From assembly GCA_027450205.1 (NCBI GenBank), contig DAIDJL010000002.1, positions 205,007 to 269,006 on the forward strand: 64,000 nucleotides of DNA, written 5' to 3'. The notes beneath the pieces were generated by a model that made no database searches, was not told the origin of the DNA, and saw only the letters and a program-made list of their open reading frames with translations. Below are positions 1 to 64,000 of the stretch, in pieces. A program made the position numbers and the translations under genes. The DNA is from Candidatus Parcubacteria bacterium (GTDB lineage Bacteria; Patescibacteriota; Minisyncoccia; UBA6257; 2-01-FULL-56-20). Numbering within the stretch: position 1 is the first letter of the stretch; every line of letters begins with the position of its first letter.

Positions 1-163
1 CGGCCGTGATTTTATCAGTATCATTTTGCGCATCACTGAATTCAATCTTATCCCCAATATTTAAAAGCTTTCTTTTTTCGTCATAAAGACGACACTCAAT
101 GATTTTTGTGCCATTTTTAATCTTCTGGAAATATTCGGTTGCAAGTTTCATTGAGTGAATCAT
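1..163 (-). CDS. ASCH-domain protein (partial, C-terminus outside window)
   Basis: Reverse translation from ATG (revcomp of 161-163) gives MIHSMKLATEYFQKIKNGTKIIECRLYDEKRKLLNIGDKIEF..., ASCH-like; ORF runs off the window start. Confidence 0.45.
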   Translation of the reverse strand, partial: MIHSMKLATEYFQKIKNGTKIIECRLYDEKRKLLNIGDKIEFSDAQNDTDKITA

Positions 164-292
164 ATTAATCAAGTATAACAGTTGGTTCTACTATCATCTA
201 CTTGTAGTGTCAGGGCAAGTGGATACCGGTCGAACAAAAACGATTTTTGTCGATCTTCCGCAAGCCAACAAAACCAAGAGGTTCTACCCATA

Positions 293-427
293 CTAAGGGT
301 GTACTTTCTAGCCTGCGTTTTTACAGCATTAAAATCGATGAGCGGGTTAGTGGATGACGTCAGAACCTTTTTGATGGAAAAGCCCAGCAAATTTCACATT
401 TCAGATTTAATAAGCGAGAAATGTTGA
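293..427 (+). repeat. Conserved intergenic element, family 1 copy A (core GGATGACGTCAGAACCTTTTTGATGG)
   Basis: About 90 nt identical to 3188-3280, and the upstream roughly 45 nt is similar with paired substitutions. Followed by hairpin 438-461 (gaggctgg..ccagcctc). Confidence 0.7.
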
Positions 428-470
428 GATAAAATATGAGGCTGGAAATTAATCCAGCCTCCACAAGCAT

Positions 471-932
471 TCATGTTTTTGTCGGATCGGAGCATTCTTC
501 AGCATTCCTTGAAATCACGATGCCATATTGCTCCTTCATCAGCTCAAGGAAATTGCCTCCGGCCTCTTGCGCTACCGGACTGAAGTCTTCGTTATGCGTG
601 ATGGTGTAGACCGTACCGACGCACCATGCCCGCAGTACGGTAAGGGCAATTTCTAGGCGCGCGATATTGCCCGTGAAGCAGATGAACCGTCGCTTGCTTT
701 CCGGATTCTCGTGAATATGGATTGGCACATCCGGGTTGATCCTCTCCCACACCGGAGACGCCACAAGCTCTATTTCGTGATGGATTCCCCCGTGGAGTTT
801 GTTTTCAAACCCTAGGTAGAAAGCTGGATCGATCAACTGTTCTGACGGAGACTCGCTCCTGTGGATGCGAACGCGGAACGTATAGCTCTTGTCTCCCGCG
901 TCAATAACTACTATGCGATTTTGAGTTATCAC
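471..932 (-). CDS. hypothetical protein (153 aa)
   Basis: ORF with GTG start at 932, preceded by AAGGAG RBS at 8 nt spacing. Hairpin plus A/T run downstream at 438-461. Confidence 0.5.
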   Translation of the reverse strand: MITQNRIVVIDAGDKSYTFRVRIHRSESPSEQLIDPAFYLGFENKLHGGIHHEIELVASPVWERINPDVPIHIHENPESKRRFICFTGNIARLEIALTVLRAWCVGTVYTITHNEDFSPVAQEAGGNFLELMKEQYGIVISRNAEECSDPTKT

Positions 933-1042
933 GTCCTGCGCTCCTTCTTATGTGCCGTGCAAACAATAACACTTTACAATCCATCCGTCAAATGTTAGAA
1001 TGTGGGCGGATCCTAATAATCCAAAACGAAAGGAGGTGGCAC

Positions 1043-1612
1043 GTGAAAATCCAAGTCCGCTGGCCTAAGGAAAGCAACGTTTCACCCGATGACCTGATTA
1101 TCAGTTACTACAAGCCAGAATTCGTGTATGTCCACGAAAGGCTTTGGGCGGTGAACCTCAAGGTTTCCACGGTGCATGAGGCCTTGTTACACAGTTCATC
1201 CGTCATTTGGAAGATTCTAGAAGAAGGAGACCGCGTTCCGGGTCACCGCCCGTACGCAGTACGATCCTTCATCTCCGACGGCGAAAGCGATGAAGCCCTC
1301 GAGTTTCTGAACGAGTTCCTCACCTTGTACGACGGGAGAACTGGATATCTCGACGAAGCGATGAAGCAGGCGATCAACGACATCCAGCTAATCCCAGGCC
1401 CATTCTCGGACAAACATATCGGGTGGATTCGTCACGACCTGACTAATTGCCTGACGTTCGGAACCGAAGTCACACGCACCACCGGTGGGCAGTTTCGGAA
1501 GACGTCCATGCCGAAAACCCCCCAGCCGCATATCCGGCTCGTTTGGATTCGTGGTGAGCCACGTAAAGAGAGGAAGCTGTATACGAGAAAATCAAAAGCC
1601 GGTTCCACGTAA
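1043..1612 (+). CDS. hypothetical protein
   Basis: GTG at 1043 preceded by AGGAGG (1031-1036) at 6 nt spacing. Divergent from 471..932. Longer ORF-track start at 950 lacks an RBS. Confidence 0.5.
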   Translation: MKIQVRWPKESNVSPDDLIISYYKPEFVYVHERLWAVNLKVSTVHEALLHSSSVIWKILEEGDRVPGHRPYAVRSFISDGESDEALEFLNEFLTLYDGRTGYLDEAMKQAINDIQLIPGPFSDKHIGWIRHDLTNCLTFGTEVTRTTGGQFRKTSMPKTPQPHIRLVWIRGEPRKERKLYTRKSKAGST

Positions 1613-1784
1613 GGAGGAACGGGTCGAAGACTAACAAGTGCCTGATGCTAATCTCATTAGGCGCTTTTTTATCCGAATATCATCCATCCACCCCTAAGCC
1701 CCAACAAAATTCCACTCGGGCAAAAATAGCATTAACAGAATCGAATCTTTTTTAAAATCTATCCACCGGAAGCCTCTTGTGTTT

Positions 1785-1880
1785 GAGCGGGCTAGTGGAT
1801 GATGTTAGAACCTGCTTTAGAGAAAGTGCCAGCCAATTTGCGATTCCTGATTTAATGGCCGAGAAATGCTGAGATAAAAG
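1785..1880 (+). repeat. Conserved intergenic element, family 1 copy B (diverged, about 80% to copy A)
   Basis: gagcgggctagtggatgatgttagaacc...gagaaatgctgagataaaag aligns along the full length of copy A. Followed by hairpin 1883-1906 and a T-run. Confidence 0.65.
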
Positions 1881-1930
1881 TTTGACCCACCTCTTGCGAA
1901 GTGGGTCTTTTGTGCGAGCAGCAGTCCGAT

Positions 1931-2233
1931 TCATTGTTCGGCAGATACGCCGTGACGCAAATGCTTTGCATGTTCGAACAACTCGTCCTCAGGCGGTGCA
2001 CCATGTCGTAGGTTTTTAACATGTTCGAACACAATGCTGTTCTGAGGAGTCGCAGGGACTTCCCTGTGAAAGAGGGCGACGCCGATGATGGGCTTGCGTA
2101 CTGGATCACACATACTGCATGGTATCCATAGAGGGAGCGACATCAGCATGAACGCTCCGACCATCCACAGGCACTTGAGCGAGGCGTTAAGAAATCGTTC
2201 CATTTCGGAACCTCCATATTTGAAGAGCTTCAA
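1931..2233 (-). CDS. small membrane protein with internal LFEH.K.LRHG repeat
   Basis: 100-aa ORF, hydrophobic segment, duplicated FEHVKNLRHG/FEHAKHLRHG motif. Confidence 0.3.
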   Translation of the reverse strand: MKLFKYGGSEMERFLNASLKCLWMVGAFMLMSLPLWIPCSMCDPVRKPIIGVALFHREVPATPQNSIVFEHVKNLRHGAPPEDELFEHAKHLRHGVSAEQ

Positions 2234-2340
2234 TACTTCGCCATTATAGCACTTTACAAATATATAGTCAAATGGTACTATATGCCAAGAACCACAACAA
2301 TGGGAGGGCTATCCCAAAATAGCAGAAATGGAGTTGTCAT

Positions 2341-2997
2341 ATGACGACGAAGAAGCAGCGTGTTGTCGCGGACGATGTCCTTGGTCAAATTTCACGGAGA
2401 ACCTGGGATTTACAAAGACGAGTGATGGAAGGAACACTAGACCCACAACAAGTGCTTAACTCTTTGCAGTCATTCGCCGAGGGGCACCCGGTTGTTCCAA
2501 CTGACGCACCGCCATTTATTCTTGGCCAGCGCGTTTATGAGATCGAGCAGCCGCCTAGCGGTGTCGGAATTCTTGCATTTGCCCAGAGTTCGCAATTCGA
2601 GGTCTATGGTGCCCATTTAGCGGATCAATGGCCGAAAACTCAACGGGTTCTCGACGCGAGCCAAACCAGCAAGGTGCGAGTTGCGTATTTTCAGCAAACT
2701 TTCATTGCTCGTACTGCATTCTCGATTGTCCAAGATAGTGGGATCGAATGCGCTGACGCATGGGAATTGGTTGCCTTCTGTAAGCAGTCAAGTTTCATTG
2801 CGGCACGCGATTTCGGATTCCATAGTCCCGTGAGGTTTGTTTCGGCAGTCGGAATAGAAACCGGCGATGACTTTTTGGGTGATAGGTATATCTATCTTGA
2901 GTCCAGCACCCACGCGAGGAAATGGGGATTCAATAACGGATGCGAAGGGGCATTTTTCAAGATCAATGCCGGTGATTACGTTCTTGTTCACGCTTAG
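2341..2997 (+). CDS. hypothetical protein (218 aa)
   Basis: ORF with GGAG RBS 6 nt upstream of ATG; no recognised domain. Confidence 0.5.
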   Translation: MTTKKQRVVADDVLGQISRRTWDLQRRVMEGTLDPQQVLNSLQSFAEGHPVVPTDAPPFILGQRVYEIEQPPSGVGILAFAQSSQFEVYGAHLADQWPKTQRVLDASQTSKVRVAYFQQTFIARTAFSIVQDSGIECADAWELVAFCKQSSFIAARDFGFHSPVRFVSAVGIETGDDFLGDRYIYLESSTHARKWGFNNGCEGAFFKINAGDYVLVHA

Positions 2998-3143
2998 CAC
3001 GTGGGCTACTCATCTGAGTAGTTAACATTCCAGGCAGTCTTTGCATTATGCGGAGGCTGCCTGATTTTTTTACCCAACCGCACTACTCACTATTGTTTAA
3101 AAGATATTCTGAGTATCGCCCGTAGGTAAATAGGTTCGACCCG

Positions 3144-3280
3144 CACTAAGGGTGCACGATCCAGCCCGCATGATTGCAGGCCTAAAATTTAGGAGCGGGT
3201 TAGTGGATGACGTCAGAACCTTTTTGATGGAAAAGCCCAGCAAATTTCACATTTCAGATTTAATAAGCGAGAAATGTTGA
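3144..3280 (+). repeat. Conserved intergenic element, family 1 copy C
   Basis: 3188-3280 identical to 338-427. Upstream part cactaagggtgcac...gcaggcctaaaattt aligns to copy A with paired changes. Followed by hairpin 3293-3323. Confidence 0.7.
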
Positions 3281-3340
3281 TCATTAAAAGAATGGGCAGC
3301 AACCTCGTAATGAGGTCGCTGCCCTTCCTAGGTAAAGTGC

Positions 3341-3856
3341 CTAGACGTCCGTCTTTGATTCTGCGAGATAATCCTTGAAACTTCCTCTTACACCGAAATG
3401 TGCTTCTGCGGCAAGGGAATGAGCATCCCAGAATATCCGCTTCAAGTCTTTGATGATATCTCCAAGGTTGATAAACTCGGCGAGAGTCACATCAGCGTCG
3501 AGGGAAGGTTGTTTTGCAAGCTGTGCTTGTTGTTCGCAAACTCCCCAGAGCCGACGAGCGCGACGGGTAAGTTCATCAGTGATTGCTGCCTGGATATAAC
3601 TGTTGTTAGCGGACATGGGCCAGCCGAACACCAATTCGAAGCGGCCGCGTATATCGTTCCACCGTCGACTTTCCATCTTGCGGATTGCCAGTGTGATCAT
3701 CGCCTCGATAATAACTACGATGGTGACGGCAAGAATCATATAGAGAACAAACCGACCAAAAGAGATTTTGTCGGCATAGAGGAGATAGGCACAATACATT
3801 CCGATTATGCCACTCACAATGCGTCCGGGCCATACAACCTTTTTATCCAGCACCAT
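3341..3856 (-). CDS. membrane protein (two TM helices plus cytoplasmic domain)
   Basis: ATG at 3856 with GGAGAG RBS; hydrophobic helices in the N-terminal third. Confidence 0.5.
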   Translation of the reverse strand: MVLDKKVVWPGRIVSGIIGMYCAYLLYADKISFGRFVLYMILAVTIVVIIEAMITLAIRKMESRRWNDIRGRFELVFGWPMSANNSYIQAAITDELTRRARRLWGVCEQQAQLAKQPSLDADVTLAEFINLGDIIKDLKRIFWDAHSLAAEAHFGVRGSFKDYLAESKTDV

Positions 3857-3980
3857 AACATCCTGCTTTCTCTCCGCTCTCCGGAGTTGTTGAAATTGTT
3901 CGGCTGCTCTACAGCGGAACTGCGCACATCATATCATTTGACAATCCATCCGTCAAGAGGTAGAATGTGGGCAGTCGTTC

Positions 3981-4241
3981 ATGAGGTTTGAAATGACATG
4001 TGGCATCGTTGTTCCTCGACAGGAAGAAATCGTGGGCCATCGTCAAGATGGCTATTCGGCGGAATGTATTCTCAAGTCGGGAAATCACTCTCGGCATGTG
4101 ATAAAAATGCCGGAGGGAAAATTCTTTGCGTGGGAAGATGATTGGGACTGCGATTGCTGCGCGCCTGACGAAGACGATCGTTGTTATTGTTTTTGGGAAA
4201 TAAGCGAACAGGAGGCAATCAATCTCGGTGCCTCTTTGTGA
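3981..4241 (+). CDS. small Cys-rich acidic protein
   Basis: 86-aa ORF with CDCC..C.C cluster; weak support. Confidence 0.3.
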   Translation: MRFEMTCGIVVPRQEEIVGHRQDGYSAECILKSGNHSRHVIKMPEGKFFAWEDDWDCDCCAPDEDDRCYCFWEISEQEAINLGASL

Positions 4242-4517
4242 GCCTCGCGCTTCGGTGCGGGGCTTTTCTTATTTAAATATTGCGACGGCGATTGATACAA
4301 ATAAAGCAAGTATTGAAATCGCAAGTGTTACTAGGGAAAGATTTTTTTGGAAGCCTAGGGCGTAGCGATTTATCTCAAGCTGTAGCCGATTTGAGTGATA
4401 CAGCCAAAGGCGACACTTCGTGCATTCAGCAACTCCTGGGCCGCTTCGCTGATCGTAAGAAACTACCCTCCAATCGTGATCGCAATCAATTTGACGATCA
4501 GCCATGATTATCGGTCG

Positions 4518-4892
4518 CTAGCTAGTAGTCTTCGATTTCAAATCAATCATAAAGAGCTTGCCGAACTGAGGATCTTCTATCTCTATTGGAGAATATTTCC
4601 CCGCATATTTATTTAGATCTATGGAGTAGGCCTCAATGAATGACCACGCAGAAAAATATGCGCCTTTTTCATCTGCGCGTTTTTTCAATCTGAAAGTCCC
4701 GTCGGTTTCTTGCTCTAAGAGCTTGATGCCGATTTTCTGTTCGGCCTTGTCGAAGTAAAGTTTTACAGCGGCATATCGGTCAATTTCATATCGATGATGC
4801 ATGCCGGAGCTCAAACCAAAACCGCCAGATTTGTTGATGCTTACCTGGGGAGTGAATTTCCCTTTTCTCTTAGTGAATTCTTCAAAAGCCAT
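4518..4892 (-). CDS. hypothetical protein (124 aa)
   Basis: ORF; start next to an AT-rich region with TAATAAT near the ATG (possibly leaderless). Confidence 0.4.
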   Translation of the reverse strand: MAFEEFTKRKGKFTPQVSINKSGGFGLSSGMHHRYEIDRYAAVKLYFDKAEQKIGIKLLEQETDGTFRLKKRADEKGAYFSAWSFIEAYSIDLNKYAGKYSPIEIEDPQFGKLFMIDLKSKTTS

Positions 4893-4979
4893 TGTAAGAA
4901 TTATTAGTTTTTTTGTGTGAATACCTAGGGTTGTGGTATCCTAGGAAACATTCTAAACTTAAAGGGTGTGGATAAATTA

Positions 4980-5008
4980 TTGACAGTCAGTCCATTTTCA
5001 TTTAAAAT
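4980..5008 (+). promoter_or_regulatory. sigma70-type promoter (TTGACA-17-TAAAAT)
   Basis: TTGACA 4980-4985, 17 nt spacer, TAAAAT 5003-5008. Predicted TSS about 5016, right at the start of the long stem. Confidence 0.5.
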
Positions 5009-5016
5009 CTGTTCCT

Positions 5017-5140
5017 GAGCTTAGAAGCTCAATCTTGTGCCCGGCAGGGGGGACGATCCCCTTTTCCATAGTTCAAGGCTATGTGTCCTACCCACCGTAG
5101 ACGAGCCGGGCATAAGATTGAGTTTCTAAGCTCTTTTTTG
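5017..5140 (+). ncRNA. candidate small structured RNA (29-bp closing stem, three internal hairpins, U-tract end); alternatively a MITE-like element
   Basis: Arms 5017-5045 and 5105-5133 are reverse complements with two C-to-T changes that give G.U pairs. Inner hairpins ggggg/cccc and catag/ctatg. T6 at 5134-5139. No ORF. Confidence 0.35.
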
Positions 5141-5469
5141 ATATTCTTAGGGAAGTATACCATAAAATTCTAGCAAGTAATACCCCCAGAGATTTACCCT
5201 ATCTGATAATATCAAATGGTATCCGCTTGTCAAATGTCTGTTTTCTCACAGCATTTTGCTATGCAAATTGAATATGTGTCTAAGATACGATAAGTTTACT
5301 GCTTTATATTTTAAACATCTGTTCAATTTAATTCGGCGTTTATTCTTCAAATTCACGTGTTAATTTCCGAGTTCTTCCCCGCCTTTGTGCAATCTATCAT
5401 TTCAACCAGCGGACAGGGCAGAGACGGGTATAGGCGAAAAGAACCGCAGATTCACGTTTTATGCGGGGA

Positions 5470-5499
5470 TTGACAGATAAGCCAATTAAGGTGTATAAT
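5470..5499 (+). promoter_or_regulatory. sigma70 promoter (TTGACA-18-TATAAT) with a 110 nt leader containing a 9-bp hairpin
   Basis: Consensus hexamers at 5470-5475 and 5494-5499. Leader hairpin ggccgtagcc/ggctacggc at 5528-5574. AAGGAG RBS before ATG 5617. Confidence 0.55.
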
Positions 5500-5616
5500 A
5501 TAGTTGTTCTTTGAAATGGCGAATAATGGCCGTAGCCAAAAGGCATTGGAATGTCGATGCTTTCTGGCTACGGCTACGGATAGTAGTCCCTCTGGCAGAA
5601 AAAAGGAGAAAACACC

Positions 5617-6294
5617 ATGGCTAACACGGTGAAGACCTTTGATCGTCAGACCGCGCGGTTCCTTGCGGTCATCGCTGAAAACCTTCCGGAAATGCCTGCA
5701 GTATGTATGCAGATTTGGAGCGAACAACCCAAGCGAATCCAGGAAGTCTTACTAAAGGCTTTCGAGCCTCTTGTCCGCATCCCCCTGTGGTGGCACGAGA
5801 CAGTGAAGCCGGTCGTTCACGATGCCCGGAGTTGGAAAGAAGTGTTGCTGCAGCGCGGATTCACGATCAGTGATGAAGCACAAGCGATGCTTGAGAACGT
5901 TCTGCTCGTCCCGTTTCCCGAGACGGAGTACACTCAGGCCAGCGCGCATTCTTTCGGGTACGGCTTCGACGAGAAAAATCCACCTTCTCGCGCCGACTAT
6001 TACCGACGTGCGAAGATGTTGGGGCTCGAGCCAATTTCAGTTCAGGCGGCTCTCCAAGTTCTTCTGGAGGATCGCTACTCCAATCCCCCGAAGAATAATC
6101 TCAAGAAATTCCCTGAGCAGATTATCTTCGTTCTTGGGACAGAGCCCATCTCTGTCATCGACAAGGACGGCGCGACAACGAAGAAACTGTTTGTGTTCGA
6201 AAATTATGGCGGGCACAATTCGCTTCACGCCATGGATGTCGAGAGCAACAAGTTCCTTTATACACTCCTTGCCATACACAAGGATGAGCAGTAA
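5617..6294 (+). CDS. hypothetical protein (225 aa)
   Basis: Strong promoter plus RBS; ORF followed by a hairpin and T-run near 6330-6360. Confidence 0.6.
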   Translation: MANTVKTFDRQTARFLAVIAENLPEMPAVCMQIWSEQPKRIQEVLLKAFEPLVRIPLWWHETVKPVVHDARSWKEVLLQRGFTISDEAQAMLENVLLVPFPETEYTQASAHSFGYGFDEKNPPSRADYYRRAKMLGLEPISVQAALQVLLEDRYSNPPKNNLKKFPEQIIFVLGTEPISVIDKDGATTKKLFVFENYGGHNSLHAMDVESNKFLYTLLAIHKDEQ

Positions 6295-6775
6295 ACCATC
6301 AACCCATTATCGAAAAAGAGGAAAACCCTCTGCTTCGGTAGTGGGTTTTCTCTTTTTTATAATCCGGCCCCACAGTGCCACTCACTATATCTCCCCTGCA
6401 GACAATAGTGAGCGAGATGGGAGGGTCTTTAGAATTTCTTTACGAAATCTTTAACTTTTCTTTACCGCGAGGGCTACCAAATAAGCGTCCGCTTTGCTAT
6501 TTCCTCAATACTGTCCGCGAGCGGGTCGAACGTATAGCTCGCGCTTTTCTGCGGATTCTTGCGTATCGCGTATGGCGAGACAGGAAGGTTGTGGGCTGAA
6601 CGGATGTATTGGTCTACCCATATCATGCTCCGGCCATTTGCGTAAAAGCTTTTTTCAATTGAAAGATATTGTTCAGCTTCATTGATATCGATTGGGGTTC
6701 TCATGGGGTTTGGGTATCTTATATAATTACATTTTATGCATAAGTGTCGATGTTTTGTGCTGCCAAGGCCCACGT

Positions 6776-7240
6776 CTAAAGCATCCCTCTTTTTTTGATA
6801 TCCTTCCACCCGTGCTTTACCACGTTGCCATTTCGGTCGACGGAAAAGATGTATAGGCCAAGTCGTTTCGCTGCTTGCCATGGAATCCTGCGCAATGCGA
6901 TAGTTGCCGATGTTTCTGGCATTGCAATCCCGTAGTAGTTCGGCTCGAACGTCGTCATCCTCGTAACAATCTGGCCAAGGACGGCAACAAACGAACCATC
7001 ATCAGCGGAGCTTGCGTAGTGTGCTGACGAACCGCCTTTCACTTCGACTACAAAGTAGCGGGTATGCGGTGGTCTGCTGCTTCGGACGCGGATATCGACC
7101 CCTTTCTGATGGAGCGCAACCCTGCGGAGGTTATAGCCGAACCCATTGCGGAACAGCCAGTCCACCATTCTGTCGCCGACGAATTGCTCGGATTTTTTGT
7201 AATCCGCATGACGTACTCTTTTCGCTTTTGATTTTGCCAT
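6776..7240 (-). CDS. putative PD-(D/E)xK nuclease-fold protein
   Basis: 154 aa; motif GVDIRVRS...YFVVEVKGG resembles the D...(D/E)xK restriction-endonuclease-like core. Confidence 0.35.
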   Translation of the reverse strand: MAKSKAKRVRHADYKKSEQFVGDRMVDWLFRNGFGYNLRRVALHQKGVDIRVRSSRPPHTRYFVVEVKGGSSAHYASSADDGSFVAVLGQIVTRMTTFEPNYYGIAMPETSATIALRRIPWQAAKRLGLYIFSVDRNGNVVKHGWKDIKKRGML

Positions 7241-7245
7241 AGTTG

Positions 7246-7578
7246 TTAAAGACTAAGACAGAAGGTTGTTGGACTTCCACATGAGGCCTGCGGCGCGGGA
7301 GTCTCCCACGAGACGCCATTTGGCAGAGTGCTGGAAGTGAATATGGTGCCACTATTGGTATTGTCGGATGGATCTTCTAGCGTCGCTGCTAATACGTAGA
7401 CTGTTCCGCTCGCATCGGTGGCGTATGTATAATGGCGACCTTGGCTAGCTAGTGGATCGTTAGGGATGGTAATGCTGGAGAAATTACCGCCCGCGTTCGT
7501 TATCTTAGTTTGCAAATCCTGCCACGAGGTGATGCCGGTCGGGTACTGATTGTATTGGTTGTAATACACCTCAAGCAC
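7246..7578 (-). pseudogene. type IV pilin-like protein lacking the N-terminal signal and hydrophobic helix (probable remnant)
   Basis: R.A..DL.....L..YY...N.YP motif typical of pilins. In-frame upstream sequence runs into tRNA-Gly with no start codon or hydrophobic helix. GTG start only. Confidence 0.3.
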
Positions 7579-7717
7579 GGTTTGGGTCGTTAGAAGGTCG
7601 TTAATCCGCTGTGCGTCTCTTGCCCCCGTCGAGCAGGAAGTGGCAAGGTTCGAACACGGAGAAACACCTGATGAATCAGGCGGCCTAGAAGGATTCCATG
7701 AAATAAGTCCTAACTTG

Positions 7718-7788
7718 AGCGGGTAACGGGAGTCGAACCCGTGACTTCACCTTGGAAGGGTGACGTAATACCGTTATACAATACCCGC
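7718..7788 (-). tRNA. tRNA-Gly (anticodon TCC)
   Basis: Manual fold: acceptor GCGGGTA/TACCCGC, anticodon loop CTTCCAA, T-arm ACGGG-TTCGACT-CCCGT, discriminator T. CCA not encoded. Confidence 0.8.
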
Positions 7789-7860
7789 GGTATTTGCAGC
7801 ACGCATTGCGCTATCTGCGTGATTTAATCTACCATTCTTGCTTGCTTTTTTCAATCATTT

Positions 7861-8484
7861 TTGCTACAAATAGGTAATCCGAATATGTCCAAATTCTCGC
7901 GTCGCACCAAGATCATTGCGGCTTTCATCATACTCGTGGCGCTGGGATATGGGCTTGCCATCTTTTGGCAATCGCAGAACAAGGTGCCGGCGGACTTCAC
8001 CGCGGCACGGCTTCAGGGGGCGATCATCGCGCAGACGATCGTCAATACATCCAATCAGTCCACTGCGGCGCTCGAACAGATAAATAAATACGATCAGCAG
8101 GGCAATTATACCGCCGCGCTCGCTTCAACGACGGACCTTATCAATCAGAGCGCGGGGTTGCGCGACGAAGCGGTGCAGTTGTCCGCGCAGGTGAGCCAGA
8201 TGACGAAGGATCTCTCGAGTATCAACTCCGGCGCCGCACAGCAGGCGGCATTGGAATCCATTTCGAGCCGTCTTGCGCTCATCAACGAGCTTATCACGTA
8301 CAGCAACGATCTCGACCGCCTCCTCACCGTTCTCCAGGCGCGGTTTAGCGGCACGCTCGAACCGAATGGCGTCGTGCAGGGATTGGTGAACCAGATCAAT
8401 ACCGATGTGAATGCGATCAACAATTTCAATGCGCAGGCCGGGCAGGCGATGGATAAATTTGATTCGATAGAGAAGGGAAATTAA
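7861..8484 (+). CDS. membrane-anchored coiled-coil protein
   Basis: N-terminal TM (IIAAFIILVALGYGLAIFW), Q/A/L-rich helical remainder. Probable start at ATG 7885. Terminator-like hairpin plus T-run follows. Confidence 0.5.
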   Translation: MLQIGNPNMSKFSRRTKIIAAFIILVALGYGLAIFWQSQNKVPADFTAARLQGAIIAQTIVNTSNQSTAALEQINKYDQQGNYTAALASTTDLINQSAGLRDEAVQLSAQVSQMTKDLSSINSGAAQQAALESISSRLALINELITYSNDLDRLLTVLQARFSGTLEPNGVVQGLVNQINTDVNAINNFNAQAGQAMDKFDSIEKGN

Positions 8485-8729
8485 TAAAGAAGCTTCTTGT
8501 ATTTCTTCTTTTTTTAGGCGGCGGCGCGCAGCGTTCCGGCTTGCTGGCTGGCCGCCTCGGCGCTCGCCACTCACCACCCTGTGGCTCCGTAGCGCCCTTC
8601 AAAACATAAGAACATCCTTCTTTACTTCCCTCCGTCAATCTTTTATTCTGAACCAGTGGATGCGTTTGTAGCTCAGCGATAGCGTTGCTTCTCAAGGCAA
8701 CGGGATAAAGAATAGAAACGCAGCATTCA

Positions 8730-8801
8730 GGGGCGCGTAGCTCAATGGCAGAGCAGACGTCTTATACACGTCCGGTTCCAGGTTCGAGTCCTGGCGCGCC
8801 C
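8730..8801 (+). tRNA. tRNA with anticodon TAT (Ile-type, AUA decoder)
   Basis: Acceptor GGGCGCG/CGCGCCC, D-arm GCTC-AATGGCA-GAGC, anticodon stem GACGT/ACGTC with loop CTTATAC, T-arm CCAGG-TTCGAGT-CCTGG, discriminator A. Confidence 0.7.
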
Positions 8802-8820
8802 ACAATTTCTCTTTTTAGGT

Positions 8821-10650
8821 TTACGCCGCGATCGGCTTGATCTTGAACGGTTTTAGTACGGCGTTGAAGTCATCCTGTTCCAATACCTCTTTTTCGATCA
8901 ATGTGTCGGCGATCTTTTTAAGCGCAGCTTTATGCGTCTTTAATATTTTCTCCGCTATGTCATGTGCGTGCATAAGGAGTTTGCGTACCTGCTCGTCAAT
9001 TTCGGACGCGACACGCTCGGAATAGTTCTTTTCGTTGGATATTTCCTGGCCGAGGAACATCATCTGTTCTGTTTTGCCGAAAACGATAGGGCCGAGATCG
9101 CTCATGCCGTATTTGACCACCATGCGCCGCGCAAGCTCGGACGCTTCCTTAAGATCGTTCGACGCGCCGGTGGAAATATCGCCGAATGTAAGCTTTTCCG
9201 AGACATATCCGCCCATCATCATTGAAAGATCGGCAAGAAATTGATTGCGCGTCTTAAGATGCTGGTCTTCGCTGGGGAGCTTCATGGTATAGCCTCCGGC
9301 GAAGCCCCGGGAGATGATGGAAACTTTTTGCACGGGGTCGGCATCTTTGACCGATGCTGCCACAAGCGCATGGCCGCCTTCGTGATATGCGGTGATCTCT
9401 TTTTCTTTTTGCGAGATGACACGGCTCTTGCGCTCCGGTCCCATGATCACTTTTTCCGCCGCCTCGAGCAGCTCCGGCTGGCCGATCGATTTCTTGTTAT
9501 GCCGCGCGCTCGCGATGGCGGCCTCATTCATTAAGTTTGCAAGGTCGGCGCCGGAGAATCCCGGCGTGCGTGCCGCGACGCGGCGGAGGTCTACGTCCTT
9601 CTCGAGCGTCTTGCCTTCGGCGTGGATCTTTAATATTGCTTCACGGTCGTTCATGTCGGGGAGATCAAGGATGACGCGGCGGTCGAAACGGCCCGGGCGG
9701 AGCAGCGCCGGGTCGAGGATATCAGGGCGGTTCGTGGCGGCGAGGACGATGACGCGCGTGTCGCGGTCAAAGCCGTCCATCTCCACAAGGATCTGGTTCA
9801 GCGTCTGCTCGCGCTCATCGCTGCCGCCGCCCATGCCGGCGCCGCGCTGGCGGCCGACGGCGTCGATCTCGTCAATGAACAGGATCGCCGGCGCGGCGCG
9901 CTTGGCTTGCATGAAAGCGTCGCGCGTGCGTGATGCGCCCACGCCGACGAACATCTCTACGAATTCGGATGCGGAGATATAGAAGAAGGGAACATTGCTT
10001 TCGCCTGCGACTGCGCGCGCGACGAGCGTTTTGCCTGTGCCCGGAGGGCCCATCAAAAGAATACCGCGCGGGATGCGTGCGCCGAGATCAAGGAATTTTT
10101 GAGGATTTTTTAAGAAGTCCACAACCTCGATCAATTCCTCTTTTGCTTCCCTTAACCCCGCGACATCCTTAAAAAAGACCCGGTCTTTGACGTTGGAAAG
10201 CTTAAGGTTGGAACGGCCGAAGTTGAACGCCTGATTGACGCCGGTCTTCGCCTGGCGGAACATGAACCAGAACAGGATGCCGATGATAAGGAGTGTCAGT
10301 ATCGGATCGACCAAAATACCCGCCCAAAACTGCCATCCGGATTGGTTTACCACCTGGAGATCCACGGTTTGCAGGGCTTGCTGGTTTACGCCAAGATTCT
10401 TCAGCGTGTCGGAGATCCCGGACTCTGCCTCTTTTTGCGCGATCGCCGCACTGCCATCCGTCATGGTGATATCAAGTTCGTTGCCGTTCACCTTGATCTG
10501 CTTGACCTGGCCGGCGTTGATGTCCGCCACGAGCTGGTCAAGGTTAAGTGTCTTCGGCTGGGTTTGCGGCCCGACGAAATAGGAAAAGACGAGCGAGATG
10601 ACGATCAGTGTAATGACCGCCCAAATGATATTTTTGGTAAGGTTGGACAT
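8821..10650 (-). CDS. ftsH: ATP-dependent zinc metalloprotease FtsH
   Basis: N-terminal TM, AAA Walker A GPPGTGKT, second region of homology, HEGGHAL zinc motif; 609 aa. Confidence 0.95.
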
Positions 10651-10790
10651 GGGAGAGTTAATTAATGTATTACAATTATATGAATATTTCCTTACATGGT
10701 CAAAGATCTATGAATAAAAACTCCGTCATTTGTCGGGAAGAGCAAGGCTTTGGAAGCCCGTTTCCCGGGGTAAATGGCGTTTAGGGCGCA

Positions 10791-12551
10791 TTATCGCGCC
10801 GCGCGCAACGCGTTGAAGATCACCGCCACATCGATGCATTCCTGCAAAATAGCTCCGGTGACCGGAGGAATATAGCCGAGCGCCGCAAACATCATGCCAA
10901 CAACAGAAAGTCCGATGCCCCATATTATGCTTTCCTTCGCGATGCGCGTGGAGTCGTTCGCGATAAGAAGGATGGAGCGTACCCGCTCGATATCATGGCT
11001 GAGGATCGCGACCGATGCCGCTTCTATGGAGGCGCTGTTCTCGGTGCCGGAGAAAACTACGCCAACATCAGCGAGCGCGAGCGCGGGTGCGTCGTTCAAT
11101 CCGTCGCCGACCATCATCACCTTCCCCCCTCCGGCCTGTGCGGCTTTCACGATCGCAAACTTGTCTTCCGGGAGGCAGTGCGCGTGGATCGTTACGCCGA
11201 GATCTCCGAAAAGCCGCTCCGCATTCTCTTCTGAGTCGCCGGTAAGGATGGCGACCTTATAATATTTTTTTAATTGTTCGAGCAGCTTCGCGGTGCCGCC
11301 TTTTATTTGATCATCAAAGATGAGCCGCCCTGCGAGCGCGGCACCGGCGTACACATCGACAGCGATGCCATCAGCTGCCCTGGTACCCCTGGATTTTTCG
11401 ATGTGAAACACCGTGCCGTTGACCGTACCCGTGATGCCGTCACCGATCTTTTCAATGACGTCCGTTGCGGCATAGCTCGCCATGGCTTCGGAAAGGCCGC
11501 GTGCAGCCCTAGCCTGGACGACGGCCTTTGCGAGCGGGTGCAGGGAATGCAGTTCGATCGCCGCCGCCGCCGCGATGATCGCTTCTTCGGAAAATCCCTG
11601 TGCGAGATCTCTCACTTCCCGCAGGCGAGGCTCGCCGAGCGTGAGCGTCCCGGTCTTATCAAAAAAGATGGTCGTGATCTCGGAAAGCGTCTCGAGCGCT
11701 GCGGGCTTCTTTACCACGATATTTTTTCTTGACGCTTTATTGAGCCCGCCAAGGAAGCTTACCGGCGCGGCGATGAGCAGCGGACATGGCGTCGCCATCA
11801 CGAGCACGCCGAGCAGATTGCTCCACTGATGCGAAAAAAGATATGCGCCGGCGGCGAGCAAGAGTGTGATCGCCGTGAAGCCATAGTTGTAGCGCTCTGC
11901 CAGGCGTACGGTCCGCGCCGGATGTGCTTTCGCCTCTTGTACCAACCCCACGATCTTTTGGTATGTGGAATGCGAAAAATCCCCGACCACGCGCAATTCG
12001 ACGGATGATCCAAGATTGATGAGCCCGCTTTTTACGAGTCGGCCCTTTTGGTATTCTTGCGGTTCCAGCTCTCCCGTGAGGTTCGCTTCGTTCATCAGTG
12101 CGTGTTCGGAGGCAAGATATCCATCGAGCGGAACGATCTCCTCTGGCCGGATGAAGATAATATCACCCTCTTTTATATCGCGGATGCCGCGCGTTTCAAA
12201 TGTGCCGCTATCGGTCTTTACCTGGCAGGCCTTGGGTATCTTCTCGACGAAATTTTTGAGCGCGGCCTCCGCCTCGCGCGAACTGTATGCCTCAAGCGCC
12301 TCGCTTACGAGGATCATAATGGAGACGACCGCTCCGGCGATAAGCTCGTTCGTTGCGAGCGAGACTACCATTGCGAGGATGGCGATGTAGTCCAGCGAAT
12401 ACTGCCGCTGCCACATCTTTTTTACGGAATTATGTACGAGCACAAAAAGACCGATGCCGATCGCGGCAATAAAAAACAGGGAACGAAGTCCCGTTGCAAA
12501 TCCCGCGATGGTGAGCAGGAAGACGAATGAAGGGAGATAAAATTCCGCCAT
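10791..12551 (-). CDS. P1B-type heavy-metal ATPase with TPCP transmembrane motif (P1B-5-like), no N-terminal metal-binding domain
   Basis: DKTGTLT phosphorylation site, ATPCPLL in TM6, GDGLND hinge, about 8 TM helices; 586 aa. Confidence 0.8.
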   Translation of the reverse strand: MAEFYLPSFVFLLTIAGFATGLRSLFFIAAIGIGLFVLVHNSVKKMWQRQYSLDYIAILAMVVSLATNELIAGAVVSIMILVSEALEAYSSREAEAALKNFVEKIPKACQVKTDSGTFETRGIRDIKEGDIIFIRPEEIVPLDGYLASEHALMNEANLTGELEPQEYQKGRLVKSGLINLGSSVELRVVGDFSHSTYQKIVGLVQEAKAHPARTVRLAERYNYGFTAITLLLAAGAYLFSHQWSNLLGVLVMATPCPLLIAAPVSFLGGLNKASRKNIVVKKPAALETLSEITTIFFDKTGTLTLGEPRLREVRDLAQGFSEEAIIAAAAAIELHSLHPLAKAVVQARAARGLSEAMASYAATDVIEKIGDGITGTVNGTVFHIEKSRGTRAADGIAVDVYAGAALAGRLIFDDQIKGGTAKLLEQLKKYYKVAILTGDSEENAERLFGDLGVTIHAHCLPEDKFAIVKAAQAGGGKVMMVGDGLNDAPALALADVGVVFSGTENSASIEAASVAILSHDIERVRSILLIANDSTRIAKESIIWGIGLSVVGMMFAALGYIPPVTGAILQECIDVAVIFNALRAAR

Positions 12552-12618
12552 ACCATCCCATTATACATCTGCACCATGCAAATGCCGTTGCGCCGCCCGC
12601 GCGGAGTATACTTAATGG

Positions 12619-13167
12619 ATGAACAAAAAAAGATGGGCGGGCGCGGCGGCGGTGCTTGCGGTCGGTATTGGCGCGTATGTTCTTTTTGGAATGCACCGAC
12701 AGGCCAATGCGCCAACCATTGCGGCATTCGATCCGCTTGGCGCGACATATACGATCGACGGGCAGCCGGTCGCCCTGGCCAATGGCAGGTCGCAGGTGCC
12801 AGCTGCGCCGGGATCCGCGACGCAGGTGACAACCGTGGTATTCGGACAGCCCGCGGTCGGCGATCTGAATGGCGACGGAAGAGCCGATGCCGCTGTCATC
12901 CTCCAGCAGGACTCCGGTGGGAGCGGAACGTTCTATTATGCCGCTGTCGCCATCAACACTGCGGCGGGCGCGCGGGGATCGAATGCTATCCTCCTTGGCG
13001 ACCGCATTGCTCCTCAGAATATTTCCATTCAGAATGGGCGGGTCGTCGTGAATTACGCCGAGCGTAATCCCGGAGAACCAATGACCACGCCGCCCTCGCT
13101 TGGCGTGACAAAATATCTTATCTATCAAAATTCGGCGCTCGTGGAAGCCTCTTCGTCGGGCCAATAA
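12619..13167 (+). CDS. secreted hypothetical protein
   Basis: Signal peptide MNKKRWAGAAAVLAVGIGAYVLFG; 182 aa. Confidence 0.5.
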   Translation: MNKKRWAGAAAVLAVGIGAYVLFGMHRQANAPTIAAFDPLGATYTIDGQPVALANGRSQVPAAPGSATQVTTVVFGQPAVGDLNGDGRADAAVILQQDSGGSGTFYYAAVAINTAAGARGSNAILLGDRIAPQNISIQNGRVVVNYAERNPGEPMTTPPSLGVTKYLIYQNSALVEASSSGQ

Positions 13168-13210
13168 TTTTGTGCTCGTCGACTGCGCCGCTGGCGCATT
13201 GCGTCACTCA

Positions 13211-13780
13211 CTATCGTATCCCCGTGTCGCAGCTGATAGCGACGTTCTTGGCGTCTCCCGCGGCGATGGCGACGAGCTGCTCGTTGCACCGTGGATATGC
13301 TGATGAGGCCGGGGCATAAAAAAGATATTCACCGGCGGGAAGTGAAACGCTGAACGTACCCGAGGCGCTGCTCTGGATGGTCATGAGCGGCGTGGGGGTT
13401 TCGATGTTTTTGGAAACTGCGATCAACGTCTGATACGCGCGCGGGGCGCAGGCGGGGTCGGGCGGGATCCGTTCCACAGGGCACGTCGGCGAGAGTGAAA
13501 TAGTTCCATTTATGACGCCGTTACCCGGCGTTGGCGCGGGCGTTGAGCTTGTCGAGGATGTGGTGTTCGTCGCGCCGGGACATGCAGCAAACGCGCAGTT
13601 CGGGCCGGTACGGCCTACGTAGCTACCGTCGGGGCAAAGCATTGTCTCCTGCGTGCATGCCATGTCACCGCCAGGCGGCGGATTTGAGAAAATACCTTTT
13701 TGGAAAATAACGTACGACGTGGCGATGACAATAATAACGACGCCGATCCCGACGCCAAAAAGAAGCATCTTATTGTTCAT
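13211..13780 (-). CDS. secreted Cys-containing protein ending CDTGIR (paralog of 44097..44597)
   Basis: N-terminal TM, S/T/P linker, then conserved about 100-aa C-domain PTCPVE.IPP.P.CAPR.YQT...SKNIE.P.P.MT.QS.ASGTF...YPRC.EQLV..AAG...CDTGIR. Confidence 0.6.
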   Translation of the reverse strand: MNNKMLLFGVGIGVVIIVIATSYVIFQKGIFSNPPPGGDMACTQETMLCPDGSYVGRTGPNCAFAACPGATNTTSSTSSTPAPTPGNGVINGTISLSPTCPVERIPPDPACAPRAYQTLIAVSKNIETPTPLMTIQSSASGTFSVSLPAGEYLFYAPASSAYPRCNEQLVAIAAGDAKNVAISCDTGIR

Positions 13781-13817
13781 GCTGTAAGTATACCAAGTAT
13801 GACGATCGTAGCCGTCT

Positions 13818-14159
13818 CTAGTCGTCGTTTTCGCGGTGCTGCACGATCGTTGGGGGAGGAATCGGCGCAGGGGCTGGGGTTGCTGTCGGTGCGGAGGTTG
13901 GCGTAGAGGTTGCCGCTGCCGTGCTTGCCGGCGATGCGCTCTCTTGCGCAGAGACGTTGCCTGTTGTCGTGCTCGTTATGGATTGCGGCGCAGGCGTGAT
14001 CGGCTGGACCCCTGCGGCGTTCCCCCGCAGAAATGCCGCTGCCGCGATAAGGCAGATGAGGAGGGCTGTGTTTACAACAAAGAGATAATTGTCGCTTGAT
14101 GGTCGCTGTGTTGCCACGATATTAAAAACTATATTACGCGAATCCCGGGAAAAAGTCAC
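13818..14159 (-). CDS. small membrane-anchored Pro/Thr/Ala-rich protein
   Basis: TM followed by low-complexity TSTPTSAPTATPAPAP tail; overlaps upstream gene end; weak. Confidence 0.25.
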   Translation of the reverse strand: MTFSRDSRNIVFNIVATQRPSSDNYLFVVNTALLICLIAAAAFLRGNAAGVQPITPAPQSITSTTTGNVSAQESASPASTAAATSTPTSAPTATPAPAPIPPPTIVQHRENDD

Positions 14160-15651
14160 TCTTTATCTTAAAGCGCGAAACCCCCATATCGCGGAGCGTC
14201 GTCTCGAACGCGTCGACCATGGTGTGCGGTCCGGAGATATAAAACGTGCGGTCGCGGTAATCGGGGATCTGTTGCCGGATGAGGTCCGCGCTAACGGGCC
14301 CATTATACGTTCCCGGTACGGGGGTCTTTTCGTTGGTGAGCGCATAAATGGTCTTTATGCCGAGTTCGGTTTCCGCGCGATCAAAAACATCTTTATATGC
14401 GATGTCGCCGGCATTCCTGTTGGAATAGAACATGACGATGGGCCGCCGTTCTTTTTTATCAAGAAGATATTGGACCATGCTGCGGAACGGCGTCACGCCG
14501 ATGCCGCCGGCAATGAACACAAGTTTCTTGCGCGGATCTTTCGGGAGCGTGAATCCTCCTGCGATGTGCGCTGCGGAGATCTTGTCGCCGGCCTTCATTG
14601 CAGCGAGTGCTTGTTTGAATGTGCTGGATTGCGGATAGAATTTTACGCCGAGGTGTACGGAGTCTTCGGTCGGCGAGGAAGCGATGGTGAAATAACGCCG
14701 GTTTCCGCGATTATCCGGATAACGGTGTCCGAGAGTCCATTCCATATATTGCCCCGGCGCGAAAGAAAGCCTTCTGTCGGGTGCGAATATGAAATGGTAG
14801 ACGTCCTTTGCCACTTCTTCTATCTCTACCAGGGTGAGCATGAATCGCCCTTTGGGACTTACCGCATAGGAAAAAATATTACCAAGGAGCAGCGCGAGTT
14901 CGGGGCTGAAGTAGAATGATCCAATATGGACATTGGGTGCGAAGAATAACCCCACCAGTGCGCCGTATGCGATGCGGAGCGCGCGCGTAGGCGGTGTGGT
15001 AAGCGGTTCGGTAAGCATTACGAATGCAAAGAAGAAAAACGATGAACGGAGCAGGGTTTCCATGATCGGCGTCACATATCCGCCCGTCGGGCTTGTCAAT
15101 GCGACTGCTATGAGGGAAACGGCGGCAAAGCTTGCCACAAGGTCGAAACGCTGGACCTTCCGCACGATAAGCAGGCCGCCCACGAGTACGAAGGGCAGGA
15201 GCGGAAGATTTCCGGCGACCCACCATGTCGCCGACTGGCCGATGACGAGGGCCGAAAGCGCCACGCCGAACGCCGCAGGATTAAAAAGATGTTTTTTCCC
15301 GATCGCAAAAAGATATTTTGACGCCATCGCCCACGCCGATGCGAACACGAGGAAGCCGACGCCGGCGCTGTTTCCTGCAGTGACGGGAGTGATGATGAGG
15401 GCCAGGATGAGCGCGGTGATGTAGACTGATTCCACGTTCGTCACCGCATCAAAGATCTTTGCGCATATCCAGTTTGTTGCCCAGGAGACGGCGATGATAA
15501 CGATGGTTGAAAATGCGAGCGCGGTCGGATCGTAGGGAAGTATTCCGAAAAAGCCGAATACGAACGCGATGCCGAGAAGCGCCACAAGGTAATAGAGCAC
15601 GAGGCGGTACATCGTGACCCGATTGAGGAGATTATCTACCAAAGAGATCAT
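14134..15651 (-). CDS. polytopic membrane protein fused to an FNR-like FAD/NAD(P)-binding oxidoreductase domain
   Basis: C-terminal RRYFTIASS (RxYS FAD motif) and GGIGVTP (NAD(P) motif); N-terminal roughly 270 aa multi-TM; 505 aa. Confidence 0.75.
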   Translation of the reverse strand: MISLVDNLLNRVTMYRLVLYYLVALLGIAFVFGFFGILPYDPTALAFSTIVIIAVSWATNWICAKIFDAVTNVESVYITALILALIITPVTAGNSAGVGFLVFASAWAMASKYLFAIGKKHLFNPAAFGVALSALVIGQSATWWVAGNLPLLPFVLVGGLLIVRKVQRFDLVASFAAVSLIAVALTSPTGGYVTPIMETLLRSSFFFFAFVMLTEPLTTPPTRALRIAYGALVGLFFAPNVHIGSFYFSPELALLLGNIFSYAVSPKGRFMLTLVEIEEVAKDVYHFIFAPDRRLSFAPGQYMEWTLGHRYPDNRGNRRYFTIASSPTEDSVHLGVKFYPQSSTFKQALAAMKAGDKISAAHIAGGFTLPKDPRKKLVFIAGGIGVTPFRSMVQYLLDKKERRPIVMFYSNRNAGDIAYKDVFDRAETELGIKTIYALTNEKTPVPGTYNGPVSADLIRQQIPDYRDRTFYISGPHTMVDAFETTLRDMGVSRFKIKSDFFPGFA

Positions 15652-15664
15652 GTGGGTTTATTGA

Positions 15665-16228
15665 TTATGCTTTGGCCTGCGCGAGCGCCGATGCAAGCGA
15701 TTGCTGGAAGGCGATGCTTGTATCGGTCGCGCCGGAAACAATGTTCACGTTCGCGCTTTGCGCCTGGATGGCTTCCTGCTGCAGGTACGGCATTGCCTGT
15801 TGGTTAATATAGACGGATGTGCTGTGGGTGTCCGGATATTGGAGGAATTGCACGCTTGTGAGTCTGCCGTTTTGGATGGTCGCTTGGACCTGAACAAGGC
15901 CGTAATAGGCGTCGGCCGCCGATCCGGTATAGGTTCCGTTAACATACTGCCCTGCGGGTTTCGGGGCGGGAGTTGGAGCCGGAGCAGGCGTAGGCTTTTT
16001 CGCCGATGCGGAGGCTAGTTTTTGCGGCGTGGATTTTACCGCCGTCGGTGTCGGTGTTGGCACCGGGGCGCTCCCACTGCCGGCACTGTCGGCGATAGGC
16101 GAACTGGTTTGCTGTGTCGTTGCGGAAACGGCCGTTGTGGGGGCTATGGGCGCTGCGTTTTGATTGGCAAATAAGACATAAAACGCCGATGCCGCCACAA
16201 GTCCGAATGAAAAAAAAGCCTTCTTCAT
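15665..16228 (-). CDS. secreted FMN-binding-domain protein (paralog of 21752..22180)
   Basis: Signal peptide, PT-rich linker. C-terminal domain GTYTGSA.DA.YG.VQVQATI..G.....F...P.TH...S..INQQAMPYLQQEAI.AQSANVNIVSGATDTS.A. Confidence 0.7.
   Translation of the reverse strand: MKKAFFSFGLVAASAFYVLFANQNAAPIAPTTAVSATTQQTSSPIADSAGSGSAPVPTPTPTAVKSTPQKLASASAKKPTPAPAPTPAPKPAGQYVNGTYTGSAADAYYGLVQVQATIQNGRLTSVQFLQYPDTHSTSVYINQQAMPYLQQEAIQAQSANVNIVSGATDTSIAFQQSLASALAQAKA
15680..15850. repeat. about 170-bp near-identical segment shared (inverted) with 22020-22190
   Basis: Revcomp of 15713-15800 matches 22027-22115 base for base; two or three mismatches in the adjacent 50 nt. Confidence 0.85.
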
Positions 16229-16320
16229 GGTTCTTATCCACTAATACGCGACGCGGGGGCATTTTAGTGCGCCCTATGAATTATTTTTCCAGCGCGTGGC
16301 GTATTATATAGGATATTACC

Positions 16321-16923
16321 ATGAGCTCGAGTATTATTACGATGATGGCAGTCGATGATGGCGAGAGAGCGGAAAATTCCAATGCTTCCGGCGCGACCGA
16401 CGAAACCCTTGTTTCGCTCGCGCTCATTGATGACCGCTATTTTGAAGTGCTCGTCGAACGGTATGAGCGGAAGCTGCAGCATTATATCATGCGATTCATC
16501 AACTGCAGCGAGCAGGATGCACAGGACATCATCCAGGATGTTTTCATCAATGCGTACCGGAACCTGAACGGGTTTGACACCGGTCTGAAGTTTTCGTCGT
16601 GGATATACCGGATCGCGCATAACCAGGCGGTGAATCATCTGCGGCGCATCGCTGCACGGCCGACGGTGATCATGGACGACGAAGCGTTCGACGCGCTCGC
16701 GTCGGAGTTAAACGTTGAGCACGATGTCGGAAAAAACATGGAACATGCGGCGCTCCGCGCCGCGATCGGGCGGCTCGATGAAAAATATCGGGAAGTGATC
16801 GTGCTCCGTTATTTGGAGGGTAAGAGCTATGATGAGATATCGGATATTTTGCGAAAGCCGCGAGGAAGCGTCTCGTCGCTCATTACGCGCGCAAAAAAAC
16901 TTTTAAGAACATCGTTGCCGTAG
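16321..16923 (+). CDS. ECF-type RNA polymerase sigma factor (sigma-70 regions 2 and 4)
   Basis: Region 2 DIIQDVFINAYRNL...SWIYRIAHNQAVNHLRR; region 4 HTH at C-terminus; divergent from the FMN-binding operon. Confidence 0.8.
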   Translation: MSSSIITMMAVDDGERAENSNASGATDETLVSLALIDDRYFEVLVERYERKLQHYIMRFINCSEQDAQDIIQDVFINAYRNLNGFDTGLKFSSWIYRIAHNQAVNHLRRIAARPTVIMDDEAFDALASELNVEHDVGKNMEHAALRAAIGRLDEKYREVIVLRYLEGKSYDEISDILRKPRGSVSSLITRAKKLLRTSLP

Positions 16924-16933
16924 CGAAAATCCA

Positions 16934-17353
16934 ATGTCCGAAACCAGCAAGAAAATAATAGAGACGATCCATGAGCGGCACATCACGCACCGCCCGAAAT
17001 GGTATTTCTTCATTAGAAACGCTTTCGTGTGGGCCGCGCTCGTCGGATCGGTGTTCCTGGGCGCTCTCTCCTTCAGTATCGAAGAAACGGTGATAGAGAA
17101 GGGCATCGGCCTAAGCTGGTTCCCCGGTATCCCGTTGCTCTGGGTCGCATGCACGGCGCTCTTTGTGGTGCTCGCGTTCCTTAACCTGCGCCTTACCAAA
17201 GAAGGGTATCGGTATCGGGCGGTATGGATCATCCTCGGCCTTTTGCTCGTTGTCGCCACATTCGCACTGCTCTTTGGGCGGGAAGGCATCGGCGAACGGG
17301 CGGAATCGGTGATGGAACGTGCTTCGTTCTATCATGTTGCAGGAGAGCAATAA
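16934..17353 (+). CDS. membrane protein, putative anti-sigma partner
   Basis: Immediately downstream of the ECF sigma gene; 3-4 TM helices; 139 aa. Confidence 0.4.
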   Translation: MSETSKKIIETIHERHITHRPKWYFFIRNAFVWAALVGSVFLGALSFSIEETVIEKGIGLSWFPGIPLLWVACTALFVVLAFLNLRLTKEGYRYRAVWIILGLLLVVATFALLFGREGIGERAESVMERASFYHVAGEQ

Positions 17354-17506
17354 GAGCTTCGCCATATCACGGATCACGCATTAATTCCCCGGCACCCCGC
17401 GTAATAATAAATACAGAGATATGAACGCCGGTCACTCTGGCGTAATAATAGCCTCTTTTTAAACATCCGCTGCGCTTCCGGTGCGGACGGGGGTCATCTT
17501 AAAAAA

Positions 17507-18667
17507 TTGCTTACAGAAAAAATAAAGGATAACGGCCGCAGGCGGTCGTTTTGGAAAAAATGGCTATCTCTGGGTATTGGCGGCGCGATGCTTTTGTTGG
17601 TCGTTGCCGTGCTTTTTATCAAGCTTGATACTGCCGCCGCGGCGAATTTCACCGACCAAGTGCTGCGCCCCGTGATCGGAGACAGCCAGGTGATCTCTCT
17701 GGAGGGGCTGTTCTTCAATATTTCCGACAAGGTCAACCAGATCACATATCGGTTTATAAAGCCCGCGAATTCGTTCATTTTGAACGGCAGCGTGGCTATT
17801 TCGGCTTCCGATACTGCTGCGCAGTCGTCTGCATTGAACTTGTCGCCCCTGTCGGTTGCGACCGCCAGCATCTCGGCTGGAGAAGGAATATGGCGAAATA
17901 TTCCCCTAAGCTTGTTCCCGAACAATATCGTTCTTGCGGATACGTTCATTACTCCGGACCCCGCACGTCCGTATGCTTTTGTGACATTGGCACAGATGGA
18001 TATGTCCCGGCTGCGGCTTTGGAGTGTGGCAGGAACGCAGGAACCGGGTGGCAAGGTGGGAAAACCGGGGCCAGGCGTTATTCCCCGTAATGTCCAAGCC
18101 CAGGGTACGCTCGTCGCGGCGTTTGATGGGGGGTTCCAATATCGCGACGGGCAATATGGTATGGTGGTGGGGAACACTACATACCTGCCTCTTAAGAAAG
18201 ATCTGGCGACGCTCGTCGGGTATAATGATGGCCGGCTGGCCATCATAAAATACGAGGGGCAGGATCTGGGTGGTGGCGTCGCGTTCGTTCGTCAAAATTG
18301 TCCGATGCTTATCGAGAATGGGATCATTGAAACGCAGAACGAGGCAAATAGGAAGCTTTGGGGGCGGACGATAACCTCAAGCATCTATACGTGGCGGTCG
18401 GGGATCGGGATCACTGCAAAAGGAAATTTGATCTTTGCGGTAGGCAATTCGCTGGTTCCGTCAACGCTCGCCGCGGCGCTCGCTTCAGCCGGGGCGGTGG
18501 ATGCCATGCAGCTTGATATCAATCCATATTGGGTGCGATTCAACACGTTTAATAACTATGCCAATGGCGCGTATGCGCACGCAACAATAATGAACGGGGT
18601 CTTTGACGGATCGTATAATTATCTCCATGGATATCAAAAAGATTTTTTTTATATCACAAAAAAATAA
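17507..18667 (+). CDS. secreted protein, phosphodiester-glycosidase-like (DUF2233/NAGPA-like) C-terminal domain
   Basis: N-terminal signal anchor; C-terminal AAFDGGF...AMQLD pattern resembles phosphodiester glycosidase family; 386 aa. Confidence 0.45.
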   Translation: MLTEKIKDNGRRRSFWKKWLSLGIGGAMLLLVVAVLFIKLDTAAAANFTDQVLRPVIGDSQVISLEGLFFNISDKVNQITYRFIKPANSFILNGSVAISASDTAAQSSALNLSPLSVATASISAGEGIWRNIPLSLFPNNIVLADTFITPDPARPYAFVTLAQMDMSRLRLWSVAGTQEPGGKVGKPGPGVIPRNVQAQGTLVAAFDGGFQYRDGQYGMVVGNTTYLPLKKDLATLVGYNDGRLAIIKYEGQDLGGGVAFVRQNCPMLIENGIIETQNEANRKLWGRTITSSIYTWRSGIGITAKGNLIFAVGNSLVPSTLAAALASAGAVDAMQLDINPYWVRFNTFNNYANGAYAHATIMNGVFDGSYNYLHGYQKDFFYITKK

Positions 18668-19154
18668 CGGGGCAGAAGAGGAGATCCATGGGATATTCGA
18701 TGCCACGCTGTTGTTAAAAGGGGCTGGTGCGTTCGCCGAGCTGATCGGCGGGATGTTGCTCTATTTTATAAGCTCCGAGAACATATCCCGCATGGCAAAT
18801 TTCTTTCTGGGGGGAGAGCTCGTTGAGGATCCGCACGATCTTCTCGCCAATTATTTATTGCATGTTGCCCAGACGTTCGGCGGGGGTTCAAAGCTATTTG
18901 CGGCGCTTTATCTCGTGGGCCACGGGATCGTGAATGGATTGGTGGTGTTGGGATTATGGAAAGAGAAAATCTGGGCCTACCCGATATCGTTCGCCGTGAT
19001 CGGAGCGTTCGTCGTTTATCAGATTTATTCACTTATGTTCGGCTATTCATTATGGCTTGTGGTCCTGACGGTGCTCGATCTTATCGTGTTGCTCCTTGCC
19101 TGGCATGAGTACAAGATCTTAAAAAAGAGAAAAAGATTTATGACTTCCCACTGA
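18603..19154 (+). CDS. DUF2127-family membrane protein (paralog of 43624..44100)
   Basis: Shares ELxGG.LL......xxxxxxF..GEL.EDP.DLLAN.LLH..Q......F.A.YL..HG.....V..L...K.WAYP motif block with 43624..44100. Confidence 0.55.
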   Translation: MTDRIIISMDIKKIFFISQKNNGAEEEIHGIFDATLLLKGAGAFAELIGGMLLYFISSENISRMANFFLGGELVEDPHDLLANYLLHVAQTFGGGSKLFAALYLVGHGIVNGLVVLGLWKEKIWAYPISFAVIGAFVVYQIYSLMFGYSLWLVVLTVLDLIVLLLAWHEYKILKKRKRFMTSH

Positions 19155-19189
19155 AAAAAAAGGGGGGGGCGGAAACGAACCCGCCTACC

Positions 19190-20569
19190 CTACTTTGCTT
19201 TCCAAATTCGCTCCGCGAGGTGGAGTTTCTCCGGGAGACGGTTGATGTAGGGTAGAAACGGGAAGAGGACGAGAAGGAGTGCGAGCAGTCCCAGGATCTC
19301 GGCGCCGTCCCGATCTCCGTTGGTGTCATTTGCAAGGATGGTTTTGTCCAACAACCCTAACGGGGCAAGCCACCAGGCTCCCGGAGGGATGGATCGACCC
19401 TCTTCGTACATCATGCCCCACTGGTCGGTGGTGATATGGAGGCCGCTTGCTTCCGTATCCAATACTCCGGTGTCGGCAAGGAATCGCAGAGAATAGGCCG
19501 GATCCGAACCGGGGTTTTCATTGTTTAGCGCCGCTTGATAGAGACCGCTCTTCGCCATCACAACAAGGGAAGAAATGACGGAGGTCAACGTGTTTTGCGT
19601 GCCACCGCTCTGAAAATATATTTCCGCCTGGGCGACATCTTGGTCTTGAACCGCCGCTGGTTCCGCGGAAAAAATAGCGAGCTCATCCGTTCCTCCCGTG
19701 GCTTCAATAAAGCTTTTATACGGCACCGTGATATATATGGTGCGCGTATCGTAAGCATACGGATCGATGGAGTCCAGATAGGTTGCGGTATCCGATGTAT
19801 GGCTGAATTCACCGAGAAGGGTTTGTGCCATTAGCCCGGGATCCTGGCGCGCGATTTCCCCGATGGTGGTTTGTTCTACGAGCGGCGAGGGGAAAACGAC
19901 GGCGAGAAGGAGGATGAGCGCGACGAGTACGCCGCCACGGATAAAAAGACGGATATGGTTTGCGGGTACTGTCGGGACGGAGACGTCTTCGCGATAGGGC
20001 TTTGCGATGCCGCGTATTTTTACGAGAAGATAGTGGAGCGCAAGAAGTCCCAGGATGACGACGGGAATGATGATGACGTGGATCCCGAATACCTGCGCCC
20101 CGTTCAGCGTGTTTATAAACCTTCCAAGATATGACCCGTTATAGAAATCGGCTCCCTGCAGCGCCCGGTACTGCGAGGAAAAATCCCCGCGCAGGTCATA
20201 TCCGAATTCCGCCTCTAGGGCAATAAGGAGGAACGCGAGCGCGCCGAGCATCCACGTAAGACGCCGCGGCGTTTTGAACCCGCTGCTTAGAAACACGACG
20301 AGGCCGTGAAGTATGATGATAAGGATCAACGCCTGCGCCGCCCAAAGATGGATGCTCCGGAAAAAGATGCCGATAGGGTTTGCGATCCACCATGCCGATC
20401 CGAGAAAGACCATCACCAAGCCGGTGACGGCAAGGAGTGCGAGGCAGGTGAGCCCTAAAAATCCAAGCGAATAGAATATGCTGTTGCCGTACTGCGGCAC
20501 CTCCATGATGAAGAACTTCTCTTTGATGGCATCTACTATATTGCGGGGAGAGGTGTCGGTGTCGGGCAT
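19190..20569 (-). CDS. cytochrome b/b6-like membrane protein
   Basis: N-terminal domain pattern FRSIHLWAAQ...ILHGLVVFLSSGFKTPRRLTWMLG...FGYDL with paired His in TM helices; 459 aa. Confidence 0.6.
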   Translation of the reverse strand: MPDTDTSPRNIVDAIKEKFFIMEVPQYGNSIFYSLGFLGLTCLALLAVTGLVMVFLGSAWWIANPIGIFFRSIHLWAAQALILIIILHGLVVFLSSGFKTPRRLTWMLGALAFLLIALEAEFGYDLRGDFSSQYRALQGADFYNGSYLGRFINTLNGAQVFGIHVIIIPVVILGLLALHYLLVKIRGIAKPYREDVSVPTVPANHIRLFIRGGVLVALILLLAVVFPSPLVEQTTIGEIARQDPGLMAQTLLGEFSHTSDTATYLDSIDPYAYDTRTIYITVPYKSFIEATGGTDELAIFSAEPAAVQDQDVAQAEIYFQSGGTQNTLTSVISSLVVMAKSGLYQAALNNENPGSDPAYSLRFLADTGVLDTEASGLHITTDQWGMMYEEGRSIPPGAWWLAPLGLLDKTILANDTNGDRDGAEILGLLALLLVLFPFLPYINRLPEKLHLAERIWKAK

Positions 20570-20580
20570 GAAAATATAGA

Positions 20581-20784
20581 TCAGTTCCTTCCCCAGCGAA
20601 CGGCGACCCAGGCGCGTTCGTGGATATAGTAGGTGAGCACTTTAATAGTGAAATCGAGAACGCCTATGCCCAACGAAAGCCCCCACTTCCTCGTGAACGC
20701 AAAAATAAGAAATGCAGTGATGAACGTTCCGATGATCCTCCAGCTTACCGCCTTGGCGATGCTCCGCCGGTGTTTATCGTCCAT
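20581..20784 (-). CDS. small membrane protein (DUF2061-like)
   Basis: 67 aa, two TM helices, KAVSWRIIGT pattern. Confidence 0.4.
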   Translation of the reverse strand: MDDKHRRSIAKAVSWRIIGTFITAFLIFAFTRKWGLSLGIGVLDFTIKVLTYYIHERAWVAVRWGRN

Positions 20785-20937
20785 GGGCTGTTATATATTT
20801 AAATTGTCCGGCGTGGATACCATAATCATACCAATAAAACCTCGCTATTCAAGTATGATAAGCTGCCTGCCCGCGCCTTGACACGGGAATGGCAAAACCC
20901 GATAGTTACGGTGGTATTCTTACCATAAGGAGAAGGA

Positions 20938-21561
20938 ATGAACTATCTGCAGAAGATCGAAGATGCGAAGCGATTGATCGAGCAGGCAATCAGAGATTAT
21001 CCGAATATCTGCCTTGGGTGCTCCTTCGGCAAGGATTCAATGGTGACGCTTGACCTGGTTTGGTTCGTGAAACCGGACATTCCAGTCTTTGCGATCATGG
21101 CGAATACGGAATTTCCTGAGACGTATGCGTTTGCAGAGCGCATGGTGAAGAAATATCACCTGAACTACACCGATTATCGATTTATCCAGGACGGTGGAAA
21201 GTGCTGCGGGCGCCCAAAAGTCGAAAAGACCAAAGAAGCTTTACGCAGATATGATGCGTGGATCTCGGGCGTACGTTCAACGGAGGGCATCACGCGGTCC
21301 GATTTTGAGCCAGTGGAAGAAAAGGGCGGCTTGATGAAGTTCAACCCGATCCTCGGATTCACCGAGCTCGACGTCTGGCGGTATCTTGCCCTCAACCAGA
21401 TCCCGATCAACCCGATGTATCAATTGGGATATCGCAGCCTGGGGTGCAGTTTATGTTCCTTCCCCGAGGAAGACGAGGCTGAGACCGAACGCGCCGGCCG
21501 CTGGAAGGGTACGGAAAACGCTTGCGGTGAATGCGGCATTCATACCCAACCTCTCCGGTAG
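20938..21561 (+). CDS. phosphoadenosine-phosphosulfate reductase family protein (CysH-like)
   Basis: PP-loop-like CSFGKDS, C-terminal Cys cluster CC....C..C and CGECG; 207 aa; hairpin terminator follows. Confidence 0.7.
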   Translation: MNYLQKIEDAKRLIEQAIRDYPNICLGCSFGKDSMVTLDLVWFVKPDIPVFAIMANTEFPETYAFAERMVKKYHLNYTDYRFIQDGGKCCGRPKVEKTKEALRRYDAWISGVRSTEGITRSDFEPVEEKGGLMKFNPILGFTELDVWRYLALNQIPINPMYQLGYRSLGCSLCSFPEEDEAETERAGRWKGTENACGECGIHTQPLR

Positions 21562-21586
21562 TAATAGAAGAGCGAAGCAGACAGCG

Positions 21587-21620
21587 GGGCGGATGAGACA
21601 TCATCCGCCCCCTTATTATT
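21587..21620 (+). terminator. rho-independent terminator-like hairpin
   Basis: ggggcggatga-gacatc-atccgcccc followed by a T-rich run. Confidence 0.5.
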
Positions 21621-21751
21621 CTATTTAAGGGTGTAAATCGGGGGCTAATTTAGGTGGTTAAGCGGGAGGGGGCCGAATCGCGAGACTGTTTCGTCGACAC
21701 GGATCCGTTGGGGTTTCCCGCTGCATAAAAAAGCTGTCGGCATGCGTATTA

Positions 21752-22180
21752 ATGGGAAAGAGCAATAATACCATGAAAAAATACATCATCGGTTTTGCGG
21801 CGGTCGTCGTTATGGGAGGGTTCTATCTGCTTTATGAAAATCAGCACGCGATTTCCGCGCCCAAAACCCAACCGGTCAACAAAAGTTCGTCGGTTGTTTA
21901 CAAAAACGGGACGTATACGGGAAGCGCCGTAGACGCGTTTTATGGGAACGTCCAGGTGCAGGCGACCATCCATGGGGGCAACATCACTAATGTGGCGTTT
22001 TTACAGTATCCGAATACCCACAGCGCATCCGTCTATATTAACCAACAGGCAATGCCGTACCTGCAGCAGGAAGCCATCCAGGCGCAAAGCGCGAACGTGA
22101 ACATTGTTTCCGGCGCGACCGATACGAGCATCGCCTTCCAGCAATCGCTTGCATCGGCGCTTACCAAGGCGCAGGGTTGA
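21752..22180 (+). CDS. secreted FMN-binding-domain protein (paralog of 15665..16228)
   Basis: Signal anchor plus the same FMN-binding domain; C-terminal about 55 codons almost identical at DNA level to the paralog. Confidence 0.7.
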   Translation: MGKSNNTMKKYIIGFAAVVVMGGFYLLYENQHAISAPKTQPVNKSSSVVYKNGTYTGSAVDAFYGNVQVQATIHGGNITNVAFLQYPNTHSASVYINQQAMPYLQQEAIQAQSANVNIVSGATDTSIAFQQSLASALTKAQG

Positions 22181-22286
22181 TCGATCCCCCCCCGAGGGGC
22201 ACAAGCTTTAAACGTGGGGCCGGCAGTAGGATGATGGGGCGGGGGGGGGGTGGCAAACCCCAAGTGCAAAGATGTATAATGGGACT

Positions 22287-22703
22287 ATGAAAATTTTCAT
22301 TGCTTCTCCATGGAGAAACCAAGAAAAAGTTTTTGAGGCAAGTAAGCGACTGACCGAGCAGGGTCACGAAGTGTATTCTTTTCTGCAGAACGGCGCGAAT
22401 CTTTTAACGGGCAGTTCTATTGGAGAAGAGTTGCGAACATTTGGCGAAGCTTTGCAGAATTGGGAAAACAATCCGAATATAAAGCAAATTTTTGAATCGG
22501 AGCTTCAGGGGCTTAAGAACAGCGATATGGTGGTACTTCTGCTTCCGGCGGGACATTCATCGCTCATCGAGGCGGGCATCGGCTATGGTGCCGGCAAAAG
22601 GATCGTGATCATCGGGGAAGTTGAGAAGCCGGAAGTGTTTTACCTGATCTGTGAAAAAATATATCCCGATCTCGAATCTTTTTTGAAAGAAATAAAATCC
22701 TAA
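22287..22703 (+). CDS. nucleoside 2-deoxyribosyltransferase-like protein
   Basis: MKIFIASPW...LLLPAGHSSLIEAGIGYGAGKRIVII matches the family signature. TATAAT at 22275-22280 directly precedes the ATG (leaderless). ORF track starts at 22272. Confidence 0.5.
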   Translation: MKIFIASPWRNQEKVFEASKRLTEQGHEVYSFLQNGANLLTGSSIGEELRTFGEALQNWENNPNIKQIFESELQGLKNSDMVVLLLPAGHSSLIEAGIGYGAGKRIVIIGEVEKPEVFYLICEKIYPDLESFLKEIKS

Positions 22704-22811
22704 AACTTTTCCCGGGGCATACCGGGGGGAAGTTTTAGTTGTCGGGCGAATGATAAGGTGCTAGCATATCACTAGCATCCAACGCTTCCCAAGAAGCTCA
22801 AAGGAGTCCAT

Positions 22812-23495
22812 ATGAGTGAATTTCCGCAATCTACCCCACGGAATAGCGGCGCTTCTCTCGTTGTGCCCGTTCCGCCGGAATCAGCCAATGTTGATCAGCG
22901 AGAGCGGTCAAGGTGCGTGAATAAAAATTGTCTTTTGGTGCAATATCGCACGGATCGCGGCATGTGCAAAAAGTGTGGTATGGCATTGCCCGCTCCGAAA
23001 AAAGCTTCAAATTCGGGCAAGCCATGCATTCTTCTGGAAAACATGCTTACCCGGAAAGAGATGGTCATTGGCGAACTGCTTGCGAAGGGGGATGATATCA
23101 CAAGCATCGCAGAAAAACTCCGCACTTCGCGACAGACTGTCAAAAACTGCTTAAATGTCATTTATAAGAAACTTTGCATAACCAGGGGGTCGAAGTGGGT
23201 CATTTTCGCATGCAAGGTTTTTGCAGAAACTATGGAGCGGGAAGCGGAGGAGATTCGCGCGAGCGGATATCCGTGCGGCCGGAGGCTTCCGGAGATACTG
23301 ACAAAAAGAGAGATGGTCATCGTTCGGTGTATCGCGGGGGGAATGGCCAATAAGGATATTGCCCACGAAATGAACATTTCGGAGCAAGTGGTGAAAAACT
23401 ACATATGTGCGATCACCAGGAAGCTTGGCTTTTCTGACCGCCTGGAAGTTGCGCTCAGGTTCCATTACGAAGAATTTTACGCAAGCCGGGGATAG
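22812..23495 (+). CDS. regulator with N-terminal zinc-ribbon-like Cys cluster and two tandem LuxR/GerE-type HTH domains
   Basis: Two copies of the LT.(K/R)E..(I/V)......G.....IA..L..S..TVKN....I..KL HTH pattern; CVNKNC...CKKCG near the N-terminus. Confidence 0.65.
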   Translation: MSEFPQSTPRNSGASLVVPVPPESANVDQRERSRCVNKNCLLVQYRTDRGMCKKCGMALPAPKKASNSGKPCILLENMLTRKEMVIGELLAKGDDITSIAEKLRTSRQTVKNCLNVIYKKLCITRGSKWVIFACKVFAETMEREAEEIRASGYPCGRRLPEILTKREMVIVRCIAGGMANKDIAHEMNISEQVVKNYICAITRKLGFSDRLEVALRFHYEEFYASRG

Positions 23496-23679
23496 TCGCC
23501 TGATGGGGGGGGCGCAGCCGGCATATGCACTCCCTGCCGTTCCAGGGACGCTTGGTTGTCGGGAGGGATTGATCAATGTTTCCTACGGGCCCCGCAAAAC
23601 AGCGGGGCTCTTTTATATATAAAAAACCGAACGCCATTCCGATTGCCGAAGATCAAAAAATCCGCCCATAAAGAAGCGT

Positions 23680-24138
23680 ATGACATCCATCGGCGGCGTT
23701 TGCTATACTAAAAATATGAAACATACACAGGCGGTGCGAGAAGTGGGGAAATTCGTTTCGGGCCTTGTGACCGCCGACCTTATTACGGGGCTTTGGTTCC
23801 TTGCGTCCGGCACTCTTCCGCAGTGGCTTTTCGGGGTATATGTTACCGCACCGTTTGCATGGCTTTGGGTCGGATGCGATGTTTTCATACTGCTTGTGCT
23901 AGTGCATTATTCATGGCATCCAAAGGCACTCGAACCGCATACCTCAAGCCGTATGCTCTTTTCGGTGGTTGGCGTGATTATGGCTGCGGTCGCCCTCATC
24001 CATTTCCTCCGCCTCGTTTTCGGATGGTCGGTTGTGATCGGTGCATGGGATGCTCCGCTGTGGATCAGCTGGATCGGCGTGCTCGTCGCCGGATATATCT
24101 CGTACGCAAGTTTTCACCTTGCGTCTCGTAAAAATTGA
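23680..24138 (+). CDS. membrane protein (4 TM)
   Basis: Hydrophobic helices throughout; 152 aa (start may be 23716). Confidence 0.45.
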   Translation: MTSIGGVCYTKNMKHTQAVREVGKFVSGLVTADLITGLWFLASGTLPQWLFGVYVTAPFAWLWVGCDVFILLVLVHYSWHPKALEPHTSSRMLFSVVGVIMAAVALIHFLRLVFGWSVVIGAWDAPLWISWIGVLVAGYISYASFHLASRKN

Positions 24139-24215
24139 TTCAGCGTACATGGCGTTTAAAAGCCCCGAAGGGTCGGGGCTTTTAAACGAAATTTGTCCGG
24201 TATATTTTCATATGG

Positions 24216-24632
24216 TTATGACGAGAGCATGTTGTTGGCGGCAACTAGGTCGTTTTTTGCAGTGCCGAGCAATATGACCTCTCCGGTTCGTAGGTCAACA
24301 AGGCCGGAGACGATCGGGGCCAAGCCATTGATTTGTGATGTGATCGTTTTGATTTGCGCAGAGACTGCCGCTCGTTCGTCCGTCGTCGCAAGTGGCATGC
24401 CCGCGAGCGCGCTCGTTTCTTTGGCTGCCGCCGCAAGTTGTACGGTTGCGATCGCGGAAATGCTTTCCCTTTGGGCTTCAATTTTTGTCACCGAGGCGAT
24501 GATGTTACTTGCCTCGGACACCATATCTGCGGGAGTTTTTGCCGTGACGGTTGTTTGAGCGACGACACTCTCTGCAGTTGCAAGAATGGCAAGAACTCCG
24601 CACATCAATACCGACACACAGATTTTTTTCAT
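24216..24632 (-). CDS. secreted Ala-rich protein
   Basis: Signal peptide MKKICVSVLMCGVLAILATAESVVAQ; 138 aa. Confidence 0.45.
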   Translation of the reverse strand: MKKICVSVLMCGVLAILATAESVVAQTTVTAKTPADMVSEASNIIASVTKIEAQRESISAIATVQLAAAAKETSALAGMPLATTDERAAVSAQIKTITSQINGLAPIVSGLVDLRTGEVILLGTAKNDLVAANNMLSS

Positions 24633-24730
24633 TGCAATACGTGCGATATTTTATTTGCCGACCTTTCCCCTGCTTAGTAAGGAACGGAACAGCATTAAAA
24701 AATGTTACGTAGGGATAGGAGCTTGTTTTT

Positions 24731-24768
24731 GGGTGCCTGGGTGGAGGAAGTCAGAACCTGTTTGGGGG
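24731..24768 (+). repeat. Conserved intergenic element, family 2 copy D (GGGTGCCTGGGTGGAGGAAGTCAGAACCTGTTTG)
   Basis: Shares gggtgcctgggtg.agga.gtcagaacctgtttg with copies at 25794 and 27431. Confidence 0.65.
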
Positions 24769-24786
24769 CAAAGGGTTGAAAGTTTT

Positions 24787-25629
24787 CTAGAAACAGCCGC
24801 CGGAATCCATTTGTGCGGGGGCTAAATGCATATTCACCCAACCCTGCGGCGTATTTTCCATCGCACTGGTAAATTCTCCGTCGCCATTGATATATTCAAA
24901 TCTTACGGTGGCTTTGGAGGTATCAGAGGGGCAGAGCTGGTAATCTTTTACTGCCAGAGTGGTACTCGCATATTGAGCACCTAACCCTTTTATAAAAGGA
25001 GCTTCATTGTTATAGGCGGTTTGATAACTTATTTGGTCAATACAGGTGAGACTTCCCAAATAAGGGGTCTCTAAATCTAATCCCTCAGGACCTGCATTAA
25101 TCCAAACTTGAATCCTGCACCGCAGGCCGGACTGTGAACTATAATATGCGTTCGAGAACACAAAGCCGCCCACAGCCGAATAATCAGAATTGCCCGTTGA
25201 CTGATTTGTCTGTAACACAAAGCCATGTAGACCCATGTAGCCATCCACAGTTTTAATCAAGGCCGTATTGAAGTTATATGCGATCTGAGGTGAAAGCGAA
25301 GTTGTCGTGGGGGCAGATGATACGGAGATTGTCGCCGCGGCAAAAGTTAATGAGCTCGAAGCGTGAACATCGATTGGCGTGCCATCCTGGTCGATCCATA
25401 CCAGGTCGCCTAATGTTGCGTTGGTGGTATTGTACCCGAGTGTGGCAATCTTGCCTTGCAGATCCGCCGTGACTCCGGCGATGCTTGTAGTTGAACTAGC
25501 TGACTCACCCTGGGAAGAAGTGGAAATGATTCCGTTATGTTGCGATGTATAATACCAAAATCCTACCGCGGCAATGACGACGATCACTAAAACGATTACA
25601 ATAATCGTCGCGAAGCCATCCTTTTTCAT
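24787..25629 (-). CDS. membrane-anchored extracellular protein
   Basis: N-terminal signal anchor IIVIVLVIVVIAAVGFWYY; S/T-rich; 280 aa. Confidence 0.5.
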   Translation of the reverse strand: MKKDGFATIIVIVLVIVVIAAVGFWYYTSQHNGIISTSSQGESASSTTSIAGVTADLQGKIATLGYNTTNATLGDLVWIDQDGTPIDVHASSSLTFAAATISVSSAPTTTSLSPQIAYNFNTALIKTVDGYMGLHGFVLQTNQSTGNSDYSAVGGFVFSNAYYSSQSGLRCRIQVWINAGPEGLDLETPYLGSLTCIDQISYQTAYNNEAPFIKGLGAQYASTTLAVKDYQLCPSDTSKATVRFEYINGDGEFTSAMENTPQGWVNMHLAPAQMDSGGCF

Positions 25630-25793
25630 ATACTCACTGTATCACACCCCAGATACAGTTCTTTAATGGCGCAAGGGGATGGCAGGTCGCTGGCCAGAAC
25701 GTCGAGGTGTAATAGGCGGACTCGGGCACGTGAAGTTCTATTTCCCGTTAGGGGTATGCAAAATTAGCCCCATAAAATCTATCTAAAAATCGA

Positions 25794-25840
25794 TGGGTGC
25801 CTGGGTGAAGGATGTCAGAACCTGTTTGATCGGATTATAA
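25794..25840 (+). repeat. Conserved intergenic element, family 2 copy E
   Basis: gggtgcctgggtgaaggatgtcagaacctgtttgatcggattataaa; intergenic. Confidence 0.65.
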
Positions 25841-25891
25841 AAATGCGGCTTGCCCCTTTCGAAGCAAGCCGTTGATACATGCAGAGGAGTT

Positions 25892-26599
25892 CTAGAGAGA
25901 CACTCCCATTTTCCTGTCGTTCTCGTTGCGAAGCTCAATGTCCACGAATAGATTTCGCGAGTCGTTCCGGACGCGGGCAATCGCGAGAAGATGCGCGAGT
26001 TCATATCCCCAGAGGGACGCTGGAGAATCCTTCTGTAGGTATTCTCTGAGTTCCGTAAGCCAGGCCCGCGTTACCCGTTCGTTGAAGTCTCCCGTATGCT
26101 TGAGTCGTTCGCGGAGGATTCCAAGGACCATTTCCTTCTCGGCGGAAAGCAGCTCAACGTGATCCCTGCCGGGCATGATTGCTTCCCACAAGAACCGGAA
26201 GATCGCCTTTCCGAAATCGTCAAAGTTCTGCCCCCACTTGAAGGACAGGCGCTTCAGGATGTCCCCTCGGATTCCCATGAGGGATGGTTTTTCGGTGTCC
26301 TGAGGATCTTTGCGTCGGATGCTTCCTTTTGGGTAGGCATACATGAGCGCGAAGCAAAATTCGCGATCAATCCTCTCAACTTCATCGAAGTACTCGCGAT
26401 CTCCGGCGTGCTTCGGGTTGCCATCGGGCTTGATGAGTTCCGGTATGGCGCGAACTAGCTCACGGGCATAATCCTCTTGCGATTTGACGATCGCCTCCCG
26501 CAATGCACCAGAGAGGACGAGGAGGCGTTCGGATGAAGTGAGCCCTCCTGCGAGGCGCTTCACTAACGCAAGGTTTGTGGAATCACTAAACTGAGACAT
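25892..26599 (-). CDS. hypothetical cytoplasmic protein
   Basis: ORF, likely start MSQFSDS at 26599 (track extends to 26674); no recognised domain. Confidence 0.45.
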   Translation of the reverse strand: MSQFSDSTNLALVKRLAGGLTSSERLLVLSGALREAIVKSQEDYARELVRAIPELIKPDGNPKHAGDREYFDEVERIDREFCFALMYAYPKGSIRRKDPQDTEKPSLMGIRGDILKRLSFKWGQNFDDFGKAIFRFLWEAIMPGRDHVELLSAEKEMVLGILRERLKHTGDFNERVTRAWLTELREYLQKDSPASLWGYELAHLLAIARVRNDSRNLFVDIELRNENDRKMGVSL

Positions 26600-26716
26600 G
26601 GAATAGATGCTCCTTTCAAGATCTTTTCCCCTTGGAGAAAAGAGCGCTGTTTTGCCCTTGGGCAGAAACAACACGCTGATATCCGTATATCACTTAACTA
26701 CTTAAAAGTCCAGGAA

Positions 26717-27247
26717 ATGAAGCTGGGCCAGTTGATTGTGTGGTTCTACGGTAGCAAGCTTTCTGCTATGGATGATCTCTCGAATTACGACAAACTAAAG
26801 GAAGATGCCCAGCGATTTTATAGCAGCACTGGCCGGATTACCTCACCGGCATTTAATGAAGACATCTATTTTACCGCCGAGGGGTTCAACCACATCATCT
26901 ATAAGAGAGCCCGATCCGAGCGGGAGAAATCCTCGCAGATATTGCGTTTTAAACTCCTTCCTCTTGCGGTTAAGCTCATAAAACTTTCGACGACATTTCA
27001 GGAGTTTGAAGAAACACTCCAACAGTTTGAGGTAAAGAGCTTCAAGAAACGGGTGACGAAGAGTAAGCCGGTGAAGTACTGGGGTATCATCGCGATCATC
27101 GAGGGAAGAAAGATAAAAGTCATACTTCGCAAGATAGGCGATAACGGCCAGATGCATTTCTGGAGCATTGTTCCGGCGTGGACAACAAACAAATTCAGGG
27201 ATACGAGATTTTTCACAACGATGAAGGGCAACCCTGACGAAGACTAA
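26717..27247 (+). CDS. hypothetical protein (176 aa), divergent from 25892..26599
   Basis: ORF; basic C-terminal half; no recognised domain. Confidence 0.45.
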   Translation: MKLGQLIVWFYGSKLSAMDDLSNYDKLKEDAQRFYSSTGRITSPAFNEDIYFTAEGFNHIIYKRARSEREKSSQILRFKLLPLAVKLIKLSTTFQEFEETLQQFEVKSFKKRVTKSKPVKYWGIIAIIEGRKIKVILRKIGDNGQMHFWSIVPAWTTNKFRDTRFFTTMKGNPDED

Positions 27248-27414
27248 AAACAAAAACACCGCCAAAGGCGGTATCTTTGTCGTGCCTGCCTTCGGCTTAT
27301 GTATTAGCCGAATAGGGCTGACGCCCCACAAGCACATTTACATATTACACTTTTGGGGCGAAAATGCAACACGCATTTTATATGGATTTAATGAGCTTTC
27401 CATACCCCTCGGAC

Positions 27415-27476
27415 TAGGAAGTCAGAACTTGGGTGCCTGGGTGAAGGATGTCAGAATCTGTTTGATGAGATTATAA
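27415..27476 (+). repeat. Conserved intergenic element, family 2 copy F with partial internal duplication
   Basis: ggaagtcagaac (27417-27428) immediately precedes the full unit gggtgcctgggtgaaggatgtcagaatctgtttgatgagattataaa. Confidence 0.65.
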
Positions 27477-27743
27477 AAAAAAGCGGCCCGGATCGCTTAA
27501 TGCAACCCGAGCCATGGCCGCTCTTGGTCAGTAAATGTATTCACTGCGGTTAAGAGTGTTTTATCGCATATTCGTGTTATGGGTGGGCTAGTGGGGAAAA
27601 TTGGAAATTATCTTACCTCTTCGTCTCAATCCCTTTTTCTTACAGTCCAATCCATAACAATTGAGGCGTATACATCTCTAGGGACATTATTAATGCGAGG
27701 AGCTATTACAGGATTGATGGTTCGGGAGTCATTAACAACGTCA

Positions 27744-27773
27744 CGAGAGCTCATTTGACACCAAATACCCACT
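27744..27773 (+). promoter_or_regulatory. promoter with embedded CsoR-type operator palindrome (ATACCCACTAGGGGTAT)
   Basis: TTGACA 27744-27749, palindrome in the spacer, TATCAT -10; drives the csoR-like gene. Same architecture at 39104-39133. Confidence 0.6.
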
Positions 27774-27791
27774 AGGGGTATCATATGCTAT

Positions 27792-28061
27792 ATGAACCAG
27801 ATTATTAAGAAAAAAGCTTTGCGGCGCCTCCAGATTGTGAAAGGCCAAATTAAGGGCCTTGAAAAGATGATCGGTGATGAAAAATATTGTATTGATATTA
27901 TCACGCAATCATCTGCAATCAAGCAAGCACTTTCCGGCGTTGAGGGGTTGCTGCTCGAAAATCACCTCGCCACCCACGTAGCGATGCAGATGAAGGCCGG
28001 GCATGGCAAGAAAGCCGCTGATGAAATATTAAAAGTCTATAAATTATCACAACGAAGATAA
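27792..28061 (+). CDS. csoR: CsoR/RcnR-family metal-sensing transcriptional repressor
   Basis: 89 aa; family pattern ...L.RL.R..GQ..G...M......C.D...Q..A...AL......L...H. Confidence 0.75.
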   Translation: MNQIIKKKALRRLQIVKGQIKGLEKMIGDEKYCIDIITQSSAIKQALSGVEGLLLENHLATHVAMQMKAGHGKKAADEILKVYKLSQRR

Positions 28062-28816
28062 TGACAAAAAGAATAATTACCTATATCGGGTTATCGCTTG
28101 CAACATTCTCCGTATTTCTTGTCGTGGGAACGGCGAACGCGCAAATGATGGGAGGATATAACGGATCGTACGGTTCTATGATGGGCGGCTGGACTTACCC
28201 GGGCGCGTCTTCAACGACAATGTCCGCAAGCGACACGCAGGCGATCGCGGACGGTAAGGCGCTATACGGGCAGTTGCAAGCAGGGCAGGCGCAGTGCAGC
28301 CAGCTCACGCAGGATAACTATGATCAGCTCGGCGAATATTTTATGGACCAGATGACGGGATCGGGCCACGCGGCGATGGATTCGATGCTCTCATCCATGA
28401 TGGGCCAGCAGGGTGACACGGCGATGCACATCGCGCTCGGCGAACGATATTCGGGCTGCGATCCGAACGCCGCGCTCCCCGCGGGCGCGATGATGGGTTA
28501 TGGCAATTACGACAACGGAGCTTCGTCGACTCCGTATCAAAATAATTTTTTAAACAACATGATGGGATATGGATACGGCGGGTACGGACCCATGGGGTAT
28601 GGCTACGCGGATCCGCTGGGGTGGATCTTCATGCTCCTTTTTTGGGCACTGATCGTCATCGGCGTCATCGTGCTCATTCGCTGGCTTGGCCACGGCAGGC
28701 ATCGGCACGGATGGCATGAACACGGCCATTCGGCGATGGACGTTCTCAAAGAGCGTTACGCGAAGGGCGAGATCGACAAGAGGGAGTTTGAAGAAAAGAA
28801 AAAAGATCTGGAATAA
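28061..28816 (+). CDS. membrane protein with Met/Gly/Tyr-rich repeats and C-terminal SHOCT domain
   Basis: Repeats MMGGYNGSYGSMMGG, MMGYGNYDNG, MMGYGYGGYGPMGYGYADP, one TM, His-rich HGRHRHGWHEHGH, then SHOCT-like DVLKERYAKGEIDKREFEEKKKDL. Start overlaps csoR stop (TAATG). Confidence 0.6.
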   Translation: MTKRIITYIGLSLATFSVFLVVGTANAQMMGGYNGSYGSMMGGWTYPGASSTTMSASDTQAIADGKALYGQLQAGQAQCSQLTQDNYDQLGEYFMDQMTGSGHAAMDSMLSSMMGQQGDTAMHIALGERYSGCDPNAALPAGAMMGYGNYDNGASSTPYQNNFLNNMMGYGYGGYGPMGYGYADPLGWIFMLLFWALIVIGVIVLIRWLGHGRHRHGWHEHGHSAMDVLKERYAKGEIDKREFEEKKKDLE

Positions 28817-28818
28817 AA

Positions 28819-29234
28819 GCATGAAATCGGCGCTCGCAACCATGGTCATCGTAACGGCTGTTCTCGCCCTTGTGGCGGGCGGCTTTGCGATGGCCACTAT
28901 GGGGGCGGGCAATCATACGAATTGTCTTGCGGCGATCCCGGGAAGTCCGGAGTGCGTGAACGGCATGAGCCCGATCCAGTTCGTGGAGATGCACATCAAC
29001 ACCCTCCTCGGCGCTTCACTGGGCATCGTGGGCTCTCTTGCGTTTTCATTTTTTGCATTGCTCGTGGCATTTATGTGGCTTACGATTTCTGCCGCCACAG
29101 ATCCGTTGTTTATGGTTTCGCGTCGGTTAAGTATTATCAGCAACGCAAGGGCGAGCGGCATTGGTAAACAGCGTCATTGGATTTCCCTCCTCGAAAAGCG
29201 CGATCCGTCTCTGTTGTGCGCTATGAACGCCTAA
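28819..29234 (+). CDS. membrane protein
   Basis: Internal Met start of ORF 28686..29234; 3 TM helices. Confidence 0.35.
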
Positions 29235-29290
29235 GCGAACCAGATTCGCCGCGTCGTTTGTAGCGCCCTAAACCGCAGAAATGCGGTTTT

Positions 29291-29809
29291 TTGGTTCGCA
29301 ATCAATTCACAATTACCATGAACACAAAACCAACGCTGGAAGAATTTCTCAAAAAAATAGCATCAATCAAGGAAAAAGCGGGCGTCGATCTCTCGACGAC
29401 GGAAGATCTGAGCGTCGCCGTCATGAATCTCGTGAGCCTCGAAGAGCACTTTTTCTTTACGGGGGTAAAAATAAATAAAGACGAGTATTTCGATACGGCG
29501 CAAGAGATCAGGGAATTGCGCAAGCAATTCCTCGCTCAGCTTATGCCGGAGAATGAAGGCGAGACGTGGTGCATCGCAAAGCATCTCCTCGCGGCGACCA
29601 TGCGCCTCATCGAGGTCGGGAACAAACTGCAATCGGAAGGAGAAAAGCAGCGGGCGAAGCAAACGTTCGAGGGCGCGTACAAGGTGTATTCGATCTTTTG
29701 GGCGCTGAAATTGAAGCTGGTCACGGGAGGGAAAATAAAAAGGATTGCCAAGGGCAGTCCGCAATTCGAGGATCTCGTCAATAAACTTGCCGCGTGCTGC
29801 GACGAATAG
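29291..29809 (+). CDS. hypothetical cytoplasmic helical protein
   Basis: 172-aa ORF; no recognised domain. Confidence 0.45.
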   Translation: MVRNQFTITMNTKPTLEEFLKKIASIKEKAGVDLSTTEDLSVAVMNLVSLEEHFFFTGVKINKDEYFDTAQEIRELRKQFLAQLMPENEGETWCIAKHLLAATMRLIEVGNKLQSEGEKQRAKQTFEGAYKVYSIFWALKLKLVTGGKIKRIAKGSPQFEDLVNKLAACCDE

Positions 29810-29812
29810 CTC

Positions 29813-30811
29813 ATGAACAATATGGAACACGAACAACATCAGCACGAATCAGAGCCGACAGATAATCTTCCTTCGGCAGCGGTGGCAAAGAGTGACAAAA
29901 AAGATCTGTTTTTGCCGCTCAGCATTCTTGCGTCCGCGCTGCTTATCGCTTCGGCGTTTGTGTATATCGGCAACCAACGGGAGGCGGGAGGACAAGCTGC
30001 CTTTGTGGCGAAAGGGGTTTCGGCCACGACAACGCGAGAAGTAGCATCCGTTTCCGCGCTTCAAGAAAAAGTGATTCCGGCGAACGGCGTGACGCTGCCT
30101 GCACGTTGGGGAGATTTGGGGAAACAGTTAGTTTCTGCGGGTGTGATCGACGAGTCGCAATTTGAGGCGCTCTATGCGCAGCGCGGCGGATTGCCTCCCG
30201 ATATGAGGGCGCTGCTTGGTAATGCAGACAATGGCAATCTCGTCATCACGCCCCAGAATTCAGGCGTTCTCCTGAACCTTTTGTGGGCGCTTGGCTTGGG
30301 GAATAACAACCCGGTTCTCACGAGCGGCCAGATGCAGAATCCGCAATACGGCGGGGCGAAGAACTTCGCCTCGACGGGCGGTTGGACGCTTTCGGTCGGC
30401 GACGCGATGAGCCACTACAGCGCCCATTCGTTCATAACCCTTACCGCCAATCAGCAGGCCCTCGTCGATCGTGTCGCGCAGAACATTTACCGTCCGTGCT
30501 GCGGCAATTCGACCTACTTCCCGGATTGCAATCATGGCATGGCGATGCTGGGACTCCTCGAGCTCATGGCCTCGCAGGGCGTCTCCGAAACGGATATGTA
30601 CAAGGCCGCGCTCACAGTGAACTCCTACTGGTTCCCAGGCACCTACATGACGCTTGCGACCTACTTCCAAAGCCAAGGCGTTGATTGGGGCGCGGTTGAC
30701 CCGAAGACGGTCCTCGGTGCCGCGTATTCAAGCGCCCAGGGATATCAGCAGATAGAGAACAAAATTATCCCGGTGCAGACGCAATCGTCGGGCGGCTGCG
30801 GGGTGCAGTAA
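29813..30811 (+). CDS. membrane-anchored secreted protein ending ...SSGGCGVQ
   Basis: TM anchor LPLSILASALLIASAFVYI; 332 aa; C-terminus GCGVQ shared with the next gene, including the DNA motif ggctgcggggtgca.taa. Confidence 0.5.
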   Translation: MNNMEHEQHQHESEPTDNLPSAAVAKSDKKDLFLPLSILASALLIASAFVYIGNQREAGGQAAFVAKGVSATTTREVASVSALQEKVIPANGVTLPARWGDLGKQLVSAGVIDESQFEALYAQRGGLPPDMRALLGNADNGNLVITPQNSGVLLNLLWALGLGNNNPVLTSGQMQNPQYGGAKNFASTGGWTLSVGDAMSHYSAHSFITLTANQQALVDRVAQNIYRPCCGNSTYFPDCNHGMAMLGLLELMASQGVSETDMYKAALTVNSYWFPGTYMTLATYFQSQGVDWGAVDPKTVLGAAYSSAQGYQQIENKIIPVQTQSSGGCGVQ

Positions 30812-30827
30812 TCGGGAATGAAAAAGC

Positions 30828-31028
30828 ATGAAACCAACCAATGATAATTTCTGGCTCTTCATCAGCATCGCGCTCTTTGTGATGATCGTCGGCACGGCAT
30901 GGGTTTACGCATTCCGGCCGTTCAGCGCGAACGCGGTGACGCAATCACAGGATAGTGCCACTGCATCGTCGCAAGCCCAGACCGCACCCCCATCCTACGG
31001 CCAAAGCAGCGGCTGCGGGGTGCAATAA
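30828..31028 (+). CDS. small membrane protein ending ...SSGCGVQ
   Basis: 66 aa, one TM, same C-terminal GCGVQ. Confidence 0.4.
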   Translation: MKPTNDNFWLFISIALFVMIVGTAWVYAFRPFSANAVTQSQDSATASSQAQTAPPSYGQSSGCGVQ

Positions 31029-31033
31029 CAATT

Positions 31034-31894
31034 ATGGAACTCCTCATCAGCACATCATTAGTAGCAGCATTCGTGGCGGGCGTGGCGGCATTGTTCGCGC
31101 CGTGCTGCGTCACAGTTCTTCTGCCCTCGTACTTCGGGTCAATCTTTGAGACGCGGAGAAAGGTATTCCTCATGACCTTCATCTTCTTCCTCGGCATCCT
31201 GACCGTATTCTTGCCGCTCGGATTAGGATTTTCGTCATTAAGCACCTTCTTTGGACACTATCACCACGAAATCTTTACGATCGTCGGTTTACTGCTCCTC
31301 GCTTTGGGCATCTCGCTCCTTTTCGGGAAGCGATTGCCCATGCCGTCCTCGTGGAAACCAAAGTTTGAAATGAAGGAAAAGGAAACAGCGGCGTCGGTCT
31401 ATGTCCTCGGCATTTTCTCCGGCATCGCGACGACCTGCTGCGCCCCCGTGCTCGCGGGAGCGCTTGCGCTTTCCGTGCTTCCGGGTTCGTTCACGTGGGG
31501 CATTATCTACACCTTGGCTTACGTGCTCGGCATGGTGACGCCGCTCTTCATCTTGGCCACCGTCATTGATCGTACGCATCTCACGAACCGGCTCTTCGAG
31601 GCACGGAAGCCATTTACGTTCAACTTGTTTGGAAAGGAATTCAAGACACGATTCTCCGACCTCTTGGCGGGCGCGACCTTCACTATTATGGGCGTCTTCA
31701 CGCTCATCTGGGCGGCGAACAACCCGATGGGATACTCGGCCACTGCTGTGGACATCAACATCTTCATTACGCAGGCATTGCAGTCCGCAAACCGATTCAT
31801 CGGATGGGTGCCGCAGTTCGCATGGGCGATCGTCATTGTCGGACTTCTCGCGTGGCTTACGGTAATGGCCACAAAACAAAACAAAGAAAATTAA
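31034..31894 (+). CDS. CcdA/DsbD-like transmembrane thiol-disulfide transfer protein
   Basis: Polytopic; Cys pairs inside TM helices (APCCVTVLLP, TTCCAPVLAG) as in the DsbD/CcdA family. Confidence 0.5.
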   Translation: MELLISTSLVAAFVAGVAALFAPCCVTVLLPSYFGSIFETRRKVFLMTFIFFLGILTVFLPLGLGFSSLSTFFGHYHHEIFTIVGLLLLALGISLLFGKRLPMPSSWKPKFEMKEKETAASVYVLGIFSGIATTCCAPVLAGALALSVLPGSFTWGIIYTLAYVLGMVTPLFILATVIDRTHLTNRLFEARKPFTFNLFGKEFKTRFSDLLAGATFTIMGVFTLIWAANNPMGYSATAVDINIFITQALQSANRFIGWVPQFAWAIVIVGLLAWLTVMATKQNKEN

Positions 31895-31913
31895 TCGATA
31901 GAGAAGTAAAAAA

Positions 31914-32540
31914 ATGAAAACATATCAGAAAAAGAACAATACGACAGCAATTGTGGCGATCATCGCTATCGCGGTGTTCGCCATCGGTGGCATCTACATG
32001 CTAAGTCGCGGCAGCGGTGGCCCGCAGACAGGCGGCGACCCCATGCATTCGGGAAGCGCGGCAGCGTCATCGGGATCGCCGAACGATCTTGTCGGCAAGC
32101 CCGCTCCGCAGTTCTCGCTCCAAGACCGGAACGGCACGATCTACACGAACGAAAGCTTGAAAGGAAAGGATGTAGTGCTGTTCTTCAATGAGGGCATCAT
32201 GTGCTATCCGGCATGCTGGAATCAGATGGTGGCGCTCCCGCAGCTCGACAGCTCGAATACCGTCGCACTGTCGGTGGTGATCGATCAGCCAGCGGATTGG
32301 GCCAGCGCAATCCAGAAGATGCCTCAGCTTGCCTCTGCGACGGTGCTCTTTGATACGGACAAGAGCGTATCGAATGAGTACGGCATGCTCACGGTAAATT
32401 CCTCGATGCATTACGGATCGTACCCTGGCCACACATTCGTTCTTATCGACAAGCAAGGCATCGTCCGTTACGTTTTCGATGATCCAAATATGGGCGTCGA
32501 CAACGATAAGGTCGCGAGTGAACTCGCACAGCTGAATTAG
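31914..32540 (+). CDS. thioredoxin-fold thiol:disulfide oxidoreductase (TlpA/ResA/redoxin-like)
   Basis: Signal anchor; VVLFFNEGIMCYPACWNQ with CxxC active site; 208 aa. Confidence 0.65.
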   Translation: MKTYQKKNNTTAIVAIIAIAVFAIGGIYMLSRGSGGPQTGGDPMHSGSAAASSGSPNDLVGKPAPQFSLQDRNGTIYTNESLKGKDVVLFFNEGIMCYPACWNQMVALPQLDSSNTVALSVVIDQPADWASAIQKMPQLASATVLFDTDKSVSNEYGMLTVNSSMHYGSYPGHTFVLIDKQGIVRYVFDDPNMGVDNDKVASELAQLN

Positions 32541-32541
32541 C

Positions 32542-32985
32542 ATGAACCGCACCATCATCACATCGATTGCGAAGGGAGCAGCCGCGACGCTGGTTTTGGT
32601 CGGCGCATATTTCCTGGTCGTTGGCCTTATCTCTGGCGTTGGATTTGCCGCGAGCCAATTCACAAGTTACTGGTACTATCTTGGAAGCCTCGCCGTTGGG
32701 TTCGGTATCCAGATCGGGCTATACAGCTACCTGAAAGCCGCGATCCACGCCAAAGGTCCGAGCGGTAAGATGCTTGCCGTGACGGGGACAACGTCCACGG
32801 GCGCGATGGTCTCCTGCTGCGCCCACTACCTCGTGAACATTTTGCCCGTCTTGGGCGTGAGCGCATTCGCCTCATTTATCGGGGCGTATCAAGTGCAGCT
32901 TTTCTGGGTCGGCATCGCATTCAATCTCGCGGGCATTGCTTACATGATCAGTCGGATCGTGAAATTCAAGAAACAAATTGTATGA
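32542..32985 (+). CDS. membrane protein (4 TM, CC pair)
   Basis: 147-aa hydrophobic ORF, ATGA overlap with upstream stop. Confidence 0.4.
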   Translation: MNRTIITSIAKGAAATLVLVGAYFLVVGLISGVGFAASQFTSYWYYLGSLAVGFGIQIGLYSYLKAAIHAKGPSGKMLAVTGTTSTGAMVSCCAHYLVNILPVLGVSAFASFIGAYQVQLFWVGIAFNLAGIAYMISRIVKFKKQIV

Positions 32986-33455
32986 ATACAAAAAACGCAA
33001 TTCTCATTGGACTTGCTGTTCTCGCGGTCATGTTTTTCCTCTATACCTTGAGCGTTCCGCGAGGCACGCCTACGGAATACGGAGGAACGACAAGCCAAAC
33101 GCAGCAATCGTCCGGCAAGGCATCGGCGCCCTACGGATCGCAAACCAATTCCGAGGGTACGGCGGAAGTCGTCGCGCAACCGCGCGCGCCCGGCACCAGC
33201 ACATGGACGTTCAGCTTCGGCATCGACACACACATGGGCAGCCTCGACATGGATATGACGAAAGTGGCCGTGCTGACCGATGATCGCGGTGACTCGCTTG
33301 CACCCATCGCATGGGATGGCCCTGCTGCCGGAGGGCACCACCGCAACGGTACGCTTACGTTCCCTGCGCCATCGTCCACGCCGAAGACGATAACGCTCAC
33401 GGTGAGCAATGTCGGTGGGGTTGCGACAAGGACGTTCACATGGAATGCGCAATAA
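32982..33455 (+). CDS. secreted protein
   Basis: Signal peptide MNTKNAILIGLAVLAVMFFLY; 157 aa. Confidence 0.45.
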   Translation: MNTKNAILIGLAVLAVMFFLYTLSVPRGTPTEYGGTTSQTQQSSGKASAPYGSQTNSEGTAEVVAQPRAPGTSTWTFSFGIDTHMGSLDMDMTKVAVLTDDRGDSLAPIAWDGPAAGGHHRNGTLTFPAPSSTPKTITLTVSNVGGVATRTFTWNAQ

Positions 33456-33487
33456 AGGCCGAACAAAGAAATTAACCAAGCAAAAAT

Positions 33488-33808
33488 ATGGAAAATCAAA
33501 ATAATAACACTACTCATGACCATGAAAGTGGCCATAGCTCATCAATGATGTGGATGATGATCGCCTGTTGCGCGGTACCGATTATCGCCATCTTGCTTTT
33601 GGGTGGGGGAGCGGCAGCGTTCGGCGGAACAGCACTCCTGCCGCTCATCGCGCTCGTGCTTCTCGCGGCGTGCGTCATCATGATGATGCGGCATCGGAAG
33701 TCGTCGCACAGTGACGCGCCGCATGATAGTCACGTCGTGGATATTGAGCAATCCTCAAAGGCCGAAACTCATGACGATACAAAGCAGGATCATTCCTGTT
33801 GCCACTAG
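33488..33808 (+). CDS. His-rich small membrane protein ending SCCH
   Basis: N-terminal HDHESGHSSS, two TM, C-terminal HSDAPHDSHV...THDDTKQDHSCCH. Confidence 0.4.
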   Translation: MENQNNNTTHDHESGHSSSMMWMMIACCAVPIIAILLLGGGAAAFGGTALLPLIALVLLAACVIMMMRHRKSSHSDAPHDSHVVDIEQSSKAETHDDTKQDHSCCH

Positions 33809-33812
33809 CTTT

Positions 33813-34454
33813 ATGGACAACGCCTACGGCCTCTGGCCACTCGTCATCATCAATTCTGCCATCTTCATCGTATTCGCATTCAGCTTTACGAAGCCGAAAA
33901 CCCCGCGCGACTGGCGCTCGTTCGGAGCGTTTTCGGCATTCATCGTCGCGCTTTTCACGGAGATGTATGGGTTTCCTCTCACGATCTATCTTCTCTCGGG
34001 GTGGCTTACGAAAGCACTGCCGGGCGTGGATCTCTTAAGTCATAATTCCGGCCATCTTCTTGAAGACTTCTTCGGCTGGGGCGGCGATCCCCACTTCGGG
34101 CCGTTCCATCTCTTGAGCTATGTCCTGATCGGCATAGGAGTCTTTCTCTTGATGGATGCATGGACTGTCCTCTACAAAGCGCAGCGTGAACATACGCTTG
34201 CGACCACCGGGCCGTATGCCCGCATCCGCCATCCGCAGTATGCGGCGTTCATCCTCATCATGCTCGGGTTCCTGTTCCAGTGGCCGACGATCCTCACGCT
34301 CGCCATGTTCCCGGTGCTTGTATGGATGTATATCCATCTTGCGCGGACCGAAGAGCGGGAAGCAAAAGAAGTGTTTGGTGTTACATGGGATATCTACGTG
34401 GCGCGAACGCCCGCATTCATTCCTCGGTGGGGGAGAAATAAATCATCGAAATAA
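33813..34454 (+). CDS. isoprenylcysteine carboxyl methyltransferase (ICMT/PEMT) family membrane protein
   Basis: RIRHPQYAAFILIMLGFLFQ...E.E...FG..W..Y pattern of the ICMT family. Start at Met 33813, right after the upstream stop. Confidence 0.65.
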   Translation: MDNAYGLWPLVIINSAIFIVFAFSFTKPKTPRDWRSFGAFSAFIVALFTEMYGFPLTIYLLSGWLTKALPGVDLLSHNSGHLLEDFFGWGGDPHFGPFHLLSYVLIGIGVFLLMDAWTVLYKAQREHTLATTGPYARIRHPQYAAFILIMLGFLFQWPTILTLAMFPVLVWMYIHLARTEEREAKEVFGVTWDIYVARTPAFIPRWGRNKSSK

Positions 34455-34460
34455 AAATCT

Positions 34461-34637
34461 ATGCTCAGAATCTTCAAGAAAAAATGTCCGATTTGCAGGA
34501 TGACGCTCGAAGAAGGGAAGGAATATCCGGAAGGGTTCGGTAAGCGATTCTATTCCGAGAGATGCAAAGATCAATATCGGTTGCTGTTAGATAAACAACA
34601 GCAACCCCGCAGATCCAAAGGCGGCGGATGCTGCTGA
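34461..34637 (+). CDS. small Cys-rich metal-binding-like protein (CPICRM...) ending GGCC
   Basis: 58-aa ORF below the 60-aa track cutoff: MLRIFKKKCPICRMTLEEGKEYPEGFGKRFYSERCKDQYRLL...SKGGGCC. Confidence 0.35.
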   Translation: MLRIFKKKCPICRMTLEEGKEYPEGFGKRFYSERCKDQYRLLLDKQQQPRRSKGGGCC

Positions 34638-34649
34638 CCGCATAAAGGT

Positions 34650-35954
34650 ATGCGAGGGCTGCCTGTCTCTCTCGGGTTCGGATTTATCGCGGCCATGGTC
34701 GTAAGTATTCTTTTTATTCCTTACGTGAAGGCGGCGGCAATACAGACTGCGACGAGTACGGGCAGCGATTCTGCACAGGCCCAGCAAATCAGCACGGACA
34801 ACCAGCAGATTGCCACCCTCAATCAAGAGATCGCGACATACCAAGCGCAACTCCAAAAAGTCGGCGCGGACAAGAAGACCCTCCAGTCCGCTATCAATGC
34901 GCTCGATCTTGAGCGAAGCAAGGGACGGGCACAGGTCGCCCTCACTCAAGTGCAGATCAATACCACCCAGGCGCAGATTTGGCAGCTGGGTGGGGAAATG
35001 ACAAAGGCGAAGCAAACGATCGCCACGGATCAGGCGGCGCTCGGGGGATACTTGCGAAGCCTTCAAAAAGCCGATGGTAAGCCGCTCATCGTGCAGATGC
35101 TTTCGTCGGGCAGCCTCGTTGCAGTATGGGATGACATTAATGCGACGTTGAAAATGCAAAATGCCGTCCAAGGCCAAATGCAAACATTACGTATTCAGGA
35201 GGGCAACCTCGCGGATTCGCAGGCTGCGTCGAAACAGAAACAGGAGACGCTCACATCCCAAAAGCAAACGCTCGCATCACAGCAGCAATCGCTCGTCGCG
35301 ACGGAGCAATCGAAAACCCAGCTGCTTGCCGAAACGAAATCACAGGAGGCGATCTACCAGAAATTACTTGCGGCGGCGGAAGCGGAACTCAATAGCTTCT
35401 CGACGTTCACCCAGAATGCCGGTGGTCCAAAACTGCTTGCCGATCAGACGAGTTGCAATGCGTCGGGTTGCTATTACAATCAGCGCGATGTTGCGTGGGG
35501 AAGCGACACGCTTGACGGGACGAAATACACCCTTGCGAGCGCCGGGTGCCTCATCGCATCCGTGGCGATGGTGCTCACCCATTACGGCTACCGCGACGTA
35601 ACGCCCGCGACCATCAATGCGGACCCGGATAATTTTGCCGCGTACTCTCCCGATCTACTGCTCGCGACGATCAGCGTGGATGGCGCGACCGTCACGCGGA
35701 AGGCCGTGAATGTGCGCGGCGCGGCTGTCGCACGCAAGGTCGACGTCATCGACGCGATGCTTGCGACCGGCCATCCGGCGATCGTCGGTATGAACGCCCT
35801 CGGCGGAACACACTTTGTCGTGCTCACGAGTGGGAGCAACGGCGATTACCTCATGCGAGATCCCTACGTGGCGAACGGCAATAATATCAGTTTCTCTTCG
35901 CATTACTCTCTGAAAGAAATATACAGTGTTGCGAGGGTTGTTGTTAGTAATTAG
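34650..35954 (+). CDS. secreted coiled-coil protein with C-terminal papain-like (C39-like/CHAP-like) peptidase domain
   Basis: Signal anchor, Q-rich coiled coil, then ...LASAGCLIASVAMVL...GTHFVVL (Cys/His pair). Confidence 0.5.
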   Translation: MRGLPVSLGFGFIAAMVVSILFIPYVKAAAIQTATSTGSDSAQAQQISTDNQQIATLNQEIATYQAQLQKVGADKKTLQSAINALDLERSKGRAQVALTQVQINTTQAQIWQLGGEMTKAKQTIATDQAALGGYLRSLQKADGKPLIVQMLSSGSLVAVWDDINATLKMQNAVQGQMQTLRIQEGNLADSQAASKQKQETLTSQKQTLASQQQSLVATEQSKTQLLAETKSQEAIYQKLLAAAEAELNSFSTFTQNAGGPKLLADQTSCNASGCYYNQRDVAWGSDTLDGTKYTLASAGCLIASVAMVLTHYGYRDVTPATINADPDNFAAYSPDLLLATISVDGATVTRKAVNVRGAAVARKVDVIDAMLATGHPAIVGMNALGGTHFVVLTSGSNGDYLMRDPYVANGNNISFSSHYSLKEIYSVARVVVSN

Positions 35955-35994
35955 TGTTGATCACGAGAGTACATGACGAATAAAAACCGTGATA

Positions 35995-36486
35995 TTATTT
36001 TTTTACGGCGTAAGAGATGACGATCTGGTCATTATCGTGCATCACGGTATTCTCGTAAGTGTCCACCGGACTGCCGTTCACCGTCACGGTGATCGTGTGG
36101 CTCGCATCGACCACGCTGTTGAGAATTTGGTTCTGATTGAATGTTTTGCCCCAGACGGCGAAGAAATCCCCGAGCGTGAAGTCGCGTGCCACCGGGGACT
36201 CGATGTGGATGGTGCCACTGTCGTCGTGAGTGTGGATTGGGTGCATACAGGCCAAACTAATCCCGATATCCGCGGGAATGGTTTGCGTCGCGTTGTTCAC
36301 GACGATCGTGAGATGCGGGTGGATATGGAATCTCGTCAATGGATCGGTCGTACAACTCAATGCCAGTTGCCGCGTCGTGAGCGTGGATGCGGAATGATTG
36401 CCCCAGACTATTAGTCCGACGGCGGCGAGAACGACCCCTCCCGCGATCCACCACCCTGAATATGATTTTTTGTGAGAGTATTTGTT
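35995..36486 (-). CDS. secreted protein with His-rich motif (HIHPHL...CMHPIHTHDDSGTIHIE)
   Basis: Signal peptide after MNKYSHKK start (36486); track ORF extends to 36558. Confidence 0.45.
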   Translation of the reverse strand, partial: NKYSHKKSYSGWWIAGGVVLAAVGLIVWGNHSASTLTTRQLALSCTTDPLTRFHIHPHLTIVVNNATQTIPADIGISLACMHPIHTHDDSGTIHIESPVARDFTLGDFFAVWGKTFNQNQILNSVVDASHTITVTVNGSPVDTYENTVMHDNDQIVISYAVKK

Positions 36487-36496
36487 CATGGTTTTG

Positions 36497-37189
36497 TCAT
36501 CCGCAAATGTCCGATGCATCCCAATATGCAGCAATTTTTTGCGCGTCCCATGTGCCATCGATGATCATTTTTTTGGCGATGCCTTCGTTTGTGAAATAGT
36601 GCCAGCACTTGCAGCAGCAGGGCTTTTCTTTCGAGATCGCATATGCCTGGTCATAGATGGCTTGTTGCGCAGGCGTAAGCGTCGTCGCATTATCGTAGTC
36701 AATCCAATATTTTGCCATCGCGATCGGCGTATGCATCGGGTCGAGCGGGATGTTTGGCGTATCCCTAAATGCCTGGAGCTTCTGCAGGTTCGCGTGATAA
36801 TCGACAGTGTCTTTCATCGCACCACAGCATTGGCCGCCCATAAAGAGGCCGGTCGTGCTTGCGAGGGTCGTAGGACCGGCCGCACAGCTCCCTCCTGTCG
36901 TGGGGTTATTACTGAGCAACCCGTCAACGTTCGGGGCGCAGCTTATGATCTGGCTGTCGAGATCGACGAGTTCCGGATCGACGGGCTTTGTGAGGCTTGC
37001 GCTTTGTTGGACGAAGTTCGCTTTACCCGCCGCCGTGGGAATTTTGTCGTAAGCGGCCTGATCTGCGGCAAGTGCGGTGCTGGCGTTTTTGCCACTTCGG
37101 CTTGTTATGACCCACGCGCCTGCGATTACCGCTACTGCAATAATAGCGATAGGGAGCAGTTTATTCTTTTGTTTTTTAATGAGTTTCAT
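36497..37189 (-). CDS. secreted Cys-rich protein (CCGAM, CCCKCWHY)
   Basis: Start MKLIKKQ at 37189; signal anchor; multiple Cys clusters. Confidence 0.45.
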   Translation of the reverse strand: MKLIKKQKNKLLPIAIIAVAVIAGAWVITSRSGKNASTALAADQAAYDKIPTAAGKANFVQQSASLTKPVDPELVDLDSQIISCAPNVDGLLSNNPTTGGSCAAGPTTLASTTGLFMGGQCCGAMKDTVDYHANLQKLQAFRDTPNIPLDPMHTPIAMAKYWIDYDNATTLTPAQQAIYDQAYAISKEKPCCCKCWHYFTNEGIAKKMIIDGTWDAQKIAAYWDASDICG

Positions 37190-37199
37190 GGTTGGTAAT

Positions 37200-37766
37200 T
37201 TATTTTTCATTTCGATGTTCGACGGGATCGCATACCTGTGGCGATCCGATCCGTTTGGCGACGAGGACAAGAGAAGTGCCGAGCAGGGCGACGCTTAGGA
37301 TGCCGAACTCGCCCCCGTGAAGCGGAAGGAGGGCGATACCGCCCGAGAGTCCGATTGCGGCAAATATGTTCATCAAGACGAATGATCCGCAGGCAGCGCA
37401 CCCTATCCCGAAAACGCCGCTCACCATGCCGCCCACGCTCGCCGCAACAGCTCCCTGCCGCCACGCGAACGCCCGCTCCTTCATGTAATACGCAATCAAG
37501 GCGATATCGATTCCCAAAAGAATGGCGCTCGCGATCGTTGACGCGGCGGAAAGCGCGCTGAAATTCGTTCCGATGCTCTCCGTAAGGCCGACGAGAAGCT
37601 GCAGCTTGATTGCGAACGGAATCGATTGCGGCATCATCTGTACCACGACGCCGAGATTCGGCAGCCATGTCGCGAACAAGAATGCGCCAACCGCGACGAT
37701 GACGGCAAGCGCGACGTATCGCGGCTTCGTAAATACTTCTTTTATTCCTCGTAACAACACGGACAT
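37200..37766 (-). CDS. membrane protein with intramembrane GCAACGS Cys pair
   Basis: 5-6 TM; adjacent to the DsbA-like gene; possible disulfide partner. Confidence 0.45.
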   Translation of the reverse strand: MSVLLRGIKEVFTKPRYVALAVIVAVGAFLFATWLPNLGVVVQMMPQSIPFAIKLQLLVGLTESIGTNFSALSAASTIASAILLGIDIALIAYYMKERAFAWRQGAVAASVGGMVSGVFGIGCAACGSFVLMNIFAAIGLSGGIALLPLHGGEFGILSVALLGTSLVLVAKRIGSPQVCDPVEHRNEK

Positions 37767-37769
37767 AGC

Positions 37770-38600
37770 TTATGATTTCTGCAATGACGCATCAATGACT
37801 GCCTTGAACGCGGAGTATGGCTGGGCGCCCACAACCTGCGTGCTGTTGATGAACACGGTCGGCGTCGAATCCACGCCTGCCGCGGCGGCGTCCGCTTTTT
37901 CCTGCGCCACTTGGCTTGCAAATTTATTGCTGTCGATACAGCTCGTGAATTGGGGGACGTTGAGGCCGACATGGCTTGCAAGTTTCAAGAAAAGTGTCCG
38001 GTTAAAGAACCCGTCGTCTTCGCTGCCTCCCTTCTGGACTTCTGCGACTTTCCCCGCATAGAGCGCGTCGTGGTACGGCCAAAGCTTGTTCTGATCTTCC
38101 GCACACTCTGCCGCCTGCGCCGCCGCCGTTGATTCGGGCCCGAGGAATGCTAAATTCCTGAATACCATCCTCACTTTGCCGGTATTTACGTAATTGGCGA
38201 CAATCTGCGGTTGGGTTTGAGAAAAGAATTCACCGCAGAACGGGCACTGGTAGTCGCCGTATTCGATGAGCGTTACGGGAGCGTTCGCGTTCCCTAAGAT
38301 ACTGTCATGCGAAGTAAGTTGCATGACTTGCGTGGCGGAGACGGATGGCTGCGGTTGCGCGTTCGGAACGGTAGCCCCCGCTGTTCCACTGGGAGCTGGT
38401 GCTCCCCCGTAAAGCGTAGCGAAGGTAATTGCACCGCCGATCATGACTGCCGCGACAAGGATTGAGATCGGCAGGAAGCGATCTTTCTTTTGCGCTTGCT
38501 GTGGTTGAAGCGGTTCATCTGGTTGAGGGTGATGAGGTTCGTGTTCCATGGTTAGAATTAATACATTAATTTTTATAGGAAAAAATCTAAAACGCCGCAA
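37770..38600 (-). CDS. DsbA-family thiol:disulfide oxidoreductase (membrane-anchored)
   Basis: TM anchor; YGDYQCPFCGEFF CxxC active site; 276 aa. Confidence 0.7.
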   Translation of the reverse strand: MRRFRFFPIKINVLILTMEHEPHHPQPDEPLQPQQAQKKDRFLPISILVAAVMIGGAITFATLYGGAPAPSGTAGATVPNAQPQPSVSATQVMQLTSHDSILGNANAPVTLIEYGDYQCPFCGEFFSQTQPQIVANYVNTGKVRMVFRNLAFLGPESTAAAQAAECAEDQNKLWPYHDALYAGKVAEVQKGGSEDDGFFNRTLFLKLASHVGLNVPQFTSCIDSNKFASQVAQEKADAAAAGVDSTPTVFINSTQVVGAQPYSAFKAVIDASLQKS

Positions 38601-38620
38601 TCAAAATGTGGCGGTAGACA

Positions 38621-39028
38621 TTAGAAACCAAAAAAGGGACGGTAGCACTTCGAATGAAGAATGCCTCTGCGGAATGCCAAACGGAGTGGGTCGAAAATAG
38701 AAAAAGCGAAACGGTTCTTGATGACTGAAAGCGCTGTTCCCGATAAACTGTTTTTGAGAAAACGTTCCAATATAGAAATTACGAGCGAAAGAACAAGTAG
38801 TAAAAATAGAAGGGCGATGGTGGGTGTGGTAGCCGTGAACAGCGATCCCCACGCATTGATGTGCTGCATGATGTTCATACTGCAAAGGGAGCCTGTGTCA
38901 TTCACCAAGGGGCACTGGGCCATGCTGTTGTGGGCGTCGGTCATCGCTATCGCCTGCGTACAGATAAACGGTGCAACCAAAAACAGCACAAGTATCAGAA
39001 TGGTAAAGATGGGCTTCGATAGCTGCAT
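38621..39028 (-). CDS. small membrane protein
   Basis: 135 aa, 3 TM. Confidence 0.35.
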   Translation of the reverse strand: MQLSKPIFTILILVLFLVAPFICTQAIAMTDAHNSMAQCPLVNDTGSLCSMNIMQHINAWGSLFTATTPTIALLFLLLVLSLVISILERFLKNSLSGTALSVIKNRFAFSIFDPLRLAFRRGILHSKCYRPFFGF

Positions 39029-39103
39029 GGATAAATTTTAACAGAATCGGGGGCAATTTTGAACCTTTATTGCGGTAGGTAAATAGCGCTGTCCACAGGA
39101 TCA

Positions 39104-39133
39104 TTTGACAAGAAATACCCTAGGGGGGTATAC
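39104..39133 (+). promoter_or_regulatory. second promoter with CsoR-type operator palindrome (ATACCCTAGGGGGGTAT)
   Basis: TTGACA 39104-39109, palindrome in spacer, TATACT 39128-39133, ATG 39140 (near-leaderless). Confidence 0.6.
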
Positions 39134-39139
39134 TGGCAA

Positions 39140-39851
39140 TATGATCACCTCCGCATACTACGCCTGGTTCTTCTGGAGCTTGCTCCTGCTCGTCGTTTGG
39201 GCGGTCATTTACCTGTTCCTTAAGACCAAAGCAAGCAAGCGGGAGATGCTCATTGTAAGCGCGTGGACATCGCTGCTCGGTCTCACCGAACCGATCTTCG
39301 TGCCCCGCTATTGGAATCCGCCGTCGCTCTTTGGCCTTGCATATCGCACCCACTTCGATCTTGAAAGCTTCATCTTCTCATTCGCGATCGGCGGCATTGC
39401 AGTCGTGCTCTACGAACTGTTCTTCTCGTATCGTCCCGATGCGATGGGCGGCATGGAGCGGCACCACGCGCGGCACCGGTATCATCTGTGGGCGCTCCTC
39501 TCGGCCCCGGTCGTCTTCGCAGCATTACTCCTTATCGCTCCGATCAATCCCATCTACAGCGCGTTCATCGCGATGATGGTCGGCGGCTTCGCCACCTGGT
39601 ATTGCCGCCCCGACCTCAAAAAGAAAATGATCGCGAGCGCGTTCCTCTTCCTCGGACTGTACTTCCTCTACTTCCTCACACTCATTGCCGCCTATCCCGG
39701 CTACGTCGAACGGGTGTGGAATTTGTCCGTGATCTCCGGCATTCTCATCGCGGGCGTACCGCTCGAGGAACTGATGTTCGCCTTCGGCCTCGGATTCTAC
39801 TGGTCGAGCGTGTACGAGCACGTCGGATGGCATAAATTGACGAAGGGATAA
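39140..39851 (+). CDS. polytopic membrane protein, first gene of operator-controlled operon
   Basis: Start MITSAYYAWFFW directly after the -10 (track ORF starts 39105); about 7 TM. Confidence 0.5.
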
Positions 39852-39856
39852 ATCAC

Positions 39857-40060
39857 GTGGATCACACTATTAAGAAAATCTACTGTTGCCCTGAATGTGG
39901 CTTGCACTACGAGGATGAGAAGCTCGCGAAAAAGTGTGAAGCGTGGTGCGGGGAACACAAAAGCTGCAATCTGGAAATTACGAGCCACGCAATCGAAAAC
40001 AAGGCCGAAAACAAAGTTGAAAATAATAATCAAAAATCCAATGAACAACGAATCAAATAA
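39857..40060 (+). CDS. small zinc-ribbon-like protein
   Basis: CCPECG...CEAWCGEHKSC; 67 aa. Confidence 0.35.
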   Translation: MDHTIKKIYCCPECGLHYEDEKLAKKCEAWCGEHKSCNLEITSHAIENKAENKVENNNQKSNEQRIK

Positions 40061-40205
40061 AACGATTTACACGTGCCCGATGCATCCGGATGTGAAACAG
40101 GATGCGCCGGGGAGGTGTCCAAAATGCGGCATGAATCTGGTAGCGGTGGATGCGGGTACGACAGAAAGTGGACATGCGCACAAATCTTCAGGCGGTTGCT
40201 GTTAA
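40041..40205 (+). CDS. small metal-binding protein (CPMHPD...CPKCGMNLV module) ending GGCC
   Basis: [37 protein letters not shown]...SSGGCC; paralogous to the N-terminus of the downstream ATPase. Track ORF 39897..40205 is an upstream extension. Confidence 0.5.
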
Positions 40206-40212
40206 CGATACA

Positions 40213-42315
40213 ATGAATAACGAATCCCAAAAACTTTATACCTGCCCCATGGATCCGGATGTCATTTCCGACCATCCCGGGGAATGCCCGAAGTGCGGCA
40301 TGAATCTGGTTCCCATGGACATGGGCGGCCATGATGGTAGTGATGCGCACGCCGGTCATGGCGGCGCCGAGCAGGATTTCAAGCGCCGCTTCTGGATCAC
40401 GCTTCCTTTCGTGCTGGTTGCCATGGCGCTCTCGCCGAACATCCAGCTATGGTTTCATTTTGAATGGACGGTTCCCGGCGGGAGCCTGTGGCTCTTCCTG
40501 ATCGGCGCCTTCGTGTTTTCCTACGGCGGCTGGCCGTTCTTCAAGGCGGCCAAGGGCGAACTGACGCATAAGAATCCTGCCATGATGACGCTCGTCGCTT
40601 TTGCCATCACCGTAGCATTTGCATTCTCCGTGGCCGCCACGTTCTTTTTCCCCGGATCATCACTCTACTGGGAGATGGCGACACTGATCTCCGTTTTCCT
40701 GCTCGGCCACTGGCTTGAGATGCGGGCGGTGCGCGGCGCGACCGGCGCTCTTTCGGAACTGGCGAAACTCATTCCGCCCTCCGCGCACCTCGCAAAAGAC
40801 GGCCAGCTTACCGACGTGCAGACTAGCCAATTGATGATCGGCGACAGGGTATTGGTAAAACCCGGCGAGAAGGTTCCGGTGGACGGCAGGGTTGTGGACG
40901 GTGAAAGTTCGGTGAGTGAAGCGATGCTCACTGGCGAATCGCGCCCGATCGGCAAAAAGGCGGGCGACGAGGTTGTGGGCGGATCGCTCAATCAGGACGG
41001 ATCGCTCACGGTCGAAGTGGCGAAGACCGGGGCGGATACGGCCATCGCTCAGATCATGAAACTCGTGCGCGAGGCACAGGGTTCCAAGCCGAACGTCCAG
41101 CATCTCGCGGATCGCGCGGCATCGGTGCTCTTTTATGTTGCCGTTGCGGCGGGTCTGATTTCGTTCGTGGTCTGGTATTTTGTGTTCCCGCAGGGGGCGA
41201 TCTTCGCCGCCACCGTGGCCGTTGCCGCGATCGTCATCGCCTGTCCGCACGCGCTCGGCCTTGCGATCCCCACGGTAACGTCCATCACGACGACCTTGGG
41301 CGCGAAGAACGGCATTTTAATCAAAGATATGAAGGGTTTGGAGATTGCGCGGAAACTTAACTACGTGGTATTCGACAAGACCGGCACGCTCACCAAGGGT
41401 GAATTCGGGGTTGTCGATATCGCCGCGTCCGGAACGTCCGATGTCCGCGATGAGAATGAACTGCTCGCGCTCGCCGCAGCCGTTGATGTGCCGTCGCAAC
41501 ATTCGATCGCGCAGGGCATCGTGAAGGCCGCCAAAGAAAAGAACCTCCGCATAGAGGAGGTCAAGGGCTTCAAATCGTATCCGGGCAAAGGGGTTTCCGG
41601 CATGGTCGGCGACAAAGAGGTTTTGATTGGCAACAAGGTGCTCATGCAGGAGCAAAATGTGGCAGGCGTAATGGACGTCGTGAGCCGCAGCGCCGAGGTG
41701 GGCACCCCGAACTACGTGGCAGTGAACGGAAAGTTTGCGGGGACGATCTTTCTCGCGGATATAGTGCGGGATGAATCCAAGGAAACCATCGCACGCTTGC
41801 GTGCGATGGGCATCAAGACGGCGATGCTCACGGGCGACACGCAGGACGTCGCCGATGCCGTCGGCCGTGAACTCGGCATCGACACGGTGTTCGCGCATGT
41901 ATTACCCGAAGACAAGGTCAACAAGGTGAAGGAGCTCCAGTATGGCGGCAATATCGTCGCCATGGTGGGCGACGGCGTGAACGACGCCGCATCACTCACC
42001 CAGGCGCACGTCGGTATCGCGATCGGGGCGGGCACAGACGTGGCGGTGGCATCGGCGGACATTGTCCTGATGAAGAGCAACCCGCTCGACGTGGCGAAGA
42101 CGATTACCCTCAGTCGCAAGACGAACCGCAAGATGGTCCAGAACCTCGCGTGGGCGACGGGGTACAACGTGTTCGCCATCCCTATCGCCGCGGGCGTGCT
42201 CTATCCTTCATTCGGCATCCTCCTCCCTCCTGCGTGGGCGGCGATCCTCATGAGCACATCGTCGGTGATCGTGGTCGGGAACGCGCTGCTCTTGAGAAAA
42301 GAAAAACTGGGATAG
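40213..42315 (+). CDS. copB: copper-exporting P1B-type ATPase, CPH subtype (CopB-like) with N-terminal CPMDPD...CPKCGMNLV domain
   Basis: [24 protein letters not shown], 8 TM; start [15 protein letters not shown] at 40213 (track 40150). Confidence 0.9.
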
Positions 42316-42363
42316 AAATATCACCCCAAAGGCCGATAAACATCATACATACAAAACAAAATC

Positions 42364-42561
42364 ATGAAACCGATTTGGAAAATATTAGCGTGGCTGTTTG
42401 CCGCGTGCGGCATCCTCGCATACCTCTCCGCGTGGGGCAATATATGGTTTGGATGGAACCTGTGGGGTTCGCCAGCGCAGGCGCTCTTTAGCGATGCAAC
42501 CGCCACAGGGATATTCGCCTTATTCTTCCTCGTGTGGGGCAAGTGGGGCGGCGAGCGGTAA
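42364..42561 (+). CDS. small membrane protein
   Basis: 65 aa, two TM. Confidence 0.3.
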   Translation: MKPIWKILAWLFAACGILAYLSAWGNIWFGWNLWGSPAQALFSDATATGIFALFFLVWGKWGGER

Positions 42562-42637
42562 GGGCCGTCATAAAAATGACGCTAGATAAAATAAAAAACC
42601 GATTAGCGCAGGTCGGGTTTTAATGGGCGGCGGCTTC

Positions 42638-43099
42638 CTATTTGTGGAGCAGATGCCCTGCATTATATGTCTCCCAGCTTTCACCTAAAAGAAGCGCAAC
42701 GAAGACGAGGATGTAAATGATTGCCACGCCGATGTCAGTCGATCCCGCCGCATACGGCCCGCCGAAGCCTTCAGCGGTTGACCAGATCACGAACGCCATG
42801 GCAATGCCGCCGTACATGGCGTATCGGCTTAAGACGCCGGAGATGAGGCTGAGCGCGATCGCGGTTTCCGCGACGGCGACGACGATGGCAAAGAAATGAG
42901 GATCGACGTTCACAACGTTGATCCAAAAATTGATCCATCCGGCAATGATCGGCGACTGGTTCTGCGCCCCCGTTTCCAGATAGCCGACAAAGTTGGAGAT
43001 GAAGTCGGGACTCCATTTGAAATACACGTCAATGAACCACACGAATCCGAAAACGATCCGCAAGATGCCGAACCCCTTACTTTTTGAGTTTTCCGTCAT
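42638..43099 (-). CDS. DoxX-family membrane protein
   Basis: Start MTENSKSKGFGILRIVFGFVWFIDVYFKW; 4 TM typical of DoxX. Confidence 0.55.
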   Translation of the reverse strand: MTENSKSKGFGILRIVFGFVWFIDVYFKWSPDFISNFVGYLETGAQNQSPIIAGWINFWINVVNVDPHFFAIVVAVAETAIALSLISGVLSRYAMYGGIAMAFVIWSTAEGFGGPYAAGSTDIGVAIIYILVFVALLLGESWETYNAGHLLHK

Positions 43100-43138
43100 G
43101 CGTTCATTATAACGTGATTTTTCATCCGTGTACCGACG

Positions 43139-43627
43139 GTGTATACTGAGCGGATGTTTTTGAACGCACTGGCGGTCTTCGTCGCTCAATATCTCTATCT
43201 CTTCGCCCTCCTCATCGCGGCGATTTTCTTTTTCACCCAGACGAAGGCAGTGATGAAAAATATGGCGATCTGCGGCGTCATCATCGCGCCGCTCGCGTAT
43301 GTCGTTTCGCGCATCTCATCCCTCTTCTATTACGACCCCCGTCCCTTTGTCGTCGGTCATTTTGTGCCGCTTATCGCCCATGCCGCCGACAACGGCTTTC
43401 CGTCCGACCACGTGCTTCTCACGGGAGCCGTGGCGATGATCGTGTGGTTCTATAACAAGAAATTGAGTGTTGTGCTTTGGGCGCTCGCGCTTCTCATCGG
43501 CTGGGCACGGGTCTTCGTCGGGGTTCATCACTGGACCGATATTATTGGGAACATTGTTATGGTGATCGTCTCCGGCGTGGTCTATTCTGTCATAATGAAA
43601 AATCAAAAAACTGTTACTGTCCAATGA
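43139..43627 (+). CDS. PAP2-family phosphatase (membrane)
   Basis: PSDH and GVHHWTDIIG motifs. Confidence 0.7.
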   Translation: MYTERMFLNALAVFVAQYLYLFALLIAAIFFFTQTKAVMKNMAICGVIIAPLAYVVSRISSLFYYDPRPFVVGHFVPLIAHAADNGFPSDHVLLTGAVAMIVWFYNKKLSVVLWALALLIGWARVFVGVHHWTDIIGNIVMVIVSGVVYSVIMKNQKTVTVQ

Positions 43628-44100
43628 AAGAAAGGACATGGCGCGACCTGTTTGACCTCGGCGTCGTCATTAAGGGGATCGATGGGACATTGGAGCTCGT
43701 GGGCGGAGTCGCCCTCTTTCTTGTTTCACCCACAACCATCAACACCATCGCCCTTTTCTTCATACGCGGAGAATTGAGCGAGGATCCAAAGGATCTTCTC
43801 GCGAACCTGTTCCTTCACGCGACCCAGAGCGTCATTCAGATGCAGGCCTTCGCGAGTATCCTCCTTATCGTCCATGGCGCGGTGAAGCTGTTCCTTGTCG
43901 CCGCACTGCTGCGCAACAAGCTCTGGGCGTACCCCGCATCCATTGCCGTCTTTGGCGGATTCGTGTTTTACCAGCTTTATCAACTGAGCATCGCCAATTC
44001 ACTCTTCCTTTGGGTCGTGACGATCGTCGATATTTTGGTCATCGGTCTTATTGCGCACGAATATCGGTATGTGCGGCGGCACGGTATACTAAAACAATGA
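43624..44100 (+). CDS. DUF2127-family membrane protein (paralog of 18603..19154)
   Basis: ATGA overlap with PAP2 stop; shared motif block with 18603..19154. Confidence 0.55.
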   Translation: MKERTWRDLFDLGVVIKGIDGTLELVGGVALFLVSPTTINTIALFFIRGELSEDPKDLLANLFLHATQSVIQMQAFASILLIVHGAVKLFLVAALLRNKLWAYPASIAVFGGFVFYQLYQLSIANSLFLWVVTIVDILVIGLIAHEYRYVRRHGILKQ

Positions 44101-44597
44101 ACAAGGAGTCTATCATTACCGTCGTTATCGCCGTCGTGTTGGTAGTGGGAATTTTCGTATTCTATGCGGCAAGTAAGCTGACAACTCCCTCGCCACCACC
44201 CGTTGTTTCGAGTACGCAATCGTCGGAAACCTCTTCGTCAACTTCAAGCACTATGCCGCCGACCCCGTCGCCGGTTCCCACGGAAAAAGGAACCGTGAAC
44301 GGGAGTGTCGTTCTCGGCCCAACGTGCCCCGTGGAACATATTCCGCCCTACCCGAACTGCGCTCCGAGGCCATACCAAACGTCAGTCACTATTTCAAAGA
44401 ATATAGAAAATCCTTCGCCGTTCATGACGGTCCAAAGCGATGCCTCGGGCACGTTCAGTGCATCCCTCCCTGCTGGCGAATATGTCTTTTCCGCGCAGGG
44501 AGGATCACCGTACCCGCGGTGCAGCGAGCAGCTCGTGGAAGTGGCCGCGGGACAGACTGCCAGCACCACGATCGATTGCGATACAGGAATACGGTAA
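44097..44597 (+). CDS. secreted Cys-containing protein ending CDTGIR (paralog of 13211..13780)
   Basis: ATGA overlap with upstream stop; TM anchor, S/T/P linker, conserved C-domain. Confidence 0.6.
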   Translation: MNKESIITVVIAVVLVVGIFVFYAASKLTTPSPPPVVSSTQSSETSSSTSSTMPPTPSPVPTEKGTVNGSVVLGPTCPVEHIPPYPNCAPRPYQTSVTISKNIENPSPFMTVQSDASGTFSASLPAGEYVFSAQGGSPYPRCSEQLVEVAAGQTASTTIDCDTGIR

Positions 44598-44631
44598 AAG
44601 GCGGTTAATAGATGAGCCCGATTGGTTACCG

Positions 44632-45903
44632 CTACCCTTCAAAAGCCTTTTTTAATATAGAGAAGACCACGAGTGCTGTAAATGCGATCACGGCAGCAAG
44701 CGCAAAAGCGTAGGACGGATCGATCGTCCACAGCCGTCCGGCAATGACGGATGCGGGCAGGTAGATAAGCCCGGTGACGAAGTTATAGAGGCCAATCGCC
44801 GAACCGCGTCGCGTGGGCTCCAAATCGGCAATGAACGCCTTGCTTTGTGCCTCATCGATGGCGTAGAACACGCCGAAGACGATAAAGAGGACGATAATCT
44901 CCCACTTGGCGAACGCGAACATGAACCCGGATGCCATTACGGCGTAGATGAGATAGCTCAGCATGATGACCCACGTGCGACCGATCCGATCGCCAAGCCT
45001 TCCCATTGGAATCGAAGCAATAACGAACGCGACATTGAACAGCGCATACAGAAGGATGACGTCCGCCACGGAAAAGCCGACAAGGTATGCTTTGAGGAGC
45101 AGGAATCCGAAGCTGAAATAGGCAAGCGAAAAGATGCTCGCGGGCACAAGATACCGCTTGAACGAGGGCGATAGCATCTTCCATGACACGAACATATTTT
45201 CTCGCTCATGCGGCGGGCCGGGGCGCTCTTTCATCACAAGGAGCACGACGACCGCGAGCGTGGCCACGATCGCCGCTCCGATAAAGAGAATATGGAAGCT
45301 ATGAAGGCTCTGCCCAAGCCAGGCAAAAAGAGCGAACGCCAAGAGCGGCCCCGCCACGGCGCCTGCCTTGTCCATCGCTTTATGCACACCGAACGAATAC
45401 CCGCGATCCGCTTCAGATGCAACTTCGGCAAGCCACGCATCCCGCGGCGGCCCGCGGAAGCTTTTCCCGAGGCGCTCGACGATGCGGAAGAGCGCGAGCG
45501 ACGATATCGAATTCGCCACGACGAGAAAGAATTTCGCGAGCGTGGAGAACCCATACCCCACGGCCGCAAGTGATTTTCGCTTGCCGCTGTGGTCGGATAG
45601 CCATCCCGAAAGATAATCGAGGGATGACGCCGAAAAATCCGCAAGTCCCTCCACGAGGCCGAGCAATGCTGCCGAGGCACCGGCGAATACAGTGAAGAAC
45701 ACCGCGAATACCGAAAATATTGCCTCCGAGCTCACGTCAGTGAGAAAACTCACGAGCCCGAGCCGTATCACGTCTGGATGAACCCCGAAACGGTGGCTAC
45801 CTTCATTCGTAGGCATATCGTCAATTATATCCGAGATTAATCGGTTGGGTATGCAAGCGGGTCGAGGTTGGAAATATAAGGCTCCAGTTGCCTTTTTGCG
45901 CAC
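44632..45903 (-). CDS. MFS transporter
   Basis: 12 TM; GRLGDRIGR (MFS loop 2-3 signature); 423 aa (start may be 45816). Confidence 0.8.
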   Translation of the reverse strand: MRKKATGALYFQPRPACIPNRLISDIIDDMPTNEGSHRFGVHPDVIRLGLVSFLTDVSSEAIFSVFAVFFTVFAGASAALLGLVEGLADFSASSLDYLSGWLSDHSGKRKSLAAVGYGFSTLAKFFLVVANSISSLALFRIVERLGKSFRGPPRDAWLAEVASEADRGYSFGVHKAMDKAGAVAGPLLAFALFAWLGQSLHSFHILFIGAAIVATLAVVVLLVMKERPGPPHERENMFVSWKMLSPSFKRYLVPASIFSLAYFSFGFLLLKAYLVGFSVADVILLYALFNVAFVIASIPMGRLGDRIGRTWVIMLSYLIYAVMASGFMFAFAKWEIIVLFIVFGVFYAIDEAQSKAFIADLEPTRRGSAIGLYNFVTGLIYLPASVIAGRLWTIDPSYAFALAAVIAFTALVVFSILKKAFEG

Positions 45904-46195
45904 GCAGGCGCTACACTTAACCCATAACTGAATATGATGGGGCGCAAGCCTCGGAGCCTAAACCTTCACCGGCATGGCTCATAAGACTCAAACCAGAATA
46001 CTGAACCCCGCGTTCAGCAACTCTGGTTTGAGCCGTACTGGGAAACTGGTACGGGACCGAAAGGTCTAGCTGACACGGGGTTCAGTGTTATTTCTTTCCG
46101 TGTCGGCTATCAAAGGCCGGCATTTTTGTTTATCAATTCGTGATCAAAATCAATCACAGAAAGAAAATTAAGGAGGATAGAAAATAACCAATACT

Positions 46196-47191
46196 ATGGC
46201 AAAAAGTAAAAATAAAAAGATTCCCGGGTGGGCATGGGCTGTCTCCGGCCTTCTTGTCGGCATTGTGGGTGCATGGATCGCGGTCGAATACACGGTTGCA
46301 ATAAACCAACCGACGAATAGCGGACAACCGATTACGGCGCCACAACCGGCTCAGAACCAGGCGGCCGTGCAGCAACAGCAAGCCCAACAGCAAATATCAC
46401 AGCAGGAGATCGCAAATCTCAAGACGGAGAATGCGCAGGCACAGACGACCTTGGCACAACAACAGGCCGAAATTGCGAAGCAGCAAGAGCTTTCGCAGCT
46501 CTTTACTATCGGCAACACGCTCCAGGACTATTACAACAAAATCCGTGATGCACAGAATCTCGGATCGGCATCATGTTCTTATGGGTCCCAGTGCGAAGTG
46601 AATTTCTGGGCAGTCTTGGCGAATAACATCAACAGTGGCACAAGCTATGAGGGAACGTACAACTCGCTCACTAACCAGGGTAATTCCGGCATGTACAGCG
46701 ATGCCGCGATGGCTGCGGGGAAGCAGCTCGATACCCTCGTATTCGCCCCGTATGCGGCTGATGTCATCTCAACGGATTCCGATGCGGTGAAGATCAAGAA
46801 AATCCTCGATTTCATCGATGCAAACCTCACCTATGAGCGTGACATGCAGGAAACGCCGCGGGCACCTGCCGAAACGCTCGGGCTAAGATCGGGGGACTGC
46901 AAGAGCTATTCAATTCTTGCGAGCGCGGCATTCTCGGTCGCCGGAGTACACTCGGCTGTTATGCAGGTGGAAAACGCAAGTGGGACGCTCGGCCATGCGA
47001 TGGTGCTTGTGCAGTCAAGCGAGAACTTACCACTTTCCGAATCATATTCTGATTTGACCTCGGTTGGCCTTCCTGCTGGGAGATGGTGGGTCATCGAGCC
47101 ACAGTACACCTATGAGGAGCAACAGCAGCACCCGGACTGGTTCTCGCAGTGGAAACTGGTACACGCCGCGCAGGTGGCGCTCAGGGGATAA
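46196..47191 (+). CDS. secreted Gln-rich protein with transglutaminase-like Cys-protease core
   Basis: Signal anchor, QQQ-rich coiled coil, then GDCKSYSILASAAF...GHAMV (Cys/His). Confidence 0.55.
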   Translation: MAKSKNKKIPGWAWAVSGLLVGIVGAWIAVEYTVAINQPTNSGQPITAPQPAQNQAAVQQQQAQQQISQQEIANLKTENAQAQTTLAQQQAEIAKQQELSQLFTIGNTLQDYYNKIRDAQNLGSASCSYGSQCEVNFWAVLANNINSGTSYEGTYNSLTNQGNSGMYSDAAMAAGKQLDTLVFAPYAADVISTDSDAVKIKKILDFIDANLTYERDMQETPRAPAETLGLRSGDCKSYSILASAAFSVAGVHSAVMQVENASGTLGHAMVLVQSSENLPLSESYSDLTSVGLPAGRWWVIEPQYTYEEQQQHPDWFSQWKLVHAAQVALRG

Positions 47192-47294
47192 AGATAAGGC
47201 GGGCTTATATAAGTTCCCTGCCCGATCTTACCCCATATATGCGGAAGGCAAAGTTGCTGATGTGAGGGGAAAGCGATACCGTTAAGGTATCCCA

Positions 47295-47660
47295 ATGGAC
47301 AATCAGCCCGTTAAAAAGTCCAAGAAAGCATGGTGGGTCATAGGTGGCATAGCGCTCGCCGTAACGATCGTTGGCATAGCGAGCGGTAATTCAAATACGC
47401 AAACTTCTGCACCTAACACTCAAACGGCGAATGTTTTCCAGCAGGTCGTTGCACCTACAGCGCCCACCCCACCAGCGCCAGCTATGCTTTCGAATAGCAA
47501 CTACTATACGAATTCCGACGGCAATACCGTTCACTCACCTGCGTATTCAAACGCTGTTCCTGTGGGAGCGACCGCGCAGTGCGCCGACGGGACATACAGC
47601 TTCAGCCAGCATCGCAGCGGCACGTGTTCGCATCACGGGGGAGTGGCGACGTGGCTATAA
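47295..47660 (+). CDS. DUF3761-like secreted protein
   Basis: TM, then YYTNSDGNTVHSP...CADGTYSFSQHRSGTCSHHGGVATWL. Confidence 0.5.
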   Translation: MDNQPVKKSKKAWWVIGGIALAVTIVGIASGNSNTQTSAPNTQTANVFQQVVAPTAPTPPAPAMLSNSNYYTNSDGNTVHSPAYSNAVPVGATAQCADGTYSFSQHRSGTCSHHGGVATWL

Positions 47661-47734
47661 ATCCCCCGTCCCTATTAATTTGCTGCTTGCCCTAGTCTGC
47701 TTACTTTGCGTGAAACATTACGCCGCCGTAGAAT

Positions 47735-50700
47735 GTGAGCATGAACGGCGATTTACAACCAAACACACAAGGGTTACCGGATGGGTTTAAGCGGGACGAT
47801 CATCAGGACTCAATTTATGAGCGCCTTAGGCGACTAGTAGGCCCCGGCCCTGCCGATTTTTACAATGACGCATGTAGGCATTTCGCTACCCAACCGCCTT
47901 TTTCCAGCGCCACCCACCTTATCGGGCATCTTATGCGCGAAATCGAAAGCGCCCTGCGAGATGTCTTAGAGCCGCTCGCCGATTCCACAAAATTGGCGGC
48001 GATCGATAAAAATAAAAAACACGACGGCACCATCAGGGTCATCTTGGACGCGCTCGGCATTCCCGAGTCAGATCCGATTGCGAAGGCCTGGCTGAGCATG
48101 GCCGGCGACGACGGATTGTACAGTCGGGCTCATCGGAATAATCTCGAGGCCGCGCGGCCGCTCGACGATGAATTTGTTGAATTTTGGGCGCAGTTCGAAT
48201 CGGTGTTGTCTGCGGTGCTCGACAAATTCGAGGGTCAGTATACAAAAGTATTCGAGACGATCGATGTTCTTGCGAAAAGATCGAATCCTACCGAGGGAGA
48301 TGCCAAGCTTTTCCTGTTGCATATCCCTAACGATTTCCTTTCCCGCACCCGTCTCTTCGATCAGATGATTGATCCCGGATGGCTGCCTTTATTGAAGGGG
48401 AAAGGGGTGTTCGATGAGGTGCCACGTCCAGAGCAGAATTTCGAAGAGCGTACCACGCGCTACTTGCCATGGCCGCCCGTGAATTACCTGATCAAAATGG
48501 CTCCACTGGATGGAAAGGCGGTGGCGGCCATCCTGCTTGCAGTGAAAGACAACGACAATGCCATAGCAAAAGGCAACCTTCTGACGATCGCTGCCAACCT
48601 TCCGAAAGAACAAAGGGAATCCATTCTGGAGAAGGCAAAGGAGTGGATGAAAACGCATCATCCGTTTTATGTAGTCGACGCAGCGAAGAAACTTGCCGGG
48701 CAATTTGCGGATGATGGGCAAACCGATTCAGCTCTCGAAATTGCGAGCACCCTCCTGGAAATTCTGCCCGATCCAAGATCGCAAGCCGGTGAGGAAAATA
48801 AGGCAGCATGGTTTTCTCCCGATCCCCAGACCCGCCTCGATGACTGGCAGTACGGAGAATTTTTGAAAAGGGATTTTCAGAAGATTGTTGCACTCGATCC
48901 GCAAAAAGCCTACGACCTCACGGCTCGGCTATTGTTGGATTTTGTGAACCTGAAGACAGGCCACTATCCCGATCACAATTTCGATGATGCGATGCACATC
49001 TCGTGCCCGTCTATCGGTGGAGGCGACGATCAGCGCGACTTCGATCGTCTGGAACGCATCTTGGTCCATGCGGTGCGCAGTACCGCAGAGGCCGTCGTGC
49101 AAAAAAATCCAGAGAAATTCCCCGCGGTAATTTCCGATTTGGAAGGCAAAAAATGGACCATCTTCCGGCGCATCGCCCTCTATATCCTGAGCGAAGCTCC
49201 TGATTCCATGCGAGATCTCATCGCGCAGCACCTCACGGACGATGCACTCTTTAATGATTCATCCTTTAGAGCAGAATACAAACTGCTTGCCGAGAAGAGG
49301 TTCCCATTGCTGACAAAAGAAGAGCAAGGCCTTATTTTCGGGTGGATCGAAAAAGCCGAACGGCCGAAGGAGATGATCGCGGCAGATAAAAACGAGTTCA
49401 CGCCGAAGCAGGCCGAAGATTATGTGAGACGGTGGCAACGAAATAAGCTCGATTATCTGGAAGGGCATCTTAACGACGATCTGAAGGAGCGCTACGCGAC
49501 GCTGCTGGCTACTCAGCCAGACCCCCCGGACGGCACCATCACCGAATGGTATGGTCCGACGAGCAGCCTGAACGCCCAGCAGTTGATCACTATGGATTCG
49601 TCCGCTATCATCGAGCACCTGAAGGCATGGGAACCGAAAAACGAGCATTTCGGTTTTGGTCCGACCAAAGAGGGGCTGGGCCGTGAAATTGTGTCTGCAA
49701 TCAAGCTGAAGCCGGAATTGTTCCGGGATCTCGCCGATGAATTTAAGGGGCTAGATCCGACCTATATCCGCTCTTACATCTCGGGATTTGAAGAGGTTGC
49801 CCGGAAAGGGACGGCGCTTGATTGGCCTGCAATGTTCTCGCTCATCCAGTGGGTTATGGATCAGCCGCGGGAGATGCCGGGCAGGAGGGGCGGCGATATG
49901 GATCAGGACCCCGACTGGGGATGGACGAGGAAAGCCATCGCTTCGCTTTTCACGCATGCGGCCAATGCGAACCAAATCCCATTCGAGATGAGAAAGCAGT
50001 TTTGGAAAGCGTTGGAGCCGCTTACCGACGATACGGATCCGACTCCAGGCAAGGAAAAAATCGATGAGAATTCATTTGCAAATGATGCCTACGGATGGAC
50101 GATCAACACAACCAGAGGGGAAGCGATGAGTGCACTGATCGAGTATGCATTGTGGGTATACCGCAACACGGAAAAACTCCCCAACGGGAAAGAGGAAATC
50201 AAAAAAGGATTCGGCATTATGCCCGAAGTGAAAGAAGTTCTAGAAAAACACCTCGATCCGAAGGTCGATCCTTCCATCGGAGTGCGTGCCGTCTATGGAA
50301 GGTTCTTGCCGTGGCTCATATTCATGGACGAACCCTGGGTCATTAAGAACCTCGAGAACATCTTCCATCGGGGTGAATTCGGCGAACCTCTTTACGCCGC
50401 CGCATGGGATACCTACATGATGCATGTCCCAGGCGCATACAATCGCCCTTTCGAAGTGCTGCAAGATCAGTACAAAGAAGCGGTGAGGAATCTCGGCAAG
50501 GTAAAAAGGAAACAGGGTCGGTTTACTGACCGCGATGAACGCGTCGCCGAACAATTAATGATCTTCTTTTGGCGCGACAAAGTTAAGCTGAGCGACAACC
50601 TTTTCAAGTCCTTTTGGGAGAATGCCGATGCCTCTCTCCGCGGTCATGCGATTAGCTTCGTCGGACGGAGCATCAAGAATATTGAAGATGTTCCGCCACC

Positions 50701-51139
50701 CGAGGTCATCGTCGCCCTAAAGGGACTCTGGCAGAACCGCATTGACGCACTCGCGAAAGCGGACGACAAAAAGCAATTCGCCGAAGAAATGGCTGCATTT
50801 GGCTGGTGGTTCGCATCGGGGAAGTTCGACGACGAATGGAGCGCGGCCCAGTATTTGGCCGCTCTCGACATCGGGACGAAATTCCAATCCGATCACTTCG
50901 TGCTGCAACGTCTTGTGGAATTGGTAAAAACAATGCCATTTGAAGCGGTGCGGATTTTGACCAAGCTGCTTTTGGCCAAGGATCAGGCGCAATGGAGGGT
51001 GGCAGGGAATAAAAATGAAATCACGCAAATCCTTTTGGCGGGGTTAGGCAGTGCAGATTCAACCGCTCAAAATGAAGCACGGGATTTGATCAATCGATTG
51101 GTGGCAAGAGGATACGACGATTTTCAGGCATTACTTTAA
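47735..51139 (+). CDS. large (1134 aa) cytoplasmic alpha-helical repeat protein of unknown function
   Basis: Uninterrupted ORF, no signal peptide, no P-loop recognised by eye; immediately followed by a protease gene. Confidence 0.7.
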   Translation: MSMNGDLQPNTQGLPDGFKRDDHQDSIYERLRRLVGPGPADFYNDACRHFATQPPFSSATHLIGHLMREIESALRDVLEPLADSTKLAAIDKNKKHDGTIRVILDALGIPESDPIAKAWLSMAGDDGLYSRAHRNNLEAARPLDDEFVEFWAQFESVLSAVLDKFEGQYTKVFETIDVLAKRSNPTEGDAKLFLLHIPNDFLSRTRLFDQMIDPGWLPLLKGKGVFDEVPRPEQNFEERTTRYLPWPPVNYLIKMAPLDGKAVAAILLAVKDNDNAIAKGNLLTIAANLPKEQRESILEKAKEWMKTHHPFYVVDAAKKLAGQFADDGQTDSALEIASTLLEILPDPRSQAGEENKAAWFSPDPQTRLDDWQYGEFLKRDFQKIVALDPQKAYDLTARLLLDFVNLKTGHYPDHNFDDAMHISCPSIGGGDDQRDFDRLERILVHAVRSTAEAVVQKNPEKFPAVISDLEGKKWTIFRRIALYILSEAPDSMRDLIAQHLTDDALFNDSSFRAEYKLLAEKRFPLLTKEEQGLIFGWIEKAERPKEMIAADKNEFTPKQAEDYVRRWQRNKLDYLEGHLNDDLKERYATLLATQPDPPDGTITEWYGPTSSLNAQQLITMDSSAIIEHLKAWEPKNEHFGFGPTKEGLGREIVSAIKLKPELFRDLADEFKGLDPTYIRSYISGFEEVARKGTALDWPAMFSLIQWVMDQPREMPGRRGGDMDQDPDWGWTRKAIASLFTHAANANQIPFEMRKQFWKALEPLTDDTDPTPGKEKIDENSFANDAYGWTINTTRGEAMSALIEYALWVYRNTEKLPNGKEEIKKGFGIMPEVKEVLEKHLDPKVDPSIGVRAVYGRFLPWLIFMDEPWVIKNLENIFHRGEFGEPLYAAAWDTYMMHVPGAYNRPFEVLQDQYKEAVRNLGKVKRKQGRFTDRDERVAEQLMIFFWRDKVKLSDNLFKSFWENADASLRGHAISFVGRSIKNIEDVPPPEVIVALKGLWQNRIDALAKADDKKQFAEEMAAFGWWFASGKFDDEWSAAQYLAALDIGTKFQSDHFVLQRLVELVKTMPFEAVRILTKLLLAKDQAQWRVAGNKNEITQILLAGLGSADSTAQNEARDLINRLVARGYDDFQALL

Positions 51140-51175
51140 GCCGCGCTTATAAAAATCTGATAGAGTTAATTTGTC

Positions 51176-51874
51176 ATGATCCCGGACTTAATTCTTACGG
51201 GTGTAACTCTCATTAAAACATTCTCGACCGAATTGGCGGGGCAGAAAACCCGGCCGATTCCGGTCGATATGGCAACGGGGTTCTTCTACTCGCGCACCGA
51301 AAAGCTTTATCTGATTACGAATAAGCACGTCATCTATGGAGATTATTTTTGGAGCGAGGCAGCCACGCCACAGGTCAGCCTGTTTAGTATTCTGCTATAT
51401 GAAAATCCAAAAGATTTAACGCAGAAAAAATGGGTTGATATGCCCTTGGTGGTGGACGACAGGAATATATGGCTGGAACATCTTCGAAGGGTTGATGTCG
51501 TAGCAATCCCGCTCCCGCCAGACATCAACCCGCAGAATTACGCGGTCACTCCGCTCGTCAGTTTTTCTTCGCCCGTTGCCAATACCGACATCTTCACCGT
51601 TGGCTATCGGCGAGATTTATTTAACGCGGCTACTCCGGAGCCGATCGATGAGATCGAGCCAATTATGACGACAGGCCGCCTGTTAAGAGTCGCTCCGACA
51701 AGGATGCCCGCAGATATAGAAACTCACGTCGGGATGAGCGGCAGTCCGGTCTTTGCGGGATTGCCGGACAGGAACAACGAACTCATCGGAGTCCATTCAG
51801 GCCAAAATTCGGGACTCGCCGTGGTTTGGAATGCGAAGCTGATATCGGAGATAATCGAGCAACTTCCGCAATAG
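51176..51874 (+). CDS. cytoplasmic trypsin-like (S1/chymotrypsin-fold) serine protease
   Basis: His (ITNKHVI), Asp (VDVVAIPL), Ser (GMSGSPVF) triad in the correct order; no signal peptide; 232 aa. Confidence 0.65.
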   Translation: MIPDLILTGVTLIKTFSTELAGQKTRPIPVDMATGFFYSRTEKLYLITNKHVIYGDYFWSEAATPQVSLFSILLYENPKDLTQKKWVDMPLVVDDRNIWLEHLRRVDVVAIPLPPDINPQNYAVTPLVSFSSPVANTDIFTVGYRRDLFNAATPEPIDEIEPIMTTGRLLRVAPTRMPADIETHVGMSGSPVFAGLPDRNNELIGVHSGQNSGLAVVWNAKLISEIIEQLPQ

Positions 51875-52030
51875 CAGATTTTATCTGCGAATCATCACTC
51901 ACCTATTTTGGAAAGGATCATCAAAGGTAGAAAACTTGATATGTGGAGGAAAGGGCAGGGCGTAATCACGAGTGACTAATAAGATTCCTGAAATATTGAC
52001 GGCCGTGATTTTCGCGGGTATGGTGCGGGA

Positions 52031-52414
52031 ATGACCCCGACTTCGACGGCCCAGTTTATCACAGATCTATTTCAAAAGACGGAGGTACTCGCGGAACAGC
52101 AGGCTGCAGTGTTTCTGAAGATGCTCTTGATATCGGTCTGGACATACTTCAAGCCATATCTTCCTTATGTCGTAACGATCCTCTTTGGCGGGCTGATCAT
52201 TGCGTCGGTGAAGGCGATGTTCGGGAAAACGGGCATGTTGGGCAGTCTGCTTTACCACATTTTCTATTTCGCCGTTCTGGGCATCGTGCTTTGGATCATG
52301 GGACTACAACTCGTTTTCAATCCCTATTTTGATTTGGTCTGTTTTGTCATCTATCGTCTGTGTTACTGGTTGACCGGCATTGTCTTGGAAAAATTTAAAC
52401 ATGCGCGATTATAA
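52031..52414 (+). CDS. membrane protein (4 TM)
   Basis: 127-aa hydrophobic ORF. Confidence 0.4.
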   Translation: MTPTSTAQFITDLFQKTEVLAEQQAAVFLKMLLISVWTYFKPYLPYVVTILFGGLIIASVKAMFGKTGMLGSLLYHIFYFAVLGIVLWIMGLQLVFNPYFDLVCFVIYRLCYWLTGIVLEKFKHARL

Positions 52415-52945
52415 TTTTATCTTCTCTTTCTTCTTTGATCGAATTTCCAATCGCGCGCCTCGCTTAGGGAAGACGATAACGTGCTCGGACTGGTATCTGT
52501 TTTGTCGATAATCCTCGAATTCAATCGTGAGCACAAGCACGCCGTCACCGCCGAAATCATCTTTGCTGATCGGAATCCGATAACCATCCGAAGGAACGGC
52601 GGCATAGTCCAATAACTGCGGCGTTCCTTTCTGGAACCAATAGCGGTTGAGATATACGGTATATGTGCCAACACTCTTCACGATAACATCCATGTTCTGC
52701 GGCTGGAAGTAGCCCGTCGCGGCGGCCTCTGGCAGAGAATTGACCGGGATTGCTTGTACCGACAGTTCCACGAAATGCTCGGCGTCCGTCTGCTTTGCCT
52801 GCAACGCCTTTATGCCTTCGTTGATTTCATTCTGCTTCTCGCCGATCTTCTTGGCGCAATAAGCTGCCCACCATGCGACGCCAACGGCGATTACGGCTGC
52901 GGCGGCAGCAACCCATGTGGCTACGGTCTGACTCGTGTTGTCCAT
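52409..52945 (-). CDS. membrane-anchored protein
   Basis: N-terminal TM WVAAAAAVIAVGVAWWAAY; 178 aa. Confidence 0.4.
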   Translation of the reverse strand: MDNTSQTVATWVAAAAAVIAVGVAWWAAYCAKKIGEKQNEINEGIKALQAKQTDAEHFVELSVQAIPVNSLPEAAATGYFQPQNMDVIVKSVGTYTVYLNRYWFQKGTPQLLDYAAVPSDGYRIPISKDDFGGDGVLVLTIEFEDYRQNRYQSEHVIVFPKRGARLEIRSKKKEKIKL

Positions 52946-52999
52946 ACGATAATTATATTCAAATCAGAAAAACATCCTAGGAAGTGGTAAAATATCCCC

Positions 53000-53476
53000 A
53001 TGAGTCGCCCATCAAAAAAGATTACCCCTAGCGAACCAAAGGCACTAGTCATTCAGAAAAGGCTAGAGTATGTCGTCGTGCCTAAGGAGTCCGCCTTAAA
53101 GATCGTGCGGGATATGCTCGGCGCGGATAAAGCAATCATTTTCAGCAAGGACGCTATACCGAAAGAGCTTTTCCTCACCAGATCCGGTGAATTATATCGC
53201 GGCGACAACCGTGCGCAGTTTTCATTCATGTTCGAAAACCGCCGTGCCGCTCTTATTAGGGCGTTCCTCGGAAATGGAAATGATTTTATTCCAGGCGTGG
53301 ACCTCCAGGAAGAGGCTGGGTATAAAACCAAGGAGTCGATGTATAAGGCCATCGACGCTATCAATATGAACGTACGGCGTCAGCTCGGCATCCAGGAAAA
53401 GGAATTGATTGAAAGTAGGGGTGCTAAGGGCTTCCGCATCACTCCCGCGTACAAAATTATCCGCGCAAAAGAGTAG
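53000..53476 (+). CDS. winged-helix DNA-binding protein (OmpR/CadC-type C-terminal effector-like)
   Basis: ...MYKAIDAINMNVRRQLG...ESRGAKGFRI resembles the trans_reg_C wing. Confidence 0.4.
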   Translation: MSRPSKKITPSEPKALVIQKRLEYVVVPKESALKIVRDMLGADKAIIFSKDAIPKELFLTRSGELYRGDNRAQFSFMFENRRAALIRAFLGNGNDFIPGVDLQEEAGYKTKESMYKAIDAINMNVRRQLGIQEKELIESRGAKGFRITPAYKIIRAKE

Positions 53477-54027
53477 GCTCCGCTCATTATCCGAGTGGAG
53501 TGTATAGTCGAACTGAAAACGCCCCTTTCAGGAGCTTTTTTGTCTTAAAACTCCACTCGCACTCCAATCGACCGCCTTGAAGGGTCGGGTTCTAATGAGT
53601 ACATGGAGCGTGATGGAAGAGACGTATCTAAAAAAAGGGGGTCAGGAAGCAAGTCAGCGAAAGAATCCGCTGAAAGGCAGGCTGGCGTAGCAGTGACCGT
53701 AGACCTGAATCGCTCGGACGGATTTTATGTTGCTCACTTCGGTCAATCACTCCCATGTTGACCGACGCCCAGGTTGAAAAATACCGGGCGCTTTATCGCA
53801 AACGCTTCGGTAAGGAGATCAGCAAGGAGGATGCCTTTGAACAAGGCACTAGGTTTGTGCGCCTCGTGGAGCTTATCCGTAGGCCGATGGCCACGGAAGA
53901 ATATAAGGCGATACCGACTCGCCACTTAGAAAAGAGTCGGGCCACCAATGAGCCTCCATAATGTCCCTATATAACGTGATCTAGAAGGGGTATCAAGGTC
54001 AAAAATCAACCACATTCAACAAAAAAT

Positions 54028-54456
54028 ATGAATGAAAACAATGAAGACGTGGATCTCGCGGCACTTTTAGCTAAGAATCGCGATGAAAGGGAAACAATAC
54101 GATGGCTGAAGCGGCGTCAAAAAAATAGAACCTATTATCTCGAACATAAGGGCGTGATTAAGGAGCGGTCGCTAAAAAATTATTACCTAAAGCGAGAGGA
54201 AAAAGAACAAGCGGAGAAAATACAAGGAATGGGTACTGAACAATCGGCGGAAAGGATTGGCAGGTACGTCATCCTGGTATTCTGGGCTTCATGCATATTT
54301 GCCGGGATGGCAGTCGCCGTGTGGTTGTCGAACAAGCAGAAAAAACCGGACGCGTTGTCCTTGAATCAAGGAAATAAGGAATCGGATGTCGAAGAGGGAA
54401 ATTCATCAAGTTTTCCGTTTGAAAAGCCTCAAGCCAAGTATTGGGGATTAGGGTAG
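54028..54456 (+). CDS. membrane protein with charged coiled-coil N-terminus
   Basis: 142 aa; one TM. Confidence 0.35.
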   Translation: MNENNEDVDLAALLAKNRDERETIRWLKRRQKNRTYYLEHKGVIKERSLKNYYLKREEKEQAEKIQGMGTEQSAERIGRYVILVFWASCIFAGMAVAVWLSNKQKKPDALSLNQGNKESDVEEGNSSSFPFEKPQAKYWGLG

Positions 54457-54653
54457 ACTATCCACTTTCATTATGCACTATTGATGGAAAATACCAATTG
54501 CGCCATAATAACAAGGCACACAGTCATCGGGTTCGCGGGCTTTTGTATTCAAAAAGGGGTAGCTCCGTACAAGCGTCCGCGAGGATGATTGTGTGCAACG
54601 GGGCTATCCCTTTTTGCGTATAAAGGCCGGAAAATAAAAACCAATAAATTACA

Positions 54654-56252
54654 ATGGAAAAATCAGCAGAGAAAATTAAATACTTCATGTACGCTCGCAA
54701 ATCGTCCGAGAGCGAGGATCGGCAGATGGCGTCTATCGAATCCCAGATTGACGAGCTGAAAAAGCTTGCCAAAGAAAACAATCTCGAGATCGTCGAGGTG
54801 TTTTCCGAATCAAAGTCGGCGAAAGCGCCGGGTCGCACGGAGTTCAGGAAAATGATCGAGCGCATTCAGGAAGGTGAAGTACAAGGTGTCATCTGCTGGA
54901 AGCTGAACCGGCTGGCGAGGAATCCTGTTGATGGCGGGGAAATCAGCTGGCTGCTTCAGCAGAGTGTCATCAAGCACATCCAGACGTATGGGCGGAGCTA
55001 TTACCCGACCGATAACGTCTTAATGATGAGCGTGGAGTTCGGCATGGCGAACCAATTTGTGAAGGACTTGAGCGTGGATACGAAGCGCGGCATGCGGGCA
55101 AAGGCGGAGCGAGGATGGTGTCCCGGTCCGGCTCCCGTCGGATATCTCCATAATCCCATTAAGAAACAGGGCGAAAAGGAGGTTCTTTCCGATGAAAAGC
55201 GTTTTGGCATCGTCTCAAAATGCTGGGCGATGATGCTCATGGGAGCGCATACGGTGCCACAGGTGTGGGAGGTTGCGGTGAACCGGTGGGGCCTTACCGG
55301 TCGCATGGGGAAGAAGCTCAGTTTGAGCAACATGTATGCTTTGTTTGCTAATCCCTTCTATTGCGGAGAGTTTGAGTATCCTCTTGGAAGCGGTATCTGG
55401 CATCAGGGGAAGCACGAGCCGATGATTACCCGGAAAGAATTCGAGCGCGTGCAGACCATTATGGGCTGGGGCAACAAGTCACGGCGGAAGACGCATGACA
55501 TTTCCATGCGCGGCCCGATCCTGTGTGGGGAGTGCGGCGCAATGATTACAGCCGAGGAGAAAGTCAAAATCCAAAAGAATGGAAATCGCCATGAATACAC
55601 TTACTACCACTGTACTGGGCGAAAAAACAAGAATTGCTTGCAGAAGCGCATCCGCATTGAAGAGAAGGAGTTAGAGCGACAGGTTAAGGAAATCTTTTCA
55701 AAGGTTGAAATCCCGCAGGAGTTTTATGAGTGGGCCATGGATGTATTACGCGAGTCGAATGAGGCGGAGTCGACAACTCGTGCGAAGATCACCGACAGTC
55801 AGCGGGCAGAATACGATCGTAGCGTGAAGATGATCGACGCCATCATCGATATGCGGGCGCGTGGCGAAATCACCGAGGAAGAGTTTACGCGACGCAAGAC
55901 ATCGCTGCTTACGGAAAAACATCACTTACAAGGGCTTATTAACGATGCCGACAAAGGTGTAGATGATTGGCTCGCAACGGCCGACAAGTATTTCAACTTC
56001 GCGGCGAATGCCAAGCGGAAGTTCGAAAACGGCACATCCGACGAGATCCGGGAGCTACTAACCCTCTTAGGTTCGGACCTCCTCTTAACGCAAGGAAAAC
56101 TCAGTGTTTCCTTGGCCGAACCACTCATCGTGATCGAAAAATTAGCGCCGGGAGCACGACTCATAAATGAGAGGTTTGGACCTGCAAAAAATGCAGAAGA
56201 TATAAAGGAATTAAGAACGTTATACGCTCAAAATTCAACAAGGGGTGCCTAA
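54654..56252 (+). CDS. large serine recombinase (resolvase catalytic domain plus recombinase and zinc-ribbon domains)
   Basis: N-terminal YARKSSESEDRQMASIESQ (catalytic Ser region), recombinase domain, Cys4 CGECG...C..C, C-terminal coiled coil; stop codon lies inside tRNA-His. Confidence 0.85.
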   Translation: MEKSAEKIKYFMYARKSSESEDRQMASIESQIDELKKLAKENNLEIVEVFSESKSAKAPGRTEFRKMIERIQEGEVQGVICWKLNRLARNPVDGGEISWLLQQSVIKHIQTYGRSYYPTDNVLMMSVEFGMANQFVKDLSVDTKRGMRAKAERGWCPGPAPVGYLHNPIKKQGEKEVLSDEKRFGIVSKCWAMMLMGAHTVPQVWEVAVNRWGLTGRMGKKLSLSNMYALFANPFYCGEFEYPLGSGIWHQGKHEPMITRKEFERVQTIMGWGNKSRRKTHDISMRGPILCGECGAMITAEEKVKIQKNGNRHEYTYYHCTGRKNKNCLQKRIRIEEKELERQVKEIFSKVEIPQEFYEWAMDVLRESNEAESTTRAKITDSQRAEYDRSVKMIDAIIDMRARGEITEEEFTRRKTSLLTEKHHLQGLINDADKGVDDWLATADKYFNFAANAKRKFENGTSDEIRELLTLLGSDLLLTQGKLSVSLAEPLIVIEKLAPGARLINERFGPAKNAEDIKELRTLYAQNSTRGA

Positions 56253-56315
56253 CGGGAATCGGACCCGTATTGCCGCTGCCACAGAGCGGAGCTTTACCAT
56301 TAAGCTATAGGCACC
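56244..56315 (-). tRNA. tRNA-His (anticodon GTG) with genomically encoded G-1
   Basis: G-1 plus acceptor GTGCCTA/TAGGCAC, D-arm GCTT-AATGGTA-AAGC, anticodon stem CCGCT/AGCGG with loop CTGTGGC, T-arm ACGGG-TCCGATT-CCCGT, discriminator C. Confidence 0.8.
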
Positions 56316-56494
56316 ATCATTGGTTGCGGCCACCATCATTGAATTTGCCGCCCCTGGCGGGCGGCCCATCCGCATCATTAATGTACACGGCTTTGGCTGA
56401 TTTTTCAATATTTTGGGAGTATGATTAGGGCATGGTGTAGTACTCATTACCGTTTTGAGGGGTCATATTAATCAGCTAATTTTACGCACATTCC

Positions 56495-57745
56495 ATGAAC
56501 TATTTCGAAGTACAAAAACACGATCCGCAGGTATACGAGATCATCAAGCGCGAGGAGCAGCGGCAGAAAGAAGGCATCGAATTGATCGCAAGCGAGAATT
56601 ATGTTTCCGCGGCGGTGCTTGAGGCGATGGGCTCCGTGCTCACCAATAAATATAGTGAAGGCTATCCGGGTAAGCGCTATTACGGCGGCAACGAGATCAT
56701 CGATCAGGCTGAGACATTGGCAATCGAACGCGCGAAGGAGTTGTTCGGTGCGGAGCATGTGAACGTGCAGCCGCTTTCAGGTTCGCCGGCGAATCTGGCT
56801 GTGTATATGGCGCTCTTACAGCCGGGCGACAAGGTATTGGGATTTTCGCTTGACCAGGGCGGACATCTTTCGCACGGGCACCCGCTCAATTTTTCCGGAA
56901 AGCTGTATACGATCATTCCCTATTTCGTAAATAAAGAAACCGAGATCATCGACATGGACGAAGTGGAAGCGATCGCGATGCGCGAGAAGCCAAAAATGAT
57001 CCTGGCCGGATTCTCCGCGTACTCGCGCTCGATGGACTGGGCGCGTTTCCGCGCGATCGCGGACAAGGTGGGCGCGTTCCTCTTCGCCGATATTGCGCAT
57101 ATCGCGGGACTCGTGGCGGGGAAGCAGCTTGAGAATCCGGTGCCGTTCTGTGATGTTGTTTCAACGACCACTCATAAGACCTTGCGCGGCCCGCGCGGCG
57201 CGATGATCATGTGCTGCGAGCAGTTCGCATCCGCGATCGATAAAGCGGTGTTTCCCGGAGTGCAGGGCGGCCCGCACGATCATATCAATGCCGCAAAAGC
57301 GGTGGCGTATGGCGAGGCGCTCAAGCCGGAGTTCGTGGAATATTCCAAAGCGGTGATCGCGAACGCCCGTGCGCTCGCGGCCGCACTGCAGGGGAAGGGG
57401 TACCGTATCATATCCGGGGGTACGGATAACCATCTGATGCTTGTCGATCTTTTTGGCAGCAAGAATATCACTGGCAAGGAGGCGGAAAAGGCTTTGGAAA
57501 AAGTCGGCATCTCGATCAATAAGAATATGATCCCGTTCGATCCGCGAAAGCCGCTCGACCCGTCAGGGATTCGTCTGGGCACGCCGGCACTCACCACGCG
57601 CGGCGCCGGTGAAGGCGACATGAAGACGGTTGCTGACCTGATGGACGAAACGCTTGCGCATCGCGAAGACGATGCGGCGCTTGCGGCGGTCCGGGAGAAA
57701 GTGAAGAAATTCTCGCTGCGATTCCCCGTGCCTGGGATTGAATAA
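56495..57745 (+). CDS. glyA: serine hydroxymethyltransferase
   Basis: Canonical SHMT sequence incl. PLP-Lys region VVSTTTHKTLRGPRG; 416 aa. Confidence 0.95.
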   Translation: MNYFEVQKHDPQVYEIIKREEQRQKEGIELIASENYVSAAVLEAMGSVLTNKYSEGYPGKRYYGGNEIIDQAETLAIERAKELFGAEHVNVQPLSGSPANLAVYMALLQPGDKVLGFSLDQGGHLSHGHPLNFSGKLYTIIPYFVNKETEIIDMDEVEAIAMREKPKMILAGFSAYSRSMDWARFRAIADKVGAFLFADIAHIAGLVAGKQLENPVPFCDVVSTTTHKTLRGPRGAMIMCCEQFASAIDKAVFPGVQGGPHDHINAAKAVAYGEALKPEFVEYSKAVIANARALAAALQGKGYRIISGGTDNHLMLVDLFGSKNITGKEAEKALEKVGISINKNMIPFDPRKPLDPSGIRLGTPALTTRGAGEGDMKTVADLMDETLAHREDDAALAAVREKVKKFSLRFPVPGIE

Positions 57746-58379
57746 ATCGGTTAATCTATTTTTAATGTCGGCAGTCGCGCATCATAAAAAAATCGCCCAC
57801 CTCAAAAAGAGTGATCCGATATTGGGAGCCGTCATCGAGGCGACCACGCTGCGCGAGATCACCATCACCCGCGCGCCGTTCGAAGCGCTCGTGGAGGCGA
57901 TCGTGAGCCAGCAGCTTTCGATCAAGGCGGCCGACACGATCTTCAGCCGGCTTGCCGCGCTTACGCCCGGGAAGAAGTTTCCGACGCCGCGCCAGATCCT
58001 CGCGATACCCGCATCCAAGATGCGCAAATGCGGCCTATCTAAAATGAAAGTGAGCTTTATAAAAGACCTCGCGCGCAAAACACTCGACGGCACACTCGAT
58101 TTTAGGCACATGGATACGATGAGCGACGAGGAGGTCATTGAGCATCTCGTGAATGTAAAGGGGATCGGGCGTTGGACGGCGGAAATGTTCCTTATCTTTT
58201 CGTTAAAACGCGACGATGTGTTTTCGTTCGGCGATCTTGGCTTGCGCAACGGCCTCAAAAAGATATATAAGTTGAAAGGCGCACCGACGCCCGCGCAGGC
58301 CGCGCGCATCACGGCAAAGTGGAAGCCGTATCGGAGCTTGGGTGCGCGCTATCTCTGGGCAAGTTTGGATAACAGATAA
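57738..58379 (+). CDS. alkA: HhH-GPD DNA glycosylase (AlkA/3-methyladenine glycosylase II-like)
   Basis: VKGIGRWTAEMFLIF...D (helix-hairpin-helix, Gly/Pro-rich loop, catalytic Asp). Confidence 0.75.
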   Translation: MNKSVNLFLMSAVAHHKKIAHLKKSDPILGAVIEATTLREITITRAPFEALVEAIVSQQLSIKAADTIFSRLAALTPGKKFPTPRQILAIPASKMRKCGLSKMKVSFIKDLARKTLDGTLDFRHMDTMSDEEVIEHLVNVKGIGRWTAEMFLIFSLKRDDVFSFGDLGLRNGLKKIYKLKGAPTPAQAARITAKWKPYRSLGARYLWASLDNR

Positions 58380-58411
58380 AGATTAAAAAAATCGTTAAAA
58401 TAAAAAACAGC

Positions 58412-59254
58412 ATGATCATTGACGGCAAACTCATCGCAAACGATATTATAGAGCGTCTGCGCGCATTGCCTCGGCCAGCCGGAAAGTTTTTCGGCGCGGT
58501 GGTGGTGGGCGACGATCCCGCATCACTCAATTTTTTAAAACAGAAAGAGCGCGTCGCGCGTGAGCTTGGCATTGAGTTCCGATTGCATCAGTTACCGTTG
58601 GGTATTACGACCGACGCTTTGCGCGCGGAGATCGGTCGGCTCGCATCGCCAAAAACATGCGGGGCATTTATTGTGCAGTTGCCGTTGCCGGAGTCGATCA
58701 ATCGATATTATGTTTTGAATGCGATCCCAAAGGAGAAAGATGTTGATTGTTTAAGCGAGGCGGCACTCGGCGCGTTCTACACGGAGCGCGGGAAGATCGT
58801 GCCGCCATCGGTGGCGACCGTTGAGAAAATTTTGGCGCACGCGCAACGCGACATTTCCGACGCGGCTGCGCCCGGCGCGTTGCGTGAGCTGAAGGCGGTC
58901 GTGATCGGCGCAGGGTTTTTGATCGGCAAGCCCGTCGGCTTTTGGTTGCAAAATCGCGTGGCGGAACTGGTGGTTCTGGATGCCGCGGTAAAAAATATCC
59001 ACGACAAGCTGGGCGACGCGGATATCGTGGTCGCGGGAGCGGGCCATGCCAAGCTCTTTAATGCGAACAACCTCAAGGATGGCGCGATTGTGATCGATTT
59101 TGGTTTCAATCACGATGCCAACGGCAAGATCGTCGGCGACTTCGACCCCGCCGGCGCGCACGATAAAAACATCGCGTACACCCGGACTCCCGGCGGCACC
59201 GGTCCGGTGCTCGTGGCTGAGCTGTACGAAAACTTTTACAAAATGAACTCTTAG
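58412..59254 (+). CDS. folD: bifunctional methylenetetrahydrofolate dehydrogenase/cyclohydrolase
   Basis: Typical FolD N- and C-domains (IIDGK..A, GRS..VGKP, PGGVGP.T); 280 aa. Confidence 0.9.
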   Translation: MIIDGKLIANDIIERLRALPRPAGKFFGAVVVGDDPASLNFLKQKERVARELGIEFRLHQLPLGITTDALRAEIGRLASPKTCGAFIVQLPLPESINRYYVLNAIPKEKDVDCLSEAALGAFYTERGKIVPPSVATVEKILAHAQRDISDAAAPGALRELKAVVIGAGFLIGKPVGFWLQNRVAELVVLDAAVKNIHDKLGDADIVVAGAGHAKLFNANNLKDGAIVIDFGFNHDANGKIVGDFDPAGAHDKNIAYTRTPGGTGPVLVAELYENFYKMNS

Positions 59255-59329
59255 TGGTGCGCGCTGAGGGAGTTGAACCCCCGACCCACTCGGTGTAAAC
59301 GAGTTGCTCTACCGCTGAGCTAAGCGCGC
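59255..59329 (-). tRNA. tRNA-Val (anticodon TAC), CCA encoded
   Basis: Acceptor GCGCGCT/AGCGCGC, anticodon loop TTTACAC, T-loop TTCAACT, 3' ACCA. Confidence 0.8.
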
Positions 59330-59979
59330 CGACGAAAAGAATAGTAGCGAAAATGGGCGCACTTTGCAATCGGCAAGAATTTTTATCCCCAGAAGAGTGT
59401 GGGTTATGCACAGCTTTTTCAGAAATATCATCTATAATGAATTTAGGCATTTTAATTTTTGATCAAACAAGCGGGGAGGCTGAATCATGACCGGTGTTTT
59501 GGTTACTGTGGAATGTGGGGGGAGATGCGGGCACGTTGCGAACATCCCTGGCAGTGCGGCTTGCGACCTGTTTCTCGAGAATGGAAAGAGAGATCCAGAT
59601 CGGCTGGTTCTCTGCGTCGACTGTCAGATATGGTTTGCGACGATGGTGGCTTGGGCCACTCCGAGCAGAATTAGCGAGCCAGTGCCGCTTGCAACGATCG
59701 AAAAATGATTCGCGACGTCTAGGTGGCGTTCGCGGGGCCCCGATTTTTTCGGGGCCTCTTTCTCGGGAAACAGTAACAGGATCGCCTTCTTGGACAATCC
59801 TGTTTTTGATCTGTCGGGCCGCAGGGAATTGGACCCTGTCTACCTGCTCCCAAAGCAGGCGTACTACCGGTATACGACGGCCCGTTATACATCGGCGCAT
59901 CACGCGCCGCACAAGCCTCTTTAAAGTATCCTACTTTTGGTTTAGAATCAATGCGACGAAAGCAATTCGTGCGATCCAT

Positions 59980-60051
59980 GCCCCTGTAGCTCAATGGATA
60001 GAGCAGGTCTCTTCTAAGGACTTGATGTGGGTTCGATTCCTACCGGGGGCA
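59980..60051 (+). tRNA. tRNA-Arg (anticodon TCT)
   Basis: Acceptor GCCCCTG/CGGGGGC (one G.U), D-arm GCTC-AATGGATA-GAGC, anticodon loop CTTCTAA, T-loop TTCGATT. Confidence 0.7.
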
Positions 60052-60071
60052 CAGGAAAAATATTATTAAAT

Positions 60072-60105
60072 AAAAATAGAGCAATGGTCCAGCCATGCTC
60101 TATTT
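60072..60105. terminator. bidirectional terminator hairpin between convergent tRNA genes
   Basis: aaaaatagagca-atggtccagcca-tgctctattttt; A-run on one side and T-run on the other. Confidence 0.55.
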
Positions 60106-60115
60106 TTACAAACTG

Positions 60116-60186
60116 TGCCGCGAGAGAGAATCGAACTCACTTACTCCGCTCTTCAGGCGGATGCTCTACCATTGAGCTATCGCGGC
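60116..60186 (-). tRNA. tRNA-Phe (anticodon GAA)
   Basis: Acceptor GCCGCGA/TCGCGGC, D-arm GCTC-AATGGTA-GAGC, anticodon stem TCCGC/GCGGA with loop CTGAAGA, T-loop TTCGATT, discriminator A. Confidence 0.8.
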
Positions 60187-60215
60187 CCTGCAATTTCAGG
60201 TATAAGGATACCCGA

Positions 60216-61312
60216 TTATTTCTTCGTTTTCAAAGTGATGCGCTTCTCTTCCTGTTTGACGGTGTCGATGACGAACGGATAGCTCTCGCCGATGGTGAGC
60301 GCTTTCTTCATCTCATCCTGGCCGCCGAATTCGGAGATGTGCACCATGCCCTGGAGGTCGCCATCAAGCGCGACCACTGCGCCGAACGGATTGAACTTAT
60401 ATACCTTGCCCTGGACGGTTTCGCCCGGCTTGAAGAGTTCGCCGGCTTTGACCCATGGATCTTCCTTGAGCGCCTTGAGAGAAAGGAAAACGCGGCCCTC
60501 TTTAATATCAATGATCTTCGCTTTGAGCGGATCGTTTACCTTAACGAGTTCCTTCGGGTTATCGATCAATTTGTAATCGAGCTCGGAGATGTGGATCATG
60601 CCCTCGATCTGCGGGTTATCGGTAAAGCGGACGAACACGCCGAAATCCGCGGTGCCGGATACCATGCAGTCCACTATCTGGCCGATCGTATACGCGTTGA
60701 GCAGTTCTTTGACGTTTGCCGAGAGCACTTCGCGCTCGGAGACGATCACTTTATTCGTGCGCGGATTGACGTCGATGATCTTGACGTTCAGTTCCTGCCC
60801 GACGAACTTTTTCAGCTCTTCGGCGATCTTGATGCGGTCGCCGTCCGGAACTTTCGGATAGTGCTCGAGTGAAAGCTGTGAGACGGGAAGGAACGCCTTG
60901 AGATCGTCCGCGACGACGGTCATGAGCCCGCCCGCGTTCGCGCCGGCGATTTTTGCCTTGATGACCTCGCCGGACTCGGCGAGGTCCTTTGCGAGCTGCC
61001 AGAGCTTCTGCTTGCCGGCTTCGGAGAGCGAAAGCTCGATATTGCCTTCTTCGCCGTCAAGCGCGACGATCTTTGCCTGGAGCGAATCGCCGGGCTTGAG
61101 AGCACGCAATGCCTCGCGCGCATTCGCGATCTCCACGCCGAACACGATGCCGGTGCCAAAGCGGCCCATGTCAAAATAGGCTTTGCGGGGGAGTTTCTTT
61201 AAGAGCGTGACCTCGACGACGCTGCCCTCTTTCGGCCAGTCGGTGGTGGAGATCTCCGTCTTGATGGCCGCCGCGACCGCGGAAGCCTTTGGTTCTTCTG
61301 TTTGTGGCATGA
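60216..61312 (-). CDS. rpsA: 30S ribosomal protein S1 (four S1 domains)
   Basis: Repeated S1-domain motifs (G.V......G.FV....GL.H.S.); start MPQTEEP at 61312. Track ORF extends to 61538 only because the upstream palindrome has no stop codons. Confidence 0.85.
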
Positions 61313-61334
61313 GGATGATTATATCAGCGATTTC

Positions 61335-61463
61335 CGCTTTTGCAAGAGCAGGGCACATCTTTCGAAAGGACGGCGTTCCGGTCTGCTGACCGGCCGCCTT
61401 GGCGCTCGGCACCTTCATGCCTCCGCGGCACCTTTCAAAAGATGTGCCCTGCTCTTGCAAAAG
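61335..61463. repeat. 34-bp near-perfect inverted repeat (one mismatch) around a 61-nt spacer holding a smaller hairpin
   Basis: Arm 61335-61368 gcttttgcaagagcagggcacatctttcgaaagg vs arm 61430-61463 cctttcaaaagatgtgccctgctcttgcaaaagc. Inner ccggtc-tgc-tgaccgg. Confidence 0.85.
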
Positions 61464-61527
61464 CGAAGACCTTCTACATATTTTGGGCTGGAATTTTGCT
61501 TCGGTTTCTGCTAAAATATATCCATAT

Positions 61528-62115
61528 ATGGTCATCAACTACTTCGGAAACGGCTGTTTTCGTTTGCAAAGCGGAGACACTTCCGTGCTCGTGAATCCCG
61601 AGAACAACAGGCTTAAGGCAGATGTGACGCTAAAGACCCTTACGGCGACCGTGCCTGATGCGGCGGCAGCCGGCGACGGTGAGAAGGGCGACGAGGTTGT
61701 GATTTCTTTTGCGGGCGAGTACGAAGAAAAGGAGATCGAGATTCTGGGATTTAGCGTACCGGAAGAGTCGACGGATAAATTTTTGAAGACGGCCTATGCG
61801 GTGTTGTGGGAAGGGATGAAGTTCGTGTTCCTCGGCCATCTTTCCAAGCCGATCGACGCGGCGCTGATGGAGGAATTCTCGGAGCCGGATGTGCTGTTCC
61901 TGCCGGTGGGCGGCGGTCACTTTCTGGAGCCGGAGGTCGCGGCGAAGATCGCGAAGCAGCTCGAGGCGCGCGTCGTGATCCCGAGCTTCTATAAAACACC
62001 GGCGGAATTTTTGAAGGCCTCCGGCAAAAAGGGCGAGGAGATGGAAAAATTCGTCTTTAAACAGAAGGATATCGCCGGCGATCGCGGCCGTGTGGTGATC
62101 CTGAACGCAATCTAA
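61528..62115 (+). CDS. MBL-fold-like metal-dependent hydrolase family protein
   Basis: Start MVINYFGNGCFRL 10 nt after a TAAAAT -10; fold-family pattern ...VLFLPVGGGHF...; low specificity. Confidence 0.45.
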   Translation: MVINYFGNGCFRLQSGDTSVLVNPENNRLKADVTLKTLTATVPDAAAAGDGEKGDEVVISFAGEYEEKEIEILGFSVPEESTDKFLKTAYAVLWEGMKFVFLGHLSKPIDAALMEEFSEPDVLFLPVGGGHFLEPEVAAKIAKQLEARVVIPSFYKTPAEFLKASGKKGEEMEKFVFKQKDIAGDRGRVVILNAI

Positions 62116-62468
62116 TGTTGGAAGAATTGCAGTCGCTTAGTCCGGAAAAGAAAAAGCAAGTGCTTATCGTCGCCACCATCATTATTATGGCTATTATCAT
62201 CGGAGTGTGGGTATCATATTTCAACAGCATTGTGATCGGATCGGTGCAGGAGACGGCTACGGAGTTAACATCAAGCGCGACGGCGACTCCGGCGTCCGCT
62301 CCGACTCCGGCTCCGGCTCCGGCTCCGGCGGCCGCGCCCGCCGTGTCCCAGGCAGGCGGCCCTGGCGTGTGGCAAAATATGGAGAACTGGTTCGGATCCG
62401 CCTTCGGATCCGTTGCGAACATTTTCCGGAAACCATCGCAATATAATATTCAACCGCAGGGCAATTAA
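62115..62468 (+). CDS. small membrane protein with (PA)n tract
   Basis: TM then [19 protein letters not shown] low complexity; 117 aa. Confidence 0.4.
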
Positions 62469-62488
62469 CAGAGAAAAATATCTTTACC

Positions 62489-64000
62489 ATGGCAGACATT
62501 GAACCACGAGAAATAACGAGCGAACTTGGCGAATCGTACCTGGATTACGCGATGTCGGTGATCGTCGCGCGCGCCCTGCCGGACGTCCGCGACGGCATGA
62601 AGCCGGTGCACCGTCGCGTGCTCTGGGCGATGTGGGACACCGGGCTCACGAGCACGGCCAAATTCCGCAAGTCGGCGAATGTCGTCGGTGAGACGATGGC
62701 GAAATACCATCCGCACGGCGACACGGCGATCTATGACACGATGGTGCGCATGGCGCAGGATTTTTCACTGCGTTATCCGCTCGTGCGCGGGCAGGGAAAC
62801 TTCGGTTCGGTGGACGGCGATCCGCCGGCGGCCATGCGTTACACCGAGGCGAAGCTTGCGGCGATCGCGAACGAGATGATGGGTGATATTGAAAAGGAAA
62901 CGGTCAACTGGATCCCCAACTATGACGCAACGCGCGACGAACCGACCGTGCTCCCGGCGCGGCTTCCGAACCTCCTTTTGAACGGCGCACTCGGCATCGC
63001 CGTCGGTATGGCAACAAGCATCCCCCCGCACAATCTCAACGAGGTTGCGGACGCCATTCTTCACCTTGCCGATAATGAGGATGCGACAAGCGAAGATCTG
63101 CTGCAGTTCATCAAGGGTCCGGATTTTCCGACCGGCGGCATCATCTACGACGCGAAGGCCATCAAGGAGGCATATGTTTCCGGGCGCGGTGCGATACTCG
63201 CCCGTGCGAAGGCGGAGATCGTGGAAAAGAAAAACAGCCGGCAGTTCGACATCGTCATTACCGAGATCCCGTACATGGTCAACAAGGCAGAGCTTATCAA
63301 GACGATCGCCGAGCTCGCGACGGAAAAAAAGATCGAGGGCATCCGCGACTTGCGTGACGAATCCGACCGCGAAGGCATGCGGATCGTGATTGAACTCAAG
63401 AACGATGTCGCGCCGCAGAAGGTGCTGAACTGGCTCTATAAGCACACTGACCTTGAGCGCAACTTTAATATGAACATGATCGCGTTGATGCCGGACCTTA
63501 CGCCGCAGCTCCTCACGCTCCGCGATGTCCTTGTGGAATACATCAAGCACCGGAAAGAGATCGTTACCCGCCGCACCAAGTTCGACCTTCGTAAGGCGGA
63601 GGAACGCGCGCATATTCTGGAAGGCCTCATGATCGCGCTCGATGCAATTGACCGTGTGATCGCTACGATCAGAAAGTCAGAGGATAAGGAGGTCGCGCAC
63701 ACGAACCTGATGAAGTTGTTCAAGTTGAGCGACCTGCAGGCGACGGCGATTTTGGAAATGCGGCTGCAGACGCTCGCGGCGCTCGAGCGGCTTAAGATCG
63801 AAGCCGAGCTCAAGGAAAAGCACGCGCTCATCGCGGAACTGAAATTGATATTAAAGAGCCCGGCGCGGATTTTGAAGATCATTAAGGATGAAGTGGCCGA
63901 GCTCAAAGAAAGATACGGCGATGAGCGGCGCACGAAGGTGGTCGTGCGCGCGGTGGAATCCGTGAGCGATGAGGACCTGATCCCGGAGGAGGAGGCGATC
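62489..64000 (+). CDS. gyrA: DNA gyrase subunit A (N-terminal part; continues beyond window)
   Basis: [26 protein letters not shown] active-site Tyr region, GyrA box-adjacent sequence. Confidence 0.95.

Follow-up and report, generated by a model that had tools for sequence, protein, structure and literature searches.

The duplicate genes tufA and tufB of Salmonella and E. coli, which are inversely oriented, are known to undergo RecA-dependent gene conversion (PMC5485169). The tuf genes are approximately 99% identical over their full length and lie 762 kb apart. Their conversion was reportedly linked to chromosomal inversions by Abdulkarim & Hughes in 1996 and by Hughes in 2000. The locus described here lies in a 64-kb stretch of DNA from a Candidatus Parcubacteria bacterium, hereafter referred to as the window, and resembles the tuf pair in several respects. 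Two paralogs, termed genes A and B, are located on one chromosome in inverse orientation, the tracts are contiguous, probably non-reciprocal, and end inside the coding sequence, homogenisation is recurrent, and the repeats could in principle give rise to inversions. Unlike the tuf genes, A and B are about 65–70% identical outside the tract, are separated by approximately 6 kb, and are homogenised in some lineages only and over part of the gene only. The near-identical inverted stretch is very probably a recent gene-conversion tract, produced by non-reciprocal homologous recombination between old, diverged paralogs. As such, it represents an ordinary kind of bacterial recombination that recurs in related genomes and is a known phenomenon from tufA/tufB.

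The genes next to the tract resemble a second described system. In the available part of the report by Meheust et al. (2021, eLife; PMC8238504), the NQR/RNF-like system comes mainly from Actinobacteria and CPR, and is defined by an NqrB/RnfD-like (PF03116) and an NqrF-like NAD-binding (PF00175) domain in one protein, encoded in a flavinylation-associated cluster. The window encodes a reductase of 505 aa (14134..15651, minus strand) in which an NqrB/RnfD-like membrane domain is fused to FAD- and NAD-binding domains. The Pfam scores are 37.5 bits for PF03116 (cut-off 27.7), 23.5 bits for PF00970, and 56.5 bits for PF00175. As in the system defined in that part of the report, PF03116 and PF00175 are thus combined in one product, and its gene adjoins the FMN_bind gene A, with which it shares an operon. 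This FMN_bind–reductase pairing is kept in almost all of approximately 170 CPR loci. Unlike the NQR/RNF-like system, the clusters checked from this Paceibacterota subclade are devoid of an ApbE (PF02424) gene. ApbE is located between FMN_bind and reductase in 119 CPR loci; in the window and the checked loci of this subclade, no match was obtained by tblastn (14 loci) or with a profile HMM built from CPR ApbE (E ≤ 10, 11 loci). An ApbE gene may be located in another part of the genome. The subclade is further distinguished by a pair of FMN_bind paralogs located in divergent units, and by an ECF sigma and presumed anti-sigma factor pair with a common promoter motif. The available part of PMC8238504 describes neither an ApbE-less cluster nor the paired paralogs, the ECF pair and the motif.

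Gene A (15665..16228, minus strand) and gene B (21752..22180, plus strand) encode FMN_bind paralogs, each scoring 30.5 bits against Pfam PF04205 (cut-off 22). Gene A immediately precedes the co-oriented reductase gene and encodes a product of 187 aa, which consists of an N-terminal hydrophobic anchor, a long Pro/Thr/Ala-rich linker, and the FMN_bind domain with an SGAT motif, in which T168 is the predicted flavinylated threonine. Orthologues of about 180–200 aa occupy the same position in the related genomes L001, L004, L084, L088, L095, and L174. Gene B encodes 142 aa as called. Its true start is probably the ATG at 21773, which would yield a protein of 135 aa beginning with MKKYIIG as in all orthologues; the B-type orthologues (P0002–P0010) comprise 133–135 aa. 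The linker of B is short, the predicted flavinylated threonine is T123, and the closest full-length protein relative shares 83% identity. The SGAT motif (S120, G121, A122, and T123 in B numbering), from which flavinylation is predicted, is invariant in 16 of 16 aligned homologues. A and B are old paralogs and membrane-anchored extracytosolic FMN-binding proteins, and presumably take part in electron transfer as members of an NQR/RNF-like module. The paralog-specific 3' tails, AQAKA and TKAQG, have been kept.

An inverted-repeat search identified two arms of 281 nt at 15660..15940 and 21905..22185, which are 82% complementary, cover the entire homologous FMN_bind domain region, and constitute the sole long inverted repeat in the window. 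Over their final 282 nt, the two genes can be aligned codon for codon without gaps, and no alignment of their N-terminal halves is possible. Domain positions 117–262 form a tract of 146 nt with 2 mismatches (98.6% identity), located at 15684..15829 on the minus strand in gene A and at 22016..22161 on the plus strand in gene B, the probable recipient. An exact core of 100 nt (A 15720–15819, B 22026–22125) lies between the mismatches at A 15820/B 22025 and A 15719/B 22126. In the A copy, the tract encodes THSTSVYINQQAMPYLQQEAIQAQSANVNIVSGATDTSIAFQQSLASA, including the SGAT motif. Homology continues on each flank of the tract at clearly higher divergence, with 64% identity over the 117 nt upstream and 10 differences in the 19 nt between tract and stop codon (approximately 50% identity). 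An earlier note on this DNA had described a near-identical inverted duplication of about 170 bp, with about 90 identical nucleotides, in the last 55 or so codons of the two genes. The duplication exists, but measures approximately 146 nt, or 281 nt with the whole diverged arm; the exact stretch is present and is 100 nt long; and the tract does lie at the 3' end of the genes, but covers codons −54 to −7 and ends 19 nt before the stop. The note was correct in describing the remainder of the genes as diverged, which holds for the upstream segment, the last 19 nt, and the N-terminal halves alike. Uniform divergence along the genes, named there as the observation that would speak against a tract, was not found, as the mismatches are clustered. 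In 100,000 shuffles of the 54 A/B mismatches, neither an exact run of 100 nt nor a stretch of 146 nt with 2 mismatches ever occurred (p < 1e-5).

Five related Paceibacterota genomes with unconverted A/B pairs (L001, L084, L088, L095, and L174) serve as the basis for comparison. Over the codons of the tract, A and B of the window differ by 2 synonymous and 1 nonsynonymous codons. In L001, L084, L088, and L095, the same codons show 29/7, 23/8, 17/9, and 17/7 synonymous/nonsynonymous differences, respectively, and the pair in L174 is 75.5% identical over the domain with no recent tract. The longest exact run between A and B is 11–17 nt in the unconverted pairs versus 100 nt in the window. Neighbour-joining trees and distance matrices group the paralogs by orthology upstream of the tract and by genome inside it. 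In the upstream segment (domain nt 0–117), the B copy of the window falls into the B clade, with L001_B as its nearest neighbour (0.21), and the A copy into the A clade; in the tract (domain nt 117–263), both copies are sisters at a distance of 0.01. Two further lineages contain tracts of other lengths, as A and B share 97% identity across all 282 nt of the domain in L004 and 100% identity over 271 nt in L086/L090. These tracts of approximately 270 nt are independent events, and L088, L095, and L174, which are close relatives of the converted lineages, are unconverted. The occurrence of independent, longer tracts in other lineages indicates that the A/B pair evolves partly in concert. Synonymous sites, exact runs, phylogenetic discordance, and the independent tracts all bear out the recent gene conversion between inverted paralogs that had been proposed in the earlier note.

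The conversion was probably directed from A to B. In the tract, both copies are nearer to the A clade (0.20–0.21) than to the B clade (0.27), and the diagnostic residue Y46 has the A state in both copies. There are only three diagnostic nucleotide sites in the tract, and at the mismatch at 22126, copy B keeps the B-clade base. Counted over events, a bias from A to B would amount to 3 of 3 (p = 0.125). In the proposed mechanism, the FMN_bind domain of gene B would have suffered a break or gap in its 3' half, and gene A would have served as the repair template. In this way, approximately 146 nt, among them those encoding the SGAT flavinylation motif, would have been copied, and the two differences would have arisen since or survived within the tract. 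The process would depend on RecA-type homologous recombination, by analogy with the tuf genes, for which RecA dependence is a demonstrated feature. A query approximating E. coli RecA gave no recA match in the 64-kb window, a result that is uninformative for the rest of the genome. The exact runs of 11–17 nt in unconverted pairs are short for efficient RecA-type initiation. Hence, either previous conversions had already made the two copies more alike when this one began, or it took place at low efficiency.

Three other origins of the near-identity can be weighed against gene conversion. Purifying selection on the SGAT region of FMN_bind, or on an embedded nucleotide-level element, could maintain identity without recombination, and the tract is indeed the most conserved part of the protein, with many of the 44 columns that are invariant across 16 homologues located there. 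However, the unconverted pairs encode almost the same protein and nevertheless differ at 17–29 synonymous codons and share no exact run longer than 17 nt, which rules out protein-level constraint. The tract of the window also differs by 16–31% from every orthologue. An embedded RNA element was sought in an Rfam scan of the whole window, which returned nothing in 13–24 kb. Selection without recombination is therefore highly improbable. An artefact of assembly or polishing, in which the reads of one copy built or corrected the other or the repeat collapsed, has to be considered because the window is part of a metagenome-assembled contig (P0001 on a single 314-kb NCBI contig), and the assembled basis of the tract is one contig sequence. 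De Bruijn assembly is unable to create identity between sequences that are approximately 70% identical, though, and two mismatches remain within the tract. Moreover, both copies retain their own 3' tails (AQAKA and TKAQG) and the flanks predicted by synteny with six relatives, and the same phenomenon is found in independent assemblies of other organisms. Such an artefact is considered very unlikely. A replacement of the 3' half of gene B by horizontally acquired foreign DNA, rather than by the organism's own gene A, draws on the general point that mosaic genes can arise via transformation and recombination. A donor with 98.6% identity to the resident gene A in the tract would be required, whereas the closest orthologue found differs by 16%, and B shares only 83% identity with its nearest full-length protein relative. 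This origin is hardly credible.

The remaining alternative concerns the function of the repeat. It is plausible that the tract is able to drive an inversion, since its arms have opposite orientations and a shared reading frame. Reciprocal exchange within the tract would turn round the segment of approximately 6.2 kb between the arms, and would swap which 5' half (anchor and linker) is joined to the reductase operon, leaving both genes intact. The genes at 17507..21561 would be flipped together with the sigma and anti-sigma genes. The arrangement is reminiscent of Hin/Gin/Cin invertases, shufflons, and Bacteroides invertons, in which a segment lies between inverted repeats and its inversion would create new combinations of 5' and 3' gene parts. 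Unlike in these site-specific switches, the A/B repeats are diverged homologous coding sequence instead of short recombinase sites, a recombinase gene is not adjacent, and the orientation is fixed in 7 of 8 lineages. That the 6.2-kb segment flips at appreciable frequency, with near-identity maintained for this function, is very unlikely. Besides the intact recombinant genes, this idea can draw on the variable orientation of the sigma gene in other CPR lineages and on L086/L090, a related organism with swapped flanks. In its contigs, SIG and the 5' part of A fused to the domain are followed by the usual downstream gene of B, and the B-upstream region and 5' part of B fused to the domain are followed by the reductase gene. 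The same junction is present in L172 (Logan), which apparently derives from the same read set. The runs concerned are SRR8554485 and a sister run (JGI 3300031671 and 3300031672), and one scan each of genome and metagenome contigs yielded no longer contig of this organism. The inversion, if real, would be relative to L088, L095, and L174. The swapped flanks appear to be what an inversion predicts, but the perfect 271-nt repeat allows a mis-join by the assembler: the contigs cross a repeat that short-read graph assemblers are unable to resolve, and for two samples the probability of a chance mis-join is about 0.25. The seven other paired lineages (the window, L001, L004, L084, L088, L095, and L174) share one orientation on contigs that span both copies. 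In addition, the arms are diverged in five of eight pairs, precluding efficient recombination, the ORFs at 13.2–23.5 kb include no recombinase or invertase gene in or beside the segment according to Pfam, and inversion would change little, as both promoters are of the same type.

A broader version of this idea, in which the repeats form a natural recombination cassette and crossovers repeatedly invert the sigma/anti-sigma segment in this Paceibacterota clade, is hinted at by the L086/L090 contigs, but is improbable as well. If true, each inversion would switch the reductase operon between a long-tether and a short-tether FMN-binding partner, would also change whether that operon is linked to the ECF sigma operon divergently or co-directionally, and episodic gene conversion would keep the cassette recombination-competent. 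Gene conversion of the ordinary kind does not overturn current understanding, and neither do the findings on the cluster. CPR genomes contain few paralogs, and sequence is the only source from which their recombination biology can be inferred; the organism of the window is uncultivated. The tract provides a clean, well-controlled case in which paralogs of a CPR (Patescibacteria) genome have evolved partly in concert, and implies that homologous recombination operates on repeats of approximately 100–300 nt in these organisms. It also flags the locus as prone to assembly breaks or mis-joins.

The cluster formed by A, B, and the sigma gene is conserved among relatives. An ECF-type sigma factor (16321..16923, plus strand; Pfam Sigma70_r2 and Sigma70_r4_2) is encoded divergently from gene A, and its gene is a conserved neighbour in related loci. 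Elsewhere in the CPR, the sigma gene and the FMN_bind–reductase genes diverge in some lineages and run in the same direction in others. A match of 19 out of 21 nt between 16380–16400, in the sigma gene, and 22102–22122 was considered as a third copy or fragment, but was judged a codon coincidence, as the sigma N-terminus reads ..ASGATDE.. versus ..ARADTDE.. in L090. Directly 3' of the sigma gene follows a gene for a small membrane protein (16934..17353, plus strand), for which no significant Pfam family was found. It is presumed to be an anti-sigma factor by its position, which is conserved in related loci. Pfam assigns the genes between the latter and B to a NAGPA-family protein (17507–18667, plus strand), DUF2127 (18603–19154, plus strand), a cytochrome b-like protein (19190–20569, minus strand), DUF2061 (20581–20784, minus strand), and PAPS_reduct (20938–21561, plus strand). 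Further ORFs in the Pfam scan of 13.2–23.5 kb comprise a deoxyribosyltransferase-like gene, a LuxR-type gene, and one ORF without a family. The distance from the presumed anti-sigma gene to B varies, from approximately 50 nt in L001 to approximately 3.4 kb in L084, where DUF2127 and cytochrome b lie in between. Within this conserved Paceibacterota cluster, which also includes gene A, gene B is assigned to the side of the divergently transcribed ECF sigma and presumed anti-sigma genes.

Both FMN-binding genes are preceded by candidate ECF sigma promoters of the form GCACGAAA-N14-CGTAnTA. A motif scan located GCACTAAA-N14-CGTATTA upstream of gene A (16242..16270, minus strand) and GCATAAAA-N14-CGTATTA upstream of gene B (21723..21751, plus strand). 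Across 1.84 Mb of loci, the motif was matched 36 times, and 34 of these matches lie shortly before FMN_bind genes; shuffled sequence gave no match. Regulation of both genes by the ECF sigma factor is thus likely. A conserved regulatory unit emerges from the comparison, consisting of ECF sigma factor, presumed anti-sigma factor, and the motif before both FMN-binding genes. It suggests that the NQR/RNF-like extracytosolic electron-transfer module, to which these genes belong, would be switched on by an envelope signal. Scans for sigma-70 promoters and terminators were overall at chance level, and only the terminator at 21586–21611 was used. This strong intrinsic-terminator-like hairpin (21586..21611, plus strand) has an 11-bp stem with 8 G–C pairs and a T-rich tail. 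Its position after the PAPS-reductase-family gene indicates that gene B forms a separate transcription unit.

A repeat search between 14 and 24 kb returned one long inverted repeat, 15660–15940 against 21905–22185 (281 nt, 82% complementary), and these arms are the only long inverted repeats in the whole 64-kb window. They form the 3' parts of two paralogous ORFs, gene A (15665–16228, minus strand, 187 aa) and gene B (21752–22180, plus strand, 142 aa as annotated), which both match Pfam FMN_bind (PF04205) with 30.5 bits at a cut-off of 22 bits. The N-terminal halves are not alignable, and the final 282 nt, here termed the domain, align codon for codon without gaps. Domain positions 117–262 (A 15684–15829, B 22016–22161) constitute a 146-nt tract with 2 mismatches, including a core of 100 identical nucleotides (A 15720–15819, B 22026–22125). 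The 117 nt upstream of the tract are 64% identical, and the final 19 nt contain 10 mismatches. Random placement of the 54 mismatches never produced comparable runs in 100,000 trials, which, together with the gapless alignment, confirms the near-identical inverted stretch described in the earlier note. Near-identity at the 3' ends and an exact run both stand, albeit with changed dimensions: the run is 100 nt instead of about 90 nt, and the tract, previously put at about 170 bp, covers 146 nt and stops 19 nt before the stop codon.

The gene immediately downstream of gene A encodes a 505-aa reductase (14134–15651, minus strand) with NQR2_RnfD_RnfE, FAD_binding_6 and NAD_binding_1 domains, a fusion type designated 'NQR/RNF-like system' in a passage of Meheust et al. 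2021 (PMC8238504). Divergent from gene A is an ECF-type sigma factor gene (16321–16923), directly followed by a small membrane protein (16934–17353), presumed from its position to be an anti-sigma factor. NAGPA, DUF2127, cytochrome b-like (minus strand), DUF2061 (minus strand) and PAPS_reduct genes follow in this order, and a strong terminator-like hairpin (21586–21611) separates the last of these from gene B. As listed, the NAGPA-family ORF (17507–18667) and the DUF2127 ORF (18603–19154) overlap by 65 nt (18603–18667); the DUF2127 gene probably starts further downstream than 18603. A second DUF2127 gene is located at about 43630–44079. About 630 nt past gene B, 22812–23495 (plus strand) encodes a 227-aa protein carrying two HTH regions of the LuxR/GerE type, with a deoxyribosyltransferase-like gene in between.

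The nearest proteins are annotated as Candidatus Paceibacterota of the CPR/Patescibacteria lineage, and the gene B protein of the window was found on one 314-kb NCBI contig. The core layout, with gene A preceding the reductase and the divergent sigma gene followed by the presumed anti-sigma gene, variable genes and gene B, is common to the related loci L001 (whose gene order L002, L003, L005 and L092 share), L004 (same NCBI contig as L006), L084, L088, L095 and L174. Almost all of the approximately 170 fetched CPR loci have FMN_bind and then the reductase; gene B is an extra FMN_bind copy restricted to one Paceibacterota subclade. In its usual place, ApbE separates FMN_bind from the reductase in 119 of these loci. 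Using tblastn and a profile HMM, no ApbE flavin-transferase gene was detected in the whole window, nor by either approach in L001, L004, L084, L088, L095, L086, L035, L071, L100 and L103. In the sigma-linked Paceibacterota subclade, ApbE is either gone from the operon or retained elsewhere in the genome.

Both paralogs are preceded by the fixed-length motif GCAY[GTA][AG]AA-N14-CGTAnTA, at 16242–16270 (minus strand) for gene A and 21723–21751 (plus strand) for gene B; a narrower form of it is GCAC(G/T)AAA-N14-CGTAnTA. Its 'GAAA ... CGTA' architecture presumably resembles that of ECF sigma promoters. The 1.84 Mb of retrieved loci contain it 36 times: 34 copies immediately precede an FMN_bind gene, one belongs to L172, whose junction matches that of L086, and one falls at the edge of contig L108, in a place expected to hold a B gene; shuffled sequence gave no matches. 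Besides the window, the motif occurs in L001, L004, L084, L088, L095, L086, L090, L093, L094, L096 and L089, and further in L035, L098, L100, L121 and L145. Because this ECF-like motif is shared, the adjacent sigma factor probably controls gene A with the reductase as well as gene B. The motif ahead of gene B ends at 21751, immediately before the annotated ATG 21752 (MGKSNNTMKKY...). All orthologues start with MKKY..., corresponding to ATG 21773, which is probably the true start, 21 nt downstream of the annotated one.

Constraint on the protein, without recombination, might be held responsible for the near-identity of the two copies of the tract, and the SGAT motif within the stretch is indeed invariant. 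This explanation is contradicted by the synonymous sites in a single ungapped 282-nt codon alignment that takes in both domains, A and B, of eight paired lineages. The tract codons of the window pair show 2 synonymous and 1 nonsynonymous codon differences, compared with 29/7 (L001), 23/8 (L088), 17/9 (L084) and 17/7 (L095) in pairs lacking a recent tract. The longest exact runs in such pairs are 11, 12, 15 and 17 nt versus 100 nt in the window. Hence the amino-acid sequence is kept everywhere, but identity at the nucleotide level sets this genome apart. Trees are discordant as well: for domain nt 0–117 the window B gene groups among B genes (nearest L001_B, 0.21) and the window A gene among A genes, while for nt 117–263 the two are sisters at 0.01. 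Recent events were found in three of the eight paired lineages, a different lineage each. In L004 (GCA_027449645.1), the two copies match at 97% across the complete domain, and the match ends 9 nt short of the stop codon. In L086/L090 they are 100% identical along 271 nt, and L088, L095 and L174, the nearest relatives of L086/L090, are unconverted. The third event is the window tract. A-B patches of 83–90% identity in L084 and L174 may be older, decaying tracts. Synonymous sites, exact runs, discordant trees and this recurrence support the proposal of recent gene conversion between the inverted paralogs.

The tract itself is real; an assembly artefact is unlikely, given that 70%-identical sequences cannot collapse, two mismatches persist and each copy retains the tail and flanks particular to its paralog. 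Horizontal replacement of the 3' half of gene B would call for an external donor, but the best donor is the genome's own gene A, with none better. In the tract, both window copies are nearer to the A clade (0.20–0.21) than to the B clade (0.27), and both carry the A-type diagnostic Tyr46. Gene A is thus the probable donor and gene B the recipient, although gene B keeps the B-clade base at mismatch 22126. The best explanation would be RecA-type homology-directed repair in which about 146 nt of A were copied into B, an event that the strong conservation of the protein in this part of the domain may have favoured. The closest described analogue is tufA/tufB, where conversion between inversely oriented duplicate genes is RecA-dependent (PMC5485169). 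Conversion between A and B adds one more case to a familiar process, in a flavin-based electron-transfer cluster that is known but has received little study.

The inverted arms could also recombine by crossover, and the tufA/tufB system has been linked to inversions too. In the organism represented by L086/L087/L172 and L090/L091, a gene with a B-type 5' half precedes the reductase, and the 240 nt upstream of this copy are orthologous to the B-upstream region and B 5' end of L096, L095 and L088. The gene with the A-type 5' half has its normal divergent orientation to the sigma gene; it is followed by the gene that L094 and L096 carry after B. This arrangement is exactly what a crossover between the arms would produce. 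The swapped flanks reflect a genuine inversion or else a wrong join made by the assembler. An inversion is suggested rather than firm, since the contigs are all short and all cross a perfect 271-nt repeat, the junctions come from two samples only, and a random mis-join model yields two recombinant junctions with a probability of about 0.25. Perfect repeats of 271 nt are beyond graph assemblers without read-pair information. A programmed inversion switch is disfavoured by an orientation fixed in most lineages, with the standard one in 7/7 other paired lineages on contigs spanning both copies, and by a Pfam scan of the ORFs from 13.2 to 23.5 kb, in which neither the segment nor its surroundings yielded a recombinase gene. 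For the window pair, crossing over inside the tract would preserve both reading frames; the exchange would be confined to the final six codons and the sequence context downstream of them. Recurrent inversion re-pairing gene halves, if true, is the only potentially notable extension.

Other sequence features were observed in the window. A 19/21-nt match links the part of the sigma gene that encodes the N-terminus (16380–16400, ..NASGATDE..) with the FMN_bind SGATD codons (22102–22122 and 15723–15743); it is probably a coincidence, as the homologous sigma region of L090 reads ..ARADTDE... Three direct-repeat families lie away from genes A and B: a 152-nt pair with 88% identity (276–427/3129–3280), a promoter-like 49-nt pair (959–1007/3924–3972, TTGACA...TAGAAT), and an element of about 50 nt, TGGGTGCCTGGGTGAAGGATGTCAGAACCTGTTTGAT, in three copies (24730–24779, 25794–25843 and 27430–27479). 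A tRNA-Ile gene with the anticodon TAT (UAU) is located at 8731–8803 (plus strand), and 45955–46067 (plus strand) matches the Rfam LOOT RNA with 70.7 bits (gathering score 46.4).

What the first reader, a model, noticed from the sequence alone, without database searches (positions are those of the whole stretch)
24731..27476. Second family of three short intergenic repeats (GGGTGCCTGGGTGAAGGATGTCAGAACCTGTTTGAT) sharing the GTCAGAACCTNTTTG core with family 1
Copies at 24731-24768, 25794-25840 and 27431-27476 all sit between genes on the + strand. Copy F carries an extra partial unit (ggaagtcagaac) directly upstream. The core (G)GATG.CGTCAGAACCT(G/T)TTTGAT is shared with the family-1 elements in block 1, so six copies of one motif lie only in the two low-GC accessory blocks. 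In the family-1 frame each copy translates to a related peptide (GAWVKDVRTCL vs SGLVDDVRTFL). Copy E would encode only 15 aa after a stop, which argues for a nucleic-acid-level element such as a regulator binding site, recombination site or small RNA.
Basis: seen in the sequence. Interest (0 to 1): 0.65.

Follow-up and report, generated by a model that had tools for sequence, protein, structure and literature searches.

The report
Recombinase attachment-site scars at tRNA islands
The short repeats are the clipped-off ends of a serine-integrase gene, left as attachment-site scars where mobile islands inserted next to two tRNA genes; this integrase family, from a little-studied bacterial group, routinely cuts off the tail of its own gene when it integrates.

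Summary
The three copies are real, and there is one overlooked family-1 copy at 1783-1872. They are not regulator sites, small RNAs or peptide genes.

Each copy has two parts. The first is an 8-nt core identical to the 3' acceptor end of a tRNA gene further right in the window: GGGTGCCT for family 2 (tRNA-His, 56242-56314) and GAGCGGGT for family 1 (tRNA-Gly, 7717-7788). The second is a ~26-nt arm that in relatives forms the in-frame last 12-29 codons of a large serine recombinase (LSR) gene.

The window's own LSR (54654-56252) is 94% identical to such a relative. It stops exactly at the core, where it is fused to tRNA-His. The repeats are therefore attL-type scars (core + P' arm, the severed LSR tail) marking the far ends of islands stacked at two tRNA genes.

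Of 120 homologues, 50 end at this junction, 30 read into a tRNA and 24 keep the tail. The invariant GTCAGAACC (codons V-R-T) resembles the tRNA T-loop. It sits 5 bp farther from the core than in the tRNA, which is the known attP/attB offset.

tRNA targeting and an att site inside the recombinase's own gene are unusual for serine integrases.

The parts
24729..24779 (+). Family-2 copy D. Core O is GGGTGCCT at 24731-24738 and the P' arm is 24739-24764. In the recombinase frame it reads (TTG) GAWVEEVRTCLGAKG*. It is the leftmost scar of the tRNA-His array.
25793..25840 (+). Family-2 copy E. Core 25795-25802, P' arm 25803-25828, reading MGAWVKDVRTCLIGL*. A 12-aa stretch is 92% identical to the C-terminus of the L004 recombinase.
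25733..25752 (+). Inverted tRNA-His-like fragment (AGTTCTATTTCCCGTTAGG) lying 43-61 nt left of the core of copy E. It belongs to a 95-nt composite that is 94% identical in L014. It is a candidate P arm of a recombinase-less cassette, but this is not resolved.
27407..27430 (+). Degenerate, truncated P'-like arm (CCTCGGACTAGGAAGTCAGAACT) directly abutting copy F. This is the 'partial unit' of the finding.
27429..27476 (+). Family-2 copy F. Core 27431-27438, P' arm 27439-27464, reading (TTG) GAWVKDVRICLMRL*. It is the candidate attL of the ~29-kb island that ends at the recombinase gene.
54654..56252 (+). Large serine recombinase gene, 532 aa, with Resolvase + Recombinase + Zn_ribbon_recom domains. 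It ends ...NSTRGA*, and its stop codon TAA is supplied by the tRNA-His sequence. Compared with L004 it lacks the 12-aa tail.
56242..56314 (-). tRNA-His (GTG). Its 3' acceptor end (56243-56250 on the + strand, GGGTGCCT) is the core of attR. Synteny with L001 and L006 stops exactly at 56243.
338..427 (+). Family-1 copy A. Core GAGCGGGT 340-347, then a 29-codon tail MSGLVDDVRTFLMEKPSKFHISDLISEKC*.
1783..1872 (+). Core GAGCGGGC 1785-1792, tail (TTG) SGLVDDVRTCFRESASQFAIPDLMAEKC*. It has the same length and the same stop as copy A.
3191..3280 (+). Family-1 copy B. Core 3193-3200. The start codon is replaced by AGG.
7717..7788 (-). tRNA-Gly (TCC). Its 3' acceptor end (7717-7724 on the + strand, GAGCGGGT) is the family-1 core. 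Synteny with L013 stops exactly at 7716.

Best explanation
Each repeat is one half of a serine-integrase attachment site. It consists of the 8-nt crossover core plus the element-side P' arm, left at the distal (attL) end of a mobile island that inserted into the 3' end of a tRNA gene. In this Patescibacteria family of large serine recombinases (LSRs), the element's attP lies inside the recombinase's own reading frame. The core falls 26-27 codons after a conserved R-F/L-E-P motif, and the P' arm encodes the last 12-29 residues (...D-D/E-V-R-T-C-L...). Recombination with the tRNA gene joins the body of the recombinase gene to the tRNA (attR). This regenerates the tRNA 3' end, and the tRNA sequence supplies a stop codon. 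The severed tail goes to the far end of the island. Family 2 (core GGGTGCCT) belongs to the array at tRNA-His and family 1 (core GAGCGGGT) to the array at tRNA-Gly. Several scars per array mean several elements stacked at one tRNA. Only the innermost tRNA-His element still has its recombinase. The invariant GTCAGAACC is probably the motif bound by the recombinase's zinc-ribbon domain. It resembles the reverse-strand T-loop of the target tRNA (GTCGAACC / ATCGGACC) and lies 5 bp farther from the core, as expected for a P-type versus a B-type half-site. Shown here: sequence continuity with the recombinase gene, core identity with the tRNAs, the geometry, synteny breaks at the tRNA ends, and family-wide C-terminal classes. 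Inferred: the order of integration events, present-day activity of the scars, the zinc-ribbon-motif assignment, and any regulatory role of tail loss.
For: (1) L004:1934-3568 is a 544-aa LSR with Resolvase, Recombinase and Zn_ribbon_recom domains. It ends ...NSTRGAWVKDVRTCLLTI*, so the motif is in frame at its 3' end. (2) The window carries a 94%-identical LSR at 54654-56252. The alignment to L004 covers residues 1-532 only. At the DNA level the two agree up to ...ACAAGGGGTGCCT. L004 then continues GGGTGAAGGATGTCAGAACC, while the window continues AACGGGAATCGGACCC, which is tRNA-His on the opposite strand. (3) Copies D, E and F all begin with the same GGGTGCCT. They lie to the left of the LSR/tRNA-His junction and in the same orientation as it. 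(4) The family-1 core GAGCGGGT equals the 3' end of tRNA-Gly at 7717, again to the right and in the same orientation. (5) The geometry recurs elsewhere. The motif lies 1.5-4.5 kb from an opposite-strand tRNA-His in L001, L003 and L006, and L006 has four same-strand copies. LSR-to-tRNA-His junctions recur with different cargo in L022-L024 and L029. (6) Nucleotide synteny with L001 and L006 stops exactly at 56243, and with L013 exactly at 7716. (7) A tail profile splits cleanly: the window LSR covers positions 1-39, and every window copy covers only positions 35/39 to 49/57. (8) Classifying the 120 best homologues by C-terminus (tails listed) gave 50 that stop 26-27 residues after RFEP, 30 that read on into reverse-strand tRNA (DSN/ESD) and 24 that keep an RT tail. 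(9) Family-1 tails align without gaps to the tails of P0003 and P0006. In the conserved stretch, differences between copies are synonymous: A versus the 1783 copy has TTA/CTA, GAC/GAT and GTC/GTT, and L005b versus L018a has GTC/GTA, GTT/GTC and CTG/TTG. (10) The T of R-T lies 32 residues after RFEP in 24 of 24 tail-bearing proteins. The N/D of the T-loop read-through lies 30 residues after it in 29 of 30. Given the codon phases seen in the DNA, GAACC is 5 nt farther from the core in P' than in the tRNA arm. This matches the 5-bp attP/attB shift of the zinc-ribbon motif (PMC3783163). (11) The 27.5-54.6 kb stretch holds only accessory-type genes, while 8.8-21.6 kb holds backbone genes such as FtsH.
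Against: No empty attB, circular junction or excision product was seen, and nothing here shows recombination. L004 and the other tail-bearing loci could be free attP or internal junctions of tandem arrays. No contig showed terminal overlap. Canonical serine integrases recombine only attP x attB, so stacking several elements at one tRNA needs a relaxed pairing or a regenerated attB, and this is not demonstrated. The segments between scars (1.1-2.9 kb) carry no recombinase, and no recombinase remnant is detectable upstream of any window copy. No LSR gene is left next to tRNA-Gly, and a tRNA-Gln gene sits between the family-1 scars and tRNA-Gly. No clear inverted zinc-ribbon-type motif was found in the P arm inside the recombinase gene, and ungapped dyad symmetry around the core is at chance level. 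Most related copies were collected with a pattern that forced the core sequence, so their core invariance is partly ascertainment. Only about 7 copies were found without that constraint.
Confidence: 0.85

Rival explanations
1. The scars are live sites of an integron-like cassette platform. Recombinase-less 1-3 kb cassettes, each bounded by a core + P' site, are captured, excised and reshuffled at tRNA genes in trans by a resident serine recombinase. This extends the best explanation rather than excluding it.
For: Arrays of same-strand copies spaced 0.7-2.9 kb apart, with one or two accessory genes each, recur in several loci: the window (3 + 3 copies), L006 (4), L014, L018, L005 and L009 (2 each). 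A 95-nt end module including copy E is 94% identical in L014 although the cassette contents differ. In L006 an inverted GGTTCTA-containing arm abuts the core at tRNA-His with roughly P-type spacing.
Against: No cassette was seen in two contexts or as a circle. Serine integrases are normally strictly attP x attB. Scars frozen at integration and later deletion of recombinase genes explain the same pattern. The proposed cassette P arm is separated from the core by an unexplained 37 nt in E, L014 and L006 copy 3.
Confidence: 0.25
2. The copies are ordinary pseudogene debris. They are C-terminal fragments of recombinase genes left by random deletions and have no relation to site-specific recombination.
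For: L005 holds a truncated recombinase (C-terminal 243 aa) that still ends with the motif. L009 copies keep about 7 more recombinase-like codons upstream of the motif.
Against: All six window copies, and most copies elsewhere, start at the same nucleotide, the 8-nt core that equals the acceptor end of the cognate tRNA. This is also where the integrated recombinase gene ends. Random deletion would not give a common end point twice, with two different tRNA-matched cores.
Confidence: 0.05
3. The copies are independent micro-genes encoding 15-29 aa peptides.
For: There is an open frame with a stop at a similar position in many copies. Substitutions in the conserved stretch are synonymous. An ATG is present in copies A and E.
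Against: The start is not conserved: ATG, TTG, CTG, CCG, AGG or GGG occur at the equivalent codon, and the G-run before the core varies from 3 to 8 nt. The same codons are the in-frame end of 540-600 aa recombinases, which accounts for the coding signature.
Confidence: 0.03
4. The copies are a structured small RNA, a REP/MITE-like repeat, or the operator of a local regulator such as the tandem-LuxR protein.
For: They are intergenic and multicopy. Some copies (A, B, L009, L011) can pair a 5' AGGTTCT with the 3' AGAACCT.
Against: There is no Rfam family at gathering score or at E<=10. Folding z-scores for D, E and F are +0.19, +0.34 and +0.73, and those for A and B are only -1.7 and -1.4. The 5' partner is absent from most copies. 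Copies always have one orientation relative to the tRNA, unlike REP or MITE elements. The motif occurs in genomes and contexts without the LuxR gene.
Confidence: 0.03

Closest known systems
Attachment sites of large serine integrases (Listeria A118/LI, phiC31, Bxb1)
   Same: The protein has the same domain set. There is a short core shared by the element and target sites, and hybrid sites flank the element in direct orientation. A distal half-site motif lies 5 bp farther from the centre in the P-type arm than in the B-type arm (PMC3783163).
   Different: The target is the 3' end of a tRNA gene. Mageeney et al. 2020 call this previously unreported for serine integrases and found it in 14 of 297 cases (PMC7192596). 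The attP also lies inside the integrase's own coding sequence, so integration removes the last 12-29 residues.
Tandem arrays of integrative elements at tRNA genes, and decayed integrase-less elements flanked by att repeats (CIME-type accretion; SCCmec direct repeats at the end of rlmH)
   Same: Repeated direct att copies mark the boundaries of stacked islands at one target gene. Only some units keep a recombinase. Tandem arrays are described in PMC7192596. The SCCmec and CIME comparisons rest on my own knowledge.
   Different: Classical tRNA arrays use tyrosine integrases and repeat a stretch of the tRNA itself. Here only 8 nt are tRNA-identical, and the conserved part of the repeat is recombinase coding sequence.
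SSV1-type 'suicidal' integrases of archaea
   Same: The att site is carried within the recombinase's own gene, so integration disrupts that gene (PMC8371274).
   Different: Those are tyrosine recombinases, split into two inactive halves. That review describes them as exclusively archaeal. Here a bacterial serine recombinase loses only a short C-terminal tail and keeps all catalytic and DNA-binding domains.
Integration-dependent immunity of mycobacteriophage BPs
   Same: The attP lies inside the 3' part of a phage gene. Integration yields a protein 33 residues shorter, with different stability and activity (PMC4557955). This is a precedent for integration acting as a C-terminal switch.
   Different: The clipped gene there is the repressor and the integrase is a tyrosine recombinase. 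No functional difference between the two recombinase forms has been shown here.
Integron attC cassette arrays
   Same: Short same-orientation sites separate small, mostly single-gene accessory cassettes.
   Different: There is no IntI tyrosine recombinase, no attC-type imperfect palindrome and no GTTRRRY core. The array is anchored on a tRNA gene.

Membership tests
Large serine recombinase (serine integrase) | N-terminal resolvase-type catalytic domain | tested here: met
   PF00239 at 2.9e-21 on window 54654-56252. The N-terminus reads YARKSSESEDRQ (Y-x-R-x-S...Q) in the L004 translation.
Large serine recombinase (serine integrase) | Recombinase domain plus zinc-ribbon domain C-terminal to the catalytic domain | tested here: met
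   PF07508 at 3.5e-06 and PF13408 at 1e-06, both above the curated cut-offs. phrog_95 'integrase' at 2.1e-56.
Large serine recombinase (serine integrase) | Coiled-coil motif inserted in the zinc-ribbon domain, which controls directionality | tested here: inconclusive
   There is only a sub-threshold SHOCT match at residues 399-419. No structure was predicted.
Serine-integrase attL/attR pair | A core shared by both hybrid sites, in direct orientation at the two ends of the element | tested here: met
   GGGTGCCT occurs at 24731, 25795, 27431 and 56243, all on the + strand. GAGCGGGT/C occurs at 340, 1785, 3193 and 7717.
Serine-integrase attL/attR pair | One hybrid site joins the element arm P to the target arm B', and the other joins the target flank B to the element arm P' | tested here: met
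   P-O-B' is the recombinase 3' end fused to tRNA-His. O-P' is the recombinase tail detached at copies D, E and F. The B arm could not be verified because no empty site was found.
Serine-integrase attL/attR pair | The distal (zinc-ribbon) motif is shifted about 5 bp outward in P-type relative to B-type half-sites | tested here: met
   GAACC ends at +20 from the core in P' and at +15 in the tRNA-His and tRNA-Gly arms. The offset is constant across the family. Reference: PMC3783163.
Serine-integrase attL/attR pair | Recombination at the site: an unoccupied attB in relatives, a circular form, or activity in an assay | not testable with these tools
   Only indirect evidence exists: synteny breaks exactly at 56243 and 7716. 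No empty site or circle was found.
Integron attC site | Imperfect inverted repeat with RYYYAAC...GTTRRRY cores, next to an IntI tyrosine recombinase | tested here: not met
   The copies show no such cores and no dyad symmetry. The only recombinase in the window is of the serine type.
REP/REPIN or MITE | A palindromic unit or terminal inverted repeats, with copies in both orientations | tested here: not met
   All 7 window copies are on the + strand. An inverted partner is absent from most copies.
Any Rfam RNA family | A covariance-model match | tested here: not met
   There is no match at gathering score in the window and none of note at E<=10 on 250-470 or 25690-25890.
SSV1-type self-disrupting integrase | A tyrosine recombinase whose gene is split into inactive N and C parts by integration | tested here: not met
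   The att site does lie inside the recombinase's own gene. However, the enzyme is a serine recombinase, and only residues beyond 532 are removed.

The most novel reading that the evidence does not exclude
Patescibacteria carry a serine-recombinase-driven, integron-like accretion platform at tRNA genes. A very large recombinase family recognises the universal T-loop region of tRNA genes through a motif that it also encodes in its own C-terminal V-R-T codons. Its attP sits inside its own gene, so integration clips the tail. This could act as a built-in switch of activity, stability or directionality. The resulting core + P' scars may remain usable sites that let recombinase-less accessory cassettes be captured, excised or shuffled in trans.
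Probability: 0.25. Interest if true: 0.8.

Novelty: new variant of a known kind. Interest (0 to 1): 0.6.

Why it matters
For this window, the result turns two unexplained repeat families into a map. It gives two island arrays, anchored on tRNA-Gly (about 1-7716) and on tRNA-His (about 24.7-56.2 kb), and one intact integrase. It also gives exact junctions that delimit accessory DNA in a genome where most cargo genes have no annotation.

More generally, it points to a recombinase family with thousands of members in candidate-phyla bacteria that does three things considered unusual for serine integrases:
- it targets tRNA genes;
- it keeps its attP inside its own reading frame;
- it loses its C-terminal tail on integration.

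The proposed dual use of the V-R-T codons, as protein sequence and as a copy of the tRNA T-loop recognition motif, would explain why those residues are the only invariant ones in the tail alignment. It would also make attB/attP pairs predictable from sequence, which is useful for genomic-island mapping in metagenome bins and for prospecting integrases with defined tRNA targets. In addition, database gene calls for this family often run through the neighbouring tRNA gene. This artefact can serve as a marker of the integrated state.

Tried and rejected
1. Small RNA or riboswitch. Rfam gave nothing at gathering score or at E<=10. Single-sequence folds of the copies are no more stable than shuffles for D, E and F.

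2. Long hairpin or MITE, with a 5' AGGTTCT pairing the 3' AGAACCT. This looked promising for A, B, L009 and L011, but the partner is missing from most copies. In E it turned out to be an inverted tRNA-His-like fragment.

3. Micro-ORF. Rejected because the starts are not conserved and the G-run length varies.

4. A viral-contig scan for the motif gave 0 hits.

5. Protein search with the 48-aa frame of copy B found no homologue sharing enough words.

6. Search for decayed recombinase remnants upstream of the window copies, with a full-length profile and a tail profile on six-frame translations. Nothing was found upstream of the core.

7. Ungapped dyad symmetry around the cores is at chance level. 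I found no clear inverted distal motif in the P arm within the recombinase gene.

8. Circularity of tail-bearing contigs. No terminal overlaps were found.

9. Similarity among the cassette proteins of the window arrays: none. Pfam and PHROGs gave almost nothing for them.

10. Looking for an empty site through the exact SHMT protein to the right of tRNA-His. It is not on record. Contigs of close recombinase homologues are all occupied, and their attL lies beyond the 10 kb fetched.

11. Literature. No paper in the searchable library describes serine integrases of candidate-phyla bacteria at tRNA genes. The library does not cover subscription journals.
Full report
**Observation.** The repeat is there. 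GTCAGAACCTNTTTG occurs five times on the + strand (359, 3212, 24750, 25814, 27450), against 0.24 matches expected by chance. The three family-2 copies align in register over about 50 nt. The family-1 pair extends over 152 nt at 88% identity. A profile built from the copies finds one more, diverged family-1 copy at 1783-1872, and it confirms the truncated unit in front of copy F. All copies are on the + strand. Most are followed within about 12 nt by an A-run and a hairpin that reads as the terminator of a convergent - strand gene.

**First leads that failed.** Rfam has nothing at these places, either at gathering score or at E<=10. Copies D, E and F fold no better than shuffled sequence. A 5' AGGTTCT that can pair with the 3' AGAACCT exists in some copies (A, B, L009, L011) but not in most.

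Read as peptides, the copies do have an open frame. The start is not conserved, however: the equivalent codon is ATG, TTG, CTG, CCG, AGG or GGG. The G-run in front of the core varies from 3 to 8 nt.

**What the motif is.** Pattern scans found the motif in three Patescibacteria genome assemblies (MAGs) and 18 metagenome contigs. In two of them the frame stays open far upstream. L004:1934-3568 is a 544-aa protein with Resolvase, Recombinase and Zn_ribbon_recom domains. It ends ...NSTRGAWVKDVRTCLLTI*. L005 holds the C-terminal half of a homologue ending ...LGASVYDVRTCLVRG*. The motif is therefore the 3'-terminal coding sequence of a large serine recombinase (LSR).

A tblastn search with the L004 protein then found a 94%-identical LSR in the window itself, at 54654-56252. 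The alignment covers residues 1-532 only. The DNA shows why:
- Both genes read ...ACAAGGGGTGCCT.
- L004 continues GGGTGAAGGATGTCAGAACCTGTTTG...
- The window continues AACGGGAATCGGACCCG..., which is tRNA-His (56242-56314) on the opposite strand.

In the window the recombinase ends ...STRGA*, with the stop codon supplied by the tRNA sequence.

**The cores match tRNA ends.** Copies D, E and F all begin with GGGTGCCT, which is the reverse complement of the 3' acceptor strand of tRNA-His. They continue with the arm that follows the core in L004. Family-1 copies begin with GAGCGGG(T/C), which is the 3' end of tRNA-Gly(TCC) at 7717-7788 (+ strand TTGAGCGGGTAACGGGAGTCGAACCC). In both families the copies lie to the left of the cognate tRNA and in the same orientation as the junction. 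That is where the distal hybrid site (attL = flank - core - P') of an element inserted into the tRNA 3' end should be.

**The geometry recurs elsewhere:**
- The motif lies 1.5-4.5 kb from an opposite-strand tRNA-His in L001, L003 and L006.
- L006 has four same-strand copies. They separate small cassettes carrying a nucleotidyltransferase/HEPN pair, a Fic protein and other genes (by reading the translations), with no recombinase.
- Close homologues of the window LSR are fused to tRNA-His in L022-L024 and L029, with quite different cargo, including a reverse transcriptase and an MmeI-like restriction-modification gene.

**Island boundaries.** Nucleotide synteny of L001 and L006 with the window runs from the right and stops exactly at 56243. 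Synteny of L013 stops exactly at 7716. The 27.5-54.6 kb stretch holds accessory-type genes: CsoR, a copper P-type ATPase, DsbD/DsbA/thioredoxins, an MFS transporter, ICMT, and a 1134-aa protein of unknown function. The 8.8-21.6 kb stretch holds backbone genes such as FtsH, and parts of it (around 8.8-10.7, 12.8-13.1 and 19.2-21.6 kb) match L013/L002, L006 and L019 at the nucleotide level.

The window therefore reads as follows:
- an accessory array ending at tRNA-Gly (about 1-7716);
- backbone;
- an accessory array ending at tRNA-His (about 24.7-56.2 kb), whose innermost element, about 29 kb from copy F to the LSR, still has its recombinase;
- backbone.

**A property of the whole family.** The LSR has more than 5000 database relatives at E<=1e-20. 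The 120 best fall into three main C-terminal classes:
- 50 stop 26-27 residues after a conserved R-F/L-E-P motif (...LLRG*).
- 30 read on into the reverse strand of a tRNA (...DSNPRPTG, ...RESDPYCRCHRAELYH, which translate the T-arm).
- 24 keep a tail of the type ...LLRLLDDVRTCLMG... or ...RGRIVEDVRTRIMRQNGHIYIPELVRA.

The remainder did not fall cleanly into these classes. The family-1 tail (SGLVDDVRTFLMEKPSKFHISDLISEKC) aligns without gaps to the long tails of P0003 and P0006. A profile of tail-bearing C-termini splits cleanly in the window. The LSR at 56136-56252 covers positions 1-39, and every scar covers only positions 35/39 onward.

The coding signature of the copies was therefore acquired while they were recombinase tails. 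That signature includes synonymous differences in the conserved stretch. It also includes the equal length and shared stop of copy A and the 1783 copy.

**Why the core GTCAGAACC is invariant.** In all DNA copies seen, the V-R-T codons are GTY-AGA-ACC, with CGA once. The tRNA arms carry the reverse-strand T-loop at the corresponding place: ATCGGACC in tRNA-His and GTCGAACC in tRNA-Gly. Counting from the core, GAACC ends at +20 in the P' arm and at +15 in the tRNA arm, in both families.

Across the family, the T of R-T lies 32 residues after RFEP in 24 of 24 tails. The N/D of the T-loop read-through lies 30 residues after it in 29 of 30. With the codon phases seen in the DNA, that is again 5 nt. 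Rutherford et al. showed that the zinc-ribbon-domain motif of serine integrases lies 5 bp closer to the centre in attB than in attP half-sites (PMC3783163).

I infer that GTCAGAACC is the P-type copy of the motif this recombinase reads in the tRNA T-loop region. This would explain the tRNA targeting. It would also explain why R and T are the only invariant tail residues in the alignment. This step is inference, not demonstration.

**What remains open:**
- Nothing here shows recombination. No empty site or circular form was found.
- How several elements stack at one tRNA is unclear. Canonical serine integrases pair only attP with attB.
- It is not settled whether the recombinase-less 1-3 kb units are decayed elements or cassettes moved in trans.
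- Copy E, together with L014 and L006 copy 3, is preceded by an inverted tRNA-His-like fragment. In L006 that fragment abuts the tRNA with roughly P-type spacing, but elsewhere it is separated from the core by 37 unexplained nucleotides.
- A tRNA-Gln gene lies inside the family-1 array.
- No recombinase is left at tRNA-Gly.

**Comparison with what is known.** Att scars and tandem islands at tRNA genes are textbook, but for tyrosine integrases. Mageeney et al. found tRNA use by serine integrases in only 14 of 297 cases and called it previously unreported (PMC7192596). Recombinases that carry their att site in their own gene are described as an exclusively archaeal, tyrosine-type phenomenon (PMC8371274). 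The nearest functional precedent for clipping a C-terminus by integration is the repressor of mycobacteriophage BPs (PMC4557955).

I found no description of this Patescibacteria family in the searchable library. That library omits many journals, so the result is best filed as a new variant of a known kind.

**Verdict.** The finding is real and is explained. The copies are attL-type scars, each made of a tRNA-matched core plus the severed tail of a serine-integrase gene. The explanation is more interesting than the repeats themselves.

Noticed in passing
window 45955-46067 (+): LOOT RNA (RF03000) at 70.7 bits against a gathering score of 46.4. It lies inside the tRNA-His island, between an MFS transporter gene (44632-45903, -) and a transglutaminase-like gene (46196-47191, +).
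   Followed up: no
window 27768-27790 and 27792-28061: A GC-rich pseudo-palindrome, ATACCCactaGGGGTAT, sits directly upstream of a CsoR-family repressor gene and looks like its operator. The related string CATACCCCT / AGGGGTATG also occurs next to copies E and F and in L001, which at first confused the repeat analysis.
   Followed up: partly
window 40107-40150 and 40276-40319: A 44-nt direct repeat (75%) at the start of the copper P-type ATPase gene (40150-42315). It overlaps the gene's N-terminal heavy-metal-binding domain region.
   Followed up: no
window 8731-8803 (+); also L002 and L013: tRNA-Ile with anticodon TAT, which is uncommon in bacteria. It is conserved in position next to tRNA-Gly and FtsH in the relatives.
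   Followed up: no
window 959-1007 and 3924-3972: A promoter-like 49-nt repeat (82%) between the divergent gene pairs of two family-1 cassettes. The cassette proteins themselves show no similarity to one another.
   Followed up: partly
window 5037-5111 (-): A tRNA-Gln gene lies between the family-1 scars and tRNA-Gly. It is either cargo of an inserted element or a sign of rearrangement.
   Followed up: no
proteins P0002, P0005, P0011, P0017 and about 30 others: Database gene calls of this recombinase family often run through the reverse strand of the adjoining tRNA gene, giving tails such as DSNPRPTG or RESDPYCRCHRAELYH. This annotation artefact marks the integrated state.
   Followed up: yes
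L022 64-4843; L029 954-4872: Islands at tRNA-His in relatives carry an RVT_1 reverse transcriptase next to an MmeI-like restriction-modification gene, so the cargo looks defence-related.
   Followed up: no
L004 626-1726: A tyrosine integrase gene lies immediately upstream of the tail-bearing serine recombinase gene, so two recombinases of different families are adjacent.
   Followed up: no
L002 1395-1402, L010, L013 5129-5136: A run of eight G directly follows the stop codon of a 58-aa ORF and leads into the core of the motif. Across copies the length of this G-run varies from 3 to 8.
   Followed up: no
window 27620-27750 (-): A 43-codon ORF (MSSRDVVNDSRTINPV...) lies upstream of the strong - strand terminator at 27477-27520 that follows copy F. 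It may be a small gene at the left end of the 29-kb island.
   Followed up: no

Follow-up and report, generated by a model that had tools for sequence, protein, structure and literature searches.

Predicted CsoR-type operators at the csoR gene and the copper-ATPase operon of a Patescibacterial gene island

Two operons and their promoters

The window, that is, the whole 64-kb stretch of Patescibacterial DNA analysed here, carries a csoR operon (operon 1) and a copper-ATPase operon (operon 2) with the following features:

27755..27784, + strand: promoter 1 with predicted CsoR operator (-35 TTGACA, 27755-27760; palindrome ATACCCACTAGGGGTAT, 27765-27781; -10 TATCAT, 27779-27784)
27792..28061, + strand: csoR, 89-aa CsoR/RcnR-family repressor (PF02583, 8e-23), predicted leaderless
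28061..28816, + strand: Met/His-rich, two-TM protein with C-terminal SHOCT domain (251 aa with 20 Met and 8 His)
28821..29234, + strand: g137, small two-TM protein with a C-x9-C plus His module, third gene of the csoR operon
29270..29295, + strand: predicted intrinsic terminator, AAACCGCA-GAAA-TGCGGTTT followed by a T-run
39105..39134, + strand: promoter 2 with predicted CsoR operator (-35 TTGACA, 39105-39110; palindrome ATACCCTAGGGGGGTAT, 39115-39131; -10 TATACT, 39129-39134)
39141..39851, + strand: membrane protein with lycopene-cyclase (LycCyc) domain (PF18916, 3e-17; 5-6 TM), predicted leaderless and opening operon 2
39857..40060, + strand: g67, small Cys-rich cytosolic protein (CCPEC...C...C...C)
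40041..40205, + strand: stand-alone HMBD protein (PF19335, 3e-15; ...CPKCGMNLV...SSGGCC)
40213..42315, + strand: P1B copper ATPase with N-terminal HMBD and CPH TM motif (ACPHALGLA); longest ORF from 40150
42364..42561, + strand: g65, small two-TM protein after the ATPase, likewise in L003 and L009

The SHOCT start and the csoR stop share 1 nt, and the distances within operon 1 range from this overlap to 4 nt. Its last product, g137, ends with the motif W-I-S-L-L-E-x-x-D-P-S and has no match in Pfam or NCBIfam. In operon 2, the spacing among the four leading genes varies between an overlap of 20 nt and a gap of 7 nt, with g65 following the ATPase after a 48-nt gap. The LycCyc gene is always beside the ATPase in L003, L009, L020, L081, L124, L133, L139 and L152, the stand-alone HMBD protein is a duplicate of the ATPase N-terminus, and the ATPase itself scores 590 bits against TIGR01511 (cut-off, 397).

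Both promoters consist of TTGACA, 18 nt and TATnnT with a perfect ATACCC-N5-GGGTAT palindrome, and the likeness between the two regions is restricted to the stretch from the -35 through the ATG (27792 for csoR and 39141 for the LycCyc gene, rather than 39140 as given in an earlier note on this DNA). That note had equated the palindrome with the promoter spacer; the layout was confirmed, but the palindrome is 17 nt long, begins 4 nt past the -35 and extends 3 nt into the -10, and is thus not identical with the spacer. At both sites the ATG lies 6-7 nt past the -10, which predicts a leaderless transcript in each case. The exact box occurs twice in the 64-kb window, whereas 100 shuffles gave 0.00 on average; allowing up to 2 mismatches added only 2 weak matches (17193 and 25741; 1.25 expected), and in a promoter scan of 26.5-44.5 kb the two sites were the only promoter-like matches at 11/12. 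The proposed likeness to known CsoR operators was borne out: both sites contain TAC-N9-GTA, as do experimentally defined type-2 operators, including the Streptomyces consensus ATATACCCCTNAGGGGTATAT, in which TAC-N9-GTA is essential (PMC3902906), and the operators of Corynebacterium glutamicum, ATACCCCnnnGGGGTAT, and Bradyrhizobium liaoningense, TATACCCnnnnnGGGTATA (PMC5057107). Comparison at the sequence level thus supports the palindromes as CsoR-type operators overlapping sigma-70-type promoters of the csoR gene and the copper-ATPase operon.

The same arrangement is widespread in the phylum. A phylogenetic footprint of 80 Patescibacteria loci (1.23 Mb) yielded 90 box sites with at most 1 mismatch, approximately 78 of which are directly upstream of csoR with TTGAC(A) adjoining, and the consensus ATACCCCnnnGGGGTATaaT. 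Nearly all of these loci have the promoter, the box and a predicted leaderless ATG at csoR, and in 49 of 66 cases the ATG follows the box by 9-12 nt. Loci in which copper genes stand apart from csoR have extra boxes, either before the ATPase (L003, L004, L050 and L081) or, in L002, in front of a DUF302 gene and of a Met-rich protein. Counterparts of site 2, at the same gene, precede LycCyc in L002 (20234) and L139, and homologues of the SHOCT protein have their own CsoR box in L002, L048 and L070. Of 81 loci, 70 have a Cu-ATPase no more than 10 kb from csoR, most often 1-5 nt behind it, and the neighbouring genes also include a multicopper oxidase, HMA-DsbD_2, DUF305 and DUF411.

Genes between the operons and the extent of the regulon

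Seventeen genes separate the two operons:

29318..35954, + strand: operator-free block of twelve genes, among them g163 (ending CCDE), g332 (ending GCGVQ; CcmH-like fold), g66, CcdA-like, TlpA/Redoxin-like (CYPAC), g147, g157, g106, ICMT-like, g58 and C39-like peptidase
35995..39028, - strand: five-gene operon m135 (paralogue of g137), DsbA-like (CPFC), m188, m257 and m187
39035..39063, - strand: promoter of this operon (TTCAAA, 17 nt, TGtTAAAAT), with the ATG 6 nt downstream; predicted leaderless

Profile matches across the region (PF02583, SHOCT, DsbD_TM, AhpC-TSA/Redoxin, ICMT, DSBA/Thioredoxin_4, two HMBD and the P1B ATPase with ACPHALGLA) upheld the gene identities listed in the earlier note, and synteny of the DsbA gene with m188 and m187 recurs in relatives. 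The evidence supports a predicted syntenic island of extracytoplasmic thiol and copper handling that recurs across Patescibacteria; the accompanying claim that the two promoters control all of 27744-42315 is not visibly supported. For the thiol genes, 'periplasmic', as they had been called, is doubtful wording, because this phylum is not known to have an outer membrane.

The putative terminator, a GC stem followed by T6, lies exactly between g137 and g163 (dG -16.1 kcal/mol, z -3.4). Its stem is kept in five relatives (among them L002, L003, L004 and L105) while the loop varies, a signature of a functional hairpin, and we predict that rho-independent termination at 29270-29295 closes the csoR operon after csoR, the SHOCT gene and g137. 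Further downstream, the interval 29300-39100 holds no box with up to 2 mismatches, and the twelve-gene block appears tied to csoR by conserved synteny only. The promoter of the minus-strand operon, an extended -10 type, is approximately 50 nt from the operator of site 2 and does not overlap it, which places its -35 too far away for simple occlusion. These features speak against a single CsoR regulon covering 27744-42315, in which operon 1 would run through the hairpin to 35954 and the DsbA cluster would be co-regulated from 39029-39140, and we regard this arrangement as possible but rather unlikely. In its favour are other genomes of the candidate phyla radiation (CPR), where CcdA, TlpA-like and ICMT genes are found inside csoR-ATPase operons and, together with g58, LycCyc and g332, stand on the same strand between a csoR promoter with operator and the ATPase, with gaps down to 0-7 nt (L044; further cases in L098/L112, L166, L152, L143, L128, L190 and L051). 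Among 64 loci for which csoR was called, 31 have a thiol-redox family in the run of same-strand genes that follows it, L053 has a box with one mismatch before F014-CcdA-TlpA-ICMT-g332, and no convincing separate promoter was found before g163. Read-through of the terminator could lengthen operon 1 to 35954, and the genes between the operons show no sign of control by the two operators, except possibly by this route.

The direct targets predicted from sequence within the 64-kb window are therefore csoR, the SHOCT protein, g137, the LycCyc protein, g67, the HMBD protein, the CPH Cu-ATPase and g65. Of the regulon proposed earlier, these two operons stand, whereas the CcdA/TlpA/ICMT block (behind a terminator and operator-free) and the DsbA operon (read from the other strand by a promoter of its own) probably fall outside it.

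The repressor and its signal

The regulator, whose gene was called csoR-like in the earlier note, does belong to the PF02583 family, but its sensor motif is x-C33-H58-H62 rather than the canonical C-H-C. In an alignment to 2hh7, 4m1p and 3aai, C33, H58 and H62 match C36, H61 and C65 of Mycobacterium tuberculosis (Mtb) and C41, H66 and H70 of Thermus. The His at the Z position, in place of Cys, counts against a copper CsoR. Nevertheless, the second-shell residues Y32 and E78 are invariant, and a Tyr-Cys plus Glu second shell is typical of Cu(I) sensors (PMC11672702). Among the 80 loci, 57 have Y-C-H-H and 20 have Y-C-H-C, with the same box and pump. As part of the overall best explanation, the protein is very probably a copper-sensing CsoR of the x-C-H-H variant (Thermus thermophilus type).

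Both operons might instead answer to Ni/Co (RcnR/InrS-like), persulfide (CstR-like) or aldehyde (FrmR-like), as the C-H-H portion equals that of RcnR (H-C-H-H), NCBIfam matches to RicR, FrmR and RcnR are all sub-threshold, and Thermus CsoR is promiscuous in vitro. We consider this improbable, given that the N-terminal His/Pro (W position) needed by RcnR, InrS and FrmR is missing and not conserved, there is no second Cys of the kind that CstR needs, the pump under control belongs to the TIGR01511 copper ATPases, and C-H-H and C-H-C orthologues are interchangeable before CPC and CPH pumps and adjoin multicopper oxidase, DUF305, DUF411 and HMA genes.

An unbiased metagenome scan for TTGACA-N4-box returned 120 loci, 89 of which have an adjoining CsoR-family gene (63 with csoR directly downstream and 26 divergent); the downstream gene is a Cu-ATPase in 4 and belongs to an island family in 3. 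The identical box with TTGACA also occurs in metagenomes at CstR-like (x-C-x-C) regulators adjoining MvhD-like and thioredoxin genes, and because CstR-like persulfide sensors of other lineages share it, the effector cannot be read from the DNA site by itself. That the palindromes are chance repeats, bidirectional terminators or MerR/CueR-type activator sites on a long spacer is barely credible: a terminator scan marks 39131-39115 as a weak minus-strand hairpin with T-run and the 18-nt spacer is slightly long, but zero boxes are expected by chance, box placement relative to -35, -10 and ATG is kept across approximately 150 independent loci beside csoR, the region has no MerR-family gene, and MerR sites have 19-20-nt spacers and other sequences.

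Proposed switch and related systems

Promoter architecture, its conservation, family membership and gene linkage are directly observed; that CsoR binds, that copper induces and that initiation is leaderless are the steps that we infer. Very probably, the x-C-H-H CsoR represses two leaderless operons through 17-bp boxes and Cu(I) relieves this repression. By analogy with characterised family members, CsoR tetramers would, when copper is absent, occupy ATACCC-N5-GGGTAT in two nearly identical promoters of the sigma-70 type, where it spans approximately -27 to -11 counted from the predicted transcription start, and block RNA polymerase, whereas Cu(I), by bridging Cys33 in one subunit to the adjacent subunit's His58 and His62, would cause release of the DNA. 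The first derepressed transcript would then encode CsoR, the Met/His-rich SHOCT protein and g137 and stop at the conserved terminator, and the second would encode the LycCyc protein, g67, the HMBD protein (probably the pump's chaperone), the CPH P1B copper-export ATPase and g65.

The closest known systems are the CsoR-copZA systems of Streptomyces lividans, C. glutamicum, Bacillus subtilis and B. liaoningense, which share the PF02583 repressor, the type 2 operator (A)TACCC(C)-N-(G)GGGTA(T) with TAC-N9-GTA, repression by promoter overlap, and boxes at both csoR and a P1B copper-ATPase operon, a distribution that points to autoregulation of the repressor. They differ in having Cys as the Z ligand, a CPC pump and a CopZ (HMA) chaperone; here these are His, a CPH pump and a stand-alone HMBD module, leaderless transcription is predicted, and the host is a Patescibacterium. 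The copper-repressor switch itself is ordinary and well understood; it sits here in a little-studied phylum (Patescibacteria, candidate phyla radiation), surrounded by many uncharacterised Cys-rich envelope proteins. Thermus thermophilus CsoR (PDB 3AAI), also linked to a copper ATPase (PMC11672702), has the same x-C-H-H site, with its H70 aligning with H62, although identity is moderate (46 bits) and its His5, a fourth ligand for some authors, has no counterpart here.

Salmonella and Caulobacter Scs proteins (DsbD-like ScsB, DsbA-like ScsC and TlpA-like ScsD) carry out copper-induced envelope thiol repair (PMC10907172). The island resembles Scs in that a membrane reductase of the DsbD family, a thioredoxin-fold protein anchored in the membrane and a DsbA-like protein cluster with copper-tolerance genes, but its electron transporter is a short one of the CcdA type whose Cys are doubled (APCC, TCCAP), its thioredoxin-fold protein carries C-x3-C, the thiol genes lack an operator or other sign of copper induction, and the organism is probably monoderm. 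For the CcdA, CcmG/ResA/TlpA and CcmH chain of cytochrome c maturation, neither sequence-level similarity nor a Foldseek match was found; g332 differs from CcmH in its length of approximately 330 aa, extra domains and Gly-Cys tail, and CPR bacteria are not generally known to have c-type cytochromes.

The pump combines the CPH motif of CopB/P1B-3 ATPases, in the fourth-helix region, with the N-terminal YTCPMxPD...CPKCGM module (PF19335) of the LpCopA/SilP/CueA 'TCPMHPEIR' clade. Unlike classical CopB, it has no His-rich N-terminus, and unlike both groups, it is encoded just downstream of a free-standing HMBD copy. Its TM7/TM8 motifs (N-x6-YN-x4-P; M-x2-SS) resemble the signatures of P1B-1.

Predicted CsoR operators at two promoters of the copper island

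A perfect inverted repeat, ATACCC-N5-GGGTAT (hereafter the box), lies inside the spacer of two promoters of the window, one preceding csoR (site 1) and the other preceding the operon of a copper ATPase (site 2). At both sites, the box starts 4 nt past the -35 hexamer, and its last three bases are also the first three of the -10 hexamer. The features concerned are listed below (g and m denote plus- and minus-strand window genes without a family name).

27755-27784, plus strand: promoter 1 with box; TTGACA, 18 nt, TATCAT; inverted repeat at 27765-27781
27792-28061, plus strand: csoR, encoding an 89-aa PF02583 protein
27792-29234, plus strand: operon 1 (3 genes); csoR, a Met/His-rich SHOCT protein with two transmembrane segments (TM), g137
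29318-29809 and 29813-30811, plus strand: gene for a CC-tailed protein, followed by g332
35995-39028, minus strand: DsbA-like operon of five genes with its own extended -10 promoter
39105-39134, plus strand: promoter 2 with box; TTGACA, 18 nt, TATACT; inverted repeat at 39115-39131
39141-42561, plus strand: operon 2 (5 genes); PF18916 lycopene-cyclase-domain membrane protein (LycCyc), g67, stand-alone HMBD protein, ATPase, g65

In the interval 26.5-44.5 kb, the two sites score highest as sigma-70-type promoters (11/12 each). The 64-kb window contains the exact palindrome twice, and none of 100 dinucleotide-preserving shuffles contains it; when up to 2 mismatches were allowed, two more weak matches appeared elsewhere in the window, which is the chance level. 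The regions of the two sites display no relatedness outside the stretch from -35 to ATG. The earlier note's claim of two promoters overlapped by a CsoR-type palindrome is thus confirmed by sequence, promoter scoring and shuffles, although two details required correction: the palindrome, which had been equated with the 18-nt spacer, is a perfect repeat within the spacer but does not fill it and runs into the -10, and the first gene of operon 2 begins at 39141, one base from the previously proposed 39140. Because the ATG codons of csoR (27792) and of operon 2 stand 6-7 nt past the -10, both transcripts should start at or beside the start codon and are predicted to be leaderless. Other good promoters of the window (39035-39028, the 51996 region and others) also place the ATG 6 nt past the -10.

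The likeness to CsoR operators of the TACCC-n-GGGTA type holds for both sites, which share the TAC-N9-GTA form of experimentally defined operators. The dyads, TAC-CCACTAGGG-GTA and TAC-CCTAGGGGG-GTA, with their G/C tracts, are those of a type-2 operator, which is present at the promoter of csoR itself as well as at the Cu-efflux promoter. The same dyad with G/C tracts is found in the Streptomyces CsoR operator (ATATACCCCTNAGGGGTATAT), where it is essential for binding (PMC3902906); the CsoR operators of C. glutamicum (ATACCCCnnnGGGGTAT) and B. liaoningense (TATACCCnnnnnGGGTATA) have also been defined (PMC5057107).

Comparison of 80 Patescibacteria (candidate phyla radiation, CPR) loci with a csoR orthologue, taken from one genome per species and totalling 1.23 Mb, revealed in nearly all of them TTGAC(A), 1-4 nt and ATACCCCnnnGGGGTAT, with the final TAT opening a TATaaT -10 hexamer; the ATG lies 9-12 nt past the box in 49 of 66 scorable cases. 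Approximately 78 of the 90 sites with at most 1 mismatch in the 1.23 Mb are csoR promoters, and the remaining boxes precede copper genes where these are split from csoR, namely the ATPase (L003, L004, L050, and L081), a DUF302 gene with a Met/Gly/Tyr-rich membrane protein (L002), a SHOCT gene (L070), and the LycCyc-type gene that the window also has (L002). In 9 of 81 CPR loci (L006, L035, L036, L038, L048, L062, L069, L073, and L077), genes for large serine recombinases (Resolvase, Recombinase and Zn_ribbon_recom domains) lie less than 10 kb from csoR, and copper modules may travel on mobile elements.

An unbiased metagenome scan for TTGACA-N4-ATACCC-N5-GGGTAT yielded at least 120 loci. Among the 120 matches listed, csoR lies directly downstream in 63, a CsoR-family gene lies divergently within 200 nt in 26, a Cu-ATPase is downstream in 4 and island families in 3; the locus was too short for its context to be judged in 6, and the remaining 18 had no assignment. 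Given these contexts, the matches listed do not place the palindrome at many unrelated promoters; such a spread had been named in the earlier note as fatal to its proposal. Most of the divergent cases listed belong to another lineage, in which the regulator is CstR-like (D-C...N-Y-M-K-I-C) and the gene downstream encodes an MvhD/FlpD-like protein, a thioredoxin or a CoA-disulfide-reductase-like enzyme. The box between a divergent CstR-like regulator and an MvhD/FlpD-like gene was seen in L085, L091, L094, L107, L114, L125, L132, L145, L169, L172, and others; this arrangement is probably a sulfur/persulfide regulon of that lineage. Since the box also serves CstR-like regulators, it names the protein family rather than the effector. 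Collectively, the statistics, the identity with tested operators and the phylogenetic footprinting strongly support the prediction that the box is a CsoR operator.

The repressor and its likely signal

The only PF02583 protein of the window matches PF02583/DUF156, a repressor domain folded as a four-helix bundle, with an E-value of 8e-23 (81 bits; cut-off, 22.8), and its best relatives in the PDB are CsoR structures (4m1p, 2hh7, 3aai, and 4adz). Every close homologue is from the Patescibacteria (Parcubacteria/Paceibacterota, Liptonbacteria, Adlerbacteria, Saccharibacteria, and related groups), which, together with a LOOT RNA, assigns the window to this phylum. When 34 orthologues were aligned, C33, H58, H62, Y32, E78, and Q39 showed no variation. 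In alignments with solved structures, the C33/H58/H62 set corresponds to C36/H61/C65, the Cu(I) ligands of Mycobacterium tuberculosis CsoR, and to C41/H66/H70 in its Thermus thermophilus counterpart; H62 thus stands where the M. tuberculosis C65 and the Geobacillus Cys align, which makes the window protein an x-C-H-H CsoR of the Thermus subgroup rather than a canonical x-C-H-C one. The second-shell Tyr (Y32, before the Cys) and Glu (E78), which couple Cu(I) binding to DNA release (PMC11672702), are both in place.

Effectors other than copper are considered unlikely. The N-terminal His/Pro (W position) characteristic of RcnR, InrS, and FrmR is absent from its start (MNQIIKKK), and positions 2-5 vary across the alignment, with neither His nor Pro in any sequence. 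CstR proteins have an x-C-x-C dithiol pair, no His at the Y position and a sulfur-metabolism neighbourhood, whereas the window protein has a single Cys (C33), H58, and copper genes as neighbours. Members of the x-C-H-H group are considered probable Cu(I) sensors with incompletely proven specificity (review, PMC11672702), and Thermus CsoR is described as promiscuous in vitro in work cited in PMC5057107. The sensor motif is Y-C-H-H in 57 of the 80 genomic loci, Y-C-H-C in 20 and Y-C-H-Q in 1, with the same box and the same pump throughout; this exchange of His and Cys as third ligand among orthologues of a single group argues that the two are interchangeable in a copper sensor. The neighbours of csoR in CPR include genes for multicopper oxidase, HMA-DsbD_2, DUF305, and DUF411 proteins. 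Based on the ligand and second-shell residues, the regulated pump and the neighbours, copper is the likely signal of the window CsoR.

Reach of the predicted operators and the thiol-redox island

We regarded as direct targets the genes located on the same strand downstream of a box-bearing promoter with no terminator in between, which include the three genes of operon 1 and the five of operon 2. In operon 1, the csoR stop and the start of the SHOCT gene (product of 251 aa with 20 Met and 8 His) overlap, and g137 begins 4 nt past the SHOCT gene. Located 35 nt 3' of g137 is AAACCGCA-GAAA-TGCGGTTT followed by a T-run, a hairpin of -16.1 kcal/mol (z = -3.4); the same stem with a changed loop is found at the same place in L002, L003, L004, and L105, as the sole such element of each locus. 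We read this hairpin as a functional terminator. Twelve genes (29318-35954) lie behind it and are preceded by no box within two mismatches. The DsbA-like operon is on the opposite strand and has its own promoter (TTCAAA, 17 nt, TGtTAAAAT, with the ATG 6 nt on), the -35 of which is approximately 50 nt from the operator, rendering simple occlusion by CsoR unlikely. A search for weaker operators (up to 2 mismatches, N5-N9 spacing) before g163 or this minus-strand operon found none. The single regulon spanning 27744-42315 envisaged in the earlier note is therefore too wide for this genome, given the terminator after g137 and the opposite-strand DsbA operon.

The accompanying idea of a combined copper and thiol-redox system survives as a recurrent island, but no operator (up to two mismatches) was seen before the thiol genes in the window. 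The window gene set recurs around csoR, in shuffled order, in many CPR genomes. Most often, the ATPase gene begins 1-5 nt past csoR; in other genomes, csoR and the ATPase are separated by CcdA-like, TlpA-like, ICMT-like, g58-like, LycCyc, and g332 genes, all on one strand, with gaps down to 0-7 nt (L044; also L098/L112, L166, L152, L143, L128, and L190). Among 64 loci with a called csoR, the same-strand run after it includes the ATPase in 43 and at least one thiol-redox family in 31. The window proteins match DsbD_TM (6e-12), AhpC-TSA/Redoxin (1e-14), and Thioredoxin_4/DSBA (2e-35), and their clustering with csoR and the ATPase is recurrent. Such clustering of DsbD-family, TlpA-like, and DsbA-like proteins with copper genes resembles, in genes and synteny, the copper-induced Scs system (PMC10907172), a known analogue of the link between copper export and extracytoplasmic thiols. 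Given the recurring synteny, comparative data give good support to a functional tie between copper export and the chemistry of extracytoplasmic thiols.

The CcdA-like protein (31034-31894) has doubled cysteines in both half-sites (APCC and TCCAP), and the TlpA/Redoxin-like protein (31914-32540) carries a conserved C-x3-C (MCYPAC) in place of CxxC. On the minus strand, m188 (37200-37766) encodes a protein with five TM that has a CAAC motif and ends in a region with a conserved Cys. Most loci with a DsbA-like gene also contain m188 (L002, L013, L016, L017, L031, L038, and L054), which is a candidate DsbB/VKOR-like redox partner.

The pump, its accessory proteins and a wider reading

The ATPase of operon 2, which probably starts at 40213, scores 590 bits against TIGR01511 (cut-off 397), has E1-E2_ATPase and Hydrolase domains, and carries ACPHALGLA (CPH) and FDKTGTLT motifs, as expected of a copper-exporting P1B-1/P1B-3 pump. 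Of its earlier designation as a CPH-type CopB ATPase, the CPH motif and the copper-ATPase assignment are upheld, but it is not a classical P1B-3 CopB: its N-terminus is an HMBD (PF19335, 1.3e-12) and is not His-rich. ATPases adjoining csoR in L002-L081 are of CPC (27), CPH (26), and CPD (3) types, with the same regulator and box. The order of operon 2 genes behind the same box is also found in L139. Between the small Cys-rich protein g67 and the pump, the operon encodes a stand-alone HMBD protein of 54 aa (real start 40041), which shares with the pump N-terminus the opening MNNES(N/Q)K.(I/L)YTCPM.PDV; modules of the TCPMHPEIR type are known from LpCopA, SilP, and CueA (PMC6387184). Since this relation mirrors that of CopZ to the HMA domains of CopA, the small protein may, by analogy, be a copper chaperone for the pump.

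Several accessory families are without recognised relatives: g137, g163, g332, g147, g157, g106, m187, m257, m188, and m135 had no match in Pfam, NCBIfam, or the PDB (phmmer). The products of g137 and m135 are paralogues that share an N-terminal module (TM, C-x9-10-C, H-I-x-x-W/Y), detected by hhalign (96% probability, E = 2.7e-9, N-terminal 62 columns) with no match by BLASTP, and both, like family F014, are found with csoR and the ATPase more often than most other families. An unannotated CPR family of very large size includes g332 (more than 7,500 clusters, typically 53-60% identity); PCCGN...FPDCNHG and a C-terminal Gly-Gly-Cys are invariant in it, and no match was obtained with Foldseek against the PDB, with Pfam for 37 members, or with a profile search of the PDB. 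The gene upstream of g332 nearly always encodes a protein with a CC tail (...CCDE, ...CCKNW, or ...CCDK), as in the window and in L022, L052, L063, L034, and L037, which suggests a fixed functional pair. CaaX-type processing, considered because of ...CGVQ tails and the ICMT-like gene, was rejected: 18 g332 homologues have the Cys at -3 or -4 (tails SGCGV, SGCGI, and SCSVQ) and further copies of the SGCG[VI] unit stand inside the protein, so that a metal-binding tail fits better than a processing signal.

The window switch is of a well-known kind, its logic being the textbook one in which a CsoR box serves both autoregulation and the derepression of a copper pump. The case adds a promoter/operator model for CPR and a pointer to copper-linked envelope proteins. 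The CsoR logic now extends, apparently unchanged at the DNA level, to CPR, for which, to our knowledge, hardly any transcription factor has been paired with its operator. Literature searches for patescibacterial CsoR and for leaderless CPR mRNAs returned nothing substantive. The model (TTGACA, 18 nt, TATaaT, ATG 6-7 nt on, leaderless) is testable in these hard-to-culture organisms, and leaderless initiation may be common in the source genome. The conserved, unannotated Cys-rich envelope proteins, g332 included, form a compact set of copper-handling candidates. A bolder reading, which we consider doubtful, is that a copper module switched by CsoR(C-H-H) and transcribed without leaders occurs throughout the Patescibacteria, with mostly undescribed accessory families and a thiol chain perhaps derived from cytochrome c maturation. 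Under such a scheme, the free-standing HMBD would replace CopZ as the chaperone, the accessories would be the Cys-His mini-membrane proteins g137/m135/F014 and the CC-tailed proteins paired with g332, and a CcdA to TlpA-like to CcmH-like (g332) thiol-reduction chain, borrowed from cytochrome c maturation, would keep extracytoplasmic cysteines, or copper itself, reduced under copper stress in organisms without cytochromes c.

Genes for DoxX, PAP2, and DUF2127 proteins follow the ATPase operon (42638-44100). DUF2127 and DoxX genes also lie beside csoR in L008 (divergent from the box), L045, L003, and L066, suggesting that the island may reach to approximately 44100. Further downstream, at 45955-46067, lies a LOOT RNA (RF03000, 70.7 bits), an RNA motif without known function.
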